Positions 1 through 64,000 of a stretch of 64,000 bases of DNA are shown here, piece after piece (position 1 is the first letter of the stretch; the number at the start of each line of letters is the position of its first letter). The translations under genes were made by a program, and so were the position numbers. This stretch comes from Escherichia phage ph0011: sequence record OP557969.1. One strand, written 5' to 3'. The notes beneath the pieces are model-generated. The model saw nothing but the letters and a program-made list of their open reading frames with translations. It was not told where the DNA came from and made no database searches.

Positions 1-2
1 TG

Positions 3-212
3 CATTTCAAGTACCAAGATGAAGAGGCAGACAATTATCCTTTACCTAATTTAGTACAAATACAGGAAGAGGAATTATTCCAGTACAGTTTAGTATACGA
101 CATTGATATTTGCACGATGCCAGTATTAATTAATATACAAAAAGTGATGCTCGATATGTATGATAAGCTAATACAAGGTATGTCAGGGAGGATCATTGAA
201 ATCGATATATAA
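3..212 (+). CDS. FQ-family paralog, 5' end truncated by window edge
   Basis: Open frame from window start to TAA at 210-212; contains family core motif EEELFQYSLVYD. Confidence 0.5.
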   Translation, partial: HFKYQDEEADNYPLPNLVQIQEEELFQYSLVYDIDICTMPVLINIQKVMLDMYDKLIQGMSGRIIEIDI

Positions 213-408
213 GAATTTACCTAATGCATATATGTTGAAGTACAAAGAGTTTATTAAAGATGTATATGTAGATCCTTTCAATATAAAATTATCAGAGTTC
301 GATGTATTATTTTATCTAGGGACAATAGTACAGGACCAATACGTTAATAATCTAATAAGGTGTTTGAAAAAGGAGATACAATGCAGACCCAAATGTACAA
401 AAAAATAA
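196..408 (+). CDS. small hypothetical protein, family B (LFYLGT motif)
   Basis: ORF track; probable TTG start after GGGAGG at 185-190; motif LSEFDVLFYLGTIVQ shared with ORFs at 381, 11717, 11913. Confidence 0.4.
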   Translation: MKSIYKNLPNAYMLKYKEFIKDVYVDPFNIKLSEFDVLFYLGTIVQDQYVNNLIRCLKKEIQCRPKCTKK

Positions 409-644
409 ACCGTTATTTGTATGCATCAAAGTACAGGGATTTTTGTTTACAAGGAGGTGAGGACGATTTCGGTCTGAGGTTATCGGAATTTAATATGTTA
501 TTTTATCTTGGTACATCCGTACAAGAAGAAATGGTTCAGAAATTTCTCAATAACCTTGTACAAAAAATTAATATTCAAATTATGATGCATAAATTACAGA
601 ATGAGATAAATGAATATGAATCTAGAAATAGTTCAGGATCTTAA
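381..644 (+). CDS. small hypothetical protein, family B (LFYLGT motif)
   Basis: ATG at 381 preceded by AGGAG; motif LSEFNMLFYLGTSVQ. Confidence 0.55.
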   Translation: MQTQMYKKINRYLYASKYRDFCLQGGEDDFGLRLSEFNMLFYLGTSVQEEMVQKFLNNLVQKINIQIMMHKLQNEINEYESRNSSGS

Positions 645-1005
645 AAAAGTAATATTTCTTTTGAATACAAGAAGCTCTTTATATAAGGAGTTCAAAGATA
701 AGGATAGTTCTTTTAAACCAGTATGTATAGAATTCAATGATTTAATTACAGATGCATTGTTTGAATTTTCCGAGAAATATCAAGATACAGTGTTTGGTGT
801 TAGGAATGCTATTCATCCAATTACAGGCACAAGGAAGATAACGTTATCTCATTTTACATTTGACAATAAAGATTTATTCAGTTATAATCCCAGTACATCT
901 TTATATTTTATTCCAAAAGGAGACAAGAATAGTCCGATTCATTACGGATGGATTATATCTTATGTAGTGCAAGGAAAGGAGTATCCTATCAAATGGCACG
1001 ATTAG
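610..1005 (+). CDS. hypothetical protein
   Basis: ATG-initiated 131-aa ORF, same strand, no FQ motif. Confidence 0.5.
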   Translation: MNMNLEIVQDLKKVIFLLNTRSSLYKEFKDKDSSFKPVCIEFNDLITDALFEFSEKYQDTVFGVRNAIHPITGTRKITLSHFTFDNKDLFSYNPSTSLYFIPKGDKNSPIHYGWIISYVVQGKEYPIKWHD

Positions 1006-1145
1006 GACAGGAAGATTATAGTTTAAATATATTATTAAGAAATATTAATGCGGATTATTGTGTATGGGTTAAGAATCGAGACATGATGTATTATGATTTT
1101 TATTTAGATTATGCCATCAAACGCTTTTTAAGAGAAGAATATTAA
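993..1145 (+). CDS. small hypothetical protein
   Basis: In-frame ATG at 993 after AAGGAAAGGAG; short, uncertain. Confidence 0.3.
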   Translation: MARLGQEDYSLNILLRNINADYCVWVKNRDMMYYDFYLDYAIKRFLREEY

Positions 1146-1321
1146 TGAAAGTGGTTAATACAAAAGCAATAAATGATTTAAATGATTCTTTATTAGTAAG
1201 TATTAAGTTGTATTATAATATTCATTTAAAGGGTGGTATTAACGATTTTAGTTATTACTTAAGTGCAATATCACAAGAGCATTTAAATTATCAAGATCAT
1301 TTATTACATCCAAATCATTAA
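1145..1321 (+). CDS. small hypothetical protein (58 aa)
   Basis: Hand-translated ORF below the track cutoff; TAATG start-stop overlap with upstream ORF; fills an otherwise empty interval. Confidence 0.3.
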   Translation: MKVVNTKAINDLNDSLLVSIKLYYNIHLKGGINDFSYYLSAISQEHLNYQDHLLHPNH

Positions 1322-1329
1322 GGCAAATT

Positions 1330-1890
1330 ATGAATGAGATAGAGTTATTATCACACAAGATTAGTACAATAGCTACAGTACTGAACAACAAAAATAAAGT
1401 ACATAGTTCCTTTTTAAGAATTAATAAAGTTGGTAGTAGTTTATATTTGGAAGTAAAAGCGGGTTTTGCAGGACAGTACAATGATAAAATCAAAGAAGAA
1501 GTTAAGGGAAATGAAGATGCTTTCATTGAGGTTTGTGCAACAGTTGGTTCAAATCCAATTTCAGTATCACCGTTAATGCGAAATGAAAATTCAGAATTTG
1601 ATTCCAGTTTCGAAGGTTATTTGTGGTACAATTATGGTGATAATTATTTTATATATCAGAATTCCAAAACGAATTATAGTGAAGAAGGTATAAAATTCAT
1701 TGATCCTTACAATGAAGCAGAAGTATTTCAGAAATCCCTAATATACAATACAAATCAAATGAAGTATCTTATGTTGTTTAGTACAATGCATTTGAATCCA
1801 TTGAAAGATAATTTAAAATTTTTCATTCGTTTAGAATTAGTTGATATTACTTATGATCTTTTAATCCAAGGAAGTAGTTATGAAGTATAA
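1330..1890 (+). CDS. FQ-family paralog
   Basis: ATG ORF; core motif EAEVFQKSLIYN. Confidence 0.65.
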   Translation: MNEIELLSHKISTIATVLNNKNKVHSSFLRINKVGSSLYLEVKAGFAGQYNDKIKEEVKGNEDAFIEVCATVGSNPISVSPLMRNENSEFDSSFEGYLWYNYGDNYFIYQNSKTNYSEEGIKFIDPYNEAEVFQKSLIYNTNQMKYLMLFSTMHLNPLKDNLKFFIRLELVDITYDLLIQGSSYEV

Positions 1891-2194
1891 AATGATGTAT
1901 ACACCATCATTAGTATATGTAGAATTAGAATCAAATGATAATGGGTGGAATTTCATTAAACATATCGATACCAATACATGGTACATGGCTCACTTGGATA
2001 ATAATGTGGTATCAGACCATTTTATGGATTTCAATATCTTAGATGAAGATGAATTTTTCCAAATGCAATTGGTGCTTGACACAAATGGTTTTGATATGGT
2101 ATTATTAAAGAATATACAGAAAGCTGTTGATGAATTAATAGCTGAACATAATTTGAGCGAAATAAGGATTAGTTATGACCTCGAAGTACTGTGA
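1880..2194 (+). CDS. FQ-family paralog
   Basis: ATG ORF after AGGAAG; core motif EDEFFQMQLVLD. Confidence 0.6.
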   Translation: MKYKMMYTPSLVYVELESNDNGWNFIKHIDTNTWYMAHLDNNVVSDHFMDFNILDEDEFFQMQLVLDTNGFDMVLLKNIQKAVDELIAEHNLSEIRISYDLEVL

Positions 2195-2525
2195 GTTTGA
2201 AATTAATAAGTTAAGAGAATGGTTTTATAATATTGAAATTGAGGCCATTCCTTATCATACATATGAACAAAGTGATTTACAATGTATTGATATTAGGGAG
2301 TTGTACAAATATTATCAAAGTGCGTTAGAGATGCATAAATTATTTTTGAGTACGGATTTCTTTATGCAGTATAATTTTGAGGAATATAATAATTATAACT
2401 TAGTACAGAAATACGTAGTAGCAAAGTACATGTACATTCAAGGTATTAAAGGTTGTATTGAATTCAATACTGTTCTTGCTTTAGTTGAGGTAATTTTATG
2501 TACAGCATGTGCATATCTAATTTAG
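2175..2525 (+). CDS. hypothetical protein
   Basis: ATG ORF 116 aa; no family motif. Confidence 0.5.
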   Translation: MTSKYCEFEINKLREWFYNIEIEAIPYHTYEQSDLQCIDIRELYKYYQSALEMHKLFLSTDFFMQYNFEEYNNYNLVQKYVVAKYMYIQGIKGCIEFNTVLALVEVILCTACAYLI

Positions 2526-3016
2526 AGTTTAGTTTAGATGCAGCCTTTAAATTTGCACATAAGATAGAAACAATATATAGTTTTTTTAGTGAAGTTTATG
2601 AAGTTTGTGCTAAACGATATATCGATACAATAGACATTAGCAATAAGTTCGATGTATGGCACAAAACAATCCAAAGCAAAAAGCAGTGTGCAGCAGTTTT
2701 TAGTGTTTTATCATTTAATCCCAGCAATTGTTACCCAGAGAAGCATGAACGTTATCCCAATGACGACATGTGGTTTGTGTACAAAGAAGATGCTGATATG
2801 TCGTCATTTGAAGTTCCTGATAATTTTGATATCAGTGATTTAACAGAAGAGTGGTGGTTCCAGCAGAATTTAGTACATGATGATATTGATTTATTTTTCT
2901 ATATCGTGTTCAAAATACTTTATCACAACAATATAGTTAAAGATAGTGTATCGTTTTCATGTCTATATATTGATGAGTTGTTCGAAGATATCAAAAATCT
3001 CAAGCCTGTATCGTAA
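2498..3016 (+). CDS. FQ-family paralog
   Basis: ATG ORF; core motif EEWWFQQNLVHD. Confidence 0.65.
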   Translation: MYSMCISNLEFSLDAAFKFAHKIETIYSFFSEVYEVCAKRYIDTIDISNKFDVWHKTIQSKKQCAAVFSVLSFNPSNCYPEKHERYPNDDMWFVYKEDADMSSFEVPDNFDISDLTEEWWFQQNLVHDDIDLFFYIVFKILYHNNIVKDSVSFSCLYIDELFEDIKNLKPVS

Positions 3017-3031
3017 GATATGGGCTTTTTT
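3002..3031 (+). terminator. candidate weak intrinsic terminator
   Basis: AAGCC...GGCTT stem around stop codon followed by TTTTTT. Confidence 0.35.
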
Positions 3032-3033
3032 GT

Positions 3034-3062
3034 TTGACTCAAGTACAAATGAATGGTACAAT
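3034..3062 (+). promoter_or_regulatory. sigma70-like early promoter
   Basis: TTGACT-N17-TACAAT about 25 nt upstream of the ATG at 3088. Confidence 0.45.
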
Positions 3063-3087
3063 GTGAAATCATTTTAAGGAGAACCCT

Positions 3088-3636
3088 ATGGAAAATTTTC
3101 AAATACCACAAGATTACGATACAGCGAAAGAGATGGTACACAAGGTTCATTACATTTTTAATGAATTAATTATTGCAAATTCATCCTGTATGCAAATTGA
3201 GTTAAAGGGTATTAATAGTGAAGAAGTTTTTTTGGCTTCTCCAAGTTCAATTATTCCGTTGTATGGTATGGACCGTTTATGGTTCATGAGAGATGCACCA
3301 ATTGACAGGTACAAAATACAAAAAAAATCAGAGAATGATTTTCTTTATGATTATTTTAATATTTCATTACAAGCACACGATATAAGTACAATGAGTGCAG
3401 AGGAATATTTTCAGCACAGTACAGTGTATAGTCCAGAAGAAATCTTTGTTGTTATGCTTGTTGCAAAATTGAGTACTGTTGATTTTGGGACGTACCCAAA
3501 TAAATCATTCAAGATTATTATTCCTGCATTTGTTGATCTTTATGATTTCATTGTGCACAAGAAAGAAAGTACAGTGTACGATATGCAGCGTTCAAATATC
3601 AGTTTAATTGCAGTAAGTGCAGGGGAATTAAAATGA
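3088..3636 (+). CDS. FQ-family paralog
   Basis: ATG after AAGGAG; core motif AEEYFQHSTVYS. Confidence 0.7.
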   Translation: MENFQIPQDYDTAKEMVHKVHYIFNELIIANSSCMQIELKGINSEEVFLASPSSIIPLYGMDRLWFMRDAPIDRYKIQKKSENDFLYDYFNISLQAHDISTMSAEEYFQHSTVYSPEEIFVVMLVAKLSTVDFGTYPNKSFKIIIPAFVDLYDFIVHKKESTVYDMQRSNISLIAVSAGELK

Positions 3637-4241
3637 ACATAGACCAATTAATGAAGTACAGTAAAAGTACAGTTCCAGTACTAAGTAAAGTGTTAGATGC
3701 CTTCACTGCTAAGTACCCTGAAGGTTCAGAGTTAAATATTCCTTTTACTACACCAGGGATTGATGATACTTACATGGTACACATTGGTAGTTCAGGTATT
3801 GTTTTGAAGCAAAAGTACAGTGATAGTGAATATTATGGTTTGAAACTGGATAAAATTTCAGGAGAGAAGACACCTTTTGAGTTTTGGATTCCGAATAGTA
3901 TTGAATCATGGAATACACATATTAATAAGAGAGACGAAGGTAATATTTCTCTTGTAAATTATAAGGAAAAAAGATTTGACGTATTTTATTATTACAGTAC
4001 AGATACGTTTCCAGAAGAGATTTATTTAAATTCAGAGATGTATGAAGATATTGAATCATTTTTCTTTCAGTTATCATTGGTACATGATATCATGCCATTG
4101 CAAGCGTTCAGGGATGAAATAAATTTAGCGAAAGAGATTTCGGATATGTTACCTGAATTTAGTGTTCTTTATGGTAGTAGAGCTTTACCTGAAAATGTGT
4201 ATATAGAATTTATTTCTTGTGTTCAAGGATTGAATATATAA
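3633..4241 (+). CDS. FQ-family paralog
   Basis: ATGA overlap with upstream stop; core motif ESFFFQLSLVHD. Confidence 0.7.
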   Translation: MNIDQLMKYSKSTVPVLSKVLDAFTAKYPEGSELNIPFTTPGIDDTYMVHIGSSGIVLKQKYSDSEYYGLKLDKISGEKTPFEFWIPNSIESWNTHINKRDEGNISLVNYKEKRFDVFYYYSTDTFPEEIYLNSEMYEDIESFFFQLSLVHDIMPLQAFRDEINLAKEISDMLPEFSVLYGSRALPENVYIEFISCVQGLNI

Positions 4242-4242
4242 T

Positions 4243-4437
4243 ATGAACGAAGATGATATCAAAAAAAGGCATACGAAGTTTGAACTGCTCCCTGACGAAA
4301 TCCACATTGATATAGTTAATTTTAACATCAAAGCGTCCTTGCATCCTATATCACAAGATGATTTTGACAACAGAGTGCTTAACATAGTGGTGATTTTGTG
4401 CTATAATCATTTCAGTGAATATTTTAACAAAAGATGA
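4243..4437 (+). CDS. small hypothetical protein
   Basis: ATG ORF 64 aa directly after upstream stop. Confidence 0.45.
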   Translation: MNEDDIKKRHTKFELLPDEIHIDIVNFNIKASLHPISQDDFDNRVLNIVVILCYNHFSEYFNKR

Positions 4438-4444
4438 GGTACAT

Positions 4445-4966
4445 ATGTATCAGCACACGTACAATACATCATATGAGTATGGGTACAGCATTTTGAAGAT
4501 TATCAAAGCGTTAGAGGGTGGATTGCTTAGTCATAAGTACACCAGAGTAGGTGACAATTGGTTCAGAAATGATGATGATGAGTTCAGAAGTCATAAAATC
4601 GTTTACAGTAATAATTACAGTGCTAATTATCTTCAGGATGTGGTTATGTGCTTTGAATACGTGTTACAGTTCAGGGGTTCCATCAGACCAGAGTTAAGAG
4701 AACACATGTACATTCGATACCTACCAATGCTTGAGGATGAGAAATCAATATTCAATTCAGTACACCACAGAGTACGAGATAGAACATTCAGGAATATTTT
4801 GGAAGATGAAGCTGCCTATTTTCAGCGATCATTGATTGATGCTCCTGATGTGTTACAGATGCAGAATTTGTATAATGTATTAGATGCGAACATCGATACT
4901 GATATCTTTTTTTCCTTAAGTGATTATGAAACATGTTTGGAAGATTTAAAGGAAATAGGATTATGA
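4445..4966 (+). CDS. FQ-family paralog
   Basis: In-frame ATG at 4445 after GAGG; core motif EAAYFQRSLIDA. Confidence 0.65.
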   Translation: MYQHTYNTSYEYGYSILKIIKALEGGLLSHKYTRVGDNWFRNDDDEFRSHKIVYSNNYSANYLQDVVMCFEYVLQFRGSIRPELREHMYIRYLPMLEDEKSIFNSVHHRVRDRTFRNILEDEAAYFQRSLIDAPDVLQMQNLYNVLDANIDTDIFFSLSDYETCLEDLKEIGL

Positions 4967-5307
4967 GTGGATTTACAGTATATATAGTAAACGTCAGTAC
5001 AGATGGTAGTTTAATTGAATTTGATGTAGTTGATGACGATGATAATGCATATGGTATTAAGGTGCAAGACAATGTTGTGCAGTTCAGTACAAGAACAAAT
5101 TACGAAAATCCAGTTCCTGTTCCTAATTTCATAGAAGACGAAGCTGTACGATTCCAATACGAAACTGCCTTTGACAATATAGCGATGCATATTATTATGC
5201 AACACAGTTTAGTTCAATTAGTTCCTTTATTTAGACAAAATGTATATGTACATGAATTGTCGATTAATAACGTTCAAAGTTCCGTTTTGTTCGGCACAAA
5301 TATGTAA
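4963..5307 (+). CDS. FQ-family paralog (divergent)
   Basis: ATG at 4963 overlapping upstream TGA (ATGA); motif EAVRFQYETAF. Confidence 0.55.
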   Translation: MSGFTVYIVNVSTDGSLIEFDVVDDDDNAYGIKVQDNVVQFSTRTNYENPVPVPNFIEDEAVRFQYETAFDNIAMHIIMQHSLVQLVPLFRQNVYVHELSINNVQSSVLFGTNM

Positions 5308-5316
5308 GGAAGGATA

Positions 5317-5859
5317 ATGAGTTTATTAGATACCATAGAAAAAGACAGAAGTGCCATTAAGAGATTAAAAAATCTGGTTCTGTGTATTGTGAACAACGTT
5401 GAAAAGTTTGAAGTCCAAGGAAGAATTGGTGATATTTCACATACAGGAATAAAATCCCTGAAGTCAGATTTATTAATTCATAAGGAAGATAAATTATTAT
5501 TTGTATTGAGTTCAGATTTATTGGTTGCAAGTAATGGTTTCAATTCGGTATCAACACAAGATGGTAGTACTGGATTATATCTATCACAGGGTGTACAGAC
5601 GAATGAACATAAGTGTTTTAGTTCAAGAGTACAGAATCCCTTTAAGTTTAATACAGAACAAGCTACAGAGCTTTTTGAGGCTTCAGAAGAGATGTTATTT
5701 CAGTACAAAATGGTCTATACAGATTTTGAAATACGATGCCTATACGCTGTTAAGCATTATGTACAAGAGTTCGAAGATTTAAATTATCTTTTAGTTCGAA
5801 CGAATACGAAGAACATTGACATATTAGAAGATTACATTTCAACAGTTGTTAGTGTGTAA
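5317..5859 (+). CDS. FQ-family paralog
   Basis: ATG after GGAAGGA; core motif SEEMLFQYKMVY. Confidence 0.65.
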   Translation: MSLLDTIEKDRSAIKRLKNLVLCIVNNVEKFEVQGRIGDISHTGIKSLKSDLLIHKEDKLLFVLSSDLLVASNGFNSVSTQDGSTGLYLSQGVQTNEHKCFSSRVQNPFKFNTEQATELFEASEEMLFQYKMVYTDFEIRCLYAVKHYVQEFEDLNYLLVRTNTKNIDILEDYISTVVSV

Positions 5860-6034
5860 TGGGATGTTGCTTATGAAGGAGTTATTTGATGAACAGTTCA
5901 ATGTATTAATGGATAATATTCTTTTTTATAGCCTTGGTAGTAAACGAGGAAATCGTGCTTACAATATAGATTACATATTAACTGTGTTGAGTTCACAGTA
6001 CACATATGCTGTGCAGAGGACATATTATGAATAG
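5846..6034 (+). CDS. small hypothetical protein (start uncertain)
   Basis: ORF track only; track start is TTG, in-frame ATG at 5873; weak. Confidence 0.25.
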   Translation: MLVCNGMLLMKELFDEQFNVLMDNILFYSLGSKRGNRAYNIDYILTVLSSQYTYAVQRTYYE

Positions 6035-6212
6035 TTATAGTGGTGTTGCTAAGGAGAAGTTAAATTGTAGTTTAGATTTTGGCTTAAATGATTTTCTTAC
6101 GTGCACAATGTTCAGGAATGATGATTATGAACAATCCGTAATTTCGTTGTATAGATATTTTGAAATAATTTACACAAGATACCTTAGAAGGTTAGAGGGA
6201 TTGGAATTATGA
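6027..6212 (+). CDS. small hypothetical protein
   Basis: In-frame ATG at 6027 after AGAGGA. Confidence 0.4.
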   Translation: MNSYSGVAKEKLNCSLDFGLNDFLTCTMFRNDDYEQSVISLYRYFEIIYTRYLRRLEGLEL

Positions 6213-6427
6213 TTTATGAACAAAAAGTACCAAGTGGTTATAGTGTTGATGGTTTTGAATTCATGATGGATTTGGTTTTAAAGAATACATTAGTAGTACA
6301 CCGTGCATTACCGGACCATGTAGATAGTGCGGTTCAACGAATAATGAATGTATACGAGATGACGAGTCGAAAGCTTTGTGCAATGAAAAGGATTGAAGAA
6401 ATCAAGCGTTCTAGGATGAATAATTAG
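6209..6427 (+). CDS. small hypothetical protein
   Basis: ATGA overlap with upstream stop; 72 aa. Confidence 0.45.
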   Translation: MIYEQKVPSGYSVDGFEFMMDLVLKNTLVVHRALPDHVDSAVQRIMNVYEMTSRKLCAMKRIEEIKRSRMNN

Positions 6428-6567
6428 AGACGTTTCGTATGATGTATTCAAACGTACAATAAAACAATACTATATAACTTTTTATAATTGATATTTTTTA
6501 AAAAATACACAATCACAACGTGCTCCTTTTATTGGAATTTACCTTATTAATTATAGTTGAGGGGAAG

Positions 6568-6945
6568 ATGGAAATGAAATATAAAGATTTTCATATAGGG
6601 ACATGGATGTACACTGGTGAGTTTATTACGTGCTGTAATTTATACAAGCGTGATTTAAACTACTCAAGGGAGAAGGTTATAAAGTTCGCAGATTCACAAT
6701 TTTATTTTATGGAGTTAAGTACTGGAATTCGTGTTAAATCAACCGTTATGCTGGATTATACAGTTCTGGATGAGGCACAATTATTTCAGGAGTCATTAGT
6801 ATTTGATAAGAAGTACAACTGTACATTAGAAGAGATAGTTGAAATCCAGCGTAGGATCAAATTTATTCACAAGGATTGTATCGATAAATGGTGTAAAACT
6901 GGTGAAACTAATTTTAGTAATTATTTCAATCTAGGGGAAGAGTGA
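6568..6945 (+). CDS. FQ-family paralog (short form)
   Basis: ATG at 6568 after GAGGGGAAG; core DEAQLFQESLVFDKKYNCTLEE. Confidence 0.7.
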   Translation: MEMKYKDFHIGTWMYTGEFITCCNLYKRDLNYSREKVIKFADSQFYFMELSTGIRVKSTVMLDYTVLDEAQLFQESLVFDKKYNCTLEEIVEIQRRIKFIHKDCIDKWCKTGETNFSNYFNLGEE

Positions 6946-7301
6946 TGGAATTTGATTTTGTAATATCAGTACATTCTTTCAAGAATAGTTTTCAGTACTT
7001 TTGTAATTTAAACAAAGGTGATTTAATGCACAGTGCAAATGAGTATATTCATTACACTGCTGGTAAATTTACATTTATTGATTACGATTCATTACAGTAT
7101 CCACATCAGGATATGCCGGACTTTACATTAATGGATGAGGCCGAACTATTCCAAGCTGCATTAGTATTCGATAAGAAGTACTTGTGTACACTAGAAGAAG
7201 TAATTGCCATACAAAATGAAATAAAAGAGTATGCTGCTTTGAATAAATCCAATGTAAGTATTAATCAAGAATACAAATTCAATATAGGAATTACAGAATG
7301 A
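6942..7301 (+). CDS. FQ-family paralog (short form)
   Basis: ATGA overlap; core DEAELFQAALVFDKKYLCTLEE. Confidence 0.7.
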   Translation: MMEFDFVISVHSFKNSFQYFCNLNKGDLMHSANEYIHYTAGKFTFIDYDSLQYPHQDMPDFTLMDEAELFQAALVFDKKYLCTLEEVIAIQNEIKEYAALNKSNVSINQEYKFNIGITE

Positions 7302-7663
7302 CATTTGATTATTCGATATACGTTTGCAAGTCCAGAACGGGGTGGGATTTGTGCTGTAATCTTGTCAAGGGTGACTCGGAACATGAGTTGAGTTTATATA
7401 TTCAGTACTCGGATTTGTGTTTTAATTTTATTGATGTATTGTATGATGACTTCGACTATAACTCTGAAAGTATTACAGATTATACAGTACTGGATGATGC
7501 TGAACTATTTCAAGCTTCTTTGGTGTTTGACAAGAATAAGTACTCATGTACAATAGAAGATATGATTTTTATACAAAATGAAATGAAGAGATATGTCAAA
7601 GAAAACACCTTTGATACATCTACACCAACAACAAGTAATTATTATTTCAATACAGGTGAGTAA
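7298..7663 (+). CDS. FQ-family paralog (short form)
   Basis: ATGA overlap; core DDAELFQASLVFDKNKYSCTIED. Confidence 0.7.
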   Translation: MTFDYSIYVCKSRTGWDLCCNLVKGDSEHELSLYIQYSDLCFNFIDVLYDDFDYNSESITDYTVLDDAELFQASLVFDKNKYSCTIEDMIFIQNEMKRYVKENTFDTSTPTTSNYYFNTGE

Positions 7664-7664
7664 T

Positions 7665-8006
7665 ATGGAATATGATTTTTCTATTTATATGCCTATAATT
7701 AGTTCACAAGATGTGTATTGTAATCTTAATAAAGGTGATTACGAACACAAAATGGATCAGTACATTAAATTTAATGGTGCGTACTTTAGCTTCATTGATT
7801 ATCAGGCCAAAGGATCAGTTGTAGAAAATATGAAAGACTATACAACAGTACATGGTGAGGCTGAAATATTTCAAGAGTCATTAATATTCGACAAGAAGTA
7901 CTTGTGTACTCTAGAGGAAGTAATTGAACTCCAACAGAAGATGAAAGAATATAGAAGAATCTACACAGAGACTGGTTCCAAAGATAGGTATCGTTTTAAG
8001 CTATGA
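7665..8006 (+). CDS. FQ-family paralog (short form)
   Basis: ATG at 7665 directly after upstream TAA; core GEAEIFQESLIFDKKYLCTLEE. Confidence 0.7.
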   Translation: MEYDFSIYMPIISSQDVYCNLNKGDYEHKMDQYIKFNGAYFSFIDYQAKGSVVENMKDYTTVHGEAEIFQESLIFDKKYLCTLEEVIELQQKMKEYRRIYTETGSKDRYRFKL

Positions 8007-8188
8007 ATAAAAAAGAACAAATGGAATCATTCATGAATACAATACTTCGACGATTCGTAATTGATATTAGACATAACAACATTACCAGGAATGACATGTG
8101 CTTCGGTACATATAATATTAGTGAATTGTATATAGCTAATATTCACATGGTGTACCGAGATTATATCCAGACACTACACGGGAGTTGA
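8003..8188 (+). CDS. small hypothetical protein
   Basis: ATGA overlap; 61 aa. Confidence 0.45.
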   Translation: MNKKEQMESFMNTILRRFVIDIRHNNITRNDMCFGTYNISELYIANIHMVYRDYIQTLHGS

Positions 8189-8189
8189 T

Positions 8190-8660
8190 ATGAGTTTTGA
8201 AAGAGCATTAGAAATTGCTAAGTTAATTGATGTATGTAAAAAAGAAATAGTGCTCAACAGACTCAATGGGTATCTATTCAAGGAAGGTAAATCTTATTGC
8301 CGAATGATATACGATGACAGTAGTGAATATATTCACATGTATGAAGAAAATCTTGATGAATCTGAAACAACACTCACTGGGTGTGATGTTAATCTGGAAG
8401 ATAATTACATGTACTTCTGTCGTGATGCTGATATTTTAATACAAGAAACATCATATCAAACTGGGAATCCAGAGGTATATCTTCCATATTCAGTACTGGA
8501 TAATGACTGGGGAAGTGAAGAGTTCTACTTCCAGCAGAATACTATCTACGATGAAGATGTACTTGACAAGCTTGTCATTCTGTGGTACTTTAAGAACACT
8601 GATACTCCTAACTTCTATATAGATTTGGATCTACTAAGAGTTATTAATGAGGATATATGA
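8190..8660 (+). CDS. FQ-family paralog (long form)
   Basis: ATG after GGGAG; N-terminal MSFERALEIAK; core PYSVLDNDWGSEEFYFQQNTIYD...WYFK. Confidence 0.7.
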   Translation: MSFERALEIAKLIDVCKKEIVLNRLNGYLFKEGKSYCRMIYDDSSEYIHMYEENLDESETTLTGCDVNLEDNYMYFCRDADILIQETSYQTGNPEVYLPYSVLDNDWGSEEFYFQQNTIYDEDVLDKLVILWYFKNTDTPNFYIDLDLLRVINEDI

Positions 8661-9097
8661 GTTTAGTAAGTGCACTTGAACTGGCACACAAAATACACAA
8701 CTTCCATGATAAAATAAAAAGTGGGTTTTATGGTGATAACGTAAGTGAATTTGGTAATGAGTATTATCTATCAAGTTCAAATACATACGCTGATGATATT
8801 TTACTTATGGGTCATGATAAAGACAATACTATACAGTACTCTTCATGTAGTCAATATGCTAGTTTTATGGTATATATTCCAGGAACTAAGATTACTTTTG
8901 ACACATCAAATACACCTGTTGACTTCGGGGTACTTGATGGTCCATGGGGTACTGAAGAGTATTACTTCCAACAGAGTCTTATTTTTAGCCAAGAGATGCT
9001 TGATACCTTGGTTGTGTTGTGGTACTTTAAAGAATTGAATTTTGAACCATTCTTTCTTGACTGGGGAGCATGTGAGTATTTAAGTTCAGGAGAATAA
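8657..9097 (+). CDS. FQ-family paralog (long form)
   Basis: ATGA overlap; N-terminal MSLVSALELAHK; core GPWGTEEYYFQQSLIFS...WYFK. Confidence 0.7.
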   Translation: MSLVSALELAHKIHNFHDKIKSGFYGDNVSEFGNEYYLSSSNTYADDILLMGHDKDNTIQYSSCSQYASFMVYIPGTKITFDTSNTPVDFGVLDGPWGTEEYYFQQSLIFSQEMLDTLVVLWYFKELNFEPFFLDWGACEYLSSGE

Positions 9098-9099
9098 TA

Positions 9100-9567
9100 A
9101 TGTCATTGCGAAGTGCATTGAAAGAAGCAAAGAAGATCCATAATTACATGATTATGGTACAAGAAGGTTCCGTGCCTGGTGTATATAAAACATCTGATAC
9201 TGAATTTTTCGTAAAAGATCGAGATGATTATGATGAGTCAGAGATATGTGCAGAAACGTTAGTACTGCACATTGATACGGATGATACTGATGACTGTGAA
9301 TATCAGATGCACAATCAATACCTTAGTTATTATAGGGATGAAGATATTATAATTTACACTCCTGATTACGATGATGATAACATAATCATTCCGTATTCAG
9401 TTCTGGAAGGTCCATGGGATAGTGAAGAATATTATTTCCAGCAAAGTACTGTGTATAATGAAGATGTTTTAGATGTTATTGTAATTATGTGGTACTTTAA
9501 AAGTATTGATTCTGACAGTTTCTATTTCGATTATGAATACGTAGAGAATACTGTAGGGGGAAGATAA
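9100..9567 (+). CDS. FQ-family paralog (long form)
   Basis: ATG after AGGAG; N-terminal MSLRSALKEAKK; core GPWDSEEYYFQQSTVYN...WYFK. Confidence 0.7.
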   Translation: MSLRSALKEAKKIHNYMIMVQEGSVPGVYKTSDTEFFVKDRDDYDESEICAETLVLHIDTDDTDDCEYQMHNQYLSYYRDEDIIIYTPDYDDDNIIIPYSVLEGPWDSEEYYFQQSTVYNEDVLDVIVIMWYFKSIDSDSFYFDYEYVENTVGGR

Positions 9568-10010
9568 TGTCATTACAAAGTGCTCTTGAAAAAGCAAAAG
9601 AACTTCATGCATATATTGAAGATATTAAGGCTGGGAAGTTCGAAGAAATATACAAAGCCGAGAATGGTAACTACTACAAGGATAGTGATTTTGCTACAAC
9701 TACAGTTATTCTTGGGTTGAATTCCAAAAGTCCAGTAGACTTTTCTCAATACAATCCAGATGCAGAATTTATTAGTTATGCTTATGGTGGCGAAATCCGT
9801 TTTTATAATCGCAGCAGACCTTTAAAATTGAACTTTGAAGTACTGAAAGGTCCGTGGGATAGTGAAGAGTACTACTTCCAGAATAGAACTTTGTATGATG
9901 ATGAAGTTCTAGATACTTTAGTTATTATGTGGTACTTTAAAAGTATTGATAGTACAAGATTTTATTTGGATTATGAATATGTACGTGAAGTTTATAAGGG
10001 TAAACGATGA
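9567..10010 (+). CDS. FQ-family paralog (long form)
   Basis: TAATG overlap; N-terminal MSLQSALEKAKE; core GPWDSEEYYFQNRTLYD...WYFK. Confidence 0.7.
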   Translation: MSLQSALEKAKELHAYIEDIKAGKFEEIYKAENGNYYKDSDFATTTVILGLNSKSPVDFSQYNPDAEFISYAYGGEIRFYNRSRPLKLNFEVLKGPWDSEEYYFQNRTLYDDEVLDTLVIMWYFKSIDSTRFYLDYEYVREVYKGKR

Positions 10011-10321
10011 AATTCTTATACAATATTCAGTACATTCCGGGTACAATTAGTTTAATGTATTTCTTCGACCATGATAATTTCCAACATCTTGCAGTTAGGA
10101 GATGTAATGAATCTTTAATGATCGAATATCTTCACGATTGTGATTATCTTCCTGACTTACTTGAATGTGATTACAGAGATGAGCATGAATCATTTCTGTT
10201 TCAGGAATCACTTGTATGGGACAAGAGAATAAATTTTTATGTTTTACTTGAGATACAAAAACAAGTAAAGTACTACTGGGATTACTTAATCACCCAAGAC
10301 TATATAGAGATTGAAATATAA
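10007..10321 (+). CDS. FQ-family paralog (short form)
   Basis: ATGA overlap; core HESFLFQESLVWDKR. Confidence 0.65.
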   Translation: MKFLYNIQYIPGTISLMYFFDHDNFQHLAVRRCNESLMIEYLHDCDYLPDLLECDYRDEHESFLFQESLVWDKRINFYVLLEIQKQVKYYWDYLITQDYIEIEI

Positions 10322-10764
10322 TGTACGAAAGTGATCTTAAGCACGCTGAAGAATTAGTTAATATAGTAAAGTTCTTTCAAAATAATGTAAAGTACTTAGA
10401 CTATAAAGGGGCTTATATTAGTACTATAAGTGTTGGTACAGATATTCTAGGATTAGGCAATGAATATAAGTACGAGTCCCATGATTATGACTTGGAATTC
10501 AAGTACTTCGTATGGGATTCTGGAACTTTCTATTCTATAGATGAAGATGGCAAATATTTTGAATTCACAGAAGAAGAAGTTCTATTCTTAAATTCAGAAG
10601 ATGCTTACTTTCAATATAGTACTATATACCCAAACGCGGCGTTAAGAGCTTTAGTAGTTTTTAATGCATTTCTGAAAGAGAACTTTAACAATTCTATATT
10701 CATTGATTTAGATTATGTATATGAACTAAATCAGGTGATATATATGGAGTCCAGAAAAGAATGA
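10321..10764 (+). CDS. FQ-family paralog
   Basis: TAATG overlap; core SEDAYFQYSTIYP. Confidence 0.65.
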   Translation: MYESDLKHAEELVNIVKFFQNNVKYLDYKGAYISTISVGTDILGLGNEYKYESHDYDLEFKYFVWDSGTFYSIDEDGKYFEFTEEEVLFLNSEDAYFQYSTIYPNAALRALVVFNAFLKENFNNSIFIDLDYVYELNQVIYMESRKE

Positions 10765-11216
10765 GTTATGAAAGTGCACTAAAAAAGGCTAATGATATTC
10801 TACGCGTTGTTCAGTTCTTAAAGGACTATCCTGTTTATGTAGATGATGAACGCAGAGAAGTTTCTAATGGCACGAAGATTACAATTGATTCTTTATTTGA
10901 CACTAGCAGCAACAACTGTAGTACTATTGAATTAGCATACGATTATATTTCATTGAACAGAAAATATGATGAAGTTACGATAGAGCGTCATGAGGATGAA
11001 GAATCTTTTAAAATTTCTGATATTTTATCCCTGAGTACTGAAGAAGGGTACTTCCAGGGAAGTACTCTTTATAATGAAGAAACACTTGACAATCTATGTA
11101 CATTTAGTGTACTATATCAGAAGTCAGTACTGGATATATTTTATCTAGACACTGAAAAACTTGATAGGTTAGTTGATTTCGTTACTATAGAAGAGGCATC
11201 CTTTGAGAAAAATTAA
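10761..11216 (+). CDS. FQ-family paralog
   Basis: ATGA overlap; N-terminal MSYESALKKAND; core TEEGYFQGSTLYN. Confidence 0.65.
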   Translation: MSYESALKKANDILRVVQFLKDYPVYVDDERREVSNGTKITIDSLFDTSSNNCSTIELAYDYISLNRKYDEVTIERHEDEESFKISDILSLSTEEGYFQGSTLYNEETLDNLCTFSVLYQKSVLDIFYLDTEKLDRLVDFVTIEEASFEKN

Positions 11217-11739
11217 CATTAATGATTATGATGCATTACAAGATTTATCAAAAAAGATTCGCACTATCGTACCAGTACTGAAGAAATGCAGTACTGGATT
11301 AATCGATCCTAGTACAGTTATTAGTGAGAAGTACAATTTTCATAAACTGTTACAAGGGAATGGTGCATTCCAGAAGTGTGAGATACGTGAGACACACGTA
11401 ATTGATACATCATTGTTTTCTATTGGTGCACCTGTGTCGAATAATACTATTTTCCTAGACAACGCTGGAAATATTCAACAATTAACATTTAAGAAAAGGA
11501 AAAAGAACAATAACATTGGTGTGTATGCGATGAAGTGGGGTCAACCTGATTTGAAGCGTGAAATTCACATCCCTAAGTACAATTACAATGCATTTGACGA
11601 ACAGTGTTTTCAACTATCGTGTACTGACCCTGACTATGCTATCATTCAGTTCTATATGGAATTGCAGATTGCATTTAACAGTAATTTGTATATTAACTTA
11701 TTGGCGATGAACATCGATGAAGTATTCAAAAACATTTAA
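11203..11739 (+). CDS. FQ-family paralog (divergent), probable TTG start
   Basis: No in-frame ATG near 5' end; TTG at 11203 after GAAGAGG; motif FDEQCFQLSCTDP. Confidence 0.5.
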   Translation: MRKININDYDALQDLSKKIRTIVPVLKKCSTGLIDPSTVISEKYNFHKLLQGNGAFQKCEIRETHVIDTSLFSIGAPVSNNTIFLDNAGNIQQLTFKKRKKNNNIGVYAMKWGQPDLKREIHIPKYNYNAFDEQCFQLSCTDPDYAIIQFYMELQIAFNSNLYINLLAMNIDEVFKNI

Positions 11740-11935
11740 TCGAATTGAATACATGAGAACTGTGAGTGCAGTGTGGGACATATGGTTCACTACTAAACCA
11801 AAAATGGATTACCATGACTTTAAGCTATTGTTCTTCGTTGGCTCTAACAAACAGGATGTTGCAATGAAGGGTTATATTCAGCACTTACAGGAACTAATCC
11901 AGAAGAGAATATATGAAAATAATAGACCAAGATGA
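11717..11935 (+). CDS. small hypothetical protein, family B
   Basis: ATG ORF; motif DFKLLFFVGSNKQ; overlaps upstream gene by 23 nt, start uncertain. Confidence 0.45.
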   Translation: MKYSKTFNRIEYMRTVSAVWDIWFTTKPKMDYHDFKLLFFVGSNKQDVAMKGYIQHLQELIQKRIYENNRPR

Positions 11936-12104
11936 TATTGCTAAACTATTCAATATATATTCTTCTAAAATGATGCAAATCGACTCATATAGTACTGAAT
12001 TCAAAGAATTAAAAGTACTGATGTATTTGGGTACACAACATCAGGAACAAGTTGTTAAAGAATATATTGATTCATTACAGAAGGATATACGTTATGTACA
12101 ATGA
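11913..12104 (+). CDS. small hypothetical protein, family B
   Basis: ATG ORF; motif LKVLMYLGTQHQEQVV. Confidence 0.5.
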   Translation: MKIIDQDDIAKLFNIYSSKMMQIDSYSTEFKELKVLMYLGTQHQEQVVKEYIDSLQKDIRYVQ

Positions 12105-12648
12105 GCTTGACTTAGCATTTGAACGTGTAAAAATCTTCATTGAAACTTATCTTATGCACAAAACTATATTGAAAACAAAAGGAATATGGTTCACTGATAA
12201 ATTTCTTACTATGGCTAAGAGAGATGGAATGGAACATCTTTACTGTACAGATAGTGCCAGAATTTCAGTACTGAATTATGATGAAAGTGTATCATCTGGT
12301 ACTAGTTTAATTTCGACATATAATGATAATATTACTAGTATTATGTATACTAAAAATTGTTCAAATGTTTCTGTATATAAAAACTGTGATAGTTCATTAT
12401 CGTACAATATCGATCAGTACTTTTATCCTAATACAGAAGAAAACATCTTTCAAAATAGTCTTATATTGGATGATACATCTAATAAATGTATATATCTTTA
12501 TAATAAATTAAAAGAGTACATTGATAACAGTTCAATTAGAACTAATACATTCAGTGTTTCTGTTTTAAATTATAATAAGGAAGATGTGTTTTATTATACA
12601 GAAATTGAAAGAATACATACAATGTATAAGGAACTACTATGTTATTAA
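12094..12648 (+). CDS. FQ-family paralog
   Basis: In-frame ATG at 12094 after GAAGGA; core TEENIFQNSLILD. Confidence 0.6.
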   Translation: MYNELDLAFERVKIFIETYLMHKTILKTKGIWFTDKFLTMAKRDGMEHLYCTDSARISVLNYDESVSSGTSLISTYNDNITSIMYTKNCSNVSVYKNCDSSLSYNIDQYFYPNTEENIFQNSLILDDTSNKCIYLYNKLKEYIDNSSIRTNTFSVSVLNYNKEDVFYYTEIERIHTMYKELLCY

Positions 12649-13241
12649 ATGCAAATAAATGTTGTAGTGCTGATGTTCATGTATATTTTAAGAAATTAGT
12701 CAATGATATCATCTATATGCAAGAAATCATTTATCACAAAAGAATGGACTTAGAAAAAGCATTAGCTCAGTTCTCTTTTAATCTAGATGGTGATATATCT
12801 TTAGATGGTGATGGGTTACGTATAACATTAGACAGCAATTCCAATAGAGTTTTCTTTTGGATAGATAATAAATTATGTTCCTCAATTTGTCGCACTTTTT
12901 ATAACCCTATTTCGGACTTGTATCAATTGGTTTATTCGAAAGGTGCGGTTGAAGCATCATATGGTGATAGTTTTGCACTAGGGAAGTCCATTCCATATAT
13001 GCAAACATTTGATATTGAATTAGTCAGTACTGATGAAGATGTAATGTTCACAAATGATCTAACGATGCAGCGTGAATCTGCAATGAGATATATAACAAAT
13101 TCAATGCATACCTTCTTTAAAATAGCAGAATTTGATAATGTATATATATCAAATGTAAATATTTTCACTGACTTGTGTCAGTTTTTGAGAAATATTTTTG
13201 ATTTTGATGAAAGATATTCTAAGTTTTATACTGAGGTTTAA
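12639..13241 (+). CDS. hypothetical protein (possibly a divergent FQ-family member)
   Basis: ATG ORF 200 aa; only a weak motif-like segment DEDVMFTNDL. Confidence 0.55.
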   Translation: MLLNANKCCSADVHVYFKKLVNDIIYMQEIIYHKRMDLEKALAQFSFNLDGDISLDGDGLRITLDSNSNRVFFWIDNKLCSSICRTFYNPISDLYQLVYSKGAVEASYGDSFALGKSIPYMQTFDIELVSTDEDVMFTNDLTMQRESAMRYITNSMHTFFKIAEFDNVYISNVNIFTDLCQFLRNIFDFDERYSKFYTEV

Positions 13242-13246
13242 ATCAA

Positions 13247-13606
13247 ATGAATACCATTAGTATTACGTACTACACAACTAAAAAATACGTTTGTTGTTTA
13301 CTTTCTTTGAAGACTAATGATGATATGTTCAATAATGTGGCATATACATTAGAATTGTCAGAAGATGGTTTTCAATGTCATGAAGCATACTCAAATACAC
13401 GTGAAGATACAATTGATACTACGCTCATGCAAGAGGATGAATTATTTCAAGAAAGTTTAGTATGGGATAAAAAGTACTATTGTGATTTTGATTTTCTATG
13501 TTTAATCCAGAAAGAAATGAAAAGGATCTTCGACAATTATCCAGTGAAGAGATTAAGTTCTGGACCAGAGCAGTACAGGAGGATGATATTCCGATATGAA
13601 GACTAG
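13247..13606 (+). CDS. FQ-family paralog (short form)
   Basis: ATG after GAGG; core QEDELFQESLVWDKKYYCD. Confidence 0.7.
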   Translation: MNTISITYYTTKKYVCCLLSLKTNDDMFNNVAYTLELSEDGFQCHEAYSNTREDTIDTTLMQEDELFQESLVWDKKYYCDFDFLCLIQKEMKRIFDNYPVKRLSSGPEQYRRMIFRYED

Positions 13607-13931
13607 ATTAGTAAAAGTAATGTATGCTACACATATTAAACTACTTCTTGTGAAATTTGATTATAATAAAAAACACAATGAGTTTTATACTTTAATTCGT
13701 AATGAAGAATCATTTTCATTGAGATGTAATAATATACCAATGAAAATAAACGATTACACCACATTAGATGAGGGAGAACTATTCCAAGAATCATTAGTTA
13801 TTGATAGTAATATAAAAATAGATATAGAAATTATTAAGCAGTACCAGACGTTATTAAACAAAATTATGAATTGTTATCCCTGTAGAATAGAAGGTAATAT
13901 GCAATTTAAATCGAAAATGTACGAGTTGTGA
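13596..13931 (+). CDS. FQ-family paralog (short form)
   Basis: ATG ORF; core DEGELFQESLVID. Confidence 0.65.
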   Translation: MKTRLVKVMYATHIKLLLVKFDYNKKHNEFYTLIRNEESFSLRCNNIPMKINDYTTLDEGELFQESLVIDSNIKIDIEIIKQYQTLLNKIMNCYPCRIEGNMQFKSKMYEL

Positions 13932-13938
13932 GGTTTTT

Positions 13939-14475
13939 ATGTTAGATAAAATAATCAATACTGGAACACCATACAACCATCTTAAGTTGGATACATTTGA
14001 GTCAGCATTAAGTACTGCCCAAGATATAATTGATATTATTAAGTACATTAAAGAAAATAAGATAAAATGTTTAAAAAAGATAAATCATTCAATGTACAAA
14101 GATGACGACATTCATGTATCAGTTCTAAAGCCAAAAGATAAAGTAAATGGGAGAGATTTTTATAATAATAGTGGACAGTATGAATGCGAATATGACCCAG
14201 AATTTCGTGGCGGGTTCATGTGCTACAGTAAAAATGACACATCACATATTGAGATACGTACAATAAACGGTGGTATAACTAGATTGGAGTTCATTGATAT
14301 AGTTTTAAATCAGGAAAATTACTTCCAACAAACATTAATTTATCCTTCTTATTATGTAGGAGTACTATTCATGTACAAGTACTTCTATGTGCACTTAAAT
14401 GAAGATTTCTATATAGACTTAGAAGATTACCAATTAGTATGGGAAGAAATGATAGAACTTCGCAATAACACTTGA
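13939..14475 (+). CDS. FQ-family paralog
   Basis: ATG after GAGG; core NQENYFQQTLIYP. Confidence 0.65.
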   Translation: MLDKIINTGTPYNHLKLDTFESALSTAQDIIDIIKYIKENKIKCLKKINHSMYKDDDIHVSVLKPKDKVNGRDFYNNSGQYECEYDPEFRGGFMCYSKNDTSHIEIRTINGGITRLEFIDIVLNQENYFQQTLIYPSYYVGVLFMYKYFYVHLNEDFYIDLEDYQLVWEEMIELRNNT

Positions 14476-14501
14476 CCCCCACCAAATCTTTGTGATATAA
14501 T
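14472..14501 (+). promoter_or_regulatory. sigma70-like early promoter with extended -10 (TGTGATATAAT)
   Basis: TTGACC-N18-TATAAT with TG two bases upstream of the -10; intergenic. Confidence 0.5.
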
Positions 14502-14534
14502 CTCTTTAAATTAATTGTAAAGGGTTATATCGCA

Positions 14535-15008
14535 ATGTCACCAGACCTCAATTTCGATAATGCACAAAAAATCGCACAATATATCATTAAACTTCATAAG
14601 TTTCTCATAACAGTTAAAGAGGATATAATTCTACCCAAAGGTAAACTTTATGTGGGCAAAAATTATTTGTCATATCGTGGAAATTTATTGTATACTACAG
14701 ATGAAAATTTCTGTGGTATTCGTGTAATTGACGATGTACCAACAGGAAACTTTATCTCATATTGTTTCCGTACATCTAGTCGTTTTAAGTACTATCATCC
14801 TAGATATGATGATGAACATGACACATTTGATGTTAGGACAGAAGAAGATTTTTTCCAGAACAGTACTTTACACGATGAGAGAATTGTGTTGAGTTCTACA
14901 ATTTTTACAGTTCTTAAAGATGAACTCAACGACGCAAATGATAGATTCTATATGGATTTAAACTTCGTAGATGAAATTATGGAGTACATGGAGACGAATG
15001 GTTTATGA
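14535..15008 (+). CDS. FQ-family paralog
   Basis: ATG after AAGGG; core TEEDFFQNSTLHD. Confidence 0.7.
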   Translation: MSPDLNFDNAQKIAQYIIKLHKFLITVKEDIILPKGKLYVGKNYLSYRGNLLYTTDENFCGIRVIDDVPTGNFISYCFRTSSRFKYYHPRYDDEHDTFDVRTEEDFFQNSTLHDERIVLSSTIFTVLKDELNDANDRFYMDLNFVDEIMEYMETNGL

Positions 15009-15475
15009 TTACAACAACATATGATTACGATGGTGTTTTGGAATTTGCATCTAACATTCATCGCATTGCTAAGGAGTTCAGAAGTCCCGAACCGTTTGGT
15101 GGAATGTTCCATTATGACATGTTCAGTTCACCCAAAGGAAAACTTGCCTATAAAAATAATAAGGGTAATCAAGTATATGCTGAAATCTTTGACGATAATG
15201 ACTTTCACTACAAAGCCGAATACATTTCATATTGTCCTGGGTCTGATTTGAAGATTTATATTGATAGGGATAAAGAAAATGTATTTGTTCCATATACTGA
15301 TTTAGTCTTCATGTCAGAGGAAATGTACTTTCAGGAATCATTGATTCATGATATAAAAGTTCTTAATGCTATATTATTATATGGTACACTACTTAATTAT
15401 TACAAATACAATCAAAGATTCTTTTTAGATTTAGAAGTATACTATATATGCGTGGATTATTTGAATGCAAAATAA
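15005..15475 (+). CDS. FQ-family paralog
   Basis: ATGA overlap; core SEEMYFQESLIHD. Confidence 0.7.
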   Translation: MITTTYDYDGVLEFASNIHRIAKEFRSPEPFGGMFHYDMFSSPKGKLAYKNNKGNQVYAEIFDDNDFHYKAEYISYCPGSDLKIYIDRDKENVFVPYTDLVFMSEEMYFQESLIHDIKVLNAILLYGTLLNYYKYNQRFFLDLEVYYICVDYLNAK

Positions 15476-15827
15476 GAAAACAATTCAGTACATCACTGAT
15501 GGCAATGAATACTTTGCTTCAAGATATGAATTCAGTGAGGGTCATTTCGTAACTTATATACCTGAATATAATCAGTTTTATCTCCAGATTTACCAAAAAG
15601 ATTCCAATATAAATGAATTATATACCGAAATAAAAATCCCAGATTATAGTACTTTATCAGAAGAGGAATTGTTTCAGGAGAGCACGATCAGTACTGAAGA
15701 TGTATACGAACTAATTGAATATCAGAAGGTACTTAAATATTTCCATAAATCACATGATATAGAAATGGATATGGTTAAACCGTGGCGTTATAATACATAT
15801 GAGGTAAATTATGTTAGAAATGATTAA
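15465..15827 (+). CDS. FQ-family paralog
   Basis: ATG ORF; core SEEELFQESTIST. Confidence 0.65.
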   Translation: MQNKKTIQYITDGNEYFASRYEFSEGHFVTYIPEYNQFYLQIYQKDSNINELYTEIKIPDYSTLSEEELFQESTISTEDVYELIEYQKVLKYFHKSHDIEMDMVKPWRYNTYEVNYVRND

Positions 15828-16224
15828 AATCATACAACGCTGTCTTGTTGACAAATATGGTATATATGGATATAGTTTAAGTGCTCCTATTGACAAAAAC
15901 AAAACAACCTATGTAAGCTATAATGCAGTGCGTGGGTTTGATATATTCATTAGTACTAATCATCAAATTAAACAAGCTAAAGATGTGTCTATGATGGCCC
16001 CTGACGAGTTGTTTCAGTACAGCTTAGTTCTTCCTACATGTATCGATATACATCGTCTAGGAGCTATACAGAAGGTTTTACGTGAACATAAAATACTACC
16101 TAATAAAATTACACACATCCCAGAAACAATCTTCAAAACCATAGAAGTAGAAACCCCTGATTATATGTTAAGTGATGATGAGTTCTACGAGAAGCACTTC
16201 CCTGGTAAAGTTTGGAGAGACTAA
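15811..16224 (+). CDS. FQ-family paralog
   Basis: ATG after GAGG; core APDELFQYSLVLP. Confidence 0.65.
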   Translation: MLEMIKIIQRCLVDKYGIYGYSLSAPIDKNKTTYVSYNAVRGFDIFISTNHQIKQAKDVSMMAPDELFQYSLVLPTCIDIHRLGAIQKVLREHKILPNKITHIPETIFKTIEVETPDYMLSDDEFYEKHFPGKVWRD

Positions 16225-16691
16225 TGAACCGAAAGTACAGAGAAACTATGAAGTTCACTAAGGAGTGTTTAGAGGTAGTTGATTTCATTTTCGATAACAA
16301 AGACTCTCTGGGTCATCACTTCGTAATTACAAAGAAAGAAGATAAGAGATACAAGTGTCAAAGACTAGGATACAGTATTGAGTTCTCCTTAATGAGTGAT
16401 GGAATGATTAACTCCTTATATGAATGTGGGAAGACTGATTACATTTCATTTAGATCATGGAGTGATAATATAATGTTCTTGAGTCCTAATGGAAGTAAAT
16501 ATCCATTTCTTAATGATTTATCAGAAGAAAGTTACTTTCAAAATAGTTTAATTTACACAGAAAAAGAACTCAAGATGCTATTCATTATGTCGTACTTTAA
16601 AAAGTACTGCAAATTTAAATTATTATCTTTTGAGATTTCATCAATGAAAGTATTCATTAAAAATGTAAAAGAATTAAAGAGGGTTTTTTGA
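16224..16691 (+). CDS. FQ-family paralog
   Basis: ATG at 16224 (TAATG overlap) after GGAGAG; core SEESYFQNSLIYT. Confidence 0.65.
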   Translation: MNRKYRETMKFTKECLEVVDFIFDNKDSLGHHFVITKKEDKRYKCQRLGYSIEFSLMSDGMINSLYECGKTDYISFRSWSDNIMFLSPNGSKYPFLNDLSEESYFQNSLIYTEKELKMLFIMSYFKKYCKFKLLSFEISSMKVFIKNVKELKRVF

Positions 16692-17233
16692 TGTACATAG
16701 AAAATGATAATGTAAAATGCATTTCTGACATTTGTATAAAATTAATGAAAATTTTCATTAACCCAAAATACAAGACTCGTTTATTACGTCATAACATTGA
16801 TGAACATTGTGTAATTACTATTTTAGGTAGTATGCTTGATGTAAAGTACGATGGAAAAATTCTTTTTGGTATAAGAGAAGAAAAGATTGAAGATTCCTTC
16901 TTTACTCCTAAAGATAAATTTGAACCTTCTGATTATAAAGTAATTATTCGTGATGATACACTATACATTAGTAGTGATTATTCCAACTTTTTGGACCAAA
17001 TATATACTGAAAATGTTGACTACTATCATGAATTATTAGATTTACCAAAAACTGACATAGATATGGAGAGAATTAAATTTTCATTATCATATAATGAGTT
17101 CTTAGGTATACAAACATATTATTCACTCAAAGGAAAGATTCCACCTTCTATGTATATAAGGATTGAGATTGGTAATGTATTCAATGAAAAAGTTCTATCA
17201 ATTGCTGATAAAATATTGAGGGTTGAATTATGA
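16691..17233 (+). CDS. hypothetical protein
   Basis: ATG at 16691 overlapping upstream TGA; 180 aa; no clear FQ motif. Confidence 0.55.
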   Translation: MYIENDNVKCISDICIKLMKIFINPKYKTRLLRHNIDEHCVITILGSMLDVKYDGKILFGIREEKIEDSFFTPKDKFEPSDYKVIIRDDTLYISSDYSNFLDQIYTENVDYYHELLDLPKTDIDMERIKFSLSYNEFLGIQTYYSLKGKIPPSMYIRIEIGNVFNEKVLSIADKILRVEL

Positions 17234-17802
17234 ATATTATGAATTTTACAAATTACCAATTTCATAGGCTTGAATTTCGTCATTGTGTTGCATTTGCAAA
17301 AACATTGATGTGTATCATTGACACTCTTTCAAACAAATCATTTCTAAAGGATAATGATTTATTTCTGAAAAAAAATCGTGTGGCATCATCCGATGTCGGT
17401 GTCGAACTATATGTTGAGATCAGTGTTGATACGGAAGATAGTTCAAGAGTGGGGTGTATTGGCACTATTGGTACACATTGTTTTACATGGAATCCAAATA
17501 CAAGTCAAGTTCGTATTGATAGAAACAATTCACGTTGGGTTAATCTTAGTACTGAACCCGATTTAGAATCAGTAATGTTTCAGTTGAGTTTAATACACGA
17601 ACCTAATGAACTTCTTTATATTATTGTATTCAGTTATCTTTCACAAAATTACGATAAACCAACAGGGTTTTTCATAGAATCGGATATAGATGAAATTATG
17701 GAAGAGATTCCTAGTTTAAAGCATATTTTAGTACAGAAAGATTTCTATGAAGACTTCAGAGATTTATATGACATGCACTTAGGGTTATTTAAGAATGGAT
17801 AA
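17230..17802 (+). CDS. FQ-family paralog
   Basis: ATGA overlap after GAGGG; core LESVMFQLSLIHE. Confidence 0.65.
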   Translation: MNIMNFTNYQFHRLEFRHCVAFAKTLMCIIDTLSNKSFLKDNDLFLKKNRVASSDVGVELYVEISVDTEDSSRVGCIGTIGTHCFTWNPNTSQVRIDRNNSRWVNLSTEPDLESVMFQLSLIHEPNELLYIIVFSYLSQNYDKPTGFFIESDIDEIMEEIPSLKHILVQKDFYEDFRDLYDMHLGLFKNG

Positions 17803-18313
17803 AGATGGTATTCTAATTAGACTAATTAAGAGTTTGATGAAGTTCACAAATAATGATGTCGATACATACAAAGTTGGGGATATTGAATTCAAATCATTTG
17901 GTATGTACGGTGAAGCCAAAACATATTATGCATCAATAAAATTACAAGAATCACACGAAATGTTAATATCGTTATCATACGAAGATGTTGACCCAAGATG
18001 GAGTTCCAGTATCTCGTTATCGAGAATGGTAATTCGTAATAATCACCGATACATTTCGTCAAGGAATACTCCTAACTTGTTTGATATTGTTTTGAATGAA
18101 AATACCAACCCTATATCTAAACATGATATCGTACCTTTAACTGATGAAGTTCGTTTTCAGTTGAGCACCATTTGTGACGAAGATGTAATATCATGTATGA
18201 AAATTTACGAGAAGGTTGGGAGTGATATTCCCATGAACTATTACCTAACCATCGATGGAACGTACATCCGAGATGATGTTCTTGTGTACATTGACAGTGT
18301 TTTACCAAAATAA
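17795..18313 (+). CDS. FQ-family paralog
   Basis: ATG ORF; core TDEVRFQLSTICD. Confidence 0.65.
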   Translation: MDKDGILIRLIKSLMKFTNNDVDTYKVGDIEFKSFGMYGEAKTYYASIKLQESHEMLISLSYEDVDPRWSSSISLSRMVIRNNHRYISSRNTPNLFDIVLNENTNPISKHDIVPLTDEVRFQLSTICDEDVISCMKIYEKVGSDIPMNYYLTIDGTYIRDDVLVYIDSVLPK

Positions 18314-18334
18314 AGACCCGTATGGGTCTTTTTG
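18313..18334 (+). terminator. rho-independent terminator
   Basis: AAGACCC-GTAT-GGGTCTT hairpin followed by a T-run, immediately after the stop at 18313. Confidence 0.6.
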
Positions 18335-18344
18335 TGTTTTAGGC

Positions 18345-18373
18345 TTTACATAAGCATTCAGGTGTGTTATACT
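18345..18373 (+). promoter_or_regulatory. candidate sigma70-like promoter
   Basis: TTTACA-N17-TATACT upstream of the ATG at 18401. Confidence 0.4.
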
Positions 18374-18400
18374 TGATTTTAAATAAAATTGGAGGAATAT

Positions 18401-18964
18401 ATGAGTACTGAATTAATTAAAGAAGTCACATTACTTCTGAAACATTGTTTTAAGTACATTCCTGATACTGGTTCACGCCAGTACATTAAAGTTAATGAGA
18501 AATATAACATTAATGTCTTAAAGAATGAAACCGTTAACAGTTATGCAAACATTGAGTTAGATGTTGAGGACAAATACACAGCATTACACATCATTTCGTC
18601 AGGCGATAGAAAACAAGATTATCGTTCTACATTTTATGATGAGAGTGTTACTGTTGGTTATAACTTTCATAAAAATAAAATTGCGTACAAGAATACATAC
18701 ACACATGAAGTAATTGAAGAGTACAATTATAAAATTAAAAAAGACGAGTACGATGTACTTTTATTCAATGCGAACCTCATACATAATGCTTGCACAGTTC
18801 GCAATCTTATGTTAGCATATGAAATTCCAAAGGTGATAGAAAGAAATGAATTGATAATCTTCAAAACTATTTTAAAATTCAGTACAGAAGAATTAGAAGA
18901 ACTAGTACTGGCTCTTAAGATGTTCATCAATGAATATGTGCCTGTTAAATTAGAGGACTTATAA
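18401..18964 (+). CDS. FQ-family paralog (divergent)
   Basis: ATG at 18401 after GGAGGA; C-terminal region LLFNANLIHN...LMLAYEIPK parallels downstream paralog (IFQRSLLNN...LMLCYEAAK). Confidence 0.6.
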   Translation: MSTELIKEVTLLLKHCFKYIPDTGSRQYIKVNEKYNINVLKNETVNSYANIELDVEDKYTALHIISSGDRKQDYRSTFYDESVTVGYNFHKNKIAYKNTYTHEVIEEYNYKIKKDEYDVLLFNANLIHNACTVRNLMLAYEIPKVIERNELIIFKTILKFSTEELEELVLALKMFINEYVPVKLEDL

Positions 18965-19548
18965 TGCAAGCTGAACACATTCAAATTATGAATTTGATGC
19001 ATGACATTGCGGAACTATCTGATAAGTACGATATTACTGTTCATGAGTCTATTGGAAATTATCGACTTAAAGTTGAAAACAAATCACCACATCGTTTTGG
19101 TTCTGTGACACTGGAGTCTTATAAAGATTACGGTTATGGAACGGCAAAAAAGGGTTTCTGGGATACTATGGCAATGTATATACGTACATCAAGACGTAGA
19201 GAACAAATCGGTTCAATTACGCCAAATATGATATTTGTCAATGCTGTACACAGTGATATTAATCGAATTGTTGAATCTAATTTTGGTGACGTTGAGAACG
19301 ATACATATTTGGAAATTCCACCAGAACTAGACCAATGTGAAGACATTCGTGAAGCATACATTTTCCAGAGATCATTACTTAACAACTTCAATGAGTTTCA
19401 GTACTTGATGCTTTGTTATGAAGCTGCAAAAGCTATTAAGACTGGTGAATTGGTAATGTATAATAATTTCATTAACTGCAAATCCGATACACTTAAAGAG
19501 TTACACACTGCCATCAAAAACATCAAGGATACATATGAACGCTTATAG
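18964..19548 (+). CDS. FQ-family paralog
   Basis: TAATG overlap after GAGGA; core REAYIFQRSLLNN. Confidence 0.65.
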   Translation: MQAEHIQIMNLMHDIAELSDKYDITVHESIGNYRLKVENKSPHRFGSVTLESYKDYGYGTAKKGFWDTMAMYIRTSRRREQIGSITPNMIFVNAVHSDINRIVESNFGDVENDTYLEIPPELDQCEDIREAYIFQRSLLNNFNEFQYLMLCYEAAKAIKTGELVMYNNFINCKSDTLKELHTAIKNIKDTYERL

Positions 19549-20113
19549 TTATATGACAGAACGTCATCAGATATTATATGATATCAGTACTAAAATGTTA
19601 TCAATCGTTAATAGTGGAAAAGAAATTGAAAAACAATACCTCATCCGTGATGTAGCAATTTCATCTAAATGTTGGTCCAATGAATATTACAACCACGGTA
19701 TTCTTACGATTTCTGGTGCTAGAAATATTTGTATTGTAAAAAATAAAAACAAAAGTAATGAAGAGTGTGAGATTAGAACCGATATACAAATTAAGGATGA
19801 TGGAAGTTTTTCACACTACCCATTTCATATTAGTACTATTGGTGTTTTATATAATATTAAAGTACTATTCGGTGATGAAGAGTATAAGTTAAAATATATC
19901 GACCCAGAATCGAGTACAGTCCAAGAAGACCTGTTTCAGATGAGCACAATTATGCCCGAAGAAGTTCTTAGTACTGTTGTTTTTTGTAGTTTAATTTATC
20001 ACGAATACAAAAAGAACCAATTCGATTTCCACATGATAGGAACGTACATCTTCAATAATTTGAATGTAGATCGTTTAAAAGCATTAAATTCAGCAATGGA
20101 TAAGGTGCTATAA
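19535..20113 (+). CDS. FQ-family paralog
   Basis: ATG ORF; core VQEDLFQMSTIMP. Confidence 0.65.
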   Translation: MNAYSYMTERHQILYDISTKMLSIVNSGKEIEKQYLIRDVAISSKCWSNEYYNHGILTISGARNICIVKNKNKSNEECEIRTDIQIKDDGSFSHYPFHISTIGVLYNIKVLFGDEEYKLKYIDPESSTVQEDLFQMSTIMPEEVLSTVVFCSLIYHEYKKNQFDFHMIGTYIFNNLNVDRLKALNSAMDKVL

Positions 20114-20541
20114 TGACAAGAGATGATTGTTTGTACATATGGGATGTAGTTGAAAATACACTTTCAAATCCAGAAAAATATAAAACACAAAAAAGACAGC
20201 GACATAAAACATGGATAGATTTGTTCGTTGAGGACATACACGCAGTGACTATTTGGGATTCACCGAGGGCATCAGCATCTACTCTATTGGACAATGAATG
20301 TATTGATTGCATTAATTCCACTTTTCATCTACACGGTTCTACAATTTTCGGTACATTTCTGGATATTGAAAATAAAGATGATATTGATTCACTTGCGTTA
20401 CAATATCAAGTACTGTATAATACTAAATTAATTTATGATTTAGTTCTAGCTTCTTATGTGTATAAATTAATGAAGAAATATAATTATATTTCTGTTTCAG
20501 TTTATACTAAGGATATTCTTTCATTAAGAGACAAAACATGA
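20113..20541 (+). CDS. hypothetical protein
   Basis: TAATG overlap; 142 aa; no clear FQ motif. Confidence 0.55.
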   Translation: MTRDDCLYIWDVVENTLSNPEKYKTQKRQRHKTWIDLFVEDIHAVTIWDSPRASASTLLDNECIDCINSTFHLHGSTIFGTFLDIENKDDIDSLALQYQVLYNTKLIYDLVLASYVYKLMKKYNYISVSVYTKDILSLRDKT

Positions 20542-21047
20542 ATTTATTAAATGCACGCGAATTGGTTGAGATGTATGAGATATTGTCTACATATAAAAAT
20601 TCACCTGACGATGTAATTATCAACAAAAAGTTCCATGTCAGTGTTGATCATATGACAAATATAGATATGATTTCTTTGGTTGAAAGTAATAAGTCAGGTC
20701 TTGAACGTGATATCATGCGTTTGATTTATATTCCCAAACCATCATATCCTAATGATAGTTCAATTAGTAATGAGACTTTTATATATAATCCTTATACTGA
20801 TTGTACTTTAGTTTCGGTATCGAATCAGAAACAAGATACTTTTCAATTCATCTATACCAGTACTGATAACCTTGAAGAAATCGAATTCCAAAATAATACA
20901 TTAAGTCCATGTGGAAGTATTATTGCATTCATGTCATATCTGTGGTCAATCAAATCAGATACCATAGTATATAGTTCAAATTATACACAGGATTGTATTG
21001 TTGAATCATTTAAAGTTCTAAAGGAATACTATGAAAATAACAAATGA
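20538..21047 (+). CDS. FQ-family paralog
   Basis: ATGA overlap; core LEEIEFQNNTLSP. Confidence 0.65.
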   Translation: MNLLNARELVEMYEILSTYKNSPDDVIINKKFHVSVDHMTNIDMISLVESNKSGLERDIMRLIYIPKPSYPNDSSISNETFIYNPYTDCTLVSVSNQKQDTFQFIYTSTDNLEEIEFQNNTLSPCGSIIAFMSYLWSIKSDTIVYSSNYTQDCIVESFKVLKEYYENNK

Positions 21048-21612
21048 TTTTATTAAAAGTTTAGTACACCCTATGCTTAGTGTTATGAAAAAATCACAGT
21101 CTCTACCTGAAGATAACGATTACAAGTATAATCGTTTTGATTCAGATGTGTTTTGTATTGAAATGGAAATTAATAACAATCGTGATTTTTATTTAAAATT
21201 CAAAGAATCTTCAAGTTCGTACTACAATTTTGACATGAATTTCAAAATGGACACAAATATTGAAGAAAACGCAATTTCAAATCATATTAGTAGAAATGGT
21301 TTTATGTATAGATCTAATATGCATAATAATAAAAAAAGTGTTAGATCTAAATGGAACCAGCAATTCACTAAAATTTGTGAAATTGATAGCAGTACTTTTG
21401 GTGAAGAACAATATTTTCAATTAAGCACAATTCATGAACTACCACCATATGATTTTGTTAAAACATGGTTTGATATTCATAATATAATTGATGAAACAAT
21501 TGAACTTCCATTTAGTTTATCAATATCATATACTGCAACTAAAACGTTTATTTTTACTGAAGATATGATTATGAAAAAAATATGGGCAATGCTCCCTCTT
21601 ATGAGTGATTAA
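21031..21612 (+). CDS. FQ-family paralog
   Basis: ATG after AAGGA; core GEEQYFQLSTIHE. Confidence 0.65.
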   Translation: MKITNDFIKSLVHPMLSVMKKSQSLPEDNDYKYNRFDSDVFCIEMEINNNRDFYLKFKESSSSYYNFDMNFKMDTNIEENAISNHISRNGFMYRSNMHNNKKSVRSKWNQQFTKICEIDSSTFGEEQYFQLSTIHELPPYDFVKTWFDIHNIIDETIELPFSLSISYTATKTFIFTEDMIMKKIWAMLPLMSD

Positions 21613-21624
21613 CGGAGAAACTAC

Positions 21625-22176
21625 ATGAATCAAAGTCATGATCTTTTTAAATTATGTGCATCCAAAGATGTTGAAGGATGGACAGATAAAGTCAATACAA
21701 TCATCAATAGATTCCGAGTCTTTAGTGCTCGTGCACGAAGTGATGGTTCTATGAATTTCAAATATTCAATGACAATTGATGGTGTTGTAATTCATGTAGA
21801 TGAAGAAAAACTATCTATTAATCTACATGATTCATGTGTATTTGCTATTCATCAAAAGATGGGTTCAGGATGGGGTTGCAACAACATGAACTCAAAAGCA
21901 TTCTTTTGGGTTGGTCATTACAATACAGTTCTTGATCCTTCCATCAAATCCAATCTATTAGTTAATAATATCGTTTATGATTTATCGTATCCAGAAGAGT
22001 CACATTTTCAATTGAGTACATTACATAATTTAGTCAAATATGAAGATTGTGTCAAAGCATTAGAATTATGTCATTCAATTGATCTTAAAGATAAGTTGAT
22101 ACAAATTTACCCGTTGTTCTTCCATGAAGAAGTACAATGCACACTTGAACATATTTTATATGGGTACGATAAATGA
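21625..22176 (+). CDS. FQ-family paralog
   Basis: ATG after GGAG; core PEESHFQLSTLHN. Confidence 0.65.
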   Translation: MNQSHDLFKLCASKDVEGWTDKVNTIINRFRVFSARARSDGSMNFKYSMTIDGVVIHVDEEKLSINLHDSCVFAIHQKMGSGWGCNNMNSKAFFWVGHYNTVLDPSIKSNLLVNNIVYDLSYPEESHFQLSTLHNLVKYEDCVKALELCHSIDLKDKLIQIYPLFFHEEVQCTLEHILYGYDK

Positions 22177-22775
22177 GAAAAAGTTACCAAGAAGCTATTG
22201 ACCTAATTCGAGAAGTTATTAAGGTTGCACCAGGTGCAATAGCATTCAAGAAGTCTCTATATAAGAAATATGGTCCCATGTCAAGTATGTGCTGTCAAAA
22301 GAAACGTAGTAAATTCACTACGCAGTACTGGCATGACTCTATTATCTTGAGTAATGAACATCAGCGTATTTTAACAATCGAATCAGTAGATAATCAATAT
22401 GGGGAAGGATTGATTTGTATTCCTGACTATGATGAAATTAATTTCAATTGTGGGGATTATGAGACAACATTATTATTACACGAGGGTTATCCTGAAGGTG
22501 ATGTAATGGCAGAGTATAATCCAAAAACAAAAATACTGAAACGTGGTATACAGTTCAAAATCGATAACAAAGATGATGTGGAAGCTGCACTAATGCAACT
22601 GAGTACAAGCGAACCTATCTCTATTGATGTAGAAGAGTTATGGGGAATCATTTCAGTACTTAATGAGTGTTATAAAATTAAATCATTGCATAAGTACTCT
22701 ATAATTTTACATACTAATTGTGCAATGATAAAATGTAAGAACATACAAGAGATGGTGGTTCCAGATGAACTTTAA
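22173..22775 (+). CDS. FQ-family paralog (divergent, F replaced by M)
   Basis: ATGA overlap; motif VEAALMQLSTSEP. Confidence 0.6.
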   Translation: MRKSYQEAIDLIREVIKVAPGAIAFKKSLYKKYGPMSSMCCQKKRSKFTTQYWHDSIILSNEHQRILTIESVDNQYGEGLICIPDYDEINFNCGDYETTLLLHEGYPEGDVMAEYNPKTKILKRGIQFKIDNKDDVEAALMQLSTSEPISIDVEELWGIISVLNECYKIKSLHKYSIILHTNCAMIKCKNIQEMVVPDEL

Positions 22776-23349
22776 AGAAATAGAAAGTAAAATTAAGTAC
22801 TTCAAAGATATCAAAAAACTTTGGGAAAAGTATAAAATTGTTTATCAATTCCAAGATGATGATACTGTTCAAACCATTGATATTAGTATTCGTGTGAAGT
22901 TCAAGAATGGTAGTTATGGTGAAGTTAAATTGAATTCTATGGGTGTATATCTTAGAGACTATGATGGTTCCACTCTTGCACAATTTGACTTCACACCTGA
23001 CCCTGATGATATGTTACTGAGTGAAATCAATGCGTATGACCTTGAGATGTTTGGTGGGAAACCTTTATTATTCCGCTTATCAGATGAATGGGATGAGGTT
23101 TACTACACATACAAAGATGGAGTGATTCGAGACGTGAATGATGAGGTTGTAAATGATATGGAAGAACGTCTATTCCAAGAATCATGTGTGTCATCTGAGT
23201 CATATACATACCAATACCTACTTGACATGTTCGATTTGTATAGTAAAATAGATTCAGAAATGGGTACATTGGGTATTCATTATCTCACAATAAATGACTA
23301 TGCTCAACTCGAAACCGCAGTGAAAGCATTATCTAAAGTTCTGAAATAG
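22765..23349 (+). CDS. FQ-family paralog
   Basis: ATG ORF; core MEERLFQESCVSS. Confidence 0.65.
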   Translation: MNFKEIESKIKYFKDIKKLWEKYKIVYQFQDDDTVQTIDISIRVKFKNGSYGEVKLNSMGVYLRDYDGSTLAQFDFTPDPDDMLLSEINAYDLEMFGGKPLLFRLSDEWDEVYYTYKDGVIRDVNDEVVNDMEERLFQESCVSSESYTYQYLLDMFDLYSKIDSEMGTLGIHYLTINDYAQLETAVKALSKVLK

Positions 23350-23358
23350 GAATGAATT

Positions 23359-23772
23359 ATGAAACTGTATCATGCGAGTACTGTAAAAATTGATAACTTT
23401 TATATCCCGTATGGTGGCCTTCATATGGGAGGTAAACACAGTGCACTTGAAGCTGCATTACGCAAGCTAAGAAGCCCACTGAACGTTGTTGCCGCTGATA
23501 CAGTATACTTGCATACTTTAGAAGTTGATGTTGACAACGTGCTTCTATGGGAGGATTTGGGTAGTGATGATGAGTGGCGTTCACTAATTGAACATTGTAA
23601 TTCTAAAGGTTACGATGCTGTTCAATACACAAATGAATACGAGCCGGATAATGTTCCTAGTTATATGATTTGGGATACGTCTAAGGTTCGCATTGTCGAA
23701 GTTGATGCTATGCATATGGATGATGCAGAAATGATCATCGAAGATTTCCTTGATGAATATGAAGGTGTATAA
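23359..23772 (+). CDS. hypothetical protein (non-family gene within the array)
   Basis: ATG ORF 137 aa; no FQ motif. Confidence 0.6.
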   Translation: MKLYHASTVKIDNFYIPYGGLHMGGKHSALEAALRKLRSPLNVVAADTVYLHTLEVDVDNVLLWEDLGSDDEWRSLIEHCNSKGYDAVQYTNEYEPDNVPSYMIWDTSKVRIVEVDAMHMDDAEMIIEDFLDEYEGV

Positions 23773-24290
23773 TGATTGAACCTATGACAGTACTAGCACG
23801 TACTAAATTATTATTGAAGATTGGTGAGATATTAACTGATATTTTGTACAGTGAGATTGATATACATGAATTATGCATTATACAACCATGGGAATTAACC
23901 AAATTCTCTGCGTTCTATCGTTTATCATATAAAGGGGAAACAGTTCTGGACTGGAACCCCAAAGCCAGATTTATGGAGTATGCAGCTTTATATGGAACAT
24001 GTGGTGGAATAACAAATGATTTTAAAGAAATTAAAACTCAAACAGCGTCACATGAATTTAATGATTTATTATATCCAGAATTTAAGTTAACAGAAGAATC
24101 ATTATTCCAGCACTCATTAATTTTAAAAGATCTTAATGATTTAGAGTACTACAAAGAATTAGTAGATATTTTTATGAATACACGACTTTCAAAAGATATT
24201 GTGATATTCTGGTATACAGAGCATGTTACGGAGGAATTGCTTACTGAATTTCTTCTAAATATGACAGCTATAAAGGAGAAGTTATGTTAG
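23772..24290 (+). CDS. FQ-family paralog
   Basis: TAATG overlap; core TEESLFQHSLILK. Confidence 0.65.
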   Translation: MIEPMTVLARTKLLLKIGEILTDILYSEIDIHELCIIQPWELTKFSAFYRLSYKGETVLDWNPKARFMEYAALYGTCGGITNDFKEIKTQTASHEFNDLLYPEFKLTEESLFQHSLILKDLNDLEYYKELVDIFMNTRLSKDIVIFWYTEHVTEELLTEFLLNMTAIKEKLC

Positions 24291-24757
24291 ATATTTTAGG
24301 AAACATCGATACTGCAAATTATTTTATCCAAGACGCACTGTTTAATACACTACAAAAAGGTTTAGAAGTTCGTCACAATGTATACCAAGGTGATGGTTAT
24401 TTCGTTGATATTATTGAGGCACGAAAGAATACGTTTAATCTTAACGTTACGACGCTTGGAAGACAGAACATTGCACGAATTTTAGTAAGTAAAGATGAAA
24501 TTGTATTAAGATACAGTGCTAAGTTTATGCTGACTTACAAGAAAAAAACTGACATGTTCAGTACTAATTTATTTGATGAGCCATTTGACCTTGAAGATAT
24601 TGAAGCTACTTTCTTCACTCAAAGTACTATGGTAAAATACACTGATGTTCAATTTTCAGCAGACGTTATGTCTGAAACATTACAAATGATCAAGGTATTA
24701 TTTTATGCTTTTGAGCAATTTAGAGAAGAAAGAAATAAGGTTAACAACCACAGATGA
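24284..24757 (+). CDS. FQ-family paralog (divergent)
   Basis: ATG after AAGGAGAAG; motif IEATFFTQSTMVK. Confidence 0.6.
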   Translation: MLDILGNIDTANYFIQDALFNTLQKGLEVRHNVYQGDGYFVDIIEARKNTFNLNVTTLGRQNIARILVSKDEIVLRYSAKFMLTYKKKTDMFSTNLFDEPFDLEDIEATFFTQSTMVKYTDVQFSADVMSETLQMIKVLFYAFEQFREERNKVNNHR

Positions 24758-25118
24758 ACTAATAGAGGCGATTACTAAGGATTCAAAATACCATAAAGGG
24801 ATTCGTCTATACTTTATAGATACTGGCTCAATGGAAGGTACATACATTTATGGCTCACAATCTTTGTCTTATGTTGTAATACCAAATAAAAATGTAAAAA
24901 TCTTTTTAGGTTCAAGTAAAAAAGCGTTCTTGACAGTTAATGACAACAGTGTTATTATGAATTCCTTGGGTCATGACAAGGTAGAAATTGATCTAAACAC
25001 ATTAGAAGAAATGGATTTTTTTCAGTACGAGTGTTTAGGCGTTGACTTACATGGTATCAGTAGTGATATGATAAAATCATTAATTAAATATTTCAAGGGT
25101 GTTTATAAATGTATCTAA
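24705..25118 (+). CDS. FQ-family paralog (start unresolved)
   Basis: Core LEEMDFFQYECLG; only in-frame ATG lies 53 nt inside the upstream gene with no RBS. Confidence 0.5.
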   Translation: MLLSNLEKKEIRLTTTDELIEAITKDSKYHKGIRLYFIDTGSMEGTYIYGSQSLSYVVIPNKNVKIFLGSSKKAFLTVNDNSVIMNSLGHDKVEIDLNTLEEMDFFQYECLGVDLHGISSDMIKSLIKYFKGVYKCI

Positions 25119-25606
25119 CAAAATCGATGAAAAATTCATTTGATAAGATCAAGAGTGTTCTTGGTGGTGAGCATATTACTAGTGTGACTCAAACGGCTGA
25201 CCAAATTCAATGCAGTTCAAATGATTATACTGTAATTCTAGGTTTACATAGTCTACGTTTGACAATAGTAAATAATATTGACAACACTGCAATTGTAATA
25301 ACACCATGCCATATCAAAAATGAAAATGGTGTATATCTTCATCATATGGGAACAGTATTTCATATTTTTAATACAAATGAAAATATTGTTAAAGAATACA
25401 ATACACTTAATATTGATTCAGGTGAATTATTTCAAATGAGCACGTTGTACTCATGTAATTTTACAGATACTTCACGTATTTTACCATTCTTCTTAGAAAT
25501 TATTAAGAAAATGGAAAATTTAAAACGTGAATACAATAAAGAAATGGTTCCTGAAGCTATATTAAATATTACTAATGCTATAGAGAAGTATAATTCAGTG
25601 ACTTAA
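25109..25606 (+). CDS. FQ-family paralog
   Basis: ATG ORF; core DSGELFQMSTLYS. Confidence 0.65.
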   Translation: MYLTKSMKNSFDKIKSVLGGEHITSVTQTADQIQCSSNDYTVILGLHSLRLTIVNNIDNTAIVITPCHIKNENGVYLHHMGTVFHIFNTNENIVKEYNTLNIDSGELFQMSTLYSCNFTDTSRILPFFLEIIKKMENLKREYNKEMVPEAILNITNAIEKYNSVT

Positions 25607-25648
25607 TAAAAACGCACATGGAGTGCATGAGAAGATCAAGGATAGATC

Positions 25649-26122
25649 ATGGAGATTAAAACCGTTGAAAATGGGGAAATTGATGACATTTTAGAGTTGG
25701 ATGCCTTCAAAGTTCATGATATAATGTTCAATGTGAAAGACATTATTCAATGTCTGTTTTTGTGCAGCAAGACTATGCATGACTTTTTTCACAACCCAAA
25801 TACAAATGTTTTTATACTAACAATCAGTACTGAAAGCTCGTTCATCATGGGTATGCCTATGAGTACGAATGAACAGTATATTGATTGTGTTATTCGCAAT
25901 AACGATAGTATTACACCTCAATCTGAAGTACGTAAAAAGAAAAACACTTACACAATCAAAGATGATAAAATTATGATGTGCTGTAGTAAGGGGTTTATAT
26001 TAGATAATTTTATTGTCAAAGATAGTTATCATGACTTTAAAGTTTCCGAAAACCAATCTAATGTAGTTCTTTATGCAAGTGACATAGAAAGTCTAACAGT
26101 AAAAGATCCCAGTTTGGAGTAA
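25649..26122 (+). CDS. hypothetical protein
   Basis: ATG ORF 157 aa; no family motif. Confidence 0.55.
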   Translation: MEIKTVENGEIDDILELDAFKVHDIMFNVKDIIQCLFLCSKTMHDFFHNPNTNVFILTISTESSFIMGMPMSTNEQYIDCVIRNNDSITPQSEVRKKKNTYTIKDDKIMMCCSKGFILDNFIVKDSYHDFKVSENQSNVVLYASDIESLTVKDPSLE

Positions 26123-26234
26123 TTATGTCGAAGAAAGTTAATAATTTCGTACAGAAACACATGAATGAGTTTAATAAACCTCAAACACATGTGGATCGTA
26201 AAAAAGAAATGAAAAATGGTAAAGTAAAACATAA

Positions 26235-26262
26235 GTCGAGATTTATTCTCGACTAATTTTTT
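26235..26262 (+). terminator. candidate rho-independent terminator
   Basis: GTCGAG-ATTTATT-CTCGAC hairpin followed by TAATTTTTT. Confidence 0.45.
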
Positions 26263-26285
26263 GTCCAAATTTATGGAGATTGTAT

Positions 26286-27134
26286 ATGTTAGATAGTACA
26301 GAATTTCGCAACTTCAAAAAGTATTCAGTACTTGAACATATCAACGAATTTCTGAATTCTCCAACACCATTTGGTATCAGTACATCAGATTCATACGATG
26401 GATATAGAATCTTCACATGTAATGACTTTCAAATTTCTGTCAAAAAAGGTACTTCAAAAGAAGTTGCAATTCGTGATGTAGTACTGTATAGCGATTCTTC
26501 CATTTCTTACTGTCATGATGTGAACAATTTTGAATCTCTTTCAACACCTAATTGTTCATACTACAAATCCCATGACACGATGATGTATAAAGAACAACAT
26601 ATCAATGGCGTTTCGTTCTATAAAACTAGCAGTGATAAATCATATACATCTAGAGATGATTTTGGAAAATACACATGTACTATGTACACGGATAATGAAA
26701 AAACAAATTACACTCATTCATTCGAGTCCAAATTCAAAGAAAGTGAAGTTTCAAATATCACTATACAAGAACAGGTATCAGAAGGCATTGTTTATCGTAG
26801 CACTGCATTCTTTCGCATGAAAGATATTGAATCTGGTAGGCCAATGATGTATAATATTGATATATACATGCAAGGTGAAATATCTGAAGTAGTGATTAGT
26901 GTTGGATATCGTACTAGCTTCACATTTACGATAAACTCACCAGATGCATCATTGGTACACCTCTTTGACAAATTGTATACATTCCAAGTTGAGTTTTGTC
27001 TCAATTCAAACGAATATCAAATATTCGATATATTAAAAAGTAATATCATTAATAAATTAGAATATTACTATAAGTTGGGTGGGAAGATGAGTATAGTTAA
27101 TACAATGATACATAATATAAAAGAAACATTATAA
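26286..27134 (+). CDS. hypothetical protein
   Basis: ATG at 26286 after GGAG; 282 aa. Confidence 0.6.
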   Translation: MLDSTEFRNFKKYSVLEHINEFLNSPTPFGISTSDSYDGYRIFTCNDFQISVKKGTSKEVAIRDVVLYSDSSISYCHDVNNFESLSTPNCSYYKSHDTMMYKEQHINGVSFYKTSSDKSYTSRDDFGKYTCTMYTDNEKTNYTHSFESKFKESEVSNITIQEQVSEGIVYRSTAFFRMKDIESGRPMMYNIDIYMQGEISEVVISVGYRTSFTFTINSPDASLVHLFDKLYTFQVEFCLNSNEYQIFDILKSNIINKLEYYYKLGGKMSIVNTMIHNIKETL

Positions 27135-27150
27135 ATCTGGAGGATTTGGT

Positions 27151-27444
27151 ATGGATACTAAATTCAAAATTATTTTTAAAACGAAGCCGTATATACCATA
27201 TACTGCCGAACGTTTTATACCACCTGGTGCAGAGGAAATTATTCACCAAGATGGTACAAAGTTATATCTAGTTCCATGTTCATATGAACGTGCAGTAGAA
27301 ATGCTACTCATGAATTCTAAACTATGCACAAATAAGTATATTAGTTACCTATATAATGAACATATCTTAGAGTTCAATGATGAAAATATGTTTATTCTTG
27401 CAATTGAAGATTTTAATAAATGGTTTGAATTTATTAAAGTCTAA
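27151..27444 (+). CDS. hypothetical protein
   Basis: ATG after GGAGGA; 97 aa. Confidence 0.6.
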   Translation: MDTKFKIIFKTKPYIPYTAERFIPPGAEEIIHQDGTKLYLVPCSYERAVEMLLMNSKLCTNKYISYLYNEHILEFNDENMFILAIEDFNKWFEFIKV

Positions 27445-27457
27445 TGAAAAAAATAAT

Positions 27458-27486
27458 GTGGACAAATTAAATCCCTGTGATATAAT
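27458..27486 (+). promoter_or_regulatory. sigma70-like early promoter with extended -10 (TGTGATATAAT)
   Basis: GTGGACA -35-like, about 16-17 nt spacer, TGaTATAAT; intergenic upstream of 27517. Confidence 0.5.
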
Positions 27487-27516
27487 GTTCGCATCTTTTT
27501 GATAACGGAGATATAG

Positions 27517-27903
27517 ATGAATACAAGTTCAATCCTAAAAGCAATTGGTGGTGTTTTACTCATTGAGGTGAAAGGTGAACCAAAACTATGCTGTTTAGAA
27601 GATATGAAGAACACAAAACACTTCAGTACTGGTCAGATTTTCAATGCAATTCGCGTTCTGAATGACAAATCCATTGCTGATTATGGTAAAGTTTGGCCTG
27701 TATATCAAAATTCTGATGGTGAGATCAGTTCTGATTGGAAAACAATTGAAGAAGTTCGACAAAATTGTGATTGTGATTGGGACTTTATCGTTGAAGTATG
27801 TGACCAACTACAAGAAGATGTACCAGAAATCGTAGAACGAAAGGAAGTTCTGGCAAATCTAGAAAAATTCCGTAATGGAACACTCCAATACGACACAATC
27901 TAA
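27517..27903 (+). CDS. hypothetical protein
   Basis: ATG after GGAG; 128 aa. Confidence 0.6.
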   Translation: MNTSSILKAIGGVLLIEVKGEPKLCCLEDMKNTKHFSTGQIFNAIRVLNDKSIADYGKVWPVYQNSDGEISSDWKTIEEVRQNCDCDWDFIVEVCDQLQEDVPEIVERKEVLANLEKFRNGTLQYDTI

Positions 27904-27952
27904 TCTGCTTATTTAAAAATAGCTAGTTAACATTATATAAAAGGAATTTAAA

Positions 27953-28258
27953 ATGGAAGACAATGGAATGAAATTTGATATGTTTGAGGGTGTGCCTGAG
28001 TTTGATTTTAACAAACTTGAAGAAGGTGAAGCCACTGAACTTGTCAGTGTTACGCTTAAAGCTGATACTAAAAAGAAATATTCACCATCAGTTCGTGCAC
28101 GCTCAAAAGAAGAATATGAAACATTTATTGAGAGTATTCATTATGAAACATTCTATCACAAAGATGGAACTCCATATGAAGTACGTGTAACAGTTCTGAA
28201 GCCTGAAGTAAACCCAATGGAAAATCTACGTCCTGTTTACTGCTGGGCAAGCCACTAA
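27953..28258 (+). CDS. hypothetical protein
   Basis: ATG after AAGGA; 101 aa. Confidence 0.6.
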   Translation: MEDNGMKFDMFEGVPEFDFNKLEEGEATELVSVTLKADTKKKYSPSVRARSKEEYETFIESIHYETFYHKDGTPYEVRVTVLKPEVNPMENLRPVYCWASH

Positions 28259-28267
28259 TAAACCATA

Positions 28268-28298
28268 GGACGGGATATAATATCTCGTCCTTTTTTTT
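28268..28298 (+). terminator. rho-independent terminator
   Basis: GGACGGGAT...ATCTCGTCC hairpin followed by T8, just after the stop at 28258. Confidence 0.55.
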
Positions 28299-28310
28299 GT
28301 CTGGAGATAT

Positions 28311-29159
28311 ATGAAACTTTATCTAATCGTTGACTACAGTAAGGGTTATTATGACTACGCAGAAGAATCTGAAGGGTATTGCTCGTCTACTAATGTCAAT
28401 GTACGCACCAGTAGTACACATGAGCATGAATCTATTACAAATCTAAAAGATTTTATTGCATATCGAGCATTTGAAAAGAATTTCTGTCGTAGTAGATATT
28501 CGAAGTTTGAGTACCCGTTAATTGATGTTCCTGATGAATTGATGTTCCAGTTAATGCTCACTGGAGTACAAGATTATGATTACATTGCGTACAATCACAT
28601 TACTAAGAAAATTTATATCGGTACGTCAACGCATGACATTTCTATGTATGCATCATGCCCCGATGATCGAATGAATGATAGAAAATCATACTATAGTGGT
28701 TCAGTTGGTTCAAATGTTCCATCAAATAAAAATTTATTCTTTGAGTACGAGTTTGATAATCATCGAGGGAAAACAGACCGAGAAGATTATTGTACTGAAA
28801 TTAATAGTTCAAATGGATATGAAGAAGTGAAAGAAGCAATAATGCCATATATCCTAGACAAGTACTACAAAGATTTTCAGTACTGTAGTAATTTTCTAAT
28901 CCGAAATTCTATCAAAATCGGTCGTCAAAGCACTGCATTCTCTAAGTACTACAATGATTCCCCTGTTGCTGAAAATGAATACTGTAATGTTCTCTCAATC
29001 CCACGTGAAGATATGGTATTCATGTTCACATCTTTCATTGAAGATGATGAGTTGTATGTAAAAAACAAGCACAGGTTCATGCTAAGTAATATTGAGGTTA
29101 TGAGAAGCTTAAGTGCAGATATATTAACGAATTTCACTGAAAAAACAGAATACAACTGA
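28311..29159 (+). CDS. FQ-family-related protein (atypical, long C-terminal extension)
   Basis: ATG after GGAG; motif PDELMFQLMLTG near residue 75 of 282. Confidence 0.6.
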   Translation: MKLYLIVDYSKGYYDYAEESEGYCSSTNVNVRTSSTHEHESITNLKDFIAYRAFEKNFCRSRYSKFEYPLIDVPDELMFQLMLTGVQDYDYIAYNHITKKIYIGTSTHDISMYASCPDDRMNDRKSYYSGSVGSNVPSNKNLFFEYEFDNHRGKTDREDYCTEINSSNGYEEVKEAIMPYILDKYYKDFQYCSNFLIRNSIKIGRQSTAFSKYYNDSPVAENEYCNVLSIPREDMVFMFTSFIEDDELYVKNKHRFMLSNIEVMRSLSADILTNFTEKTEYN

Positions 29160-29189
29160 GACATACCATAAGTTTATGATATAATATAA

Positions 29190-29220
29190 GGTGACAGCAG
29201 AATATGTTGTCACCTTTTTT
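29190..29220 (+). terminator. rho-independent terminator
   Basis: GGTGACA-11 nt loop-TGTCACC hairpin followed by TTTTTT, 30 nt after the stop at 29159. Confidence 0.6.
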
Positions 29221-29762
29221 AATCCTGAAAGGTTCCTTTAAAGGAAACGTTTAAAACCTAATCCACTCGAAAATGTAGAGGGTAGATGAGTAGTCCTTTC
29301 AGTACGAACAGCAGATGAAACCCGTTAGATGATGGCATAGTTTGAACCACTCACGGCAATGCGGCTGTATAAAGAACTCCAATAGGATAAAGAGAGTTCC
29401 TCGATAGACATATAAGGATCGCACCTTACCAATTATCTAAGGGAGATTTCATGAGAAATATGCGGTCGGAATTATACAATATAGTTGCGTCCAAATTTTG
29501 TGAAATCAAATACAAGTACTGGTCATATGGTATTTGTATTATGTGTTGGGATGTTTAAGACCAACGACCGTTGCTACAAGAACCGCGATAGAGAGAAACC
29601 GAGCAACCCGCTTTCGTCTCGTATGAGAATTCGTGATATGAACTATGTGAAGACCACCAGCGTCAAATTTTTTTGTTCTTTCCCCTGCGGGGGGATGAAA
29701 TATGCTCAAACAAACCTCGTCAATATTAATTAAAAGAATTATTATTACTTGTAGAATTTGAC
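29221..29762 (+). other. ORF-free island of about 540 bp; candidate structured non-coding RNA or regulatory region
   Basis: No convincing ORF on either strand in an otherwise densely coding genome; appears locally G+C-richer by eye with several short inverted repeats (e.g. CCCCTGCGGGG at about 29682-29692). Confidence 0.3.
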
Positions 29763-30386
29763 ATGCGTAGCATGGATAATTCTACTGGTGTTGATGTAAT
29801 CAACATCACGTATATATTCATTGAAGTTTCCACAGGAATAATGATGGCATTTATTAAAAAACAAAAAACATTTACCTATAAGACTTTGGATTTTATTGAT
29901 TGCGAAAATCAAACACAGAATGAAGATAACTTTACTGGATTTGTTGTTATTAAAGAAAAAGGATGTATTTCGTATATCAAGGAATTACAAAATGGAATTG
30001 AAGTAACGTCGGTTAAATTACTTCCTACACAAAAGCCAACAATATCCAAAGCACAATATGGTAATTATTTTGAGGAAAGATATAGTAATAATTTAATAAG
30101 TGTTAAGGCTCATATTATAAAAGGAGAACTAGAAGGAGAATATAGAAAATTCAATCCACAAGGAAAATGTGTTTGGGTTAAATACTTCAATTCAGGAAAT
30201 GATGTAACATCTGAAATAATTGAGTTTTTAGGTTTAACATGTACCCCTGAAACTCTTCATGACTACAAATTTAATGCTGAAGAAGAGTTTAATCTGATGA
30301 TGCGTTATGGAACACATTTTAAATTTTTATATGAATATAACATTGACAGTGGTGTTTTTGATAGGATAGTACAAAACTGTCTTTAA
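29763..30386 (+). CDS. hypothetical protein with MORN/YwqK-like repeat segment (start uncertain)
   Basis: ATG ORF; segment GEYRKFNPQGKCVWVKYFNSG resembles MORN-type repeats; alternative ATG further downstream. Confidence 0.45.
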   Translation: MRSMDNSTGVDVINITYIFIEVSTGIMMAFIKKQKTFTYKTLDFIDCENQTQNEDNFTGFVVIKEKGCISYIKELQNGIEVTSVKLLPTQKPTISKAQYGNYFEERYSNNLISVKAHIIKGELEGEYRKFNPQGKCVWVKYFNSGNDVTSEIIEFLGLTCTPETLHDYKFNAEEEFNLMMRYGTHFKFLYEYNIDSGVFDRIVQNCL

Positions 30387-30402
30387 CAAAAGGATTTATA
30401 AC

Positions 30403-30927
30403 ATGTCGAAGAAGGATACTTCGAAGAAAAAGCAATCAGTACATTTCAGTACTGGAAAAGATAACTGGACAACTCCAAAGGATTTCTTTGAAGAGTTGGA
30501 TGAGTTATGGGGATTCACACTTGATGCTGCTTGTGTTGATGAGACGGCATTATGTGAAAATTATTTTACACCAAATGACGATTCTCTATCACAGGATTGG
30601 GGAAAGAATATAGTTTGGTTAAACCCGCCATATAGTGATTTGAAAACATGGTTATCTAAAGCAGTAGATGCGTATAATAAAGGAGCAACAGTCGTAATTC
30701 TAGTTCCATCACGAACTGATACAATAGCCTTCCATGAATATGCTGCAAAAGTTTGTGATTGTATTTGTTTCATTAAAGGAAGATTACGATTTGGTATCCC
30801 AGAAGAACCAGAGAAGAAGACAGATTCAGCACCATTTCCTTCATGTCTTATAGTTCTTGATAATTACTTAACTACTGCTAAAATAAATTATCTTAAATCT
30901 ATTGGGTTGGTAATGAAGAAACTATGA
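30403..30927 (+). CDS. dam: DNA N6-adenine methyltransferase, phage Dam family
   Basis: ATG after AAGGA; motifs WTTPKDFFEEL and catalytic NPPY (VWLNPPYS) typical of phage N6-adenine methyltransferases. Confidence 0.88.
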   Translation: MSKKDTSKKKQSVHFSTGKDNWTTPKDFFEELDELWGFTLDAACVDETALCENYFTPNDDSLSQDWGKNIVWLNPPYSDLKTWLSKAVDAYNKGATVVILVPSRTDTIAFHEYAAKVCDCICFIKGRLRFGIPEEPEKKTDSAPFPSCLIVLDNYLTTAKINYLKSIGLVMKKL

Positions 30928-31457
30928 AAGAAACATGTATTTTATCATTTATGAGATGTAACCCTGTACATAATGGACATGGTTTAGTTTTTGAAAAGGC
31001 CAAAACATTACAAGAACAGTACAATGCTGATTTGAAAATATATCTAAGTACCAGTACTGACAATATAAAAAACCAACTCCCACCTGAACTAAAAATGTAT
31101 TATACAGAGGGATTTTATCCTTCAGTACAAGAGAACATCTACACCGAAGACAATCTATTTGATATAATGAGAGAACTGGATGGAAAATACTTAGATGTAT
31201 TTTTCATATGTGGTTCAGACCGTATTGAATCTTTTCAGAAAACTCTTGACAGTTACAATGGGAAATTATATAATTTTTGTAATATAAAAGCAATTCAAGC
31301 AGGTATTGATCGCCAATCAAGTCAATATAGTTCAACACAAATGCGTAACTTCGCAAAAAATGAAGATTTTGATAATTTTCGAGAATTTTTACCAGGTAAT
31401 GATGAGGACTTAAAAATTCAATTATTTGAAGATGTTATCAAATACATGAGGAAATAA
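30924..31457 (+). CDS. HxGH-motif nucleotidyltransferase (NMN/NaMN adenylyltransferase-like)
   Basis: ATGA overlap with dam; N-terminal CNPVHNGHG (HxGH) and C-terminal SSTQMRN (ISSTxxR-like) motifs. Confidence 0.7.
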   Translation: MKETCILSFMRCNPVHNGHGLVFEKAKTLQEQYNADLKIYLSTSTDNIKNQLPPELKMYYTEGFYPSVQENIYTEDNLFDIMRELDGKYLDVFFICGSDRIESFQKTLDSYNGKLYNFCNIKAIQAGIDRQSSQYSSTQMRNFAKNEDFDNFREFLPGNDEDLKIQLFEDVIKYMRK

Positions 31458-31459
31458 CT

Positions 31460-31753
31460 ATGACAGTACTGTTCAAAACTAATCCAGTTCTTTGGGAACA
31501 AAATGAGCAAGCAGGATTCCGTTCTATCCATGTTGAATACAAGGGTAACACGGTAGTTGCAATTATTGCTAATAAAACTTTAGGAAAATGGACTGCACAA
31601 GTTGTTCCTATGGGATATTCTTATACATCTGATGAGGTAGAATTTTTGGCTGATCTTTATCGTCAAATGCCTTTTATCATTAATGTTCTAGAACAAAGTG
31701 ATACATTAACACATGAAGATGTAATCAACTTTCTTGGAAACTTACATGTGTGA
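31460..31753 (+). CDS. hypothetical protein
   Basis: ATG after GAGGA; 97 aa. Confidence 0.6.
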   Translation: MTVLFKTNPVLWEQNEQAGFRSIHVEYKGNTVVAIIANKTLGKWTAQVVPMGYSYTSDEVEFLADLYRQMPFIINVLEQSDTLTHEDVINFLGNLHV

Positions 31754-32033
31754 TGTGATTAATCTTACTGGATATTTTTTACAAGAATCAATGATTAAAT
31801 TTAGTGAACACTTTCCAGTACTGGATGGTATAGAAATGTGGCATGTTAAGCCACTTTTCAACTCTTTCAGTAAAGAGCACAAAATGTTATTGACAGAAGC
31901 GAGTAAATCTAATAACATATGTGAAATCAAGATTGGTGTGAATGTCTATAAAGGGTTGGTAATCTTTTTTGACAATAACAGCAATTATTTTTATATTGTT
32001 AAGGAGCATTACGTTGACAAATACAAATACTAA
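31746..32033 (+). CDS. hypothetical protein
   Basis: In-frame ATG at 31746; 95 aa. Confidence 0.45.
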   Translation: MCDVINLTGYFLQESMIKFSEHFPVLDGIEMWHVKPLFNSFSKEHKMLLTEASKSNNICEIKIGVNVYKGLVIFFDNNSNYFYIVKEHYVDKYKY

Positions 32034-32625
32034 TACATACTTTAGATATCTTCGCCTTGGTCTTTCCCTACGTCCTATTCGTGGTAAGTGTGATTCGCTT
32101 ACAGATCTTGATTATGCATATGCATTACATCATGAAGGTGTACAGTATGTATTAGGTGATTATGGCGAATTTGAAGAAACAAATGACAGTACTGCTATTA
32201 ATGCAGGTGTTGAAAATCTTAACAACATTGCTAATAGTTCTCGTCATGATATTGTGTTACAAATCCAGAACTTTATTGAACAACACACAGGTAAACGTGT
32301 TTGGTGCTATGTAGGCACTGATGCACAAATGTCAATTTCCTTCGGGAACGATGAAGGATATGTTGCACAGCTTATTATGGATTTTGAATCTGAAGAGAAG
32401 TTTTTAGAATTTAAAGAGAAAATCATCCAGTCACTCGTTGATATGGGTATCCCAGAAGATAAAATGCCAGAAGTTCAAAACATCGATGAATTTGTTTTGA
32501 TTCCATCTGATGAAAAGTATGATGCAATGTTTACTGCTCTTAATATTCCCGGAGTTATTGTGGAGTACTTTGATGATGGTGATGATAGTATCTATATCGA
32601 CCTAGATGATGATGATGATGAATAA
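32014..32625 (+). CDS. hypothetical protein with poly-acidic C-terminus, probable TTG start
   Basis: No in-frame ATG; TTG at 32014 is 7 nt after AAGGAG; C-terminal DDGDDSIYIDLDDDDDE. Confidence 0.45.
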   Translation: MTNTNTNTYFRYLRLGLSLRPIRGKCDSLTDLDYAYALHHEGVQYVLGDYGEFEETNDSTAINAGVENLNNIANSSRHDIVLQIQNFIEQHTGKRVWCYVGTDAQMSISFGNDEGYVAQLIMDFESEEKFLEFKEKIIQSLVDMGIPEDKMPEVQNIDEFVLIPSDEKYDAMFTALNIPGVIVEYFDDGDDSIYIDLDDDDDE

Positions 32626-32632
32626 TGCAAAC

Positions 32633-32659
32633 AGCCCGACATAAGTTCGGGCTATTTTT
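32633..32659 (+). terminator. rho-independent terminator
   Basis: AGCCCGA-CATAAGT-TCGGGCT hairpin followed by ATTTTT. Confidence 0.6.
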
Positions 32660-32671
32660 GTAAGGAAAAAT

Positions 32672-32941
32672 ATGAATTACAAAAATATACAATTCACTTA
32701 TATGGAATTATTTAAATTACACCATAAAAACAGAAGTTCTAACACAATTATTAAAAATGCGTTTACCCATAAACTATGGACAAATTACCTAGAAGAATTG
32801 CGTGAATATTTTGTTGATACTGAAATTTTCATTGGTGGTAAAAAACGAAAAATACTTAGAGTCGATAGTTTTGGTGGTCGATTAGTTCTTTCATATAAAC
32901 TTAATAACGATCTATGTTCTGTGAATTTGGTAGATTTATGA
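32672..32941 (+). CDS. small hypothetical protein, family C (N-terminal NIQFTY motif)
   Basis: ATG after AAGGA; MNYKNIQFTY; C-terminal beta-rich segment shared with next four genes. Confidence 0.6.
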   Translation: MNYKNIQFTYMELFKLHHKNRSSNTIIKNAFTHKLWTNYLEELREYFVDTEIFIGGKKRKILRVDSFGGRLVLSYKLNNDLCSVNLVDL

Positions 32942-33198
32942 ATTATAAAGATTTCCAATTTACATTCAAATATATTCGTAGTATAGCAGATAAAAATAAT
33001 AGTGTGTTTTTAGAAGACACATGTTCTGAAATGATTAATACTGTTCGTGATAGGATTAAAGAAAAATTCAGTACTGTTATTATTAACGATGAACATGCAG
33101 AATTTTCAGATATAATAATTCGACGAGATGGTAAAGTTGAGGTTCAGTACTACACTGATTTTGGATTTACCAGTGTTACGTTGGAGATATTCCCTTGA
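32938..33198 (+). CDS. small hypothetical protein, family C
   Basis: ATG at 32938 (ATGA overlap); MNYKDFQFTF. Confidence 0.55.
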   Translation: MNYKDFQFTFKYIRSIADKNNSVFLEDTCSEMINTVRDRIKEKFSTVIINDEHAEFSDIIIRRDGKVEVQYYTDFGFTSVTLEIFP

Positions 33199-33506
33199 GA
33201 TTAAATTTAAATGATATTCAATTTACATATAAAAATATATACGATTTGTATGATATGTATCTTTTTAGTGGGAAGATTGGTAACCATACTGAATCAAAAG
33301 AATCACCATTTATCCAAAATTACTTTGATTACTTAGATGCAGTTGGTGAATATATAAAAAAGAATTACAGTACTTACACTGATGGAGATGATATGTTTGA
33401 ATATTCAGGTATAAAATCTTATCAAGGAATTATCCATGTTGAGTTTCTTGAAAAAACTGATAGGGAGTTTATAGAGATCAAAGTGATGAAGTTAACGGAC
33501 CTGTAA
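33195..33506 (+). CDS. small hypothetical protein, family C, probable TTG start
   Basis: TTG after GGAG; LNDIQFTY motif. Confidence 0.5.
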   Translation: MRLNLNDIQFTYKNIYDLYDMYLFSGKIGNHTESKESPFIQNYFDYLDAVGEYIKKNYSTYTDGDDMFEYSGIKSYQGIIHVEFLEKTDREFIEIKVMKLTDL

Positions 33507-33516
33507 GGATTGACAT

Positions 33517-33807
33517 ATGATTCTTAATGATATACAATTCACATATAGAGTTTTATACATGGAGTACTCTCATACTGATCCTAAAGACTATCACTATTAT
33601 GAAACCTTTCGAACGATATGGATTGAATTTTTAGATGAATTAAAAGCGTATTACGGTAGTGTTCGTATTGTTCGTGATGGTAGAATTTACACTTGTAAAG
33701 ATGTTGTCAGTCATAGTGGTAAGCTACGATTAGAATTATATACAGAAGGACATGGTTGGATTGGTGTAAATTTACTGGATTTAGATAATGAAACACAACT
33801 TAAATGA
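33517..33807 (+). CDS. small hypothetical protein, family C
   Basis: ATG after AAGGA; MILNDIQFTY. Confidence 0.6.
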   Translation: MILNDIQFTYRVLYMEYSHTDPKDYHYYETFRTIWIEFLDELKAYYGSVRIVRDGRIYTCKDVVSHSGKLRLELYTEGHGWIGVNLLDLDNETQLK

Positions 33808-34066
33808 CATACAAGTGTTCTATAGCTTCGTATATGAATCTTATGCATCAGAAGGTTACTATGAAAGTGTGTATTATTTTTTATGGCAACAATACCGTAC
33901 TATAGTACGAGATTTATATATAGGAAAATATATAACATACTGTGATAGTAGAATGATGTGCACAGATGTTCTTAGTTATCATGGTAGGTTGGTATTCCAG
34001 TTCGAAGACAGTGAAGGTAGTATGTCTTTAAATGTAAGAGATTTAAAAGGAGTGCATTTTGAATAA
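33788..34066 (+). CDS. small hypothetical protein, family C
   Basis: ATG ORF; NLNDIQVFY motif. Confidence 0.55.
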   Translation: MKHNLNDIQVFYSFVYESYASEGYYESVYYFLWQQYRTIVRDLYIGKYITYCDSRMMCTDVLSYHGRLVFQFEDSEGSMSLNVRDLKGVHFE

Positions 34067-34259
34067 GTGTCCATATTGTAACAGTACTCAATTAGCTCGT
34101 TTCCGTTTAGATTCAGACTGGGCCACTGGTGCTGGTGATTTCTTTCCTATCAATGATGATGCAGAATATACAGAAGAACAGCACAAAGATTTTGATAAAT
34201 CATGGCGACCTGACATTGAGTGCATTTATTGTCTTAATTGTGAGCGTATACATGACTAA
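34059..34259 (+). CDS. small zinc-ribbon protein (CxxC...CxxC), probable TTG start
   Basis: TTG after AAAGGAG; CPYC ... CIYCLNC cysteine pairs. Confidence 0.45.
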   Translation: MNKCPYCNSTQLARFRLDSDWATGAGDFFPINDDAEYTEEQHKDFDKSWRPDIECIYCLNCERIHD

Positions 34260-34515
34260 AGCTGAACTGATCGTACAAACACTGCGTTTATTGAGGGATT
34301 TAGATATCCCACGCATGGATGTGAAACTTGAAGATATCTACATTGAATCTCTTAGTGAAGATTACACCGATACCGTAATGATGCTGAATGACGTGCTTTA
34401 TCGTATAGATAGCATCAGTCGTCTTGGAAGTACTTTAAAAGTGAATATGGAAAGAGTTGATAAACTTTATGTACATATATATAGTCTACCTATTTCAATA
34501 TTAAACTATAGATGA
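34252..34515 (+). CDS. small hypothetical protein
   Basis: In-frame ATG at 34252; 87 aa. Confidence 0.4.
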   Translation: MTKAELIVQTLRLLRDLDIPRMDVKLEDIYIESLSEDYTDTVMMLNDVLYRIDSISRLGSTLKVNMERVDKLYVHIYSLPISILNYR

Positions 34516-34802
34516 ATATTATATTGATACAAAAAACATATGCGTTATTGATGAAAGAATATACTAATACTTATGATGAAAAGTGCAGTGCAAATCATAA
34601 TATGTATAAATTCATTACCCAAGAGTACAGGGATTATATATATGCTGCGTTAGTGGGTAGATATTTCAGTACTAAAAAACGTAAAGAACTCAAAGTTGTA
34701 GATATTACTTTTTTCTACAACGGGCATATAACAATTCATGGTGTTGAACATAATTCACAAATATATCGTAACTATTCATTCAATGAGGTAACAATTATAT
34801 GA
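34512..34802 (+). CDS. small hypothetical protein
   Basis: ATGA overlap; 96 aa. Confidence 0.5.
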   Translation: MNIILIQKTYALLMKEYTNTYDEKCSANHNMYKFITQEYRDYIYAALVGRYFSTKKRKELKVVDITFFYNGHITIHGVEHNSQIYRNYSFNEVTII

Positions 34803-34981
34803 GAGTAGTATTTTTTATCTGGAGTCTTTTCTCACTAGCAGTACTGACAGTTTCAGGTGCTTATTCTTTTTTAACAATGAACACATGGTATGTTAATTTA
34901 CTATTCCCAATTGTTGGTGTCGGTTTAGGATTTACTTTACATAGTGTATGTAAGGATTACAATGACAAATACAACAAATGA
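34799..34981 (+). CDS. small predicted membrane protein
   Basis: ATGA overlap; two hydrophobic segments in 60 aa. Confidence 0.45.
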   Translation: MRVVFFIWSLFSLAVLTVSGAYSFLTMNTWYVNLLFPIVGVGLGFTLHSVCKDYNDKYNK

Positions 34982-35240
34982 AGTTCTTATTGCTGAAACA
35001 ATGAATATGATTTATTTTATTACTACGGCACAGGATTTGTCTTATCCAGTGAAATCGTTACTTAGGTCAATGTATATTGATATTGTAAAAGAATATTATA
35101 AATCTAAACACAGAAGTATTATTAGTGTTTATCGTGATTATGAAAGGATTCGTATTTTATTCTGGAACAAGAACCGAGTTCGTGAGGAATGTGATCTAGT
35201 AGATTTTAAATTAGAGAATCTTTATTGTTACAAAATTTAA
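34962..35240 (+). CDS. small hypothetical protein
   Basis: In-frame ATG at 34962 after AAGGA. Confidence 0.5.
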   Translation: MTNTTNEVLIAETMNMIYFITTAQDLSYPVKSLLRSMYIDIVKEYYKSKHRSIISVYRDYERIRILFWNKNRVREECDLVDFKLENLYCYKI

Positions 35241-35296
35241 AAGATGATAAATATTTTACAAAAGAATGTTTTTTTAGAAAAAAAAGGATTTTGTAA

Positions 35297-36781
35297 ATGA
35301 AAGTATGTACGAATTTAAATGTTACTGGTGATATAACGTCTAATGGGATGACGTTAAGCAAGAATCATAATTATGAGAATTTTAGTGACCTACAAGAAAG
35401 ATGTACTAAAATGCTTTTACAATTTGATAAACCTGAAGTATACGATCCTGATATTACTATTACAATAACTACTAAAAATGTAAATTATACATATAAAGGA
35501 CCAATTGATGGTATGTGTGATATAGAAAATCCTTCATTGTATAAAATTTCCATGTATGTATACACTGACAAAGAGTATTTTATAAACGATGTACAATTAT
35601 CAGATGATGGTAGTTTTCATTTTTCTAAAACGAATAATGGCTCAAAACAATTTAGACTAATTAGAATATCTGATAATAAATGGATTGATACATTAGAATA
35701 TGCATTATTGACTAGAAGTTATATAATACCAGAAACTGAAGATTCGCAAGTTAGAAATACAATGAAAGATCGTTGTTACACATATGATCAAGCGGCAGTT
35801 GCTATTGCATTAATGGTACAAAACCACCCAGAGATGGATAGATATGTATATGGTTTGTGTCAATTGGTTGAGGAAAATGGTGGAATAAAATTTTTTGTTA
35901 ATAGGATATCGGCATTTTCCAATAGAGCATACTATAGAATGGGTAATGCTGCATGGGTATTATATGGATTAGCTTTTTACTTATGGAAATTCCCAGATGG
36001 GGTATATGCGAATTTGGCCCGTGAAAAACTTTTGTTAGGGTTAGAATGGGTATCAACTTTTAAAGTAACTACACCCGGTGATAAAAGAGAAGGTTTATAT
36101 ATGGGTGGAAAAGGAAAATTTATCAATAATGGTTCTCAATTTGACCCGAATTACATTGCTAGTTGGTGTGCAATGGAACACAATTTAGATCTTTGGTTTT
36201 TATTTGATCTATGCTCTGTTATTGGAATTCAGAATTATGATACAATAGCAAAGGAATTACATAATAATATAAATGATAAATTGTGGATAGAAAGTGAAGG
36301 ACGTTTTCGTCAAGGTGTACATGAAACAACAGATGATAATGCTGCTGCATTAGATCAATCATCATGGGGTGGTTTGTATTCTTTATATGCAGATGGTAAT
36401 GATACAAAAGCAGTAAAATGTCACAAATATATGGAACGTTTTATGTTTGGTACGTTGGAATGTGAGGGATATACGCCTTATAATAAATTATTTGGTTATC
36501 CAAATGCAGTACAAGGTGTATGGACTGAAGGAACTGCTGGTGTGGCTTTGTTTGAACGTGCATTGGGTAATGACAGAACTGCCGCAAAATTAATTGCTAA
36601 TTTGAAGCCTATATGTGACCCAGTTTATGGATATCGTGACTCATGTGATGACCCAGATTACGATGTTCTTCCAGATTGGCCTTCCTCGTGTAATACAGCA
36701 TGGATTATTCTGGCTATTAACCCACAAGGTTTCTGGAAAGTTGAAGCCCCACTGATGGATATTGGGCTTGTGAAATATTAA
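35297..36781 (+). CDS. large hypothetical protein, possible alpha/alpha-toroid (six-hairpin) glycoside-hydrolase-like fold
   Basis: ATG after AAGGA; 494 aa; repeated aromatic/Gly-rich segments (NAAWVLYGLAFY, LDQSSWGGLY, VWTEGTAGVALF, SCNTAWIILA); fold call is my pattern-based guess. Confidence 0.5.
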   Translation: MKVCTNLNVTGDITSNGMTLSKNHNYENFSDLQERCTKMLLQFDKPEVYDPDITITITTKNVNYTYKGPIDGMCDIENPSLYKISMYVYTDKEYFINDVQLSDDGSFHFSKTNNGSKQFRLIRISDNKWIDTLEYALLTRSYIIPETEDSQVRNTMKDRCYTYDQAAVAIALMVQNHPEMDRYVYGLCQLVEENGGIKFFVNRISAFSNRAYYRMGNAAWVLYGLAFYLWKFPDGVYANLAREKLLLGLEWVSTFKVTTPGDKREGLYMGGKGKFINNGSQFDPNYIASWCAMEHNLDLWFLFDLCSVIGIQNYDTIAKELHNNINDKLWIESEGRFRQGVHETTDDNAAALDQSSWGGLYSLYADGNDTKAVKCHKYMERFMFGTLECEGYTPYNKLFGYPNAVQGVWTEGTAGVALFERALGNDRTAAKLIANLKPICDPVYGYRDSCDDPDYDVLPDWPSSCNTAWIILAINPQGFWKVEAPLMDIGLVKY

Positions 36782-36793
36782 TTATAATAAAAA

Positions 36794-36825
36794 ATGAACA
36801 TATAAAAATATATGTTCATTTTTTT
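36794..36825 (+). terminator. rho-independent terminator
   Basis: ATGAACATATA-loop-TATATGTTCAT hairpin followed by T7. Confidence 0.6.
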
Positions 36826-36826
36826 A

Positions 36827-36854
36827 TGGACATTATTAATATTTGTGATATAAT
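36827..36854 (+). promoter_or_regulatory. sigma70-like early promoter with extended -10 (TGTGATATAAT)
   Basis: TGGACA-N16-TGaTATAAT directly downstream of the terminator. Confidence 0.5.
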
Positions 36855-36894
36855 ATTGGATAAGGAACAATAACTAACACAAGGAGTGTGGAAA

Positions 36895-37623
36895 GTGCTT
36901 GACCGTATCCGTTTTGCCACAGAGATGGCGAATGAATTAAACATGGCAAATTTTCAAATGTTAACATCAGTGATGGCTGAACATGCATGTGCTTATTCTG
37001 TAAGTGGTGTGCAGTGTGGTCAGGAGAATATGTTAGCAGATGTATATAGCGAAGTTCAAAGTAAACAATACAGTGTAAAGACGTACAAGGATAAGTTCGT
37101 TAGTCTTTATATGAATGAAGACATTTCAGAAGACCGCAAATATACTGATTTTATTATTGAACGAAGAGTATCAGGTGTATCTAATCCTAACGCACCAAGT
37201 GATGAAGTTTTTTCAGAAGTACTGAAAGATATATACGAAAATGAATTGAAAAGTAAGAATCATTACAATGTACGTGAAACTAACACTGTGCTCTTGGGAT
37301 ATGATGAAGACGATCAATATTATTATTTCCGTATGACAGAAGTCCCTTTTGAATACAAATCACCAAGTACTACTGCTGTAAAAGAATTTACCGAGAAAAG
37401 CAAGAACTACAAGAAACATGAAGGCAACCGTTGTAGTATAAATGGTTATAATGAAGATGGTGTTCATATATATGAATGGGTTCATCCTAATTGCCAGACA
37501 TATACCCGTTGCTTGAAGAAACGTTATAATTTAGAAGACAATGAATCCTTCTACTTTAAAGTTAAGAAACAAAGCTATACTCGCCCTGAAGATTCAGAAT
37601 TGATGGGTATGGTATATTTCTAA
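36895..37623 (+). CDS. hypothetical protein (start uncertain: GTG at 36895 or ATG at 36925)
   Basis: ORF track frame; AAGGAG at 36881-36886. Confidence 0.5.
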   Translation: MLDRIRFATEMANELNMANFQMLTSVMAEHACAYSVSGVQCGQENMLADVYSEVQSKQYSVKTYKDKFVSLYMNEDISEDRKYTDFIIERRVSGVSNPNAPSDEVFSEVLKDIYENELKSKNHYNVRETNTVLLGYDEDDQYYYFRMTEVPFEYKSPSTTAVKEFTEKSKNYKKHEGNRCSINGYNEDGVHIYEWVHPNCQTYTRCLKKRYNLEDNESFYFKVKKQSYTRPEDSELMGMVYF

Positions 37624-37632
37624 GGAACTGTT

Positions 37633-37914
37633 ATGGATTTTTACCTACACACATGGTCATACGAACAATACATTACATTATATCTTGAGATTATTAATAC
37701 TGATCCCAGATATGGTTGTGATTTTGCTGATATTATAAAAGAGTATGCAGATGAGTTTGAGTTTGTATATCTTGGCTCTGACCTATTCGTGAAGAGTGTA
37801 GGTAAAACCGGACGCATCACTGAGATTGATTATGATACTGTTAGTGTGAATTTCTATGTTGATTTTCCTTGTGATGGCGTTGATGGTGTATATTGTCTAT
37901 ATGAAATAATTTAA
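37633..37914 (+). CDS. hypothetical protein
   Basis: ATG after AAGGA; 93 aa. Confidence 0.6.
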   Translation: MDFYLHTWSYEQYITLYLEIINTDPRYGCDFADIIKEYADEFEFVYLGSDLFVKSVGKTGRITEIDYDTVSVNFYVDFPCDGVDGVYCLYEII

Positions 37915-37931
37915 ATTTTTAGGCCAGCGTT

Positions 37932-37955
37932 TGCTGGTCTTTTTTCGCAGGTACA
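37932..37955 (+). terminator. rho-independent terminator
   Basis: GGCCAGC-GTTT-GCTGGTC hairpin followed by T6. Confidence 0.6.
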
Positions 37956-37958
37956 AAG

Positions 37959-38258
37959 ATGATTAGTATAGATTTAATTAACAGTACTATAAAGTTGTTG
38001 GCTGATGTAGTGAGAGAATCCAATGGAACTGTATACCCATCAATGTATAAAATCTTTGAACGATACATCAAGGATTGTAACATATCCTTATATGGACTGG
38101 CGGTTGATATAGACGACCACTATGAAATTAATACTTCATATAAAACAGGAATGTTAATTGGTATTAATATGATGGGATATTTTCCTTATTACTGTATAGG
38201 ATTACCAGATAGTACTATGGTAGATTACCCAGCCAGTACTATTAAATTAAGAGGATAA
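37959..38258 (+). CDS. hypothetical protein
   Basis: ATG ORF 99 aa. Confidence 0.55.
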   Translation: MISIDLINSTIKLLADVVRESNGTVYPSMYKIFERYIKDCNISLYGLAVDIDDHYEINTSYKTGMLIGINMMGYFPYYCIGLPDSTMVDYPASTIKLRG

Positions 38259-38265
38259 AACTAAA

Positions 38266-38844
38266 ATGAATGTATTAGAATTAAGTACTAAGCTTATTAG
38301 TATGCGTAATGAGTGGTACGATTGGTTTTATAAAGGCACTGATATGGATTTTTCAAAATATCCATTTATGGAATCAGGATGTGATGCAAACTACCGCTGG
38401 TTGAGCAAAAGTGATTCTGGTTTATTCATTCGAATTGATGATAGTGGTCAAGGAATTTTAAAAGATTTAATTCGAGTTGAAGAACTCGTCCATGACAATT
38501 GGTGTGATAATGATCCATACCTTGGAAATATGATTTATGTAAGTGAAAATGATTGCATATTCGTTATCCAGCGTCATGGTGATTCTATGTTTTATGTAGC
38601 AGACAACAGTACACCTGACGGTGCGGCAGCCAGTGAACTTATGCCTAAGATTGGTATATTGGAATTTGGATTACCTGAGCACTTTCAGATTAGTACTTTA
38701 TACGATATTCCACCACTTGAGTTCTTTGAAGAATTTAAATTATACTACAATGATCTTCAAAAATTGAGTTCTGAACATCGAATTGAAATAATAGTCAAGT
38801 ACATGGATGGGACAAAATTAACCGATACGGGGATAGAATTTTGA
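38266..38844 (+). CDS. FQ-family paralog (outlier copy)
   Basis: ATG after GAGGA; core LPEHFQISTLYD. Confidence 0.65.
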   Translation: MNVLELSTKLISMRNEWYDWFYKGTDMDFSKYPFMESGCDANYRWLSKSDSGLFIRIDDSGQGILKDLIRVEELVHDNWCDNDPYLGNMIYVSENDCIFVIQRHGDSMFYVADNSTPDGAAASELMPKIGILEFGLPEHFQISTLYDIPPLEFFEEFKLYYNDLQKLSSEHRIEIIVKYMDGTKLTDTGIEF

Positions 38845-39530
38845 TTAAAGATTTAGATAGAATTTTATATGTACTAAGGGGTGTGATTACATTGCATCCA
38901 CAGATTAATCGCATGGAGCGTGTATTTGAATTAAAATCAATAGAAACTCCATATTCACATATATCAAATGTAGTTGGATCATTCAGTACTGAAGACTCTC
39001 CATATGATATTTGTGTATGTGAAGTACAACCAAGTTCGGATATTGGATTTGCTATTTTTGATAAAAATCGAAATCTTATTAGTATGTTTCAGTGCAATAA
39101 TCCTTTTTGGAAAACATGCCTGTATCCAGAGTGGGCTATGCTTGATCCAACAAAGAGTAACATTAAAGTGTACGACTCTAAAAACAAAGAAGTCGTTATT
39201 GATTTGGATGAGTCAATGACTGAGGAAGAACACTTTCAGTTAATGATGTTGCGAGCTATGCCTGAATACAATGCAATGATTAACACTGTGAAATATATTA
39301 ATGATACTATGCAATCATTGCGTACACATGAGTTTTGTCATCCAGTATTGTATGAAAATTTAGATTTAGACTTCAGTACTATTAAATTTAAAGATAATGT
39401 TGTAAATTACATTCAAGAGAATGTTAAATTTGATTTTATTAATACTATGAATAATAATCCAAAAACAAATTTCAGGCATCAGTATAATGAATCGCTCTCT
39501 AATGGACGCGATACCAGTTGGTGGAAATAA
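38841..39530 (+). CDS. FQ-family paralog (outlier copy), probable TTG start
   Basis: TTG overlapping upstream TGA; core TEEEHFQLMMLRA. Confidence 0.5.
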   Translation: MIKDLDRILYVLRGVITLHPQINRMERVFELKSIETPYSHISNVVGSFSTEDSPYDICVCEVQPSSDIGFAIFDKNRNLISMFQCNNPFWKTCLYPEWAMLDPTKSNIKVYDSKNKEVVIDLDESMTEEEHFQLMMLRAMPEYNAMINTVKYINDTMQSLRTHEFCHPVLYENLDLDFSTIKFKDNVVNYIQENVKFDFINTMNNNPKTNFRHQYNESLSNGRDTSWWK

Positions 39531-39531
39531 T

Positions 39532-39795
39532 ATGAATATCCAAGATAGATTACAATTGTTGTGCACACTTGAACAAGCTGCTTATGAACTTGTTAATAAA
39601 ATCTCTGAAGAACTTCCCAAAGGAACTAGAGTTCGTGTTCGTGAAATGGATTATGTAACGGGTGAAATTGAAGAAAAAGTTTTAACAGTGGTTAAAGTAA
39701 CATACTATGAGTCAGAGCTATCAATTCAATGTAAGTCAGATAATGGTTACATTTCCTACTATGGCACTGATATAGAGATGGAGGTAATCAAATGA
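39532..39795 (+). CDS. small hypothetical protein
   Basis: In-frame ATG at 39532 after GGTGGA. Confidence 0.5.
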   Translation: MNIQDRLQLLCTLEQAAYELVNKISEELPKGTRVRVREMDYVTGEIEEKVLTVVKVTYYESELSIQCKSDNGYISYYGTDIEMEVIK

Positions 39796-40934
39796 CCCTT
39801 TTACAAATATATGAAGATTTGATGCACTTATGTAATACCCGTGAGGCTTTCTTTTATGTAGATCATAAAAGTCCTGCTGGTGGCACATATCGTGTATTCA
39901 GTTATCGACTAGCATCATATACTGATTTCATGCAACCGAATGCATTGGAAACCCGTGGTTCTATGTGGGAAATCGATGACGATGGCAACATGATACGTTG
40001 TGCATCACGTTGTATGAAAAAGTTCTTTAATGCTTACGAAAATCCTGCTACGATGTTCCCTGCTGATACCAAATGTGATGACATTGCAGTAGTGATGCCT
40101 AAGTTGGATGGTTCAATTATCAGTTCTTACCGTGATAATGATGGTATTATTCGTTGTAAATCACATACCTCATTGTATTCTGACCATGCAATTAACAGTA
40201 CTCGACTAATTAACGAGAACCAGAATTTGTATCAGTACATTGATGAAGCTGAACGTTTGGGTTACACGGTTAACATGGAGTACACAAGCCCAGAGTACCG
40301 AATCGTATTGCCATATCAGGTAGAACAACTATTTGTTCTAAACGTCCGTCATCGTGTAAGTGGTGAATTGTTGTGTGGTAAAGCATTACGCGAAAAGTTT
40401 CCTTGTCTTTCACAGTACAGCACCAATATGACAGGTAAAGATATTCATCACACGTTTCCGGTAAGAAATACATTTCGTGAAAGTGTTGAAGAAGTTCATA
40501 AAATGCTTGATATTGAGGGTTTTGTTTGTATTCTAAAAGATGGGACAATGTGTAAAATAAAGACGGATTGGTATAGTTCATTACATCTAACAAAAGACAG
40601 TATCATTATTGATTCACATTTGTTCGAAGCTGTGTTAAATGGTTCAAGTGACGACTTGAAACAATTATTCAGTACTGACGAATATGCTATGCAAAAGATA
40701 TTGAGAATGGAACAATTGGTATTTTCGTGCTATAATTCATTACAAGATGAGGTAGAAAACTTCGTCAATACACACAAGCACTTGGGACGAAAGGAATTCG
40801 CAATGAAGGTTCAGGAGTGTTTGACTAATGAACTAAATCGTCAGGGCTTGGCCTTTGCAATGTATAACAATAAGTATGTTGATTATAAAGAAACTCTTAT
40901 CAAATACATGAAAGTAGTACTAAAGGACTTTTAG
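39792..40934 (+). CDS. rnlA: RNA ligase 1 (T4 Rnl1/gp63-like)
   Basis: ATGA overlap after GAGG; 380 aa; N-terminal segment FFYVDHKSPAGGTYRVFSYRLASYTDFMQPNALETRGSMWEID closely parallels T4 Rnl1 as I recall it, including the adenylylation-site lysine context. Confidence 0.9.
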   Translation: MTLLQIYEDLMHLCNTREAFFYVDHKSPAGGTYRVFSYRLASYTDFMQPNALETRGSMWEIDDDGNMIRCASRCMKKFFNAYENPATMFPADTKCDDIAVVMPKLDGSIISSYRDNDGIIRCKSHTSLYSDHAINSTRLINENQNLYQYIDEAERLGYTVNMEYTSPEYRIVLPYQVEQLFVLNVRHRVSGELLCGKALREKFPCLSQYSTNMTGKDIHHTFPVRNTFRESVEEVHKMLDIEGFVCILKDGTMCKIKTDWYSSLHLTKDSIIIDSHLFEAVLNGSSDDLKQLFSTDEYAMQKILRMEQLVFSCYNSLQDEVENFVNTHKHLGRKEFAMKVQECLTNELNRQGLAFAMYNNKYVDYKETLIKYMKVVLKDF

Positions 40935-40966
40935 TATAATCTATAGCCTAAGCACAAGGAGAAGTG

Positions 40967-41221
40967 ATGGCTAAACCTAAGTATAGAAATGACGGTTCCC
41001 TTTCTCCAACAGAGTTCAGGAAGATACAAGAAGAAATCGATACATTACAGCACAAACGCTCTAAGAAAGGTGTGAAGATTAGTAAGAAACGAATCGAGAA
41101 TACTTTCGGTTGTAGTAGTACTGAATATAAAAAGAAAAGGAAACCGAAAGATGTTAGACCGAGAATATATGATATTACTCGTTATACATCAAGACGTGAA
41201 AATAAGTTTGATCCACTATAA
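40967..41221 (+). CDS. small basic hypothetical protein
   Basis: ATG after AAGGAG; Lys/Arg-rich 84 aa. Confidence 0.55.
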   Translation: MAKPKYRNDGSLSPTEFRKIQEEIDTLQHKRSKKGVKISKKRIENTFGCSSTEYKKKRKPKDVRPRIYDITRYTSRRENKFDPL

Positions 41222-41230
41222 GGAGTTCAT

Positions 41231-41461
41231 ATGAAAGTTGAAGTTCAGCATAGTATTGTTCAAGATATGTCGGTAGTGAAATTTCATTCTCTGAAAGATT
41301 ACTTCAGGTGTATCAAGTTTCTAGAAGAATCTCATTTACAGTGGACTCCATTGAAATACAGTTCATTTAATGATACAGCTAGTATTCGTTGTGATGAATC
41401 TGTACTTGTAAAAATTACAAAACGATTTGGGTTAGGTAAAATTAATGAGCACAGTAAATGA
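41231..41461 (+). CDS. small hypothetical protein
   Basis: ATG after AAGGAG. Confidence 0.55.
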   Translation: MKVEVQHSIVQDMSVVKFHSLKDYFRCIKFLEESHLQWTPLKYSSFNDTASIRCDESVLVKITKRFGLGKINEHSK

Positions 41462-41699
41462 CCTAAAATACTACAACCAAACTGCGGATACCTTTATTAC
41501 CCATTTATATGAAGAATTCAGTCGTATCCGCAATGAATATACTGGTAAATGTATTTTATATAGCTTTTATCATAGTGGTGAAATTGAACTTGCTTACATT
41601 ACTAAAGTGAAGTTTTCAGATGACTATCAATTACTCTTTGAATTAGACAATAGTTTCGTTATTGAAGCTAATTTGATAGTTGATGTACTAGATAAGTGA
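41445..41699 (+). CDS. small hypothetical protein
   Basis: ATG ORF 84 aa. Confidence 0.5.
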   Translation: MSTVNDLKYYNQTADTFITHLYEEFSRIRNEYTGKCILYSFYHSGEIELAYITKVKFSDDYQLLFELDNSFVIEANLIVDVLDK

Positions 41700-41705
41700 G
41701 GACAC

Positions 41706-42020
41706 ATGAATAAAGAACTTGCTCAAAAAGGCATTGATCAGTTAAAGTACATTGAAAAGGAACTAATAGAATCAGTTGAATTAATGGTCGAAGATTTCGT
41801 GTTTGATTTTAAGAAAACATTGATTGGATGTAAAGTCAAATGCTGGGACCATACTATCAGGGAATGGTTTAGTACTATAATCCTTGATGTTAAAGTATCG
41901 CGTACTGCTTTTGGTAACTTAGTAAATGGTGAATGCTTTGTATACACTGAATACAATAACGGAACAAGACACCTTTCAAAAGGATGGCACAGACTCGAAG
42001 ATGTAGAATTCATTGAGTAG
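41706..42020 (+). CDS. small hypothetical protein
   Basis: ATG after GAGGA. Confidence 0.55.
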   Translation: MNKELAQKGIDQLKYIEKELIESVELMVEDFVFDFKKTLIGCKVKCWDHTIREWFSTIILDVKVSRTAFGNLVNGECFVYTEYNNGTRHLSKGWHRLEDVEFIE

Positions 42021-42032
42021 TAAGGAGTAATA

Positions 42033-42965
42033 ATGCCGACTATCACACTAACAGTTGGTTTACCTGGATGTGGTAAAACAACATGGGCAGTACAAGAGAT
42101 TAAAAAAGCCAAATCCAAGACTATCAATATCAACCGTGATGATATTCGTGAATCGATGGCTGGGTCACATGATGCTTACAAATTCAATGATGCTAATGAG
42201 AAGTACGTAACTAATTTACAGTTCAGTGCAGCAAAATTAGCAGCAGAGAATGGTTGGAATATTATTGTATCCGACACAAACCTTAAACCACATTTCCGTG
42301 AACAATGGAAAATGTGGGCTAAAGATAATGGTTATGATTATAAAGAAAAGAACTTCTATGATGATTTTGTACCAAAGGAAGACCGTGGTGCAGATGTTCA
42401 TGAATTCTTTAAGATTAAAGAGTTTGTAAAACTTTGTAAGAAATATAACCTCCAGCGTGAGCGTTCAGTACAAGATAATATCATTGACACAATGGCAGAT
42501 ACGTACTATTATAGTAAGGCATTGCATATTGGTTACTATGGTAATTCTCGTGAAGAAGCGATTATCGTTGATATCGATGGAACTCTTGCTCATAAATGGA
42601 ACCGCAATCCATTTGATGAAAGTACAGTTCTCCAAGATACACCAGACGAAGAAGTTATTTTGTCTGTTATCGCCGAAGCAGTTTTTCATAAACGCAAGAT
42701 TATTGTCATGAGTGGTCGTACTGAAGGGTGTCGTGCTGACACAGAACAGTGGTTGAAGAATTGGGGTGTTCCCTACGATGCATTGTTTATGCGAGGCATT
42801 GATGATAAACGTCCCGATGATGTTGTTAAATTCGACCTGTACATGAAAAATGTGGTTGATCATTACGATGTTAAAAAAGTATATGATGACAGAGCACAAG
42901 TCGTATTCATGTGGCGTAAACTACTTGGATTGAAAGTGATGCAAGTTGCGGAAGGAAATTTTTAG
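42033..42965 (+). CDS. pseT: polynucleotide 5'-kinase/3'-phosphatase (T4 Pnk-like)
   Basis: ATG after AAGGAG; P-loop GLPGCGKTT in kinase domain; phosphatase DxDGT motif (VDIDGTL); collinear with T4 PseT as I recall it. Confidence 0.92.
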   Translation: MPTITLTVGLPGCGKTTWAVQEIKKAKSKTININRDDIRESMAGSHDAYKFNDANEKYVTNLQFSAAKLAAENGWNIIVSDTNLKPHFREQWKMWAKDNGYDYKEKNFYDDFVPKEDRGADVHEFFKIKEFVKLCKKYNLQRERSVQDNIIDTMADTYYYSKALHIGYYGNSREEAIIVDIDGTLAHKWNRNPFDESTVLQDTPDEEVILSVIAEAVFHKRKIIVMSGRTEGCRADTEQWLKNWGVPYDALFMRGIDDKRPDDVVKFDLYMKNVVDHYDVKKVYDDRAQVVFMWRKLLGLKVMQVAEGNF

Positions 42966-42973
42966 TACAAAAA

Positions 42974-42997
42974 GGGATCAGTATATGATCCCTTTTT
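42974..42997 (+). terminator. rho-independent terminator
   Basis: GGGATCA-GTATA-TGATCCC hairpin followed by T5. Confidence 0.65.
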
Positions 42998-43034
42998 CTT
43001 TTAAGGTACATTATAGTGAATGTAACAACACAAA

Positions 43035-43193
43035 TGTTATTACGAAAAGATTATTTAGAAAATATAGAAAGATTCTATAGAATGTCTTTGTATGAAAATA
43101 AGCATAAAAATTATAATTTTGATAAACTGCTAAATTCCAGTACTGATGATTATTTATTTTCATCAATGTTTTATGTGAGAGGATTATTGTAAT
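43035..43193 (+). CDS. small hypothetical protein (52 aa)
   Basis: Hand-translated ORF below the track cutoff; TAATG overlap with the next gene. Confidence 0.25.
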
Positions 43194-43452
43194 GGATAAA
43201 TTTCATACAGATATAACACAGATAGGTAACCTTATCAATAGTCTAATTACTGATTTAGAAGAAAAGTACTTAGGGCGAAATGTATACGTAGAAATGTATG
43301 AAACATATGGTGTTATTGATATGATTTATTATAGTGCATTGAAATATGAAATACGTTTAACTGTATGTTTATATGAAAAAGGTACATTTAAAAGAAGTTC
43401 TGCAATCCGTCAAGTCGGAGTTGACGACATTGAATTATACGAGGAACAATGA
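43192..43452 (+). CDS. small hypothetical protein
   Basis: ATG ORF 86 aa. Confidence 0.55.
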   Translation: MDKFHTDITQIGNLINSLITDLEEKYLGRNVYVEMYETYGVIDMIYYSALKYEIRLTVCLYEKGTFKRSSAIRQVGVDDIELYEEQ

Positions 43453-43703
43453 TGTTTGAGCAGGACTTAGAGCTATTCAAAAGTTATATTGAGTACTTAG
43501 TTACTTTAGAAAAAGAGCTAACTGCAAAGTACAAGGGTGTTCGTGTTCAGTGCTGGTATGACGATTGTGATTATAAACGTGAACTTATTATTGACCGAAT
43601 ATATTTCATCGATGGTGTATTGAATGTACATGGTGTTAATGATTTTGGACATTCATATACTTATTCAAATAATGCAAAATTCAAGAGGATTGACAATGAA
43701 TGA
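43449..43703 (+). CDS. small hypothetical protein
   Basis: ATGA overlap after GAGGAA. Confidence 0.55.
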   Translation: MMFEQDLELFKSYIEYLVTLEKELTAKYKGVRVQCWYDDCDYKRELIIDRIYFIDGVLNVHGVNDFGHSYTYSNNAKFKRIDNE

Positions 43704-43998
43704 GTATTATCAAAATTTATTCAAATACATAAAACTAATAGATGATCTTGCTTTTGATTTTCTTAGTACTGATAAAGTTGATGAGCCTTTATATTATGAT
43801 TGTATTGGTTCACTTTGTTCATATGAAAAAGAAATATTAGAAAACAATTTACCATCAACGCTCTGTATTATCAATGGTTCTAAAGCGGTGGTGGTAGATG
43901 TTAATTTTTATAAATCACTTAATACAATTGTTTACAAGTTTGATAACACTGGGTTTAATCATATAACAGGTAATATTAAATCTGTGAGGTTCTTATGA
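43696..43998 (+). CDS. small hypothetical protein
   Basis: In-frame ATG at 43696 after AGAGGA. Confidence 0.5.
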   Translation: MNEYYQNLFKYIKLIDDLAFDFLSTDKVDEPLYYDCIGSLCSYEKEILENNLPSTLCIINGSKAVVVDVNFYKSLNTIVYKFDNTGFNHITGNIKSVRFL

Positions 43999-44291
43999 AT
44001 TTAAAACATTTGTTAGAACAGGCTCATTTATTGTATAGCTGTGCTGATGGTTCTGGTAAGGAGTATAGTGAAGTTTATTTAGAACTGTTTAGAACGGAAA
44101 TACACATAATTAGAAGATACTTAATTGATAATAAAACTGAAGTAAAAGTTAGATACCATAATGGTACTTTAAAGAATGGTATAATTATTGGATTGATAGT
44201 TTCACGAATGTCTAGTAATATTAAAGTTGCAATTAGATTAATGACTGATGATGGTGTCTACACCATAGAAGTAAGTGAGATTATATATTAA
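43995..44291 (+). CDS. small hypothetical protein
   Basis: ATGA overlap. Confidence 0.55.
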   Translation: MNLKHLLEQAHLLYSCADGSGKEYSEVYLELFRTEIHIIRRYLIDNKTEVKVRYHNGTLKNGIIIGLIVSRMSSNIKVAIRLMTDDGVYTIEVSEIIY

Positions 44292-44597
44292 ATGGATATA
44301 CAAACATTCAATAAACTTAAGTACTACGACAATGGTTTTACTATTATTATTAATGAACTGGATGGGATACCATATGAGTATCATAATGGTGTAATGAAAA
44401 TATTAAAAAGTATTTGTGATGATTTAAAAACTATATTTGAAAATGAATATGTTTACGACTTAGGCATAAACAATAAAAAATTATACATAAAGAAATTCAG
44501 TGGGACGCATTGTGGGCTGATGGTTAATTTGGGTTTATGTGCTGACAATAATTTTGAAGCATGTAGTTTATATCTGGATGAAATGCGAATCTCATGA
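44292..44597 (+). CDS. small hypothetical protein
   Basis: ATG directly after upstream TAA. Confidence 0.55.
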   Translation: MDIQTFNKLKYYDNGFTIIINELDGIPYEYHNGVMKILKSICDDLKTIFENEYVYDLGINNKKLYIKKFSGTHCGLMVNLGLCADNNFEACSLYLDEMRIS

Positions 44598-44655
44598 GAC
44601 ATATCTTGAATCGGTGATATAATTTCATTACAACACTGACAATGGAGTAGATGTT

Positions 44656-44985
44656 GTGGATGACGATTTTTTTAAAACGTTGGATAAAACGATAGTTATT
44701 CTATCTAGTTCATTAATGCACATTTTCAGTACTGATAATTCTTATAGTTCACATACATTTGATTTAATATGTAATAACTATGTAAATGGTATATCAGATG
44801 ATTTATGTCCATTTATTGCATATTTACTCGATGATAGTGAAGAATTTAATATATGCAACATTAGTTGTGGATTTGGTGATTGGATTGTGTTAAATGAACG
44901 TGGTGGGATCTGTTTATACACCGAAGATATTGGTAAATTTATATATAAAGGAGTAGAATATGTTAACAATCGCAGCAGTTATTAG
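44656..44985 (+). CDS. hypothetical protein, probable GTG start
   Basis: ORF track frame; GTG 9 nt after GGAG. Confidence 0.4.
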   Translation: MDDDFFKTLDKTIVILSSSLMHIFSTDNSYSSHTFDLICNNYVNGISDDLCPFIAYLLDDSEEFNICNISCGFGDWIVLNERGGICLYTEDIGKFIYKGVEYVNNRSSY

Positions 44986-45550
44986 TGTACTAGGCGTAGC
45001 CATTACAGGTATGCTTGCTTACAATTACAACCGTAGTGTTATCGGTTATGTACTACTTAGTCTAGTACTAACACCAGTACTAGCCATCGTTACTTTATTA
45101 GTATTAGGTGAACGTAAAATCAACTTCATTATTAATGATAAACGTGATCAAGTTACACCCGAACCCGAAAAAGTTATCAATGAAGAACGAGAAGAGCAAA
45201 AAGTTGAAGTTCAAATGAAAGTGAATGTTCACAACGCACTTGATGAAACTGACCCTAAAGTTAATATTACTGTTGTTCCTAAAGTCAATGAAGTAAAGCC
45301 TAAAACAGCAACAAAAAGTTCTAAATCAAAGAAAAGCACCAAGACCACAAAGAAAGCTCGCAACACAAAAGGTAAGAATAAAAACAAAGTTCAAGATGAA
45401 CCACAACAAGACACACATGATCATACTTCCCATATTATTACAGCAGCTACAACCGCAGCAGTTGTGACACCATATATCTCTTCTGCTGATACTGGTTCAT
45501 ATGATAGCTCTAGCTGTGATTCAAACACTAGTTCTGGAAGCGGTGATTAA
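44960..45550 (+). CDS. predicted membrane protein with Lys-rich basic tail
   Basis: ATG after AAGGAG; two N-terminal hydrophobic helices then KSSKSKKSTKTTKKARNTKGKNKNK. Confidence 0.6.
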   Translation: MLTIAAVISVLGVAITGMLAYNYNRSVIGYVLLSLVLTPVLAIVTLLVLGERKINFIINDKRDQVTPEPEKVINEEREEQKVEVQMKVNVHNALDETDPKVNITVVPKVNEVKPKTATKSSKSKKSTKTTKKARNTKGKNKNKVQDEPQQDTHDHTSHIITAATTAAVVTPYISSADTGSYDSSSCDSNTSSGSGD

Positions 45551-45552
45551 CA

Positions 45553-45885
45553 ATGAAACATCTTGTACAATATAATCAGTACTTGATTTCATTACACAAA
45601 ATGAAAGATGATTTCTTTAGAAGTGCTGAGATTGAACTCGTTGGTAAGATAGTAAAATTTACTGACGAGTATATCAAAAGATACACTGACATAGATGATG
45701 ACCCAGAGTATGAATCATACTACCAGTACATAAATCAATATACTAGAATGCGAATTGTTGGAATTTTAAAATTCGGTATACGATTAGTTGCACATGTGGA
45801 ATTCATCAATTACGAAGCAATTGATGCAGCAGCCTTTGGGGATGAAATTAGTTTAGATCATCTTATACTAGTTGATGAGGAATAA
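45553..45885 (+). CDS. hypothetical protein
   Basis: ATG ORF 110 aa. Confidence 0.55.
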   Translation: MKHLVQYNQYLISLHKMKDDFFRSAEIELVGKIVKFTDEYIKRYTDIDDDPEYESYYQYINQYTRMRIVGILKFGIRLVAHVEFINYEAIDAAAFGDEISLDHLILVDEE

Positions 45886-45887
45886 TA

Positions 45888-46103
45888 ATGATTACATTTT
45901 TTGCAATATATGGGTTTGTTGCGTTTTGTTCATTTATATGTAACTTTCTAGTACTAAATTGGAATTGTTTCAAAGATGAAATCATAACTGCAATGAGTCT
46001 GCAATCAGCAGCACTAATGGCTATAATTTGGCCTGTAACTATGGTGTATCTTTTTATCTCAATAATAAAAGATATCACATCCCACTTCAAGAGAAAGAAA
46101 TAA
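45888..46103 (+). CDS. small predicted membrane protein
   Basis: ATG ORF; hydrophobic 71 aa. Confidence 0.5.
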   Translation: MITFFAIYGFVAFCSFICNFLVLNWNCFKDEIITAMSLQSAALMAIIWPVTMVYLFISIIKDITSHFKRKK

Positions 46104-46354
46104 TGTTTAACACAGACTATTCACATTTACGATATCTTATGTCTTTGGCTGATGATTTTATTAATGATTTGAAGCCTAAGTATATTGGACAGGAAGTAAG
46201 TTTGATAAACTCTAGGGGTTATGGAAAGTACATTATTACTGATATGTATATTAGCGGTGGAGAATGGCGTTTCAAAGTTAATACGTATCTTAAAGATGGT
46301 TCTTTTGCAGGTACACAAGTTACAAAACACACTAACATTATATGGTTGAAATAA
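46103..46354 (+). CDS. small hypothetical protein
   Basis: ATG at 46103 (TAATG overlap). Confidence 0.5.
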   Translation: MFNTDYSHLRYLMSLADDFINDLKPKYIGQEVSLINSRGYGKYIITDMYISGGEWRFKVNTYLKDGSFAGTQVTKHTNIIWLK

Positions 46355-46356
46355 TA

Positions 46357-47100
46357 ATGAAACATTTCTTAGAAGTTACAGTACCGGATGATAAAGATTT
46401 ATATATTGTTGGTGATTTACATGGTAATGGAAAACTGTGGGACGCGACTAAGAAAGAGTTCGGTGTCACCAACGAAGATTACGTGTTTTCTGTTGGTGAT
46501 GTTATTGACCGTGGTGACCAGAACTCTAAGCTTCTATTTGAATTCCTTTTCGGTGAAAACCGTTTTATGATTACTGGGAACCACGAGATGATGTGTGTTG
46601 ATTCTGAAACTCATCGTGACTGGTATCACTGTTGGGTCCAAAATGGTGGAGATAAGTTCATTGATGAAGTTGGGGTAACAGGCATTCAATTCTTTCGTCA
46701 GTACTTAAATGATCTCCCTATGATTATCCAAATCAATCACCGAGGATTGAAGATTGGGTTAGTTCATGCAGGTGTTCCATTGGAATATACAACATGGGAA
46801 CGTTTCGTTAATGGGACAAAATCACTTAGTGCTGATATAATTGAGAAGTGCTTGTGGGAACGTGATACATTTGACTACTGCAAGAAAAATAACACATATT
46901 ACGCCCCTAGACTTGATGGTATCCATTGCGTATTTAGTGGTCATACCGCAGTATCTGACCCACTCATTTATGGTAATCGTATTTGGATTGATAGTCAGTT
47001 TTTAACAGGTGATTTGACTCTTGCAACTCCACAAAGCGGTGGGATGAGATACTTACGTAAAGAAAAAGATGAGTACTCATTCAATCGTTTCAAAAGGTAA
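46357..47100 (+). CDS. metallophosphoesterase (Ser/Thr-phosphatase-like)
   Basis: Motifs GDLHG, GDVIDRG, GNHE characteristic of calcineurin-like phosphoesterases; start could also be the ATG at 46342. Confidence 0.75.
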   Translation: MKHFLEVTVPDDKDLYIVGDLHGNGKLWDATKKEFGVTNEDYVFSVGDVIDRGDQNSKLLFEFLFGENRFMITGNHEMMCVDSETHRDWYHCWVQNGGDKFIDEVGVTGIQFFRQYLNDLPMIIQINHRGLKIGLVHAGVPLEYTTWERFVNGTKSLSADIIEKCLWERDTFDYCKKNNTYYAPRLDGIHCVFSGHTAVSDPLIYGNRIWIDSQFLTGDLTLATPQSGGMRYLRKEKDEYSFNRFKR

Positions 47101-47105
47101 TAATT

Positions 47106-47366
47106 ATGCATGACGTAATTAAAAAATACTTAAATGATAGATATGTCCTGACAAAATCTATTAATTCTATACTAAAAGACCATGCTAATCAAATACATGA
47201 GATTCTATCCGAGAAACTTATTGGTTGTTCAGTTGAATTTGACTACAAAAAGAATATCGGAGTTATTCGACGTGTAGTTGATGTTTATGAACAAAATGTA
47301 TATGTTGAAATTGTATATGATGGTAAATTATTACAACTAAGTACTGAAGATTTGACATTTTTATAA
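47106..47366 (+). CDS. small hypothetical protein
   Basis: ATG after AAAGG. Confidence 0.55.
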   Translation: MHDVIKKYLNDRYVLTKSINSILKDHANQIHEILSEKLIGCSVEFDYKKNIGVIRRVVDVYEQNVYVEIVYDGKLLQLSTEDLTFL

Positions 47367-47376
47367 GGAAATAGAA

Positions 47377-47604
47377 ATGAAAGTAATTCAAGTTATGGTA
47401 GAAAAATACCAAACTGAAGATGGTCGCATTTTTGATTCAGCAAAACAAGCTGAACATCATGAACGTATTATTTCTGGTACACGTAAAGTGTGTCCTACAT
47501 GTAATGGAACACAACAAGTACCGTCAGAGGATTACCGCAGCTTTTATGCTTGTCCACAGTGTGACGGTAAAGGTTACGTAGAAAAACAAGAGGTATGGAA
47601 ATGA
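47377..47604 (+). CDS. small zinc-ribbon protein
   Basis: ATG after AAGGA; CPTC ... CPQC cysteine pairs. Confidence 0.55.
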   Translation: MKVIQVMVEKYQTEDGRIFDSAKQAEHHERIISGTRKVCPTCNGTQQVPSEDYRSFYACPQCDGKGYVEKQEVWK

Positions 47605-48014
47605 AATTATATTGCTTAACTAATATGTATTGTCAAGGTGTCCAAGCTGGTATTCAAGCATTTCATGCTGGAGTTAAACTAATCAAAGAATATGAAGGTT
47701 CTTCGTTCAGTACTATGATTGATGAATGGTACAATGAGCATGAAACTATTGTAGTACTAAATGCGGGTGGACATGATAAATTAAATTCTTATTATAAAGA
47801 CCTTAACAAACAGGGAACAGTTCCGTTTGCCAAATTCAATGAAGCTGGATTGAATGATGCTATTACATGTATAGCAGTACTGTGTACATCTGAAATGGTT
47901 GAAGATATGTCTATTATGCGTATGAATCTTCCTGCTGGTGATCAGTTAATGCAGGTGAAATATGGATCATTATTTGACACATTAAAAGCAATTAGTACTA
48001 TGAGGACTATTTGA
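47601..48014 (+). CDS. hypothetical protein
   Basis: ATG at 47601 (ATGA overlap) 8 nt after AGAGG. Confidence 0.55.
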   Translation: MKLYCLTNMYCQGVQAGIQAFHAGVKLIKEYEGSSFSTMIDEWYNEHETIVVLNAGGHDKLNSYYKDLNKQGTVPFAKFNEAGLNDAITCIAVLCTSEMVEDMSIMRMNLPAGDQLMQVKYGSLFDTLKAISTMRTI

Positions 48015-49213
48015 TGGATTTTCCAGAGAAGTTATTTGTTGCACGTTCCTATATAAACCACAACCAAGTTAATGGTTATATTATCGATGCAACAAAATCA
48101 CACACAAAAGCATTCGAAACAAAGAAAGAAAGAGCTGAGTACTGGGCCAACAAGAACAAACTCCCATCGTTGTATATTGATAATGTACCAACTACAGGTT
48201 TTTGTGTAGTTGATAAATTGACAATTCATGCACGTGAAACATATTTCACTATCCGACATCCTGAAGGATTTGAATTTATGATTAGTTCCAAAAACATGAA
48301 TGATTTGATTATTAATAATGATATAATTAAAGGTGTTTTTGTTGACCCAATGTTTTTCAATAATAACTTAGAGTTGATCAATGGTAAAACAAAAGCATTT
48401 GCTAAGTTGGTTGATAAAGAAAATAAAAAAGAAAAACAAAAAGAAATTGTAGCAGGACTCAAAGTTGGTGATGGCTTCACTTATAACAAAGAAGATTACT
48501 ATTACTGTGGTAAAGTACATGCAATTTGTATAAAGAAAACTAAAGAATTTGCATACCCAGATAAAAGTTCAGTATATCATTTAGTGTTTAATAGTTCTCG
48601 TGGAACTTATGCTTTGAATCAACGTTTGGATAATTACAAACTGGAACCTCGTGCTCTTTTGAATAAGAAGACTACAACAGATGAAGAAATTAAACTTGCT
48701 AATGAATTTTGGCAAAGCTATAGAACAAACAGACATAACCCATTAGGTGAATCTAACATTCCAGTACTGGTACACAATAAATCATTTAAAGCAAAAGACC
48801 TTAAAATTAAATACGAAGAAATAAATGTTGATGATCTTATGAACAATGGACGTTTCAACGAAAACGTACCATTCATGACTAAAGATAATGAACAATCTTA
48901 TCGCGTATTTTTTGGTGTAAGTAATAATACAACACGTAGTTATTACGGGCGTAGTGGAGATTACACTATCCATTACAATGATAAATTTGAACGATTTAGT
49001 GCATATCCAGTTCAAATAGATGATAATGGAATTATGGTAATGGATGTTGATATTAACACACACTCTTCATTCAGTACATGGAATGGTCATCGTTCTCCAT
49101 TCTTTCCACCAAATGAACGCAAAACATCAAGTACTCGTTACTATCAAGATAAGCCGTGTCACGTACAACTAGCAATCAGCAATCCACTTTACATTGGAAA
49201 GTATTATCTATAA
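48014..49213 (+). CDS. hypothetical protein (399 aa)
   Basis: ATG at 48014 overlapping upstream TGA, 8 nt after GAGGA. Confidence 0.65.
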   Translation: MDFPEKLFVARSYINHNQVNGYIIDATKSHTKAFETKKERAEYWANKNKLPSLYIDNVPTTGFCVVDKLTIHARETYFTIRHPEGFEFMISSKNMNDLIINNDIIKGVFVDPMFFNNNLELINGKTKAFAKLVDKENKKEKQKEIVAGLKVGDGFTYNKEDYYYCGKVHAICIKKTKEFAYPDKSSVYHLVFNSSRGTYALNQRLDNYKLEPRALLNKKTTTDEEIKLANEFWQSYRTNRHNPLGESNIPVLVHNKSFKAKDLKIKYEEINVDDLMNNGRFNENVPFMTKDNEQSYRVFFGVSNNTTRSYYGRSGDYTIHYNDKFERFSAYPVQIDDNGIMVMDVDINTHSSFSTWNGHRSPFFPPNERKTSSTRYYQDKPCHVQLAISNPLYIGKYYL

Positions 49214-49224
49214 AGGAATATACA

Positions 49225-50643
49225 ATGAGCATTTTAGCAATTATTGAAAGCATTAAAAATACTAGTAGTACACTAGGCAAAAAAGCTATCCTTGAACAAA
49301 ATAAAGATAACTTAACTTTACAAAAAGTACTGAAATATACTCTCGACCCTTCAATTGTAAGTGGCTATAAGAAACTCCCTGCCGCTGATGACGTAGATCA
49401 ACATATGACGTTAGATGAAGCAATTGATAAGCTAGAATGCATTTACAAGCGTAGCTTGACAGGAAATGCGGGGCGTGATTTCATTGCTTCAGTACTGGGT
49501 TCAGTATCAGAAGATGATCAGGAAGTTCTCCGTAAAATGCTCACTAAGAACCTTGATTGTGGTATCCAAGAAAAGAACTGCAATGATGTGTTTGGTAAAG
49601 GATTCATCAAAGACGAACCATATATGCGTTGTTCTTTGATTGACAAAAAGACTGCAAAGAACATTAACTTCAAAGACTATGGCTATGCAGTCTCTGAGGT
49701 GAAAATGGATGGTCAGTACTTGAACCACGTTGTCATTAATGGTTCATTAACTTCTACATCCCGTAATGGTAAACTCTACGACTTCCTGGGTTGTCGTGAT
49801 GGTGAGATGGCAGGTCTTGCTCACATCATCCAAAGTAAAGATGAACGTTTTAGTAGTGGTGTAGTCTTTATGGGTGAAGGTGTAGTACTGGATACTGATG
49901 GAGAAACCATTCTCCCGCGTACTACAGGTAATGGTATTATTCAGAAAGCTGGAAAAGATTCAATCACTCAAAGTGAAGCAATGCGTACTGTATTCGTTCT
50001 ATGGGATGTTGTTCCATATGATGCATTCAGTGAAGGTGTATGGAATGTAAAACGTAAAGAACGCCGCGAGATCTTAGTTGGTGCAATCAATGAACTCGGT
50101 AGTGAATTTGTTCGTATGGTTGGGTTCCGTAAAGTTAACAACATCAAAGAAGCATTTGAGTACAACAGTGAACTGATGAACAAAGGTGAAGAAGGTTCAG
50201 TACTGAAATGTGAAGATGGTATCTGGAAATCTCATACTTCTCCTAAGCAGTTGAAAATGAAACTTAAGATGCAATTGGATTTGCGTATTGTTGGTTTCAA
50301 TGAAGGTGAAGGTAAGCGTAAAGGTAGCCTTGGTTCTTTACAACTGGAAAGTGCATGTGGTACACTAAAAGTAAATGTAGGTACAGGTATCCGTGAAAAA
50401 GATGCCGAATGGACGTTTAAAACCATTTGGGAAAGAATGCAAGAACTCATTGGTAAAGTAGTAACCGTGGAGTGCAATGATATAGTACAAGATAAGCGTA
50501 CTGGCGAACCATCACTATTTTTACCTGTGTTTATTGAATTTAGATTTGACAAAAACACTTGCGACGATTATACTCGTATCTTAGAAATTCGTGATAGTGC
50601 AGTTGAAGTGTTTTCAAACAGTATTATTGAAGTTTTAGGTTAA
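49225..50643 (+). CDS. 30: ATP-dependent DNA ligase (T4 gp30-like)
   Basis: ATG at 49225 after AAAGGAA; N-terminal KKAILEQNKDN and active-site KMDG (Kx-DG) motif; overall collinear with T4 DNA ligase as I recall it. Confidence 0.9.
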   Translation: MSILAIIESIKNTSSTLGKKAILEQNKDNLTLQKVLKYTLDPSIVSGYKKLPAADDVDQHMTLDEAIDKLECIYKRSLTGNAGRDFIASVLGSVSEDDQEVLRKMLTKNLDCGIQEKNCNDVFGKGFIKDEPYMRCSLIDKKTAKNINFKDYGYAVSEVKMDGQYLNHVVINGSLTSTSRNGKLYDFLGCRDGEMAGLAHIIQSKDERFSSGVVFMGEGVVLDTDGETILPRTTGNGIIQKAGKDSITQSEAMRTVFVLWDVVPYDAFSEGVWNVKRKERREILVGAINELGSEFVRMVGFRKVNNIKEAFEYNSELMNKGEEGSVLKCEDGIWKSHTSPKQLKMKLKMQLDLRIVGFNEGEGKRKGSLGSLQLESACGTLKVNVGTGIREKDAEWTFKTIWERMQELIGKVVTVECNDIVQDKRTGEPSLFLPVFIEFRFDKNTCDDYTRILEIRDSAVEVFSNSIIEVLG

Positions 50644-50662
50644 CCATTTATTGGAGGTAATT

Positions 50663-51454
50663 ATGAAATTTGTCGTAACATCTGATGTACACGGTAGTAC
50701 TGATTACCTCCATAGTGGGGATTACAGCGATACAGTACTGATTATTGCGGGAGACTTCGATGAAGTTAAACGAAGTCGTTATCGTACTGGTATTGAATCA
50801 CTGTGTAAGCAGTTCAAGAATGTAGTTCTGGTTCCAGGAAACCATGAGTATTATGGTTCAAACATTCACAAAACGCATCGAGTACTGTCCGATATGCAAG
50901 ATGAGATTCCAAATTTCATCTTTTTGCAAAACAAATTTGTATGGCTGGATGGTGTACTGCTCGTTGGTAGCACACTATGGACTGACTTTGATAAAGGCAA
51001 TGCACTGGTTAAGTTTGATGCTCAACAAAAGATGAATGATTATAAACACATTCGTCATGGAACAACATCAGAACCGTGGAAACGTAAACTCAAACCTGAT
51101 GATGTTGAGTTCATGCATTATCAGGATAAACAATTTATCAAAAATTCAGTTGATACAGTTCGTCTAATGAATGATAATGATATCAAGGTTGTGGTGGTAA
51201 CACATCATGCACCAAGTTATCAGAGTGTATCTCCGAGATACAAGAATGACTCACTGAATGGATGTTATTGTTCTGATATGGACCAGTACATCGAAGATTT
51301 GGGTGCTGATGTTTGGATTCATGGTCACGTTCATAGTAGCTTTGACTACCACATTGGTAAGACACGTATCATTTGTAATCCACGAGGCTATGAATCGTAC
51401 AGTGGTGCTTGTGAGAATTTTGATTACAATCCAAAATTTGTAGTTGAAATCTAA
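50663..51454 (+). CDS. metallophosphoesterase
   Basis: ATG after GGAGG; motifs SDVHG, GDFDE, GNHE, GHVH typical of the calcineurin-like superfamily. Confidence 0.75.
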   Translation: MKFVVTSDVHGSTDYLHSGDYSDTVLIIAGDFDEVKRSRYRTGIESLCKQFKNVVLVPGNHEYYGSNIHKTHRVLSDMQDEIPNFIFLQNKFVWLDGVLLVGSTLWTDFDKGNALVKFDAQQKMNDYKHIRHGTTSEPWKRKLKPDDVEFMHYQDKQFIKNSVDTVRLMNDNDIKVVVVTHHAPSYQSVSPRYKNDSLNGCYCSDMDQYIEDLGADVWIHGHVHSSFDYHIGKTRIICNPRGYESYSGACENFDYNPKFVVEI

Positions 51455-51463
51455 GGTAAGGTT

Positions 51464-51859
51464 ATGATACATACATTTCACATTGATGATAAGATGCTTG
51501 TTATATTGAGTTGCTGTCATATGTTTCAACGATTGGGTATGCGTATGCTATACTCTTGTGACAAAATCCAATACTACAATCCTGATGGTACTGGTACAGT
51601 GATGAAAGATAGATATAACTTCACCCGTGATGTAAAACGAGCAGACGATTTAGATTCATTTGTGGGAAAGGCGTATGTTCTTGTTCATGATGACAGTCGT
51701 GGTGATGTGTTACCATTCAGCACTTTATCAATTAATATGTTCTTTAAATATGAACAATTTTCAAATACACTAAGAATGATTGAGATTGATTTTGATAACA
51801 TTCCTGTTGGTACACGTTATGAATTTCTTTATGCCCTTACCACAATAGGGGTGTACTGA
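51464..51859 (+). CDS. hypothetical protein
   Basis: ATG after AAGG; 131 aa. Confidence 0.55.
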   Translation: MIHTFHIDDKMLVILSCCHMFQRLGMRMLYSCDKIQYYNPDGTGTVMKDRYNFTRDVKRADDLDSFVGKAYVLVHDDSRGDVLPFSTLSINMFFKYEQFSNTLRMIEIDFDNIPVGTRYEFLYALTTIGVY

Positions 51860-52242
51860 TGGAAAATGTCGTTGTATATGTATTTGAGATCAATAATGAA
51901 ATCAAGTACGTAATTAATGGTTATAAACATTACACAAGAGCAGACCGAAAGCTGGAAATATATTCAAAAGAAGCAAGAAACTACTGCTTAGGTGATGATT
52001 CAGTTGAGGTTTGGATTGATGGAAATGCAGAGTATTTTGATGCTGACTTCTATGATGATCTTGACAAATCAAATGACTTGTACATTTATGTAGAAAATGA
52101 ACATTATTACACAAATTCTTTGTTTGACATTACCGACAGTACAGTATATGATACTGCTATGGTTAAGTTACTAAAGATTGACCACGATATGTTTAATAAA
52201 CATACAATTTGTGGTTTATTAGATTTTTTCAGAAACTTGTAG
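51859..52242 (+). CDS. hypothetical protein
   Basis: ATG overlapping upstream TGA; 127 aa. Confidence 0.55.
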   Translation: MENVVVYVFEINNEIKYVINGYKHYTRADRKLEIYSKEARNYCLGDDSVEVWIDGNAEYFDADFYDDLDKSNDLYIYVENEHYYTNSLFDITDSTVYDTAMVKLLKIDHDMFNKHTICGLLDFFRNL

Positions 52243-52267
52243 ACAAATACGATCACTGTGATATAAT
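52240..52267 (+). promoter_or_regulatory. sigma70-like early promoter with extended -10 (TGTGATATAAT)
   Basis: TAGACA-N16-TGaTATAAT in the intergenic region upstream of the ClpP-like gene. Confidence 0.45.
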
Positions 52268-52301
52268 ACTCACATAAATGAAACAATAGAGGAAAATAAC
52301 A

Positions 52302-52997
52302 ATGGTTGAACAATTCAATTTTGGTGGTTATGCTAATGGTGAAGTAAGTAACATTTCTATTCCATATGTAGTTGAGAAAGTTAATGGTTCAGAACGTACA
52401 TATGATCTAGCATCTCGTATGATGCAAGACCGTATCATTTTCCTTGATACTGACTTCAATGACCAAATGGCACATATCATCAAACAACAATTGGTGTGGT
52501 TAGACTCACAAGGTGATTCCCCTATTACATTCTATATTAGCTCACCGGGCGGTTCAGTACACGCAGGATTGGGTATTGCAGATGTTGCCAAGTCTTGTGT
52601 TTCACCAATTCGTACTGTAGTAATGGGTTATGCAGCTTCAATGGGGTGTTATACTCAATCGGTAATTGGTACTAAAGGTTTTCGTTTAGGTGGTAAGCGT
52701 TCTTACTTTATGTGTCATCAAGTAAGTTCTGGCACACAAGGTTTAATTACCGACCAGAAGATTTCACTTAAACATTCTGATGAATTGAATACACTATTGA
52801 CCAAAGAAATCGCAGAAGCAGTAGGTGTTTCTCATGAACAACTACTGAAAGATGCAGACCGTGATTTGTGGTTGAATGCTGAAGAAGCACTCGAATATGG
52901 TGAAAAAGGATTTATCGATGGTATTATCCTTGGACCACGCAACGAGAAAGGTCAATACCTAGTCAAGCGTCGTGGTGGTGTTGAAGAGTGGGTGTAA
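52302..52997 (+). CDS. ClpP-like serine protease (peptidase S14 family)
   Basis: ATG after GAGGAAAA; segments RIIFLDTDFND, ISSPGGSVHAG, GYAASMGC (Ser), MCHQ (His) align with canonical ClpP. Confidence 0.85.
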   Translation: MVEQFNFGGYANGEVSNISIPYVVEKVNGSERTYDLASRMMQDRIIFLDTDFNDQMAHIIKQQLVWLDSQGDSPITFYISSPGGSVHAGLGIADVAKSCVSPIRTVVMGYAASMGCYTQSVIGTKGFRLGGKRSYFMCHQVSSGTQGLITDQKISLKHSDELNTLLTKEIAEAVGVSHEQLLKDADRDLWLNAEEALEYGEKGFIDGIILGPRNEKGQYLVKRRGGVEEWV

Positions 52998-53045
52998 AAT
53001 AGTTTTATTGATACCCCAAATGGGGTATCATCTTTTGGAGATTAT

Positions 53046-53336
53046 ATGAAAGTTCTAGTTCGTAATAATACTGAAGTGGAAAGTGTATTAGATGATTCCG
53101 ATTTTATTAATGTTGCATTCGACCAAATGAGCACAGTAGTGCTTGAATTAAAAAATATAGATGAAGCCGAACGTGTACTGAATGGATTTGCAATTGTGCT
53201 TGAATTAATGAAAGAAGTATTAATTAAAAAGAACATGAATCCAGGTGATGTGGTTAAACATGCAGAAGCTGAGCGTAAAGAACACGGGTCATTCTCTGAT
53301 AAAAAATACATTCAAACTGATGAGGTAAAAGAATAA
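53046..53336 (+). CDS. hypothetical protein
   Basis: ATG after GGAG; 96 aa. Confidence 0.55.
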   Translation: MKVLVRNNTEVESVLDDSDFINVAFDQMSTVVLELKNIDEAERVLNGFAIVLELMKEVLIKKNMNPGDVVKHAEAERKEHGSFSDKKYIQTDEVKE

Positions 53337-53337
53337 T

Positions 53338-53784
53338 ATGTCCAATGCACAATATAAAGATGGTTATGACGCATACAAAGCAAAAGTAGTTCTAAGTGCT
53401 GAACAACTAAAAATGCAGCACCCATTGTATCGTCAGGGTTATCGTGCAGCACAAGCAGAATCGATGAAGAAAAATAATGTAACTTTCCCTACGACGTTAT
53501 ATGATATTCCAAAACGCCCACACATTTTTAAAGCAGAATGGACTGATATTATGGCAGCAACTAAACGTCCTCGTTTTGCTAAACTTCACACTGATGAAGG
53601 TCGATGGCTACTAATGGGTATTATGAAAGCAGTTGAGAATCAATCTCACAAAATCGTTCGTTATAAAGATGTTGTGGCTATGGTTGATAAAGCATTTGAT
53701 CTCGTGCTACAATACGGCTATGAAGAAGGCGTATTAACTGTTGCAGATTGTGAACAATATCAGTACACACCTTTTCAAAAATAG
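53338..53784 (+). CDS. hypothetical protein
   Basis: ATG ORF 148 aa. Confidence 0.55.
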   Translation: MSNAQYKDGYDAYKAKVVLSAEQLKMQHPLYRQGYRAAQAESMKKNNVTFPTTLYDIPKRPHIFKAEWTDIMAATKRPRFAKLHTDEGRWLLMGIMKAVENQSHKIVRYKDVVAMVDKAFDLVLQYGYEEGVLTVADCEQYQYTPFQK

Positions 53785-53795
53785 TATAACAAAAA

Positions 53796-53822
53796 GGAAT
53801 CCAGATCTGGATTCCTTTTCTT
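53796..53822 (+). terminator. rho-independent terminator
   Basis: GGAATCCAGA/TCTGGATTCC palindrome followed by a T-run. Confidence 0.65.
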
Positions 53823-53875
53823 ATTACTGTATACTTAAATGAATATATGAAATTAGTTCTGGTTTAGAGGACATA

Positions 53876-54400
53876 ATGAAATATACACAACTAAACAACA
53901 ATGATACTAATATATGGTTAGGAAATATATCTAAAACACTTGAATTGGTTAAATTCACACTACAAAAATCGGTCGATATTGAAATTAATATTAAGAAAGA
54001 AATATTAAAACATTATCATAAAAATAAATTTTACAAGTTTATTTCTAAATTAATCTATGGGTTATATGATATTGAAGATATTTGTATTGGGTACAGTACT
54101 GGTATTTGTTTCACTACTGATGGTATAATGAATGATTTAAATTTTCGACTAACCCGCGAAGAACAAGATTTTCGTATATTTTGTGATAATATCATGAATG
54201 AAGATAAAATCCAATTTGTGATTGAATTGAGTCAGATATGGTCTGTATATGCAGACAAACCATTCGAAATTAATGAATCAGATATATTAAACTATATTCG
54301 AATAATGAAAATTCATGATTTATGTAAAAACGCATTACTAAGTATTGGAGCCTATGATGAAGCATACGACGTGGTTAAAGATAGCAGAAGTGGTTGCTGA
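53876..54400 (+). CDS. hypothetical protein
   Basis: ATG after GAGGA; 174 aa; 3' end overlaps the cd start by about 44 nt in another frame. Confidence 0.5.
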   Translation: MKYTQLNNNDTNIWLGNISKTLELVKFTLQKSVDIEINIKKEILKHYHKNKFYKFISKLIYGLYDIEDICIGYSTGICFTTDGIMNDLNFRLTREEQDFRIFCDNIMNEDKIQFVIELSQIWSVYADKPFEINESDILNYIRIMKIHDLCKNALLSIGAYDEAYDVVKDSRSGC

Positions 54401-54836
54401 AGAAAGTAAATGTCTTTCTCAAAAAGTTGGGTGTGTGATTGTTAAAAATAACCGAGTATTGAGTACTGGTTATAATGGTACTCCATCTAAACAACCTAAT
54501 TGTTGTGATGTTAATCAACATTTAGTTAAGAATGGTCGTTTTCAAGACTGGATTAGTGATGAAGCAAAGCATGAACACCATGAGTGGAGTAATATTCATG
54601 AAATACATGCAGAAATGAATGCACTGTTATATAGTTCTCCGACTGAGCGTCAAGGTTCAACACTTTACACAACACTCCAACCGTGTTATACTTGTTCTAA
54701 ATTGATAGCGGGGAGTGGTGTTTCTCGTGTAATTTATCAAAAAAGTTATCCTCGTACTCCACCAGAGGCTATTAAAGTACTGGAAGATGCTGGGATTATT
54801 GTAAATTGCATTTATGATAAGGATCTTGACAAATGA
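54357..54836 (+). CDS. cd: dCMP deaminase
   Basis: ATG 6 nt after GGAG; zinc-binding motifs HAEMNAL and PCYTCSKLI (HAE...PCxxC) and ESKC N-terminal segment as in T4 Cd; the ATG at 54354 is an alternative start. Confidence 0.88.
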   Translation: MKHTTWLKIAEVVAEESKCLSQKVGCVIVKNNRVLSTGYNGTPSKQPNCCDVNQHLVKNGRFQDWISDEAKHEHHEWSNIHEIHAEMNALLYSSPTERQGSTLYTTLQPCYTCSKLIAGSGVSRVIYQKSYPRTPPEAIKVLEDAGIIVNCIYDKDLDK

Positions 54837-55090
54837 CATTATTGGCAATCGCTGGTTTTTTGTTTATATTAGTTTTCTTGTTATTATTGGTAATGTTTGT
54901 TATTGATGATAACGATGGATATTTCAGAAATTATAAAGTACGCTTTTCTGCACAAAATAATAAGTATTATATTGTGAATTGTATTAAACATCGTGAAAAG
55001 AATGTAACAAATAGATTTGGATTTACAATTTATTACAAAGACCGCGTAGAGGCTGATATGATTTGTCAAAAACTTAACACAGTAGAATAA
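54833..55090 (+). CDS. small predicted membrane protein
   Basis: ATGA overlap; N-terminal hydrophobic helix. Confidence 0.5.
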   Translation: MTLLAIAGFLFILVFLLLLVMFVIDDNDGYFRNYKVRFSAQNNKYYIVNCIKHREKNVTNRFGFTIYYKDRVEADMICQKLNTVE

Positions 55091-55118
55091 AAAAAGGAGC
55101 CATATGGCTCCTTTTTTA
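55088..55118. terminator. bidirectional rho-independent terminator
   Basis: A-run, GGAGCCA-TA-TGGCTCC hairpin, T-run; sits between convergent + genes and the minus-strand gene. Confidence 0.7.
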
Positions 55119-55320
55119 TGTTTTTACGTAAGATGTATAGATCATTATTCAATTTGATTTTGTGAATCATATACATAGAACAAAAACCTCCAACACCTGC
55201 TTTTTCATCTTTTAATTTAATGAAGAAAGTATCATCTCTTAGACTTTCATCTGAATTTTCGATACTATCAATAGAAAAAGGAAGTCTTCCGGTTAATGCA
55301 ATTATGCTACTCTAAGGAAA

Positions 55321-55342
55321 GTGCATGATAATTATCATGCAC
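55321..55342 (-). terminator. candidate hairpin downstream of the minus-strand gene
   Basis: GTGCATGATA/TATCATGCAC palindrome 15 nt beyond the stop; weak U-run. Confidence 0.3.
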
Positions 55343-55356
55343 TATATTATTAAAAA

Positions 55357-58029
55357 TTAAGCACTGATTGTTACAGTTGCAGTATCTTTTTTATTACCAT
55401 CCACTGTAGTCACTGTAATGATTACAGAACCTTCTTCTAGAGCAGTTACTAATCCATCATCACTAATAGATACTTTAGTAGGTTTATCTGCACTATAAGT
55501 TACTGATTTGTTAGTTGCTTTAGCTGGTAGAACTTCTGGAACTAGTTGAACTGTTTTAGTTCCTGATAGTGAAAGTTCAGTAGTTTTAGGTGTTAAACTA
55601 ACACTGGATACTGGAACTGGAATATTAACGATTACTGATGTTTGACCAGTAACATCACTACCATCAGCGGCAGTAGCGATAATATTTGCAGTACCATTAG
55701 TTAGTGCAGTTACGATACCAGTATTAGCATCTACTTTAGCAATTTCTGGAGCACTGGATGACCAAATTACATTTTTATTGGTTGCATCACTTGGGGTAAT
55801 TGCAGCAGCCATTTGTTTAGTTGCATTCAATGTAGTCAAAGTTTGATCTTTAGGAGTTACATCAATTGCAGTTACTGGCACTGGAATATTAACAGTAATA
55901 ACACCTTGACCTGTTTTACCACTTCCATCAGCAGCAGTTGCGATAATGTTTGCAGAACCGTTAGTTAACGCAGTTACAACACCAGTACTAGCATCTACTT
56001 TCGCTACAGCAGGTTTACTGGAAGACCATGTTACAGATTTATTTGTTGCGTTAGTTGGAAGAACTTCAGCAGCCATTGCTTGAGTTGCGTTAACAGCAGT
56101 CAATGTTTTAGTTGCTGGAGTAACATTAATAGATGCGACTGGAACTGGAATTGCTACAGTTACCGCACATTTTGCAGTTTTTGCTCCATCAGCAGTTGTT
56201 ACTGTGATATCAGCAGTGCCATTTGCTACAGCAGTGATTAAACCAGTTGGACTAACAGTTGCCACTCCATCAGCAGAAGTACTATAAGTTACTGCTTTGT
56301 TGGTAGCATTAGGTGGTAGTACAGTTGGTGTTAGTTGTTGAGTATCACCGACTGAAGTTAATTTAGCACTTGTTGGAGATACTGATACACTTGCAACAGG
56401 AACTGGAATGTTAACAGTTACCACGCAAACTTTAGAAAATCCACCATCAGATGTGGTTGCTGTAATATTTGCAGTACCGTTTGCAACAGCAGTGATTAAA
56501 CCAGTTGGACTTACCGTTGCGACACCCTCAGCAGAAGTAGTGTATGAAATATCTTTACGACGAGCGTTATCTGGAATAACAGATGCAGTTAGTTGTTGAG
56601 TAGCACCTACAGAAGTTAGGGTTGCTGTCAACGGAGTCATATTAATTCCAGTTACTGGGATCGTTACATCAATCACTGATTCAGCAGTTTTAGCACCATC
56701 ATCAGTGGTAACAGTAATAGTTGTAGTACCGTTATCAACCGAAGTTACTAGACCAGTATTACTAACTTTTGCTACGTCTGGATATGAAGAAACATATGAA
56801 ACTGCTTTATTGGATGCAGTTGCAGGAGCAACGGTTGTTTCTAATTGTTTAGTATCACCTAATGTTGAGAATGTATAAGTACTAGGAGTCATTGTGACAC
56901 CAGATACTGGTGTTTTCACTGTGATTGTAGTAGTGTCCGTTTTAGCACCATCTTCGGTTGTAGCTGTAATCACCACTGTGCCGTTAGCCACACCAGTTAC
57001 TAGACCAGAAGTAGGGTTAACAGTTGCTATATCAGGTGTTGCTGAAGACCACGTGACGTTTTTATTAGTTGCATCATCAGGAGATATTGTAGCAGTTAAT
57101 TGTTGAGTACTGCCAACGTTAATTGATGCAGTTTTAGGAGAAACAACAACACCACTAACTGGAGTTGTTACAGTAACAGTACATTTTGAAACAAATGAAC
57201 CATCAACTGTAGTTGCAATTACATCAGTACTGCCATCTGCAATACCAGTTACCATACCAGTTGGACTTACAGTTGCGAAGCGTGGTATACTGGATGACCA
57301 AATAACACTTTTATCACTTGCATCATCGGGTGATACGGTAGCTGTTAGTTGATGAGTTTTACCAACACCAAGAGATAGAGTTGAAGGAGAAACAACAACA
57401 CCACTAACTGGAGTTGTTACAGTAAATGCACAAACATCGGTGAAACCACCATCATGAGTAGTAACTGTTACATTTGCATTACCATTAGCACGGGCAATTG
57501 CTAAACCAGTTTGAGCATCAACTTCAACTATTGTTGGAGCAGAGGAACTATAACTTACTGTTGGATCATTTGCATAATCTGGATTAATTGTAGCTGATAG
57601 TTGTTGTGTGCTACCAACTTTAAGTGCTACTACTTTGGGTGAAATAATAACACCATTAACTGGTGTAGTATAATCACGTTTAACCACACGACCATTGTTC
57701 AATTTAATAATACGACCCATATAAAGAGTAGCATATCCCTTACTAATCCCATCATCTACATAAATCATAAATGAATTGTCTTGAACCATATTAATTGCGT
57801 CTACTGGCTTAACAGTATTTGGAATGTCGATACCACGGGTATCATACCAACACATGGAAACTTTGTAATATATATCACCATTATCATTGATGAGATCATA
57901 CACGTTACTGGAACGTTGACGGTTAATATATAAAGTTTCGGTTAATACCTTACCATCGATTTTAGCGACAGAAACTTTAATACCACCAATACCAAATGGC
58001 AATTTACCTTCACTAGATATTGCTTTCAT
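55357..58029 (-). CDS. large virion-surface-type protein with about nine to ten tandem Ig-like (Big_2-type) domains
   Basis: 890-aa ORF, the only strong minus-strand gene; AAGGAAA RBS; repeated 85-90-aa units TPVSGV..SP...L.VG.TQQLTATV.P.DATNK.V.WSS..P..A.V...G.VT.VA.GT..ITATT.DG; ~120-aa non-repeat N-terminal domain. Confidence 0.85.
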   Translation of the reverse strand: MKAISSEGKLPFGIGGIKVSVAKIDGKVLTETLYINRQRSSNVYDLINDNGDIYYKVSMCWYDTRGIDIPNTVKPVDAINMVQDNSFMIYVDDGISKGYATLYMGRIIKLNNGRVVKRDYTTPVNGVIISPKVVALKVGSTQQLSATINPDYANDPTVSYSSSAPTIVEVDAQTGLAIARANGNANVTVTTHDGGFTDVCAFTVTTPVSGVVVSPSTLSLGVGKTHQLTATVSPDDASDKSVIWSSSIPRFATVSPTGMVTGIADGSTDVIATTVDGSFVSKCTVTVTTPVSGVVVSPKTASINVGSTQQLTATISPDDATNKNVTWSSATPDIATVNPTSGLVTGVANGTVVITATTEDGAKTDTTTITVKTPVSGVTMTPSTYTFSTLGDTKQLETTVAPATASNKAVSYVSSYPDVAKVSNTGLVTSVDNGTTTITVTTDDGAKTAESVIDVTIPVTGINMTPLTATLTSVGATQQLTASVIPDNARRKDISYTTSAEGVATVSPTGLITAVANGTANITATTSDGGFSKVCVVTVNIPVPVASVSVSPTSAKLTSVGDTQQLTPTVLPPNATNKAVTYSTSADGVATVSPTGLITAVANGTADITVTTADGAKTAKCAVTVAIPVPVASINVTPATKTLTAVNATQAMAAEVLPTNATNKSVTWSSSKPAVAKVDASTGVVTALTNGSANIIATAADGSGKTGQGVITVNIPVPVTAIDVTPKDQTLTTLNATKQMAAAITPSDATNKNVIWSSSAPEIAKVDANTGIVTALTNGTANIIATAADGSDVTGQTSVIVNIPVPVSSVSLTPKTTELSLSGTKTVQLVPEVLPAKATNKSVTYSADKPTKVSISDDGLVTALEEGSVIITVTTVDGNKKDTATVTISA
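55360..57670 (-). repeat. in-frame tandem repeats of about 255-270 bp encoding Ig-like domains
   Basis: Recurrent nucleotide and peptide units visible across the gene body. Confidence 0.65.
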
Positions 58030-58066
58030 ATACTTTCCTTTATAAAATTGTATTGTATTGTTATAT

Positions 58067-58074
58067 TATTTATA
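58067..58074 (-). promoter_or_regulatory. T4-type late promoter (TATAAATA)
   Basis: TATAAATA on the minus strand 38 nt upstream of the ATG at 58029. Confidence 0.45.
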
Positions 58075-58265
58075 TTATAACAAAATTATTTTAGTATTAA
58101 AAAGGTGTTCGAATGCTTCTTGAAATCTGGCTTGGACAGGTCAATCTTTGCTTTTAAAATGGAATTGTAAACTGCCTCCTGATATGATATCATAGTTTAA
58201 ATGGTAAATCAATAAACTTAACAAAAAAAACTTGCTACTACAGTCATAATTGTTCAATTTTGTAC

Positions 58266-58294
58266 TTGACATAATTAATCAATTATTGTACTAT
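58266..58294 (+). promoter_or_regulatory. candidate sigma70-like promoter
   Basis: TTGACA-N17-TACTAT about 35 nt upstream of the ATG at 58330. Confidence 0.4.
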
Positions 58295-58329
58295 TGTTAA
58301 TGTTCCTTAACTCAAATCCGAGGTAATCA

Positions 58330-58935
58330 ATGAAACTATTCTTGAAAGAGATTGTACAAACCGTTGTTTTAATCGCTGCATTAAATTTTCCAGCAGCGGC
58401 AGAAGTTTCAAAAAAAGCATCTGTTCTTCTATTAAATGAACAGGTTGTATCAATGGATGGTGAACTAAATGATAATACGGTACAAGAAGTAGAGCAGTTG
58501 TGGAAAGAAAAAAGATTTAAAATTTTAACAATTACATCACCTGGGGGTGATTTTGATGCTGGTATTAAAATGGCAAATTTTGTTAGAGACAATGGTATAA
58601 ATTTAATTGTTTCTAAATATTGCAATTCGGCATGTACTGTGGTATTCTTTAGTGTATCCCCAGAAAAGCGATATATGACAAATCAATCAGTACTGGGATT
58701 GCATAATATTTCAATCAAAAGTAACGTTAAAGATATGGATCATACTTTCGTATCTGTTAGACAACTATCATCATTTACTGAAGAAATGGCAACAAAAGTA
58801 GGATTTTTATTTACACTATATTCAGCTAATGGTATTCCACCTAGCATTCTATATAAAGTTAGTCGTTCACGTGGTGAAGATGTTGTTATCTTAACAAAAA
58901 CAGACCTAATAAATTACGGTTCAGTCAATCCATGA
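58330..58935 (+). CDS. putative secreted ClpP/SppA-fold serine peptidase-like protein
   Basis: ATG after GAGG; N-terminal signal-peptide-like hydrophobic segment; ITSPGGDFDAG and CNSACTVVFF resemble the ClpP/S49 SPGG and Ser regions. Confidence 0.45.
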   Translation: MKLFLKEIVQTVVLIAALNFPAAAEVSKKASVLLLNEQVVSMDGELNDNTVQEVEQLWKEKRFKILTITSPGGDFDAGIKMANFVRDNGINLIVSKYCNSACTVVFFSVSPEKRYMTNQSVLGLHNISIKSNVKDMDHTFVSVRQLSSFTEEMATKVGFLFTLYSANGIPPSILYKVSRSRGEDVVILTKTDLINYGSVNP

Positions 58936-59003
58936 AAATAATTATAATAACAGGATGATTATGTTGTTCTTCCTTTGTTATTAACTATATCGGAAATATA
59001 ACC

Positions 59004-59264
59004 ATGACAAACATCCAGAATTTGACATCTATTATTTTTTATGCTACAGTGGTGATATATGCTATTGTACTTATTTTAACAGTTTTTATATACAAAGATT
59101 ACAAAAAAGGCTTTATTAATAGCACAACAATCAAGTTCAATTCTAAATTTAAAGAAATTATATTTTATGTTTTGACAACATCATATTTGTTGTGTATATT
59201 GTTACTAGGGCCATTGATTTATATTTTATATACAACATTATTTGCAATTGGAGCTATTTTATGA
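59004..59264 (+). CDS. small predicted membrane protein
   Basis: ATG ORF; two hydrophobic helices; stop overlaps next start (ATGA). Confidence 0.5.
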   Translation: MTNIQNLTSIIFYATVVIYAIVLILTVFIYKDYKKGFINSTTIKFNSKFKEIIFYVLTTSYLLCILLLGPLIYILYTTLFAIGAIL

Positions 59265-59857
59265 CATGTATTATTGCACACACTAACGGTGTAACTTCAT
59301 TTATTGCAGGGGACAAGATGGGGAGTGATGGTTTTACGAAATCAATCCAAACAGAGCCGAAAGTGTTTGAGAAAGAATTCGTAAAGATTAGTGGTGATGA
59401 CGGCTTGACTCGTACAAAAGATGTTATGACTTTTGGATTCACTACATCATTTCGTATGGGGCAACTGCTAACTTACAATTTAAATTTACCAGACCAAAAT
59501 TCAAATGAGACGTTTCTACAGTACTTAGTACTGAAAGTTATTCCTATTATTCGCCAAATGTTTAAAGACGAATGGGGTGCACGTGATACATCACAAGATG
59601 TTGGTGGTGGTCAATTTATTATTTTACACAATCATAAGATTTATGAAATTCAGGAAGATTTTTCAGTTCTCCAGTCAAAATCAAGTATTGCATCAGTTGG
59701 TAGTGGTACATATCATGCAATTGCAGCGATGCAAGCATACATTGAACTCGAAAAAGAAACTAACGTACAACTTCATGAACGTATCAAATCTATTTTCAAA
59801 ATTGTCAGTGATAATGTGTCGAGTGTAAGTGAAGAGTTTGATGTATTAAAATATTAA
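59261..59857 (+). CDS. proteasome-type Ntn-hydrolase (HslV-like peptidase)
   Basis: ATG at 59261; N-terminal MTCIIAHTNGVTSFIAGD (Thr directly after Met) and IASVGSGTYHAIAAMQAYIE parallel HslV TTIV...IAGD and IAIGSGGPYA segments. Confidence 0.65.
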   Translation: MTCIIAHTNGVTSFIAGDKMGSDGFTKSIQTEPKVFEKEFVKISGDDGLTRTKDVMTFGFTTSFRMGQLLTYNLNLPDQNSNETFLQYLVLKVIPIIRQMFKDEWGARDTSQDVGGGQFIILHNHKIYEIQEDFSVLQSKSSIASVGSGTYHAIAAMQAYIELEKETNVQLHERIKSIFKIVSDNVSSVSEEFDVLKY

Positions 59858-59872
59858 AATTATAAGAGAGAA

Positions 59873-60067
59873 ATGATGGCATACACAATTTATGAATGGA
59901 TTTTGAGTTTTATTATAGTATTTTTTATGGTTGTAATTTACAATAATGCTAAATGCTTATATAGAGATTTAAAATCCAATGGTTATCATGCAAACAATAA
60001 TTTAATGTATGCCTATCATATTGGAATCATTCTATTATTATCAATATATTTAATTGGCTTTATATAA
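59873..60067 (+). CDS. small predicted membrane protein
   Basis: ATG ORF; hydrophobic 64 aa. Confidence 0.5.
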   Translation: MMAYTIYEWILSFIIVFFMVVIYNNAKCLYRDLKSNGYHANNNLMYAYHIGIILLLSIYLIGFI

Positions 60068-60076
60068 GGATTACGT

Positions 60077-60829
60077 ATGATATCAGAAAAATTCATAAGT
60101 AATGAGGGAAACAAGAGATTACTTATCATCTCAGGAGCAGGTCTTTCCGTTGAAAGTGGTATGGACCCATTTCGTTTCGATGATGGCCTATGGGATACAT
60201 TTAAAATTAATGATGTATGTAATATTGCAAATTTAGATACAAAATATCATATTGTTCATTCGTTTTATAACACGCTGCGTGTTAAACTGGGTCAATGTGA
60301 ACCAAATGCAATGCATTATTTTATAAAATCATTAGAGGAACAATATGGTGATTGTTTCCTTCATATGACTTCAAATATGGATGATCTTTACACCCGTATT
60401 GGCGGTAAAGAACTTAAACTTCATGGTAATTTATGTGAAGTGATAGAAAATTATAGTATTAATGGTGATGATTACAACATTGTTAACTGTGGTTATGAGC
60501 CATATATCCCAAAACATGATATTTTTGCTAAACCAAATGTAGTGATGATTGGTGAGTATCATCGTTATGTAGATGGTGTACGCCTACCAATATATGAAGA
60601 ACGAAATAATGTCTTGAAATCCCTTGATGAAAATGATACAGTTATTGTTATTGGTAGCAGCGATACTGTTCTTGTATGGTCCCGATTGGTAGCATCATTG
60701 CCATGTTATAGTGTCAATGTTAATATTAGAAAGAATGATAATGATTTTTTGTTTAATGAAAAAATTATCAAGCCAGCAACCAAAGCAATACCACAACTAG
60801 AGACTATAATTAAGGAACGTATGAAATGA
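60077..60829 (+). CDS. Sir2-like (sirtuin family) protein
   Basis: ATG after AAGGA; LLIISGAGLSVESGMDPFR (GAGxS.ESG..FR), LHGNL (catalytic His), VVMIGE and TVIVIGSS motifs; canonical Zn CxxC pairs not evident. Confidence 0.78.
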   Translation: MISEKFISNEGNKRLLIISGAGLSVESGMDPFRFDDGLWDTFKINDVCNIANLDTKYHIVHSFYNTLRVKLGQCEPNAMHYFIKSLEEQYGDCFLHMTSNMDDLYTRIGGKELKLHGNLCEVIENYSINGDDYNIVNCGYEPYIPKHDIFAKPNVVMIGEYHRYVDGVRLPIYEERNNVLKSLDENDTVIVIGSSDTVLVWSRLVASLPCYSVNVNIRKNDNDFLFNEKIIKPATKAIPQLETIIKERMK

Positions 60830-61377
60830 GTGTTAAAGAAGTTCCCTTTGGTGAATATGGTTCACGTGCAAATTTTGTATTCTGCTATTTCTTTGCAAGA
60901 GGATGTAATCCCTACGAAAACTATGAGTTGAATGATATACCAGAAGTAAATTTAGTATTACTTCAACTACGATGGGATGGCCTTCTGGGTGGATGTGGTG
61001 GTACAGTTGAAAGTACTGATATCTCATTAGAAGATGCGTTGCGTCGTGAAATACAAGAAGAAATGAACTACTATATTTTTGTTTCTCACCTAAAACCACT
61101 TAAAACGTTTGAAATTTACCCAGGTGCAAACAGTCATAGTTTCAGTTATGAAGTAACATATGATGAGTTAAAATACATTCGTGATGGGTATACAACTGCC
61201 AAACATGCAAGTGCCGAAGTTGCTGGTGTAAATTTATGTCACATTTCTCGTTATTCTAAGGGACAAAATCGAGAAGCGGGATATAATAATCTTATGACAC
61301 AGAACTTCATCGGTACAGCAAAACACGAATTAGCGTATCTGGTACAAAAAGAGAACTTACTAATTAGCTATCTATAG
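60826..61377 (+). CDS. Nudix-like hydrolase (tentative)
   Basis: ATGA overlap with the Sir2-like gene; Nudix-box-like GCGGTVE...RREIQEEMN with non-canonical spacing. Confidence 0.45.
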   Translation: MSVKEVPFGEYGSRANFVFCYFFARGCNPYENYELNDIPEVNLVLLQLRWDGLLGGCGGTVESTDISLEDALRREIQEEMNYYIFVSHLKPLKTFEIYPGANSHSFSYEVTYDELKYIRDGYTTAKHASAEVAGVNLCHISRYSKGQNREAGYNNLMTQNFIGTAKHELAYLVQKENLLISYL

Positions 61378-61387
61378 GAGTTTAAAA

Positions 61388-61708
61388 ATGTCTTACTCTA
61401 TGTTTTTGGATGACATTCGTGATGCAAAACAATATTACCCTAATCAAGATATGGTAGTATGTCGTGATTTTAACAGTGCGTGTGAATATGTTGTTAAAAA
61501 TGGAATTCCAGCATTTGTATCATTTGACCATGACTTGGGTGATATGAGTGGAGACGAAAAAACTGGATATTCTTTTGCTAAATTTCTTATTGATTATATG
61601 TTTGATAATAATATTAAAGAACCGTTTGAGTACTTTGTGCACAGTAGTAACCCAGTTGGTAAAGTTAACATTGAAACATACTTAAACAATGGATTTAATG
61701 CATTATGA
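61388..61708 (+). CDS. hypothetical protein
   Basis: ATG after AGGAG; 106 aa. Confidence 0.55.
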   Translation: MSYSMFLDDIRDAKQYYPNQDMVVCRDFNSACEYVVKNGIPAFVSFDHDLGDMSGDEKTGYSFAKFLIDYMFDNNIKEPFEYFVHSSNPVGKVNIETYLNNGFNAL

Positions 61709-62007
61709 TTCAAACACATATTAAAAGTATCATTTGCACTATACTACTAGGTGTAGGAGTTCTATGGTTCAGTAATTATCACGAGAACACTAAGCGTACA
61801 AATATTCACTATAATACCGCAGAAGTTGTAAGTTTAGGACAATGTAGTGAGTACAAATGTTCGTTTATGTACAAAACCAGTAATGGTGAAGTACGTAATG
61901 GACTATCTAGTGAACCAGTTTCGATTGGTCAAATTGTTTACCAGGAGTGCTGGGAAGAAAAGGTTCGAGGTTCACGATGTTATGTTGAATACGAACCAAA
62001 AATGTAA
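61705..62007 (+). CDS. hypothetical protein with N-terminal transmembrane segment
   Basis: ATGA overlap; hydrophobic N-terminus. Confidence 0.5.
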   Translation: MIQTHIKSIICTILLGVGVLWFSNYHENTKRTNIHYNTAEVVSLGQCSEYKCSFMYKTSNGEVRNGLSSEPVSIGQIVYQECWEEKVRGSRCYVEYEPKM

Positions 62008-62070
62008 TAATAACATGAGTCAATAATAATAGCCGAGTACAAGGATGTACTCACAATTCAAGGATGTTTT

Positions 62071-63510
62071 ATGAAAAAATATACAATTGACACAAACGTA
62101 CTACTATCTGATCCAAATGCATCTGTTGCTTTTGATGGTGCTGCAATCATTCTACCATTTACAGTACTGGAAGAATTGGATTCGATTAAGAGTCGCAATG
62201 TTGATGTTTCACGTGATGCTCGTGTTGCGATTCGTAACATTGAAGCAATTATTGCAGAGGCATCACATAATGAGATTAGTTGTACTGGTGTTAATATTGC
62301 TGATGTTCATACCAATATGAGTCCTGAAAGCAAATTGTTTGTTATTACAAACGAAGAAGCTGAAGCACTAATTCGTACTAAGGCAATTGAAGATAAAGTT
62401 CAAACACTTCTCAAAAGTTCTGTACCAGATGATAAAATTATCTTAGTCGCTTTAGCAACTGATTCAGTACTGGTTACCCGTGATATCAATATGCGTATCA
62501 AGGCTCTTAGTTATGGAGTTGAAGTACAGGATTATCGTCATGATGTGGTTATCGGTGATAGCGATCTAATGCACGTAGGTCAACATCATCTCGATATCGA
62601 TTTCTGGGCAGAATTCAGTGGGATTGAAAATGCTGAAATTAAATCTGAAAAAACAGGTCGCCGCCTGTATCATTATATCCCAACACATCTAATCAAAGAT
62701 CTTCTTCCACAAAATCTTTGTATTGGTGACTATCTATATGATAATGCTGATGTGCTCTTTGTTTACGAAGGTCAGTCTGCAATCGAAGAAGATGATGGTA
62801 GTCTAACACCAGAAGATATTTTGGTCTTCCAAGATATTGGTCAATCTGTTGCATTACGTGCTAATGTATGGGATATTAAAGCTAAGAATGTCAAACAAGC
62901 ACTAGCTATTAATAGTATTCTCGATCCCGATGTACATCTAACAGTTCTACTAGGTTCTGCTGGGACAGGAAAAACACTAATTACGATTGCTACTGCACTA
63001 GAGTTAGTTCTGGAAAAACGTAAATACGACCGTATTATCTTCTCTAAAACACAAGATTCACAGTTTGAAGATATCGGATTCTTGCCTGGTTCAGAGGCCG
63101 AGAAAGTGATTCCATTTTGTGGTCCAGCGATTGACGCACTAGAGTACCTACATAAAGATGATGCAAATCCACAAGGTAGCATTGAGGAAATCATGAAACG
63201 TAATGTTATCCAGTTCAAAGCATTGAACTTTATTCGTGGTCGTTCTTTTGCCAATACAATTCTAATTGTGGATGAAGCACAGAACTTAACACCAGCCCAG
63301 CTAAAAACTGTCTTGACAAGAGCCGGAGAAAACTGTAAAGTAATCATACTTGGTAACCTAGCACAGATCGATAACAAGTTTATCAGTCCAGTAAACAGCG
63401 GTCTAACTTATGTAACTGAGAAATTTAAAAATTGGTCTGGTTGTCGTATCATTGAATTGGAAGGTGTTGTTCGTTCACCACTTGCTGAATTTGCTGAAGA
63501 AAATATGTAA
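62071..63510 (+). CDS. phoH: PhoH-like ATPase with N-terminal PIN domain (YlaK type)
   Basis: ATG after AAGGA; PIN-like N-terminus (YTIDTNVLLSDPNA...LEELD); Walker A LLGSAGTGKT, Walker B ILIVDEAQNL. Confidence 0.88.
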   Translation: MKKYTIDTNVLLSDPNASVAFDGAAIILPFTVLEELDSIKSRNVDVSRDARVAIRNIEAIIAEASHNEISCTGVNIADVHTNMSPESKLFVITNEEAEALIRTKAIEDKVQTLLKSSVPDDKIILVALATDSVLVTRDINMRIKALSYGVEVQDYRHDVVIGDSDLMHVGQHHLDIDFWAEFSGIENAEIKSEKTGRRLYHYIPTHLIKDLLPQNLCIGDYLYDNADVLFVYEGQSAIEEDDGSLTPEDILVFQDIGQSVALRANVWDIKAKNVKQALAINSILDPDVHLTVLLGSAGTGKTLITIATALELVLEKRKYDRIIFSKTQDSQFEDIGFLPGSEAEKVIPFCGPAIDALEYLHKDDANPQGSIEEIMKRNVIQFKALNFIRGRSFANTILIVDEAQNLTPAQLKTVLTRAGENCKVIILGNLAQIDNKFISPVNSGLTYVTEKFKNWSGCRIIELEGVVRSPLAEFAEENM

Positions 63511-63538
63511 TATTGTATGGGACAATATGTCCCATACA

Positions 63539-63547
63539 TGATATAAT
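63539..63547 (+). promoter_or_regulatory. candidate extended -10 promoter (TGaTATAAT)
   Basis: Follows an 8-bp hairpin immediately after the phoH stop; upstream of the ATG at 63580. Confidence 0.4.
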
Positions 63548-63579
63548 GCTGTTATCATAATACAGAAGGAGATAGTAAA

Positions 63580-63768
63580 ATGGCTAAACAACCTAAGAAA
63601 AAAGAACCAGTAGCTAAAGTTAAAAAAGCAAAAGTTATTACATCCACAGAACAACGTATGTACGAACAACGTAAGAGTGAAACACTTTCTGGTCTACAAG
63701 CTCTTCGCAAACAAGGAGTCCTAACTCGTGCACAATATCGTAAGTTGGTAACACAAAAAGGTTATTGA
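63580..63768 (+). CDS. small basic hypothetical protein
   Basis: ATG after AAGGAG; Lys-rich 62 aa. Confidence 0.55.
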   Translation: MAKQPKKKEPVAKVKKAKVITSTEQRMYEQRKSETLSGLQALRKQGVLTRAQYRKLVTQKGY

Positions 63769-63870
63769 TACATTTGAAGTAATATTATGGGGTTCTTAAT
63801 AAATAACCTTATAAGAATAATAATACTTTTTATTAAATTAAAAAGAACTCCATGTGTTATTTCAGTTTTT

Positions 63871-63897
63871 ATCCCTGTCGGTTGGCAGGGATTTTTT
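63871..63897 (+). terminator. rho-independent terminator
   Basis: ATCCCTG-loop-CAGGGAT hairpin followed by T6. Confidence 0.5.
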
Positions 63898-63994
63898 CTA
63901 TCTATGTATTGACAAAAGGATTAATTTATGAGAACATGTATAAAAGGCCGTATGACATTCCATTAGGTTAGTTTTTAACTTAAAGGAGATATAT

Positions 63995-64000
63995 ATGTTT
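63995..64000 (+). CDS. start of a gene truncated by the window end
   Basis: ATG 8 nt after AAGGAG at the last six bases of the window. Confidence 0.3.

Follow-up and report, generated by a model that had tools for sequence, protein, structure and literature searches.

The recurrent TGTGATATAAT words in this DNA are, on the evidence of cross-genome comparison, genuine and evolutionarily conserved σ70-type extended -10 promoters with predicted start sites. We lean slightly towards placing them in a second promoter class, distinguished by an upstream box of its own and going beyond a simple "T4-type early" set. The window, that is, the whole stretch of 64,000 nucleotides that was analyzed, is a segment of an Asteriusvirus-like (121Q/PBECO4) jumbo phage, and the source phage is a Rak2-like coliphage of 350 kb. 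Genes lie on the + strand almost throughout the window, which has 32% GC; the whole genome has 68% A+T.

Recurrence of the promoter word in the window

A sequence-only reading of this DNA had listed six occurrences of a nearly identical word; all six coordinates proved correct, and each word lies on the + strand in a gap between + ORFs (Table 1). The recurrence was confirmed and is strand-biased. The exact 11-mer TGTGATATAAT was found four times in the window against 0.30 expected, and four or more copies appeared in 0 of 100 shuffles; with one mismatch allowed, the count (11 against 7.4 expected) showed no significant excess. In the same window, TGnTATAAT occurs 16 times on the + strand and once on the - strand (5.6 expected per strand), TGATATAAT 11 times on + and never on -, and GACA-N15-18-TATAAT 10 times on + and never on - (1.5 expected, shuffle maximum 6). 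The words most enriched in gaps by an unbiased 8-mer test were GTGATATA, GATATAAT and TGATATAA. The four exact copies have flanks that are unrelated to one another and are therefore not a duplicated cassette. A generic σ70 scan of the 32% GC window gave no overall enrichment (133 vs 131; 107 vs 127.5; 100 vs 104), and the + strand gaps of the window contained neither the T4-late TATAAATA motif nor a TGAAACG-type promoter.

The sequence TGATATAAT is present at all seven gap sites, with TG at -15/-14, one base before TATAAT. The leader from the -10 element to the start codon measures 30-34 nt at six of them, and the seventh heads an ncRNA. Strand bias, gap position, leader length and the phylogenetic footprint described below together indicate that the sites are promoters heading + genes. 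One of the gap sites (44595-44623) had been overlooked, as had three promoters with a TTGACA-like -35 (3034-3062, 4379-4407 and 18345-18373). A further copy, at 46812..46841, shares GGGACAAAATC with 61259-61287; as it lies in a coding region, its conservation may simply reflect constraint on the protein.

Table 1. Predicted promoters, terminators and structured ncRNA in the window.
Feature	Position	Strand	Word listed earlier	-35 hexamer/spacer (nt)	Box, gap to TG, -10 word	Context
Extended -10 promoter, TTGACA-like -35	3034..3062	+		TTGACT/17	TGgTACAAT	Directly after terminator 3002-3027; outside the range covered earlier
Extended -10 promoter, TTGACA-like -35	4379..4407	+		TTAACA/17	TGTGCTATAAT	
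Promoter, canonical -35 type with TGn	14472..14501	+	TTGTGATATAAT (14490-14501)	TTGACC/18	TGTGATATAAT	Start codon of ORF 14535 33 nt past -10
Extended -10 promoter, TTGACA-like -35	18345..18373	+		TTTACA/17	TGtTATACT	Directly after terminator 18312-18331
Promoter	27458..27486	+	CTGTGATATAAT (27475-27486)	TGGACA/16	GTGGACA, 13 nt, TGATATAAT	Start codon 27517, 30 nt downstream
Promoter	29157..29185	+	TATGATATAAT (29175-29185)	GAGACA/16	TGAGACA, 13 nt, TGATATAAT	Heads ncRNA locus; begins one base before stop codon of ORF 28311-29159
Intrinsic terminator hairpin	29188..29216	+				-18 kcal/mol, then U6; begins 3 nt past -10 of the 29157-29185 promoter
Structured ncRNA, conserved core, unannotated	29255..29726	+				~470 nt; ORF-free stretch 29186-29762
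AT-rich terminator hairpin + U7	36792..36825	+				Closes 1.6-kb insertion; directly upstream of 36826 promoter
Promoter	36826..36854	+	TTGTGATATAAT (36843-36854)	TGGACA/16	ATGGACA, 13 nt, TGATATAAT	GTG start 36886, 31 nt downstream
Promoter, absent from earlier list	44595..44623 (GGTGATATAAT)	+			TGAGACA, 13 nt, TGATATAAT	Start 44656, 32 nt downstream
Candidate internal promoter, status uncertain	46812..46841	+			TGGGACA, 14 nt, TGATATAAT	Within Ser/Thr phosphatase gene
Promoter	52239..52267	+	CTGTGATATAAT (52256-52267)	TAGACA/16	GTAGACA, 13 nt, TGATATAAT	Upstream of ClpP-family protease gene 52302-52997
Promoter	63518..63547	+	CATGATATAAT (63537-63547)	GGGACA/17	TGGGACA, 14 nt, TGATATAAT	Start 63580, 32 nt downstream

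Conservation of the -10 element and the upstream box

For the phylogenetic footprint, six sites were represented by 25 orthologous copies taken from diverged relatives. Throughout these copies T-15, G-14 and TATAAT were 100% identical, -13 was A in 23/25 and -16 a purine in 24/25, whereas identity was 0.54 in the spacer and likewise 0.54 upstream. An invariant TG and TATAAT amid spacers and flanks that are only about 54% identical therefore argues for genuine σ70-type extended -10 promoters. The 12-mer originally described is over-specified, and the conserved core is R-TG-A-TATAAT. In the -35 zone, identity was 0.68-0.86 at single positions from -34 to -29, and averaged 0.72 over -36 to -29. 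The seventh base past the hexamer, the predicted +1, is A in 19 of the 25 copies. At -43..-38, A likewise outnumbers every other base (12-19 copies), to be read against the 68% A+T background of the genome.

The upstream hexamers had been described as TTGACA-like and located 16-18 nt from the -10 element. The spacing holds, but the six hexamers match TTGACA at 4-5 of 6 positions and together constitute a motif of their own. A 7-mer, TG(G/A)GACA or xTGGACA, usually stands in place of the "-35", exactly 13(-14) nt before the TG (13 nt at 27458, 29157, 36826, 44595 and 52239; 14 nt at 63518 and 46812). Such a distinct box is found at five of the six listed sites, 14472 being instead of the canonical -35 type. 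The two -35 types are not sharply separated, as TGGACA and TAGACA (27458, 36826, 52239) are 5/6 matches to TTGACA.

At the single sites, the orthologues of 14472..14501 in CMSTMSU and PBECO4 retain TTGACA and TGTGATATAAT with altered spacer and flank, and those of 27458..27486 (PBECO4, A4, CMSTMSU, Turkey5) have an invariant -10/TGn and retain GACA/AACA, with upstream sequences that are not alignable. The orthologues of 36826..36854 carry (A/C)GGGACA or TGAACA and an invariant TGATATAAT, and the 44595..44623 promoter is kept in CMSTMSU, G17, PBECO4 and UE-S1, where its spacer has diverged. At 52239..52267, spacer and upstream sequence are replaced in PBECO4 and Turkey5, and GACA and GTGATATAAT are retained. 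The orthologues of 63518..63547 in A4 and Turkey5 have TTGACA and TGCTATAAT; TGGGACA and TTGACA thus appear interchangeable at this site, which fits a single reader, σ70.

The box in related phages

Orthologues of the 29157..29185 promoter occupy the same place in eight other genera/lineages, with boxes TGAAACG or TGAGACA. At this ncRNA promoter the box is TGAAACG in GAP32, Yen9-04, BF, XbC2 and Kaldavass, TGAAACA in CBB, and TGAGACA in Asteriusvirus and Munch, and the lineage rule is obeyed by 17/18 ncRNA copies in IMG/VR. Across the sequences compared, the box follows phage lineage, not host. Gene conversion between promoters could in principle yield concerted box variants within a genome.

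The complete genome of EC22.5-2, a relative, has 21 exact TGnTATAAT sites at a distance of 15-60 nt before a gene start, and all 21 are on the + strand. A wider set, with a looser -10 (TA[TC]AAT), a distance of 15-80 nt and ncRNA heads included, comprised 39 sites with the box consensus T26 G25 R30 G22 A27 C19 A22; a TGn-type promoter with the box heads 4/4 ncRNA paralogues of this genome. Canonical TTGACA-N16/17-TATAAT promoters number 45 (44 on the + strand) and are concentrated in dense arrays (33-48 kb and 294-350 kb) that do not overlap the stretch syntenic with the window (58-122 kb). Judged by sequence, the promoters of these arrays are putatively more natural immediate-early candidates than the extended -10/box sites. 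The interpretation as T4-type early promoters stands as far as σ70/extended -10 promoters of + genes are concerned; the T4-early label itself is not established, because five of the six sites have a distinct box and the TTGACA promoters cluster elsewhere in the relative.

Terminators and a structured ncRNA

The listed words had been said to follow a terminator often, which applies to one of six, 36843 (hairpin + U7, z = -6.2). No upstream hairpin was found at 14490, 27475 and 52256 (z = 0.3 to 1.0) and no stem-loop at the 44595 promoter; a 10-bp hairpin at the 63537 site (63515-63537) contains the -35 and is without a U tract, and at 29175 the terminator comes after, not before. Terminators at 26234, 28267, 32633, 37921, 42975, 53009 and 53792 have no such promoter after them. 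A terminator-then-promoter layout is present in three gaps (3002-3062, 18312-18373 and 36792-36854), and the far end of the 1.6-kb insertion coincides exactly with the 36826 promoter's -35. The proposed division of the window into several early transcription units is incomplete, as there are extra promoters and most of the listed ones lack a preceding terminator.

No credible ORF was found in 29186-29762, behind the 29157 promoter. The ncRNA located there is 94-96% identical within Asteriusvirus and 70-75% in distant genera. Of its 107 predicted pairs, 92% are canonical and 42 have undergone compensatory change on both sides, where shifted controls gave 9-14. It gave no Rfam match, has four paralogues per genome and was found in Rak2-like jumbo phages only. 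Only 3 nt separate the -10 from the beginning of the 29188..29216 hairpin, which places the predicted start site within the 5' arm. The hairpin covaries across genera with the T-run retained, and the annotations of GAP32 and Munch list its counterpart as a terminator.

Comparison with known promoter classes

Promoter predictions for Pectobacterium phage CBB and Cronobacter phage GAP32 include a "Promoter 1" or "divergent RpoD-like" class (PMC5259590, Table S6). "Promoter 1" of CBB is TGAAACG + 13 nt + TGnTATAAT, 29 nt in length, and the "divergent RpoD-like" class was linked by the CBB authors to DNA-synthesis genes, not to the early region (PMC5259590). That class, itself a MEME prediction, shares with the present sites the phage clade, the geometry, the orthologous position upstream of the ncRNA locus, and a location in front of genes for nucleic-acid metabolism, not of small-ORF arrays. 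The box differs, being TG(A/G)AAC(G/A) there and TG(G/A)GACA, also xTGGACA and xTAGACA, here, with G for A at position 4 and A for the usual G at position 7. Since the boxes are orthologous by position at the ncRNA promoter, we assign the sites to the same class, with a lineage-specific box. No promoters are described in the Asteriusvirus papers checked.

T4 early promoters (Pe) similarly have a host σ70-type -10 with TGn, a very strong consensus and a short leader; their A/T-rich UP element at -40 to -60 may have a counterpart in the A-rich -43..-38 of the present sites. Here, however, the -35 is not a good σ70 match, agreeing with TTGACA at 4-5 of 6 positions, and constitutes a conserved, lineage-specific box, and a separate canonical TTGACA class exists in the same genomes. 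T4 middle promoters also combine a σ70 -10, with TGn in about half of them, with a phage-specific box replacing the consensus -35, and are likewise found in front of genes for nucleotide metabolism, repair and RNA. The MotA box (a/t)(a/t)(a/t)TGCTTtA at -30 is, however, absent, the conserved word being TGRGACA, which ends 16 nt before the -10 rather than being centred at -30. In E. coli TGn/-10 promoters, TG at -15/-14 and a consensus -10 likewise suffice, the -35 being weak or dispensable, but they have no conserved alternative upstream box common to many promoters. The PeSL of T4-like phages (PMC2839356, PMC4122927) resemble the three gaps named above in the order of stem-loop terminator, strong σ70-like promoter, SD and start codon, and in that one indel stops at a promoter; they differ in that a stem-loop is missing from most of the present sites (14472, 27458, 44595, 52239) and that the copies have only the -10 and box words in common, not a long cassette. 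Among the six listed sites, the immediately preceding stem-loop terminator of a PeSL cassette was found at one (36792-36825); those at 3002 and 18312 precede two other promoters.

Alternative explanations

The sites could be plain host-σ70 immediate-early promoters like T4 Pe, the box being a degenerate -35 compensated by TGn with no phage factor involved; we regard this as a serious alternative, though clearly the less probable one. T4 early promoters are of the UP/-35/TGn/-10 type, the phage has to rely on unmodified host holoenzyme when transcription begins, and the perfect extended -10, GACA at a 16-17 nt spacer, the A-rich -43..-38 and the TTGACA substitution at the 63518 site all agree with it. 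GACA-N10-12-TGTGATATAAT is moreover present in >120 unrelated viral contigs, pointing to a generic housekeeping-sigma consensus. A weak -35 with TGn is a well-known compensatory pattern of ordinary σ70 promoters, which counts against a second class. The plain host-σ70 reading is less easily reconciled with the 39 TGn-type EC22.5-2 promoters, in which the second-T position of TTGACA is T in 8 against G in 18 and A in 12, and the conserved TG lengthens the box beyond the σ70 hexamer, nor with the clustering of canonical TTGACA promoters elsewhere in the same genomes. The Mimasvirus/Eneladusvirus box TGAAACG is a 2/6 match to TTGACA, yet the hosts are mostly Enterobacterales, like E. coli, and σ70 region 4 of those hosts presumably matches that of E. 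coli.

It seems improbable that a phage RpoD-like sigma reads both box and -10, which would make the sites strictly middle promoters. All group 2 jumbo phages encode such a sigma; the EC22.5-2 copy (332205-333170) has Pfam Sigma70 r2, r3 and r4 and sits in a TTGACA-dense, putatively early region. The box is lineage-specific, and three sigmas (host, RpoD-like, gp55-like) for three motif classes would be economical. In the alignment, however, the phage sigma differs from E. coli σ70 by W433S, W434S, Q437M, T440Y, H455Y and E458V, residues that presumably touch -11A and -12T as well as the TG of an extended -10 element, and an invariant textbook TGnTATAAT is therefore not its expected choice. Very improbable, in our judgment, is that the words are not primarily transcription signals, being either chance AT-rich words or PeSL-like recombination/shuffling cassettes with secondary promoter likeness. 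The unenriched σ70 scan, the insertion stopping exactly at the 36826 -35 and the PeSL layout in three gaps would fit, but the exact-word excess, the complete strand asymmetry, the fixed start-codon distance and a base-by-base footprint confined to TGn, -10 and box positions speak against it; dissimilar flanks would offer little homology for recombination, and an indel boundary matches a site only once.

Proposed recognition and regulatory role

We consider it somewhat probable that the TGn/-10 is read by host σ70 and the box probably also by a phage factor, the sites being a promoter class of Rak2-like (group 2) jumbo phages. Group 2 jumbo phages are without RNAP (PMC7824862), and PA5oct is dependent on host RNAP (PMC7318152). 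The phage studied here presumably has no RNA polymerase of its own, so that TGnTATAAT would be read by the host core enzyme with host σ70. Region 2 would read TATAAT and region 3.0 the TG, a contact that alone may be enough for the open complex; two of the -35, TGn and -10 elements suffice for a promoter (PMC2988021). The upstream box would be only a weak σ70 -35 (GACA, 16-nt spacer) and, since its sequence follows the lineage of the phage, not the host, a factor encoded by the phage probably recognizes it as well. A phmmer search of 618 EC22.5-2 ORFs with T4 AsiA and MotA sequences gave nothing below E = 0.2, a weak negative, and no candidate box-binding protein was identified, which counts against a phage factor.

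From these comparisons we infer where and when transcription would start and what would read the box. Within the window, the class would drive gene blocks for RNA/DNA repair and nucleotide metabolism, together with one structured ncRNA. If a phage factor reads the box, these promoters would form a separately timed regulon, delayed-early or middle-like, distinct from the TTGACA promoters of the putative immediate-early regions.

Recurrent extended -10 elements form a conserved promoter set

The six -10 words listed by the sequence-only reading are all present in the window, at the positions given there. Four exact copies of the 11-mer TGTGATATAAT lie on the + strand and none on the - strand, against 0.30 expected, and no shuffle reaches four. 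TGnTATAAT is found 16 times on the + strand and once on the - strand (about 5.6 expected per strand), TGATATAAT 11 times versus 0, and GACA-N15-18-TATAAT 10 times versus 0 (1.5 expected). The three 8-mers most concentrated in the intergenic 5% of the window are GTGATATA, GATATAAT and TGATATAA, and, except at 29175, the next + strand ORF always starts 30-34 nt downstream of the end of the -10 element. The sequences flanking the copies are unrelated to one another, which argues for convergent use of a signal and not for a duplicated segment. Generic sigma70 consensus scans of the window gave counts equal to those of shuffles, and are uninformative in DNA this rich in A+T. Nor does the word by itself mark this phage group, since GACA-N10-12-TGTGATATAAT matches more than 120 unrelated IMG/VR contigs. 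A seventh site of the same kind, missing from the earlier list, lies at 44595-44623; also missing were extended -10 promoters with a TTGACA-like -35 element at 3034, 4379 and 18345, two of which directly follow terminators. The predicted features are collected in the table.

Predicted promoters (with -10 word and upstream box) and terminator-like hairpins of the window, by left edge
Feature	Left edge	-10 word	Box	Strand
Promoter	3034			+
Promoter	4379			+
Promoter	14472	14490		+
Promoter	18345			+
Promoter	27458	27475	GTGGACA	+
Promoter	29157	29175	TGAGACA	+
Promoter	36826	36843	ATGGACA	+
Promoter	44595		TGAGACA	+
Possible internal promoter	46812		TGGGACA	+
Promoter	52239	52256	GTAGACA	+
Promoter	63518	63537	TGGGACA	+
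Hairpin	3002			+
Hairpin	18312			+
Hairpin	26234			+
Hairpin	28267			+
Hairpin	29188			+
Hairpin	32633			+
Hairpin	36792			+
Hairpin	37921			+
Hairpin	42975			+
Hairpin	53009			+
Hairpin	53792			+
Hairpin	55090			+
Hairpin	63871			+

By megablast the window belongs to the Asteriusvirus group, jumbo myoviruses of E. coli and Salmonella with genomes of ~350 kb, and the relatives matched (121Q, PBECO4, G17, Sharanji and CMSTMSU) show 84-90% identity and full synteny to it. Conservation was analyzed in the syntenic regions of PBECO4, CMSTMSU, A4 and Turkey5, and in part of G17 and UE-S1, by anchoring each promoter on its downstream gene and reading the sequence upstream, which gave a total of 25 orthologous copies for six sites. 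Every copy has T-15, G-14 and the full TATAAT hexamer, -13 is A in 23/25 and -16 is a purine in 24/25. Pairwise identity at single positions of the -35 zone (-34 to -29) is 68-86%, the seventh base after the hexamer is A in 19/25, and identity is 54% both in the spacer and upstream of -38. In several cases (52239 in PBECO4 and Turkey5, 27458 in A4 and CMSTMSU, 36826 in Turkey5) everything except the conserved TGn, -10 and -35-zone positions has been replaced, which is the signature of a promoter. As judged from this pattern, the repeated words are a real feature, a conserved set of predicted sigma70-type extended -10 promoters. The core R-TG-A-TATAAT of the 12-mer word was thus borne out, whereas its first T/C and the T at -17 are unconserved and had been over-specified.

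The upstream box and its relation to known promoter classes

The hexamers 16-18 nt upstream of the six words (TTGACC, TGGACA, TGGACA, TAGACA, GGGACA and GAGACA) have the spacing originally proposed, but they are not random approximations of TTGACA. Apart from the TTGACC of 14472, which is of the canonical -35 type, they belong to a 7-mer box in fixed register, which ends exactly 13 nt before the TG (14 nt at 63518 and 46812); orthologues of the 36826 promoter carry (A/C)GGGACA. For a genome-wide view we assembled the complete 351,992-bp genome of a relative, Escherichia phage EC22.5-2. Exact TGnTATAAT sites 15-60 nt upstream of a gene start number 21, and 21/21 are on the + strand. With a looser -10 element (TA[TC]AAT, 15-80 nt from the start) and four promoters heading a non-coding RNA (ncRNA, see below), 39 sites were obtained, scattered across 88-343 kb, whose box consensus (T26 G25 R30 G22 A27 C19 A22) is TGRGACA.

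Three motif classes have been predicted in the CBB genome (PMC5259590): an RpoD-like TTGACA/TATAAT class with a UP-like element, concentrated in a small-ORF region and proposed to be early; a 'divergent' class, also present in GAP32 and mostly upstream of DNA-synthesis genes, in which TGAAACG replaces the -35 element; and a late ATAAATA class. The second class is listed there (Table S6) as TGAAACG or TGGAACG, 13 nt and TGnTATAAT. Its geometry is exactly that of the window sites, whereas its box differs from the specific box of Asteriusvirus. At the ncRNA-locus promoter, which follows a ~270-aa gene, the box is TGAAACG in GAP32, Yersinia fHe-Yen9-04, Serratia BF, Xanthomonas XbC2 and Erwinia Kaldavass, TGAAACA in CBB, and TGAGACA at the same place in the window, other Asteriusviruses and Salmonella Munch. 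By this shared position, the CBB/GAP32 and window promoters are orthologous and not just similar. The same box-by-lineage rule is obeyed by 17/18 further ncRNA copies in IMG/VR, so that the box tracks the phage lineage. Two observations speak against a separate class, namely that TGGACA and TAGACA match TTGACA at 5/6 positions and that the 63518 promoter has TTGACA in A4 and Turkey5. The window sites appear to belong to the box-defined class already predicted in CBB and GAP32, with an Asteriusvirus-specific box. Promoter analysis is absent from the RaK2 genome paper and the Asteriusvirus papers checked, and zero promoters are annotated in the GenBank records of G17 and UE-S1. More unusual are the lineage-specific box, with its putative reader, and the family of structured RNAs at whose head one of the sites lies.

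The sites had been proposed to be T4-type early promoters, often just after a terminator. The kind of promoter was recognized correctly, but "T4-type early" is too specific, and the association with terminators does not hold: among the six sites only 36843 has a preceding hairpin with a U7 tract, the hairpin at 63537 encloses its -35 element and lacks a U tract, the terminator at 29175 comes after the site, and no upstream structure was found at 14490, 27475 and 52256. The stem-loop-then-promoter layout of the PeSL cassettes of T4-like phages is seen in three gaps, 3002-3062, 18312-18373 and 36792-36854; most window sites, in contrast to PeSL cassettes, have no stem-loop. In a single example of an indel ending at a promoter, a 1.6-kb insertion (35235-36827) exactly fills the interval from the stop codon of the upstream gene to the -35 element of the 36826 promoter. 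It is absent from all relatives examined, in which GGGACA directly follows the stop codon, and it contains a 494-aa ORF (35297-36781, no Pfam match) and its own AT-rich terminator. The word GATAAATA occurs at 35246-35253, in the gap before this ORF.

Recognition of the promoters

In the textbook scheme, an element such as the invariant TGnTATAAT is read by regions 3.0 and 2 of sigma70. Group 2 jumbo phages lack an RNA polymerase and encode an RpoD-like sigma, a gp55-like sigma and gp33 (PMC7824862), and the related phage PA5oct depends on the host polymerase (PMC7318152); initial transcription must therefore use the host sigma70 holoenzyme. Any two of the -35, TGn and -10 elements make a promoter (PMC2988021).

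An RpoD-like phage sigma could in principle have kept the element invariant. The EC22.5-2 genome encodes one of 321 aa (332205-333170; Pfam Sigma70 r3, r2 and r4), which was found by phmmer after tblastn with E. coli sigma70 regions 2-4 had missed it; a weak tblastn match at 292.7 kb was rejected as not being a sigma. Aligned to E. coli sigma70, the phage protein has the substitutions W433S, W434S, Q437M, T440Y, H455Y and E458V, and the sigma70 residues at those six positions contact -11A, -12T and the TG motif. These substitutions make the phage sigma an unlikely keeper of TGnTATAAT, as far as the alignment indicates. No AsiA or MotA homologue was detected among EC22.5-2 ORFs by phmmer, a weak negative.

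We suggest instead that the -10 element and TGn would be recognized by host sigma70, with the box contributing no more than a weak contact to region 4 (GACA, 16-nt spacer). The box is probably also the target of a putative phage factor, because many promoters per genome share a variant that differs between phage lineages. The hosts of phages with differing boxes are mostly Enterobacterales, and sigma70 region 4 of such hosts should be essentially the same as that of E. coli. A possible, if rather unlikely, extension is a clade-wide box-N13-TGnTATAAT regulon in which sigma70 reads the -10/TGn, a putative phage factor reads the upstream box, and a family of about four paralogous, structured ~470-nt RNAs is included. 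In such a regulon the factor would co-evolve with the box, TGRGACA in Asteriusvirus and TGAAACG in Mimas- and Eneladusvirus, and the regulon would parallel the sigma appropriation of T4 without needing MotA or AsiA.

A structured ncRNA family behind promoter 29157

Promoter 29157 begins one base before the stop codon of ORF 28311-29159, and a terminator at 29188-29216 (-18 kcal/mol, U6) starts 3 nt after its -10 element, so that the predicted transcription start lies in the 5' arm of the hairpin. The stretch 29186-29762 (+ strand) has no credible ORF, and its core (29255-29726) spans ~470 nt. It is better conserved than the flanking genes: identity is 94-96% among Asteriusviruses and, across ~480 nt, 70-75% in Mimasvirus, Eneladusvirus, Munch-like phages and other genera; only a ~1.9-kb DNA-ligase region also aligns to distant genera at the DNA level in the 25 kb searched. 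The locus is without annotation in most records compared. Across genera the order is stop codon, promoter, hairpin and T-run, AATTGAGAAAAACTCTGAATG (the form of this word in most of the distant genera), ~650 nt and the next gene, and at least eight further phage lineages keep the stop codon/promoter/hairpin arrangement, with a stem that covaries. In EC22.5-2 there are four paralogues (~89.9, 143.3, 223.1 and 333.2 kb), 4/4 with their own box-plus-TGnTATAAT promoter.

RNAalifold predicted 107 pairs from 13 ncRNA sequences, with 92% of cells canonical, and two-sided compensatory changes were observed in 42 pairs versus 9-14 when partners were shifted. No credible Rfam match was obtained for the window, for the ncRNA locus (E <= 10) or for five distant homologues (E <= 1), and a tRNA search of the window gave nothing credible. 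A likeness of some blocks to conserved regions of RNase P was considered and dropped, as no RNase P covariance model scored even at E <= 10. No relation to ncRNA002 or ncRNA004 of the PA5oct RNA-seq study was detected by nhmmer, and the PA5oct expression data are therefore not transferable. An IMG/VR search with one conserved 15-mer within a 22-position pattern matched almost only 350-378-kb contigs, two or three times each; the single exception, a 32.7-kb contig, shares an identical promoter region with a 355-kb contig and is therefore probably a fragment. From these matches, the family appears to be found only in Rak2-like jumbo phages. The terminator would insulate the ncRNA from upstream transcription, and initiation within the 5' arm would define its 5' end, possibly protected by the truncated stem.

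Transcription units of the window

The window has a G+C content of 30-35%, and almost every ORF lies on the + strand. The left half holds small ORFs with no assigned function, and synteny and Pfam place RNA ligase, polynucleotide kinase, DNA ligase, Ser/Thr phosphatase, ClpP-family protease, dCMP deaminase, Sir2, Nudix hydrolase and PhoH in the right half. Two small tandem paralogous ORF families of six and five members occupy 6520-15475 (blastp E < 1e-5). A single large paralogous array at 15-26 kb was considered and dropped, as only the two families (6.5-15.5 kb) pass blastp 1e-5; ORFs of 15.5-26 kb are alike in size, with no paralogy detected at this threshold.

The proposed division of the window into transcription units is incomplete. 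Promoters and terminators are only partly paired, so the listed sites do not cut the window cleanly, and read-through and weaker promoters must contribute. EC22.5-2 has 45 canonical TTGACA promoters (<=1 mismatch) upstream of genes, most without TGn. Many have the form of a near-identical cassette, TTGACAAAGTAT.TCAGTACTGTATAAT, that lacks TGn. The 45 crowd 33-48 kb and 294-350 kb, and these arrays are likely the immediate-early regions. The stretch syntenic to the window (58-122 kb) lies outside them; the sigma gene lies inside the second array, directly upstream of ncRNA paralogue 4.

No TATAAATA late motif was found on the + strand of the window. The only copy (58074-58067, - strand) is upstream of the only substantial minus-strand gene (55357-58029), whose 890-aa product contains nine Big_2 Ig-like domains; the locus is probably a late island for virion decoration embedded in the + strand gene block. 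The word TGTTATAAT overlaps this T4-late-type motif (58082-58067), in a region variable among relatives.

Several further structures were observed. The 5' arm and loop of the 28267-28291 terminator spell GGGATATAAT, which is -10-like and has no recognizable -35 or TG. Sites in the Ser/Thr phosphatase ORF (46812-46841) and the Nudix ORF (61259-61287) share GGGACAAAATC followed after 9-10 nt by GATATAAT; both are possible internal promoters, with coding constraint confounding their conservation. At 63515-63560 the -35 element lies inside a 10-bp hairpin (GTATGGGACA ATA TGTCCCATAC), and in the A4 and Turkey5 orthologues 8-bp inverted repeats of differing sequence flank the -10 element (GTGTTCAT..ATGAACAC; GCGTCCAT..ATGGACGC). 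An overlapping structure is kept at this promoter, but its sequence is not.

Significance for Rak2-like phages

Rak2-like jumbo phages (121Q, PBECO4, RaK2, GAP32 and CBB) are employed in work on phage therapy. More than 80% of the genes they carry are without known function, and none of the Asteriusvirus papers checked describes a transcription programme. With a verified promoter grammar, arrays of canonical TTGACA promoters, box-plus-extended -10 promoters and late TATAAATA sites could be told apart, and genes could be assigned to temporal classes from sequence alone. The lineage-specific box is a concrete handle for finding its regulator, and the 29157 promoter leads to a family of strongly covarying, unannotated RNAs, four per genome, which is a direct experimental target.

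Follow-up and report, generated by a model that had tools for sequence, protein, structure and literature searches.

Evidence for a new family of large structured noncoding RNAs in Rak2-like jumbo phages and in chromosomal islands of Enterobacterales

The locus and its flanking genes

The DNA analyzed in this report, hereafter the window, is a stretch of 64,000 nucleotides from Escherichia phage ph0011 (sequence record OP557969.1). The source is an Asteriusvirus-type jumbo phage that is 95-96% identical to the E. coli phages 121Q and PBECO4. In this window, two co-oriented protein-coding genes whose products have no Pfam domains enclose a noncoding stretch of 681 bp, at positions 29160-29840. 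All features of the locus are listed in Table 1.

A preliminary description, made from the sequence alone, had noted an ORF-free island of about 540 bp that ended at position 29762. The absence of a credible ORF was upheld, and the longest ORF listed for either strand of 29160-29762 has 82 amino acids. The extent of the island, however, had to be revised, because its right boundary is an artefact of an over-long ORF call. Orthologues of the downstream protein start at approximately residue 35 of the annotated 207-amino-acid ORF, and the PHROG profile aligns from residue 18. We therefore reassign the start of the downstream gene to ATG 29841 or 29844, with AGGA at 29834-37 as its ribosome-binding site. 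The start that had been annotated, at 29763, is situated inside a 3' hairpin of the RNA proposed below, and the ORF call is about 78 nt too long. A first reading of the sequence alone could reveal neither that the gap reaches 29840 nor that there are several copies of it per genome.

Other elements of the preliminary description were recovered by independent means. Its impression of a local enrichment in G+C is borne out in 200-nt windows, in which G+C is 0.375-0.43 across 29200-29700 versus 0.265-0.33 in the flanks; for the entire gap, the value is 0.378 versus 0.330. A consensus scan found both of the signals that had been pointed out at the left edge, namely, a terminator assigned to 29190-29220 (a 12-bp hairpin at 29188-29216, with a T-run) and a promoter-like element at 29177-29185 (TGATATAAT, with a -35-like GAGACA 16 nt upstream).

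Table 1. Features of the locus, in coordinates of the window
Feature	Position	Strand	Basis
Upstream protein gene, 282 aa, PHROG 15199	28311-29159	+	ORF listing, profile match, syntenic orthologues
Predicted sigma-70-type promoter of the RNA	29156-29185	+	consensus scan, conservation upstream of copies
Intrinsic terminator of upstream gene, stem 29188-98/29206-16, T-run to 29220	29188-29220	+	consensus scan
5' leader, small variable hairpin at about 29233-36/29243-46	29221-29255	+	alignment
Conserved RNA core, about 470 nt	29256-29725	+	MI/APC covariation, hold-out, profile match
H1	29260-68/29278-83	+	covariation
H2	29290-92/29303-05	+	covariation
H3, long-range	29308-12/29364-68	+	covariation
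H4	29322-25/29353-56	+	covariation
PKa, 3-bp pseudoknot	29359-61/29409-11	+	covariation
H5	29374-79/29394-99	+	covariation
PKb, H5 loop pseudoknot	29386-89/29434-37	+	covariation
H6	29413-17/29424-28	+	covariation
H7	29445-49/29503-07	+	covariation
Optional peripheral module enclosed by H7 (..GTACAAT..GTTGCGTCCAAAWTTTG)	29450-29502	+	alignment A1
Spurious TTG ORF, 82 aa, not a gene	29485-29733	+	stops in 66 of 68 homologues
H8	29509-19/29530-40	+	covariation
PKc, H8 loop pseudoknot, partner 110 nt downstream	29522-27/29637-42	+	covariation
H9	29545-49/29561-65	+	covariation
Near-invariant core pseudoknot, GACCGUUGC ... GAUAGnGAGAAACnGnGCAACCCGCUUnC ... AAUUCG	29566-29636	+	pattern scans, invariant columns
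H11	29570-74/29603-07	+	covariation
H13, tentative	29579-83/29675-79	+	one covarying pair, 29581:29675
H10	29584-87/29632-35	+	covariation
H11b, interleaved with H11 as an H-type pseudoknot	29591-95/29611-15	+	covariation
H12	29617-20/29625-28	+	covariation
Box 1, CCACCAGCGTCAA, direct repeat	29654-29666	+	identity covariation with box 2
H14	29682-85/29690-93	+	covariation
Box 2, CAAACCTCGTCAA, direct repeat	29711-29723	+	identity covariation with box 1
3' extension, two hairpins	29752-29808	+	hairpin scan, enrichment 3' of core
Downstream protein gene, PHROG 16210	29841-30386	+	start corrected by orthologue alignment and PHROG match

Copies in jumbo phages

The same gap, measuring 690-740 bp, occupies the equivalent syntenic position in eleven further jumbo phages (121Q, fHe-Yen9-04, BF, Munch, GAP32, CBB, Kaldavass, XbC2, Hallingskeid, EJP2 and RaK2), which comprise every Rak2-like phage that we fetched. 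In the syntenic order, a gene for a protein of about 270 amino acids and its terminator are followed by the gap, a gene for a protein of about 175 amino acids, a Dam methylase gene and a cytidylyltransferase gene. Nucleotide sequences from distant genera are 70-75% identical over about 480 nt, and most of the records have no annotation there. When aligned, the sequences exhibit invariant blocks between hairpins whose arms change together.

The core pseudoknot at 29566-29636 served as a search signature. In IMG/VR, the signature GACCGTTG..GATA....GAAAC.G..CAACCCGC is matched several times per genome. All of the matches are in jumbo-phage contigs of about 345-380 kb or in viral contigs that are shorter (flanks were examined for contig L017). 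Searches with a second pattern and then with an nhmmer profile yielded 128 matches, including 85 distinct full-length copies. The window has a single copy (nhmmer match at 29221-29725, E 2.6e-118). We rejected a possible second copy at 45566-45602 as a weak, chance match inside coding sequence.

Rak2-like genomes carry four to five dispersed copies, and BLAST places them at up to five sites per genome. The four copies of phage 121Q are located near 90.3, 193.0, 247.8 and 326.9 kb, the second of these being the orthologue of the copy in the window; GAP32, fHe-Yen9-04 and CBB also have four copies each, at similar relative positions. The paralogues are only 65-70% identical to one another. Clustering of their neighborhoods (1037 flanking ORFs) detected no protein partner common to the paralogue groups. 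The copies are also unassociated with tRNA genes, apart from XaC1-type loci, in which a tRNA gene is 2-3 kb away. In nearly all of the 70 deposited genomes, these 0.7-kb stretches are left blank or are filled with spurious small ORFs.

Copies in bacterial islands

A relaxed version of the signature matched seven bacterial assemblies (Enterobacter chinensis, Silvania, Serratia, Buttiauxella, two Enterobacteriaceae and a 2.8-kb contig binned as Clostridium) as well as 53 metagenome contigs. At the seven genome-contig loci, the flanking sequence does not resemble that of phages. Single copies adjoin an integrase gene in small chromosomal islands of Enterobacterales. For example, the E. chinensis copy is located between a large serine recombinase and a CI/S24-type repressor, and that of strain RIT714 follows a tyrosine integrase, beside chromosomal genes. 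In E. coli LR-29-1, the copy is part of an island that has inserted beside ffs, where it occupies a 1.4-kb gap without annotation. Only two of 5426 complete E. coli genomes contain a copy, and neither copy is annotated. The same kind of island carries the defence genes KwaA and KwaB of the Kiwa system in a 232-kb metagenomic contig (L056). The island copies have their nearest match (83%) in a particular paralogue of XaC1-like jumbo phages, which suggests horizontal exchange.

Conserved structure of the core

The secondary structure was built from APC-corrected mutual information on 68 distinct copies (alignment A1), in which the top signals correspond to Watson-Crick pairs. The resulting core contains at least 18 helices and 84 pairs, and includes three long-range or loop pseudoknots in addition to an H-type core pseudoknot. 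The short inverted repeats that the preliminary description had remarked on are real, and coincide with conserved helices.

Several measures support this structure. In the 68 copies, 93.3% of cells pair, compared with 36-45% when the 3' partners are slid by one to three columns, and changes on both sides were observed in 65 of the 84 pairs. There are 1036 compensatory cells, versus 308 +/- 16 in shuffles, and the covariation score of 0.498 compares with 0.06-0.10 for slid partners. None of 500 shuffles, a control that ignores phylogeny, matched any of the observed measures. All pairs covary in PKb (four of four), PKc (six of six) and H8 (11 of 11), and all three pseudoknots are supported. The alignment that gave rise to the structure was also the first on which it was scored, a circularity that is mitigated by the slid controls and by a hold-out set of 20 later copies, 69-88% identical to the nearest training copy, in which 95.4% of cells are paired versus 39-46% with shifted partners. 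The examination of covariation across related phages, which had been proposed at the outset, has thus identified a conserved structure.

Covariation alone is equally compatible with RNA and with a structured single DNA strand, and equally so with intramolecular and intermolecular pairs. Within the helices, G-U combinations exceed A-C combinations (349 versus 122 cells), and we therefore assign the structure to the + strand. The folding energy of the single sequence is unremarkable (z = -0.85 on the + strand and 0.07 on the - strand), which is common among pseudoknotted RNAs.

Approximately 50 nucleotides of the core are invariant, and most of these are unpaired. For H13, which we regard as tentative, an automated test in this U-rich region performed no better than shuffles. 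The peripheral hairpin module that H7 encloses in the window varies in location: in other paralogues, it is found in the H12 loop, at both sites or at neither. A helix that would close the core, formed by GAUGAG (29285-90) and CUCGUC (29716-21), was considered and rejected, because the variants GUUGAG, CUUCA and CGACA do not compensate.

Two direct repeats, boxes 1 and 2, covary by identity and not by complementarity. Positions 29657 and 29715 always agree, being TT in 57 copies and CC in 28, and positions 29666 and 29723 are AA in 40 copies and GG in 40. In the outliers RaK2, L049 and L088, both CGUCA boxes are altered alike, and both variants of the CGUCA pair can be found inside one genome. 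We looked for a Watson-Crick partner common to both boxes, and found none. The idea that the boxes serve as a rolling-circle or reverse-transcriptase template was discarded, because their spacing is out of frame (the distance between boxes is 47-109 nt, with residues modulo 3 of 32/33/18) and a reverse transcriptase is absent. With regard to a template RNA resembling those of retrons or DRT2, we detected neither a neighboring protein common to the copies nor an adjacent reverse transcriptase.

Transcription signals and ends of the RNA

The predicted promoter consists of a -35-like CTGAGACA (29156-63), a 16-nt spacer and an extended -10 element (29177-85), all as consensus matches, with a predicted transcription start at approximately 29191-29194. 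The stop codon of the upstream gene (TGA, 29157-59) falls within the -35 region. Of 89 distinct copies, 73 contain the pattern TGnTAnAAT in the 200 nt that precede H1, compared with 21 of 151 control stretches; the other copies contain the near variants TGTGCTATACT or TGTCCTATAAT. Many copies have CTGAAAC(A/G) at -35, equal to the TGAAACG promoter type of phages CBB and GAP32, which has been described as "divergent RpoD-like" (PMC5259590).

Throughout the syntenic group, the order of -10 element, hairpin and T-run is kept. The promoter in this group lies between the stop codon of the upstream gene and the terminator of that gene, such that the RNA would start inside the terminator stem. The predicted start is within the 5' arm, and for this reason the terminator could also serve the RNA as a 5' hairpin or attenuator. 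A promoter that is directly followed by a terminator hairpin and T-run, as in this group, is expected to attenuate the RNA's own transcription. Copies in jumbo phages have a 5' leader of 40-110 nt that is not found in island copies; in the latter, the -10 element is only 20-30 nt from H1, and we therefore place the beginning of the minimal RNA near 29256.

Two hairpins extend the RNA on its 3' side. The first (29752-87) can be written as GUAGAAUU-UGA-CAUG-C(GUA)G-CAUG-GAU-AAUUCUAC. The second (29786-29808), GGUGUUGAU-GUA-AUCAACAUC, resembles a terminator and probably forms the 3' end of the RNA. Hairpins with a C(GNA)G cap occur in the 200 nt 3' of the core at a frequency of 0.66 per copy, versus 0.02 in shuffles (91 distinct copies). 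Most copies have one to three such hairpins, often with the loop motif GAACGnAGUGA, and the window has the two described above. The RNA thus has transcription signals of its own, as consensus matches, in the form of the extended -10 element and the terminator-like 3' hairpin, and the whole unit is predicted to comprise about 620 nt, from approximately 29192 to about 29808-29815.

A structured noncoding RNA was one of the candidates raised in the preliminary description, and this candidate has gained strength from the compensatory changes, from validation on the hold-out copies and from the presence of a promoter upstream of nearly every copy. We conclude that the gap is very probably a stand-alone gene, on the + strand, for a large structured noncoding RNA of a new family.

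Alternative explanations

It is conceivable, but improbable, that the element is a cis-acting leader for the downstream genes, namely, the gene at 29841, the Dam methylase gene and the cytidylyltransferase gene. Such a leader could be a giant 5' UTR, an attenuator, a riboswitch-like sensor or a processive antiterminator. The paralogues, however, precede unrelated genes, with no protein family common across loci, and at 11 island loci the RNA is followed by a convergent gene for a CI-like repressor, which leaves nothing downstream to regulate. The arrangement in the window, in which all genes are on the same strand, a strong terminator is missing between the RNA and the next gene, and the order of promoter, terminator and RNA could work as an attenuator, would be compatible with a leader. 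Yet a promoter-like TTGATG-16-TATATT precedes the downstream gene even here, and in other genera the RNA is followed by hairpins and then by a fresh TTGTATAAT promoter for the next gene.

We also consider it unlikely that the copies mark several dispersed origins of replication, at which RNA from a middle-type promoter would act as a primer or R-loop RNA, as do ColE1 RNA II and T4 oriF/oriG, or at which single-stranded DNA would adopt the structure. Single-stranded DNA is by itself compatible with the covariation, and the spacing of the four to five copies, at intervals of about 80-140 kb in genomes of about 350 kb, might be expected of origins. Moreover, the CBB paper links the TGAAAC-type -35 element, which many copies possess, to DNA-synthesis genes, and describes T4-like replisomes for these phages (PMC5259590). 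Nevertheless, known origin transcripts need no fold with multiple pseudoknots and about 50 invariant unpaired bases. The region has no AT-rich unwinding element, being richer in G+C than its flanks, and the cumulative GC skew has no inflection at the locus. Also, the neighbors of the island copies are genes for integrases and repressors and not genes for replication.

It is very improbable that the gap represents a mobile RNA element, whether a self-splicing intron or some other type, or the scar left by one. The preliminary description had included a mobile-element scar among its candidates, but the fixed syntenic position of orthologous copies across genera is unlike a recent insertion. Together with the low identity among paralogues, these fixed positions indicate that the duplications are ancient and do not result from recent transposition. 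No gene is interrupted, as the upstream ORF ends in a stop codon and terminator that belong to it, and the downstream ORF is equipped with a separate ribosome-binding site and start codon. These observations outweigh the multiplicity of copies per genome, the optional hairpin module at differing sites, the direct-repeat boxes that flank a 3' hairpin and the homologues in unrelated mobile elements, all of which could suit a mobile RNA. In addition, Rfam models of group I and group II introns have no match even at E<=10, and neither a homing endonuclease nor a reverse transcriptase was found nearby.

Finally, we see almost no chance that the gap is a degraded protein-coding gene, as had also been suggested, or a small-protein gene: although ORFs of 35 amino acids (29451-29558) and 82 amino acids (29485-29733) exist and an invariant UAAGGGAG that resembles a Shine-Dalgarno sequence is 5 nt before ATG 29451, phage 121Q carries ATA in place of this ATG, the longer ORF (whose TTG start had rightly aroused doubt) is intact only in the window and 121Q among 68 distinct copies and is broken by internal stop codons in the other 66, 42 of the 68 copies differ in length by a non-multiple of three, variability among homologous copies has no 3-base periodicity, and conservation tracks helices rather than codons.

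Possible function

Given a stand-alone noncoding RNA as the preferred explanation, we can outline how it might work. Host RNA polymerase would read the RNA from its own promoter, and the upstream terminator would insulate it from the preceding operon. The RNA, once compactly folded, would act in trans, either independently of proteins or in dependence on host factors. An RNA that works alone or with host factors is suggested by the absence of a constant protein neighbor and by the location of copies in unrelated mobile elements. The many invariant unpaired nucleotides and the pseudoknots point to a precise three-dimensional core, such as that of a catalyst, a binder of ligand or protein, or a self-assembling particle. 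The loop-to-strand contacts PKb and PKc could be intermolecular and could build a homo-oligomer, by analogy with ROOL and GOLLD RNAs. Since copies are found in both lytic jumbo phages and defence-type islands, a role in phage-host conflict, as a decoy, scaffold or catalyst, would be favored over a housekeeping role.

A simple antisense regulator would need neither an invariant core nor several pseudoknots.

On this basis, we tentatively propose a trans-acting, self-assembling and conflict-related mechanism, by analogy with known RNAs. One possible form of this proposal, in which our confidence is low, is that the family constitutes a new class of large functional RNA, either a ribozyme or a self-assembling particle, of which jumbo phages would maintain four to five specialized paralogues for use against their hosts, and which small integrase-borne defence islands would have captured as a decoy or countermeasure. 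If so, the two CGUCA boxes might, speculatively, represent a conformational switch or two equivalent contacts of a homo-oligomer. These functional proposals draw on genomic context and analogy.

Significance

Large RNAs with complex conserved folds are rare, and include rRNA, RNase P RNA, group I and II introns, OLE, GOLLD, ROOL, HEARO and raiA RNAs. Each RNA on this short list has opened new biology. The new RNA is found in cultivable phages of E. coli, Klebsiella, Salmonella and Erwinia, which phage-therapy work already employs. Because the phages can be cultivated and the host is genetically tractable, the function of the RNA is directly testable, in contrast to that of GOLLD and ROOL RNAs, which come mostly from metagenomes. 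The four to five diverged paralogues per genome and the capture by defence islands point to a role in phage-host conflict that protein-centered annotation has missed. Also, the fold, with its multiple pseudoknots and strong covariation, lends itself to study by cryo-EM and to use as a benchmark when RNA structures are predicted.

Comparison with known RNAs

We searched for known RNAs by using the 4227 families of Rfam 15 and, for tRNA and tmRNA, ARAGORN, in line with the scans that the preliminary description had recommended. No Rfam family matched the window (gathering thresholds for the whole window, and E<=10 for 29100-29850) or 23 other members (gathering thresholds for 15 members, and E<=5 for eight more), and no tRNA or tmRNA was found. 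The literature that we searched on Rak2-like phages, jumbo-phage noncoding RNAs and large phage RNAs yielded no description of the family, nor did it yield RNA-seq data from a Rak2-like phage. A large screen for structured RNAs in IMG/VR reports motifs of only 29-151 nt (PMC10690425).

A distant relative of the Rak2-like phages, PA5oct, expresses long noncoding RNAs that are ORF-free like the RNA described here. According to RNA-seq data, ncRNA001-004 are promoter-driven transcripts of 236-619 nt without ORFs, two of these lncRNAs make up as much as 5% of phage reads, and no conserved structure is reported (PMC7318152). We found no homology in the regions with ncRNA001, 002 and 004, for which nhmmer with --max gave E>4 and in which the invariant core motifs are absent.

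RNase P RNA, group I introns and tmRNA resemble the new RNA in their similar size, long-range pseudoknots and many invariant unpaired junction nucleotides. However, there is no Rfam or ARAGORN match to any of them, and the conserved blocks are ordered otherwise. Moreover, the new RNA interrupts no gene and is present in multiple copies, with diverged paralogues.

Close parallels exist with ROOL and GOLLD RNAs, which are encoded by phages or prophages, contain multiple pseudoknots and lack a protein partner (PMC12286853). In both, a loop-to-junction kissing contact predicted from covariation proved to be intermolecular and to bridge nanocages, and expression of GOLLD RNA rises during phage lysis (PMC12286853). 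The new RNA resembles ROOL RNA, a phage and prophage RNA of 500-700 nt that has a very complex fold, several pseudoknots and no dedicated protein partner. In contrast, it matches neither the sequence nor the structure of the Rfam ROOL model, and it occurs in Enterobacterales, whereas the hosts of ROOL are Firmicutes or rumen organisms. It also differs in being located outside tRNA islands and in having four to five diverged paralogues per genome. The covarying loop-to-junction contacts of ROOL RNA are real, partly intermolecular, and build a nanocage (PMC12286853).

With GOLLD RNA, the new RNA shares its large size, its origin in phages or prophages, a transcription unit of its own and pseudoknots predicted from covariation, one of which, in GOLLD, was later recognized as an intermolecular bridge. 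It differs in having no match to the Rfam model, in its size (about 470-620 nt versus more than 800 nt) and architecture, in its multiple copies and in its lack of linkage to tRNA genes. Of the locations typical of ROOL and GOLLD RNAs, those in phages and islands are seen for the new RNA, and proximity to tRNA genes is seen only at XaC1-type loci. Our best guess, by analogy, is that the new RNA is a self-contained, trans-acting RNA comparable to ROOL and GOLLD.

Boundaries with the flanking genes

The structured RNA lies between two protein genes (coordinates in the table). On the 5' side, the -35 element of its promoter overlaps the stop codon of the upstream gene. The promoter is placed 5' of the intrinsic terminator of that gene, and transcripts of the RNA are therefore predicted to start within the terminator stem. 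This order of promoter before terminator is kept across genera, and the phage loci L002-L008 have the same arrangement as the window.

On the 3' side, the annotated start of the downstream gene falls within a hairpin, capped by C(GUA)G, that belongs to the 3' extension of the RNA. PHROG 16210, to which this gene belongs, and its orthologues begin approximately 27-35 residues past the called start, and an AGGA ribosome-binding site lies ahead of a later ATG. The first 26 codons of the called ORF are probably not translated. The corresponding ORF of phage 121Q, gene 416, is also over-extended.

A second annotation in this neighbourhood is doubtful. Gene 418 of 121Q is annotated as "ribonucleotide reductase A (NrdB)", but its orthologues are named cytidylyltransferases or nucleotidyltransferases in all other phage records, which makes the name given in 121Q a probable error.

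Features of the RNA and its surroundings
Feature	Window position	Sequence or description	Other position
RNA promoter and terminator of upstream gene	29156-29220		
-10 element of RNA promoter	29180-29185		
Shine-Dalgarno-like motif	29438-29453	UAAGGGAG	
ORF following this motif	29451-29558	35 aa	
Hairpin module	29450-29502	..GTACAAT..CGTCCAAAATTTG, ~45 nt	columns ~575-630 and 767-800 of the alignment of 68 distinct copies
Direct-repeat boxes	29654-29666 and 29711-29723	AYC(A)nCGUCAR	
Annotated start of downstream gene	29763	ATGCGTAGCATG	
First 26 codons of called ORF	29763-29840		
ATG preceded by AGGA	29841/29844		
121Q gene 418	30924-31457		5769-6302 of the 121Q locus

Features within the RNA core

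One motif that is invariant in the family resembles a Shine-Dalgarno sequence. An ATG follows it after 5 nt in the window and opens a short ORF; this ATG is ATA in 121Q and is missing in the other copies. We therefore rejected the motif as a translation start and regard it as a feature of the RNA.

The hairpin module differs in its site among paralogues: it is inserted in helix H7 in some, in the loop of helix H12 in others, and at neither site in some, and the second copy in 121Q carries it at both. In this the module resembles a movable peripheral domain.

The two direct-repeat boxes covary in identity. Among 85 copies, positions 29657/29715 are TT in 57 and CC in 28, without exception. No complementary partner was found. 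The boxes may reflect a switch in conformation, or two quaternary contacts that are equivalent.

Bacterial and divergent representatives

Bacterial copies of the RNA are housed in small integrase-bearing islands (L056, a 232-kb metagenomic contig, 3733-14625; L105, 4959-15303; L051; L048), whose components include a serine or tyrosine recombinase, a CI/S24 repressor and a resolvase. The L056 island also carries Kiwa KwaA/KwaB, and an Escherichia coli LR-29-1 island beside ffs carries DUF4326, DUF488 and dual-OB genes. Eleven loci share a module made up of the RNA, a convergent repressor and ORFs of 90 aa and 286 aa.

A 38-nt match (84%) between 45566-45602 (- strand) of the window and 29495-29532 lies within coding sequence and was judged to be chance. 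Similarity to the RNA family was not detectable in the highly expressed lncRNAs of phage PA5oct (L044 16952-17402; L208 1617-2235). PA5oct ncRNA004 does terminate with a similar C-run/G-run hairpin, TTCCTTCCCAAACGGGGAGGAAA, but at an nhmmer E of 6.3 the resemblance is not significant.

Of the members found, the one at 7340-7649 of metagenome contig OERT01000393.1 is the most divergent: it matches the profile only at positions 131-496, yet it retains the core. Its contig is phage-like, has approximately 41% G+C and codes for a Thg1-like tRNA-His guanylyltransferase; the family therefore extends past the classified Rak2-like genera.

Follow-up and report, generated by a model that had tools for sequence, protein, structure and literature searches.

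An orphan-type Dam methyltransferase gene and an overlapping T4-GC190 family nucleotidyltransferase gene in an Asteriusvirus jumbo phage

Pathways by which phages reconstitute NAD are established (NARP1/2, bioRxiv 10.1101/2024.02.11.579819; NARP3, PMC13464706). In NARP2 (Nampt plus NMNAT) and in the NAD cassettes of jumbo phages, Nampt (NadV) is encoded together with an adenylyltransferase. The NadM-type NMNATs include MJ0541 of M. jannaschii, the NadM-Nudix proteins of Francisella and Synechocystis, GAP32_112 and NatV of phage KVP40 (NARP2). Another group of phage nucleotidyltransferases, the T4-GC190 proteins (phrog_3041), includes PSSM2_194 of P-SSM2, the 'cytitidyltransferase' of S-PM2, gp418 of 121Q and GAP32_069. 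For homologues in cyanophages the label NMNAT has been used (PMC9602691), and the idea, published there as speculation (PMC9602691, PMC10665884), is not new. In the literature searched we found no biochemical characterization of any family member and no paper on a phage 'cytitidyltransferase'; the protein is not discussed in the papers on JP4, fEgEco12 and Sharanji, nor in the text of the phAPEC6 paper, its virion list aside. The locus described here combines a member of this family with a phage orphan Dam of the PF05869 type, as known from T1-like, Stx-converting, lambdoid and 936-group phages.

We analyzed a stretch of 64,000 nucleotides (the window) of Escherichia phage ph0011 (OP557969.1), an Asteriusvirus jumbo phage of the 121Q/PBECO4 group. 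On its plus strand, a Dam-family phage-type DNA N6-adenine methyltransferase of 174 aa (30403..30927; PF05869, phrog_111) is followed by a stand-alone HIGH-motif (HxGH ... SSTxxR) nucleotidyltransferase of 177 aa (30924..31457; phrog_3041), hereafter NTase, of the 'T4-GC190 cytidyltransferase' family. Upstream, in the same plus-strand block, lies a 207-aa gene of unknown function (29763..30386; phrog_16210, 3e-86). Judged by their sequences, both ORFs are evidently real genes, and they are ordinary ones, annotated already in 121Q, PBECO4, GAP32 and ph0011; in ph0011 the NTase (100% identical) is named "putative cytitidyltransferase". The Dam product matched the full-length PF05869 profile (E 7.2e-33; 114.1 bits, cut-off 28.1) and phrog_111 (E 1.2e-57), and reached 95.9 bits with the NCBIfam equivalog TIGR01712, narrowly below the cut-off of 97.05. 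Catalytic motif IV, (D/N)PP(Y/F/W), is present as NPPY at residues 74-77 (30622..30633, plus strand, read from the translation), which, together with the PF05869 match, bears out an earlier sequence-only reading of this DNA that had proposed a Dam-type adenine methyltransferase with NPPY. Particularly, the full-length profile, the NPPY and the small single domain are common to this protein and to the PF05869 orphan Dams, and we saw no notable difference between them. Homologues were matched in 2153 phage records (tblastn), while a single-sequence phmmer search against the PDB gave no useful match. A Shine-Dalgarno-like AAGGA is located at 30390-30394, 8 nt before the Dam ATG.

The NTase is a direct member of the T4-GC190 family. 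It matched phrog_3041 with an E-value of 9.4e-53, and 3603 cluster representatives matched it at E<=1e-3; by tblastn its homologues are found in 546 phage records, chiefly of T4-like cyanophages; with the phages of Synechococcus, those of Prochlorococcus and entries called Cyanophage taken together, 446 cyanophage records match it. The protein shares 93% of its residues with 121Q gp418, 39% with GAP32_069 and 30-36% with the proteins of cyanophages, and the predicted structures of family members (BFVD) compare to it with TM-scores of 0.8-0.94. HxGH, KNPL, GSDR, YNG and SxTxxR are common to the window protein and the T4-GC190 proteins, and the phrog_3041 motifs GRxNPxxxGH, KNPL, GSDR, YNGxxYNF and SxTxxR are kept in the family alignments. 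The HNGH and SSTxxR-like motifs read earlier from the sequence are indeed there: the H-N-G-H nucleotide-binding motif at residues 16-19 (30969..30980, plus strand) and S-S-T-Q-M-R, of the ISSTxxR phosphate-binding type, at residues 136-141 (31329..31346, plus strand). They correspond to the superfamily pair of an N-terminal (H/T)xGH and a C-terminal ISxT/SxTxxR. Among 43 diverse members H19 is invariant, G18 near-invariant and position 16 either H or T; S136 and R141 likewise show no variation within the family, and R11, H19, N50, R100, N112, S136 and R141 are invariant or near-invariant in 43-61 divergent members. With PF01467 (CTP_transf_like) the window protein scored 16.4 bits, under the cut-off of 21, and the same profile was matched by 44 of the 61 long members at E<=0.001. 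Its architecture sets it apart from many marine members: it is a minimal stand-alone protein of 177 aa that adjoins Dam, whereas many of them are extended N- or C-terminally, up to ~1000 aa, and many adjoin DUF6267.

The NTase has a Rossmann-like alpha/beta nucleotide-binding fold, and in fold comparisons adenylyltransferases scored higher than cytidylyltransferases. The glycerol-3-phosphate/phosphocholine cytidylyltransferases, from which the GenBank name derives and of which the earlier reading had named the glycerol-3-phosphate class as one that would count against it, are not the closest structural class, and their RTEGISTT-type C-terminal motif was not found. A Foldseek search of the PDB returned PPATs as the top matches, with PPAT, NadD and NMNAT all at TM ~0.6 and not separable. 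When the family profile was run against PDB sequences, PPAT came at 3e-5, NadD at 9e-4 and NMNAT at 4e-3; single-sequence phmmer against the same database gave no useful match. The HHpred-type check that had been suggested, carried out by hhalign, put the NadM-type NMNAT on top, with probabilities of 86% for NadM-Nudix, 73% for NadR, 29% for CoaD and 27% for NadD, and by profile comparison the family falls between the known classes. Scores with the NadD/NMNAT families of NCBIfam were 20.4 bits (NF000840, cut-off 150) and 19.7 bits (TIGR00482, cut-off 112.45), and no PPAT family of Pfam or NCBIfam matched.

The explanation that we prefer, and to which we give about an even chance, is that an orphan Dam stands beside an independent T4-GC190 adenylyltransferase that works outside a recognizable NAD pathway. 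In this explanation the NTase is a catalytically intact, stand-alone member of a phage-specific HIGH-motif family; like its structural neighbors NMNAT, NaMNAT and PPAT it would bind ATP via HxGH and SSTxxR, and this predicted adenylyl transfer would move AMP onto the phosphate of a phosphorylated acceptor with release of pyrophosphate. The likeliest single acceptor would be NMN or NaMN, at a probability well short of even.

The earlier reading had gone further and taken the pair, together with Sir2-like and Nudix-like genes at 60077-61377, to suggest that the phage manipulates NAD metabolism, possibly through NAD salvage. Both genes are as described, a Sir2 ORF at 60077-60829 (PF02146, E 1e-19) and a Nudt16-like Nudix ORF at 60826-61377 (E 2e-18), but they lie 29 kb from the Dam-NTase pair and the partners of a salvage route are missing. 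In tblastn searches with two GAP32 queries, Nampt and NadM-Nudix, neither protein was found in the window (E<=0.01) or in the complete Asteriusvirus genome OR844650.1 of 351,992 bp (E<=1); the GAP32 Nampt query matched 2017 other phage records. Unlike in NARP2 and the jumbo-phage cassettes, Nampt was not found together with an adenylyltransferase in this complete genome or in the window. Moreover, no NAD gene stood beside the NTase in any of the 11 genomic contexts examined. In GAP32, a canonical NadM-Nudix and Nampt cassette adjoins the Sir2-Nudix genes, and the T4-GC190 NTase is encoded separately, 22 kb from the cassette and beside Dam; the position that NadM-Nudix and Nampt occupy there, from the Ig-domain tail gene to Sir2, is taken in the window by ClpP-like and HslV-like peptidase genes. 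The phage DNA ligase was considered as a source of NMN for an NMNAT and ruled out because it is ATP-dependent. The claim of NAD manipulation is not upheld by these observations, and in this genome the NTase lies outside any recognizable NAD-salvage or NAD-reconstitution pathway.

The strongest competing explanation makes the NTase a genuine adenylyltransferase for NMN (or NaMN) that, with Sir2 and Nudix, manages or restores NAD, for example against an NAD-depleting defense. We regard it as possible but doubtful, and the genomic context lends it no support. The best single hhalign match is of the NadM type (GAP32 NadM-Nudix, E 4.7e-6 over 142 columns), the N-terminal GRxNPxHxGH and KNPLxxxxK are similar to NadM/NadR motifs, and a few fused family members carry a P-loop kinase reminiscent of NadR. 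In the same hhalign comparison, the GAP32_112 segment HDYVYNNSKW, which we take to be the NadM nicotinamide-binding segment, falls opposite a gap of the NTase family, so that this loop is missing from the family alignment; the family-invariant GSDR, YNGxxYNF and AGxR are without NMNAT counterparts, and the window protein has no Nudix domain. The NadD matches in NCBIfam are weak, ~20 bits against cut-offs of 112-150, and named viral NMNATs reach a TM of only 0.45-0.59 to the NTase model, against the values given above for family members. In PHROGs, phrog_395 groups NadM-Nudix proteins with family members from cyanophages, a weak sign of relatedness since this mixed cluster already contains cyanophage members of the NTase family. 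As to context, Sir2 is an NAD consumer and phage NAD reconstitution is a known phenomenon, and PA5oct, a relative with an NTase homologue, induces the host pncA-pncB1-nadE operon, without nadD (PMC7318152). Against this, NAD-depleting defenses yield ADP-ribose and nicotinamide, and a lone NMNAT therefore cannot rebuild NAD from their products. The missing Nampt and NadM-Nudix and the lack of NAD-gene neighbors weigh on the same side, as do GAP32, which has its canonical enzymes elsewhere already, and at least ~315 Synechococcus phage records that hold the NTase without Nampt (from the organism counts of NTase and Nampt matches).

A less probable explanation, which we consider unlikely, is that the acceptor of the family is a macromolecule or otherwise unusual, not a central cofactor, that the marine-phage form enters with the virion as the N-terminal domain of a protein of very large size, and that the jumbo-phage copy is a free-standing version of that enzyme. 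Among the 150 best representatives of the family, 88 are at least 400 aa long, and in 86 of them the C-terminal region belongs to a single homology cluster; in T4-like marine phages, moreover, the NTase gene overlaps a gene of 604-844 aa homologous to the C-terminal module, and a DUF6267 gene is repeatedly found directly upstream. Other domains in the 61 long members are DUF5824 (16 of them) and a Zeta-toxin/AAA_33 kinase (6 of them). Cyanophage homologues have repeatedly been found in virion proteomes, a detection that, according to the authors themselves, may reflect carry-over (PMC9602691, PMC10665884). Known HIGH-fold enzymes of this size, however, use small phosphorylated molecules, and DUF6267, the large C-terminal module and DUF7207 were all absent from the window and from the complete Asteriusvirus genome; the text of the phAPEC6 paper outside its virion list likewise makes no mention of the NTase. 

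A broader reading, to which we give about the same chance as to the true NMNAT, is that T4-GC190 is a new, non-NMNAT class of phage adenylyltransferase, with an acceptor such as a defense-related nucleotide or a macromolecular phosphate. In marine T4-like phages it would form part of a giant protein that may be delivered with the virion and lies beside DUF6267, and Rak2-like jumbo phages would retain it as a free enzyme. The locus itself is of little importance, both genes having been annotated before and the NMNAT idea voiced for the cyanophage homologues. The wider family, with its thousands of members, its matches in cyanophage records and its virion-proteome reports, merits enzymology: its substrate, once settled, would define either a fourth, minimal phage route of NAD maintenance or a new phage nucleotidyltransferase activity.

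That the NTase is a PPAT-like or other cofactor enzyme of the CoA/FAD branch, raising host cofactor synthesis, is very improbable: PPATs head the Foldseek matches and the profile-to-PDB search (H. pylori PPAT, full length), and one GenBank record (H35) calls an orthologue phosphopantetheine adenylyltransferase, but that best PDB match scores 27 bits only, identity to CoaD/PPAT is 12-18%, the hhalign probability with E. coli CoaD is low, the central and characteristic PPAT motifs are not kept in the family, and CoA-pathway neighbors occur in none of the contexts examined. To our knowledge, phages are not known to carry CoA synthesis genes of the PPAT type.

Equally improbable is that Dam and the NTase function as a unit, for example as a two-step DNA modification or because the methylase requires the NTase product, and are translationally coupled for this reason. 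The sequence-only reading had noted an ATGA overlap and held the two genes to be probably co-translated. The overlap is real, the NTase ATG (30924-30926) overlapping the Dam TGA (30925-30927) in ATGA at 30924..30927 on the plus strand, and the Shine-Dalgarno sequence of the NTase is weak. Nevertheless, no type of junction is commoner in this genome than ATGA, which as a generic feature is uninformative on coupling. A crude gene set of the 64-kb window has 126 same-strand junctions; 20 of them are ATGA and 62 have an overlap of some kind, and a hand count of the 121Q annotation gave 4-nt overlaps at 14 of 91 junctions. Furthermore, a gene for a 261-aa homing endonuclease separates Dam from the NTase in two Asteriusvirus isolates, phages ECO103 4-12-1 and EC22.5-2. 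On these counts and this insertion we rejected ATGA as the mark of a special coupled pair. The genes adjoin each other tightly (overlap or gap <=8 nt) in five Rak2-like lineages, namely 121Q, KP13-7, GAP32, fHe-Yen9-04 and the metagenomic L006, and do so despite between-lineage identities of 43-66% (Dam) and 33-56% (NTase). Outside this enterobacterial Rak2-like clade, the contexts examined, from cyanophages and PA5oct-like phages, lack the adjacency, and Dam occurs in far more phage records than the NTase (2153 against 546). Gene order is in any case common to the Rak2-like phages over long distances, and phrog_16210 and phrog_14956 in the flanks, RNA ligase and PNK are part of it; the order phrog_16210-Dam-NTase is kept in 121Q, GAP32, the Yersinia phage and the Klebsiella phage. 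The adjacency is lineage synteny, and because the flanks are syntenic too and the pair is not found together outside the clade, we rejected it as independent proof of a functional link.

Under our preferred explanation, Dam and the NTase would be adjacent, co-oriented accessory genes, probably on one transcript and possibly with termination-reinitiation at the ATGA, that work independently. Dam would act as an orphan phage enzyme that uses S-adenosylmethionine to methylate adenine at N6 in the phage DNA and so blunts restriction, a role predicted from its family. The composition of the phage genome fits restriction pressure compatible with such an anti-restriction Dam: no GCGC site was observed where 160 were expected, 23 of the 64 six-base palindromes are missing genome-wide, and the GATC count is halved, yet 603 sites are left.

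The sequence-only reading had described two open reading frames that share an ATGA, and this description is correct as written. ORF A (30403-30927, +, 174 aa) carries NPPY at residues 74-77, and ORF B (30924-31457, +, 177 aa) carries HNGH at residues 16-19 and SSTQMR at residues 136-141, with the TGA of the former sharing bases with the ATG of the latter at 30924-30927. At the DNA level, the region is 83-91% identical to some 30 jumbo phages of E. coli and Salmonella in the genus Asteriusvirus (121Q/PBECO4 group). Records of this group already name the pair as DNA (N6-adenine) methyltransferase and "cytidyltransferase"; one entry, "putative cytitidyltransferase [Escherichia phage ph0011]", matches the ORF B protein at 100% identity. 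The locus brings nothing new: a routine Dam gene precedes a stand-alone nucleotidyltransferase (NTase) of the T4-GC190 family. As for the probable co-translation that had been read from the ATGA, termination-reinitiation at the Dam-NTase junction is plausible, because only a weak GAAGA precedes the NTase while AAGGA precedes Dam, but the overlap fails as a functional signal. A crude gene set of the window has 126 same-strand junctions, of which 62 overlap in one way or another and 20 do so by ATGA; in the 121Q annotation, 14 of 91 junctions were 4-nt overlaps when counted by hand. The ATGA overlap is a general habit of the genome and carries no functional message.

ORF A matches the Pfam phage Dam model PF05869 (E 7e-33, far over threshold) and phrog_111 (1e-57), falls one bit short of the stricter NCBIfam equivalog, and has relatives in 2153 phage records by tblastn, T1-like, Stx-converting, lambdoid and lactococcal 936-group phages among them. 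These matches, together with NPPY, bear out its identification as a Dam-type adenine methyltransferase and, judging from sequence, it is one of the ordinary orphan Dams of phages. Restriction exerts strong pressure on the genome, and its site avoidance is extreme. In OR844650.1, the complete Asteriusvirus genome of ECO103 4-12-1 (352 kb), not one GCGC is present where 160 would be expected, and 23 of the 64 six-base palindromes have zero occurrences, including CTGCAG (53 expected), GGATCC (32), GGTACC (32), CCATGG and TCCGGA. The pattern is mirrored in the window, where GCGC is found 0 times against 16.5 expected. In both sequences GATC is merely halved (observed/expected 0.47-0.51; 603 sites remain in OR844650.1), GTAC is over-represented (1.4-1.5), and AGTACT is likewise above expectation. 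A methylase that would shield the unpurged sites fits this picture; Dam would modify phage DNA, and would do so independently of the NTase.

The scores of ORF B were under the cut-offs of Pfam CTP_transf_like (16 bits, cut-off 21) and of the NCBIfam NadD models (20 bits, cut-offs 112-150), and its match to the PHROGs family phrog_3041, "cytidyltransferase", had an E of 9e-53. It is a "T4-GC190 cyanophage cytidylyltransferase", a label that derives from a Pfam domain and not from an assay. An exhaustive profile search returned 3603 cluster representatives at E<=1e-3, and tblastn located the NTase in 546 phage records, of which 369 are from Synechococcus phages, 18 are from Prochlorococcus phages, and 59 carry the name Cyanophage; the Rak2-like jumbo phages with Escherichia, Klebsiella, Salmonella, Cronobacter, Erwinia, Yersinia, or Pseudomonas hosts are also among them. 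Among 43-61 divergent members, R11, P14, G18, H19, N50, L52, K57, G97, D99, R100, Y111, N112, R130, S136, and R141 are invariant or nearly so, and the NTase therefore looks catalytically intact. Besides the HxGH and SxTxxR of the superfamily, the family has motifs of its own (GSDR, YNGxxYNF, and AGxR). The ORF also contains, at 31246-31274 (+), a perfect sigma-70 consensus (TTGACA-N17-TATAAT; about 0.16 expected per window strand), which is kept in 121Q, ECO103, and Klebsiella phage KP13-7. Its hexamers fall within the LDxYNGxLYNF motif, on the codons for the conserved L-D and Y-N, and it may be a coding by-product or an internal promoter of genes downstream.

The NTase had been proposed to be NMNAT/PPAT-like; profile and structure comparisons uphold the adenylyltransferase side of this proposal but not an NMNAT assignment. 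In Foldseek searches of the PDB, a confident AlphaFold model (pLDDT 86.8, with 16 homologs as input) matched PPAT, NadD, and NMNAT each at a TM of about 0.6, and the family profile hit PDB sequences of the same three enzymes at 3e-5, 9e-4, and 4e-3, respectively. Using hhalign, the family aligned to the NadM-Nudix protein of Cronobacter phage GAP32 with 86% probability over 142 columns, to E. coli NadR with 73% (confined to the N-terminal motif), to E. coli CoaD with 29%, and to E. coli NadD with 27%. However, the HDYVYNNSKW segment of this NadM, which we take to be the nicotinamide-binding loop, aligns to a gap in the NTase family. When BFVD structures were superposed on the model, T4-GC190 members reached TM values of 0.8-0.94, while NMNAT-named proteins reached just 0.45-0.59. 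As modeled, the NTase belongs to a family of its own that falls with the adenylyltransferases of the superfamily, and its predicted fold is not that of a cytidylyltransferase; the structural assignment to a non-NAD class such as glycerol-3-phosphate cytidylyltransferase, which would have spoken against the NAD reading, was not obtained. The NTase is assignable neither to NMNAT nor to PPAT. The enzyme would take AMP from ATP and pass it to a phosphorylated acceptor; no other single compound is as likely in this role as NMN or NaMN, though even these are rather doubtful.

We compared the neighborhoods of the NTase in eleven genomic settings. Dam lies directly upstream, overlapping the NTase by 4 nt or separated from it by 1-8 nt, in 121Q, KP13-7, GAP32, Yersinia phage fHe-Yen9-04, and the metagenomic contig L006, a Rak2-like enterobacterial set in which identity to the window proteins is only 43-66% for Dam and 33-56% for the NTase. 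Since the flanking genes are syntenic too, this adjacency is inherited gene order and not independent evidence of coupling. Dam is not beside the NTase in Pseudomonas phage 30-3 (PA5oct group) or the T4-like cyanophage P-SSM2. In ECO103 4-12-1 and EC22.5-2, the gene of a 261-aa phrog_681 endonuclease, homing-endonuclease-like and with Cys-rich repeats, sits exactly between the two with an ATGA overlap on each side (14539-15324 of segment L018, OR844650.1 259539-260324, - strand, equivalent to the window junction 30924-30927). In marine and other uncultured phages, a DUF6267 gene is followed by an NTase fused to or overlapping a large protein. The recurrent module, seen in loci L002, L004, L024, L025, and L027, runs from DUF6267 (~410-420 aa) through the NTase to the large protein (604-864 aa), which sometimes bears DUF5824 and Zeta-toxin/AAA_33 kinase domains; a DUF7207 gene is downstream in L002, L004, and L024. 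The fusion to the large protein occurs in many metagenomic proteins, the homolog P0241 has the NTase fused to an encapsulated-ferritin-like domain, and ferritin genes are close by in L002 and L004. Of these marine-phage partners, neither DUF6267, DUF7207, nor the large protein was found in the window or the complete Asteriusvirus genome, and in none of the eleven settings does a Nampt, PnuC, NadE, PRPP synthetase, or Nudix gene adjoin the NTase. The best account is that Dam and the NTase are independent of each other.

The NTase had also been read, along with Sir2-like and Nudix-like genes at 60077-61377, as a sign of NAD manipulation or of salvage against NAD-depleting defenses. Those genes, 29 kb from the pair, are real: Sir2 (60077-60829) and a Nudt16-like Nudix (60826-61377), next to a cREC (cyclic-phosphate processing receiver) domain protein (61388-61708). 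With a small membrane protein and a PIN-PhoH fusion, they form a conserved block (window 60077-61708 and 62071-63510; 3570-12376 of the GAP32 locus L012), and in GAP32 the Nudix and cREC are joined in one 301-aa protein. There, canonical NadM-Nudix (GAP32_112) and Nampt (GAP32_114) precede the block, and the T4-GC190 NTase (GAP32_069) is next to Dam, 22 kb off; GAP32 thus has a bona fide NMNAT alongside a member of the NTase family, and the two are not clustered. Where GAP32 has NadM-Nudix and Nampt, the window instead encodes a ClpP-like (58330-58935) and an HslV-like (59192-59857) peptidase. With the GAP32 proteins as tblastn queries, no match to Nampt or NadM-Nudix was obtained at E<=0.01 in the window or at E<=1 in the complete ECO103 4-12-1 genome (351,992 bp); the Nampt query hits 2017 other phage records, with identities as low as 24%. 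Organism counts put the Synechococcus phage records that carry the NTase but lack Nampt at ~315 or more. Being ATP-dependent, the DNA ligase of the phage makes no NMN. The wider NAD interpretation is only partly supported, because, going by the Nampt and NadM-Nudix searches, a complete NAD-salvage or counter-defense pathway is not encoded.

Jumbo phages are established carriers of cassettes for NAD synthesis (Nampt, NMNAT-Nudix, NMNAT-kinase), and the counter-defense pathways NARP1, NARP2, and NARP3 are likewise established (PMC7824862; PMC11662467; bioRxiv 10.1101/2024.02.11.579819; PMC13464706). Cyanophage T4-GC190 members are labeled NMNAT and reported in virion proteomes, their NAD role being explicitly speculative (PMC9602691, PMC10665884, PMC12801897). 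Host pncA-pncB1-nadE is induced by PA5oct, a phage with an NTase homolog (PMC7318152), which is compatible with a NaMN adenylyltransferase role but does not show one.

T4-type RNA ligase 1 (Rnl1) and polynucleotide kinase-phosphatase (PNK), a tRNA-repair set, are encoded at 39792-40934 and 42033-42965 (+), 9-11 kb past the pair; the order Dam, NTase, Rnl1 is kept in GAP32 and also, with PNK, in contig L006. Five or more paralogous genes of ~90-100 aa stand in tandem at 32672-34066 (+); each begins with a similar N-terminal motif (..N(D/Y)(I/F)QFTY..), which suggests local amplification of a gene family.

Finally, an ORF-free intergenic element of ~515 nt (29247-29761, +), preceded by a strong terminator (29188-29216), lies just upstream of the gene block. 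It is GC-enriched relative to its surroundings and 95% conserved in ECO103 4-12-1, against ~84-88% for the flanking coding DNA. The ECO103 genome holds three extra copies, and the element is at the syntenic site in 121Q, fHe-Yen9-04, GAP32, KP13-7, and a metagenomic contig; Rfam 15 gave no match at E<=1. The consensus fold of eight copies has 76 pairs, with 96.8% of cells pairing (83% in shuffles, 39-46% with slid partners) and compensatory changes in 39 of the 76 (18 ± 2.8 in shuffles). In Rak2-like jumbo phages, the element is a candidate for a large structured RNA that seems not to have been described before.
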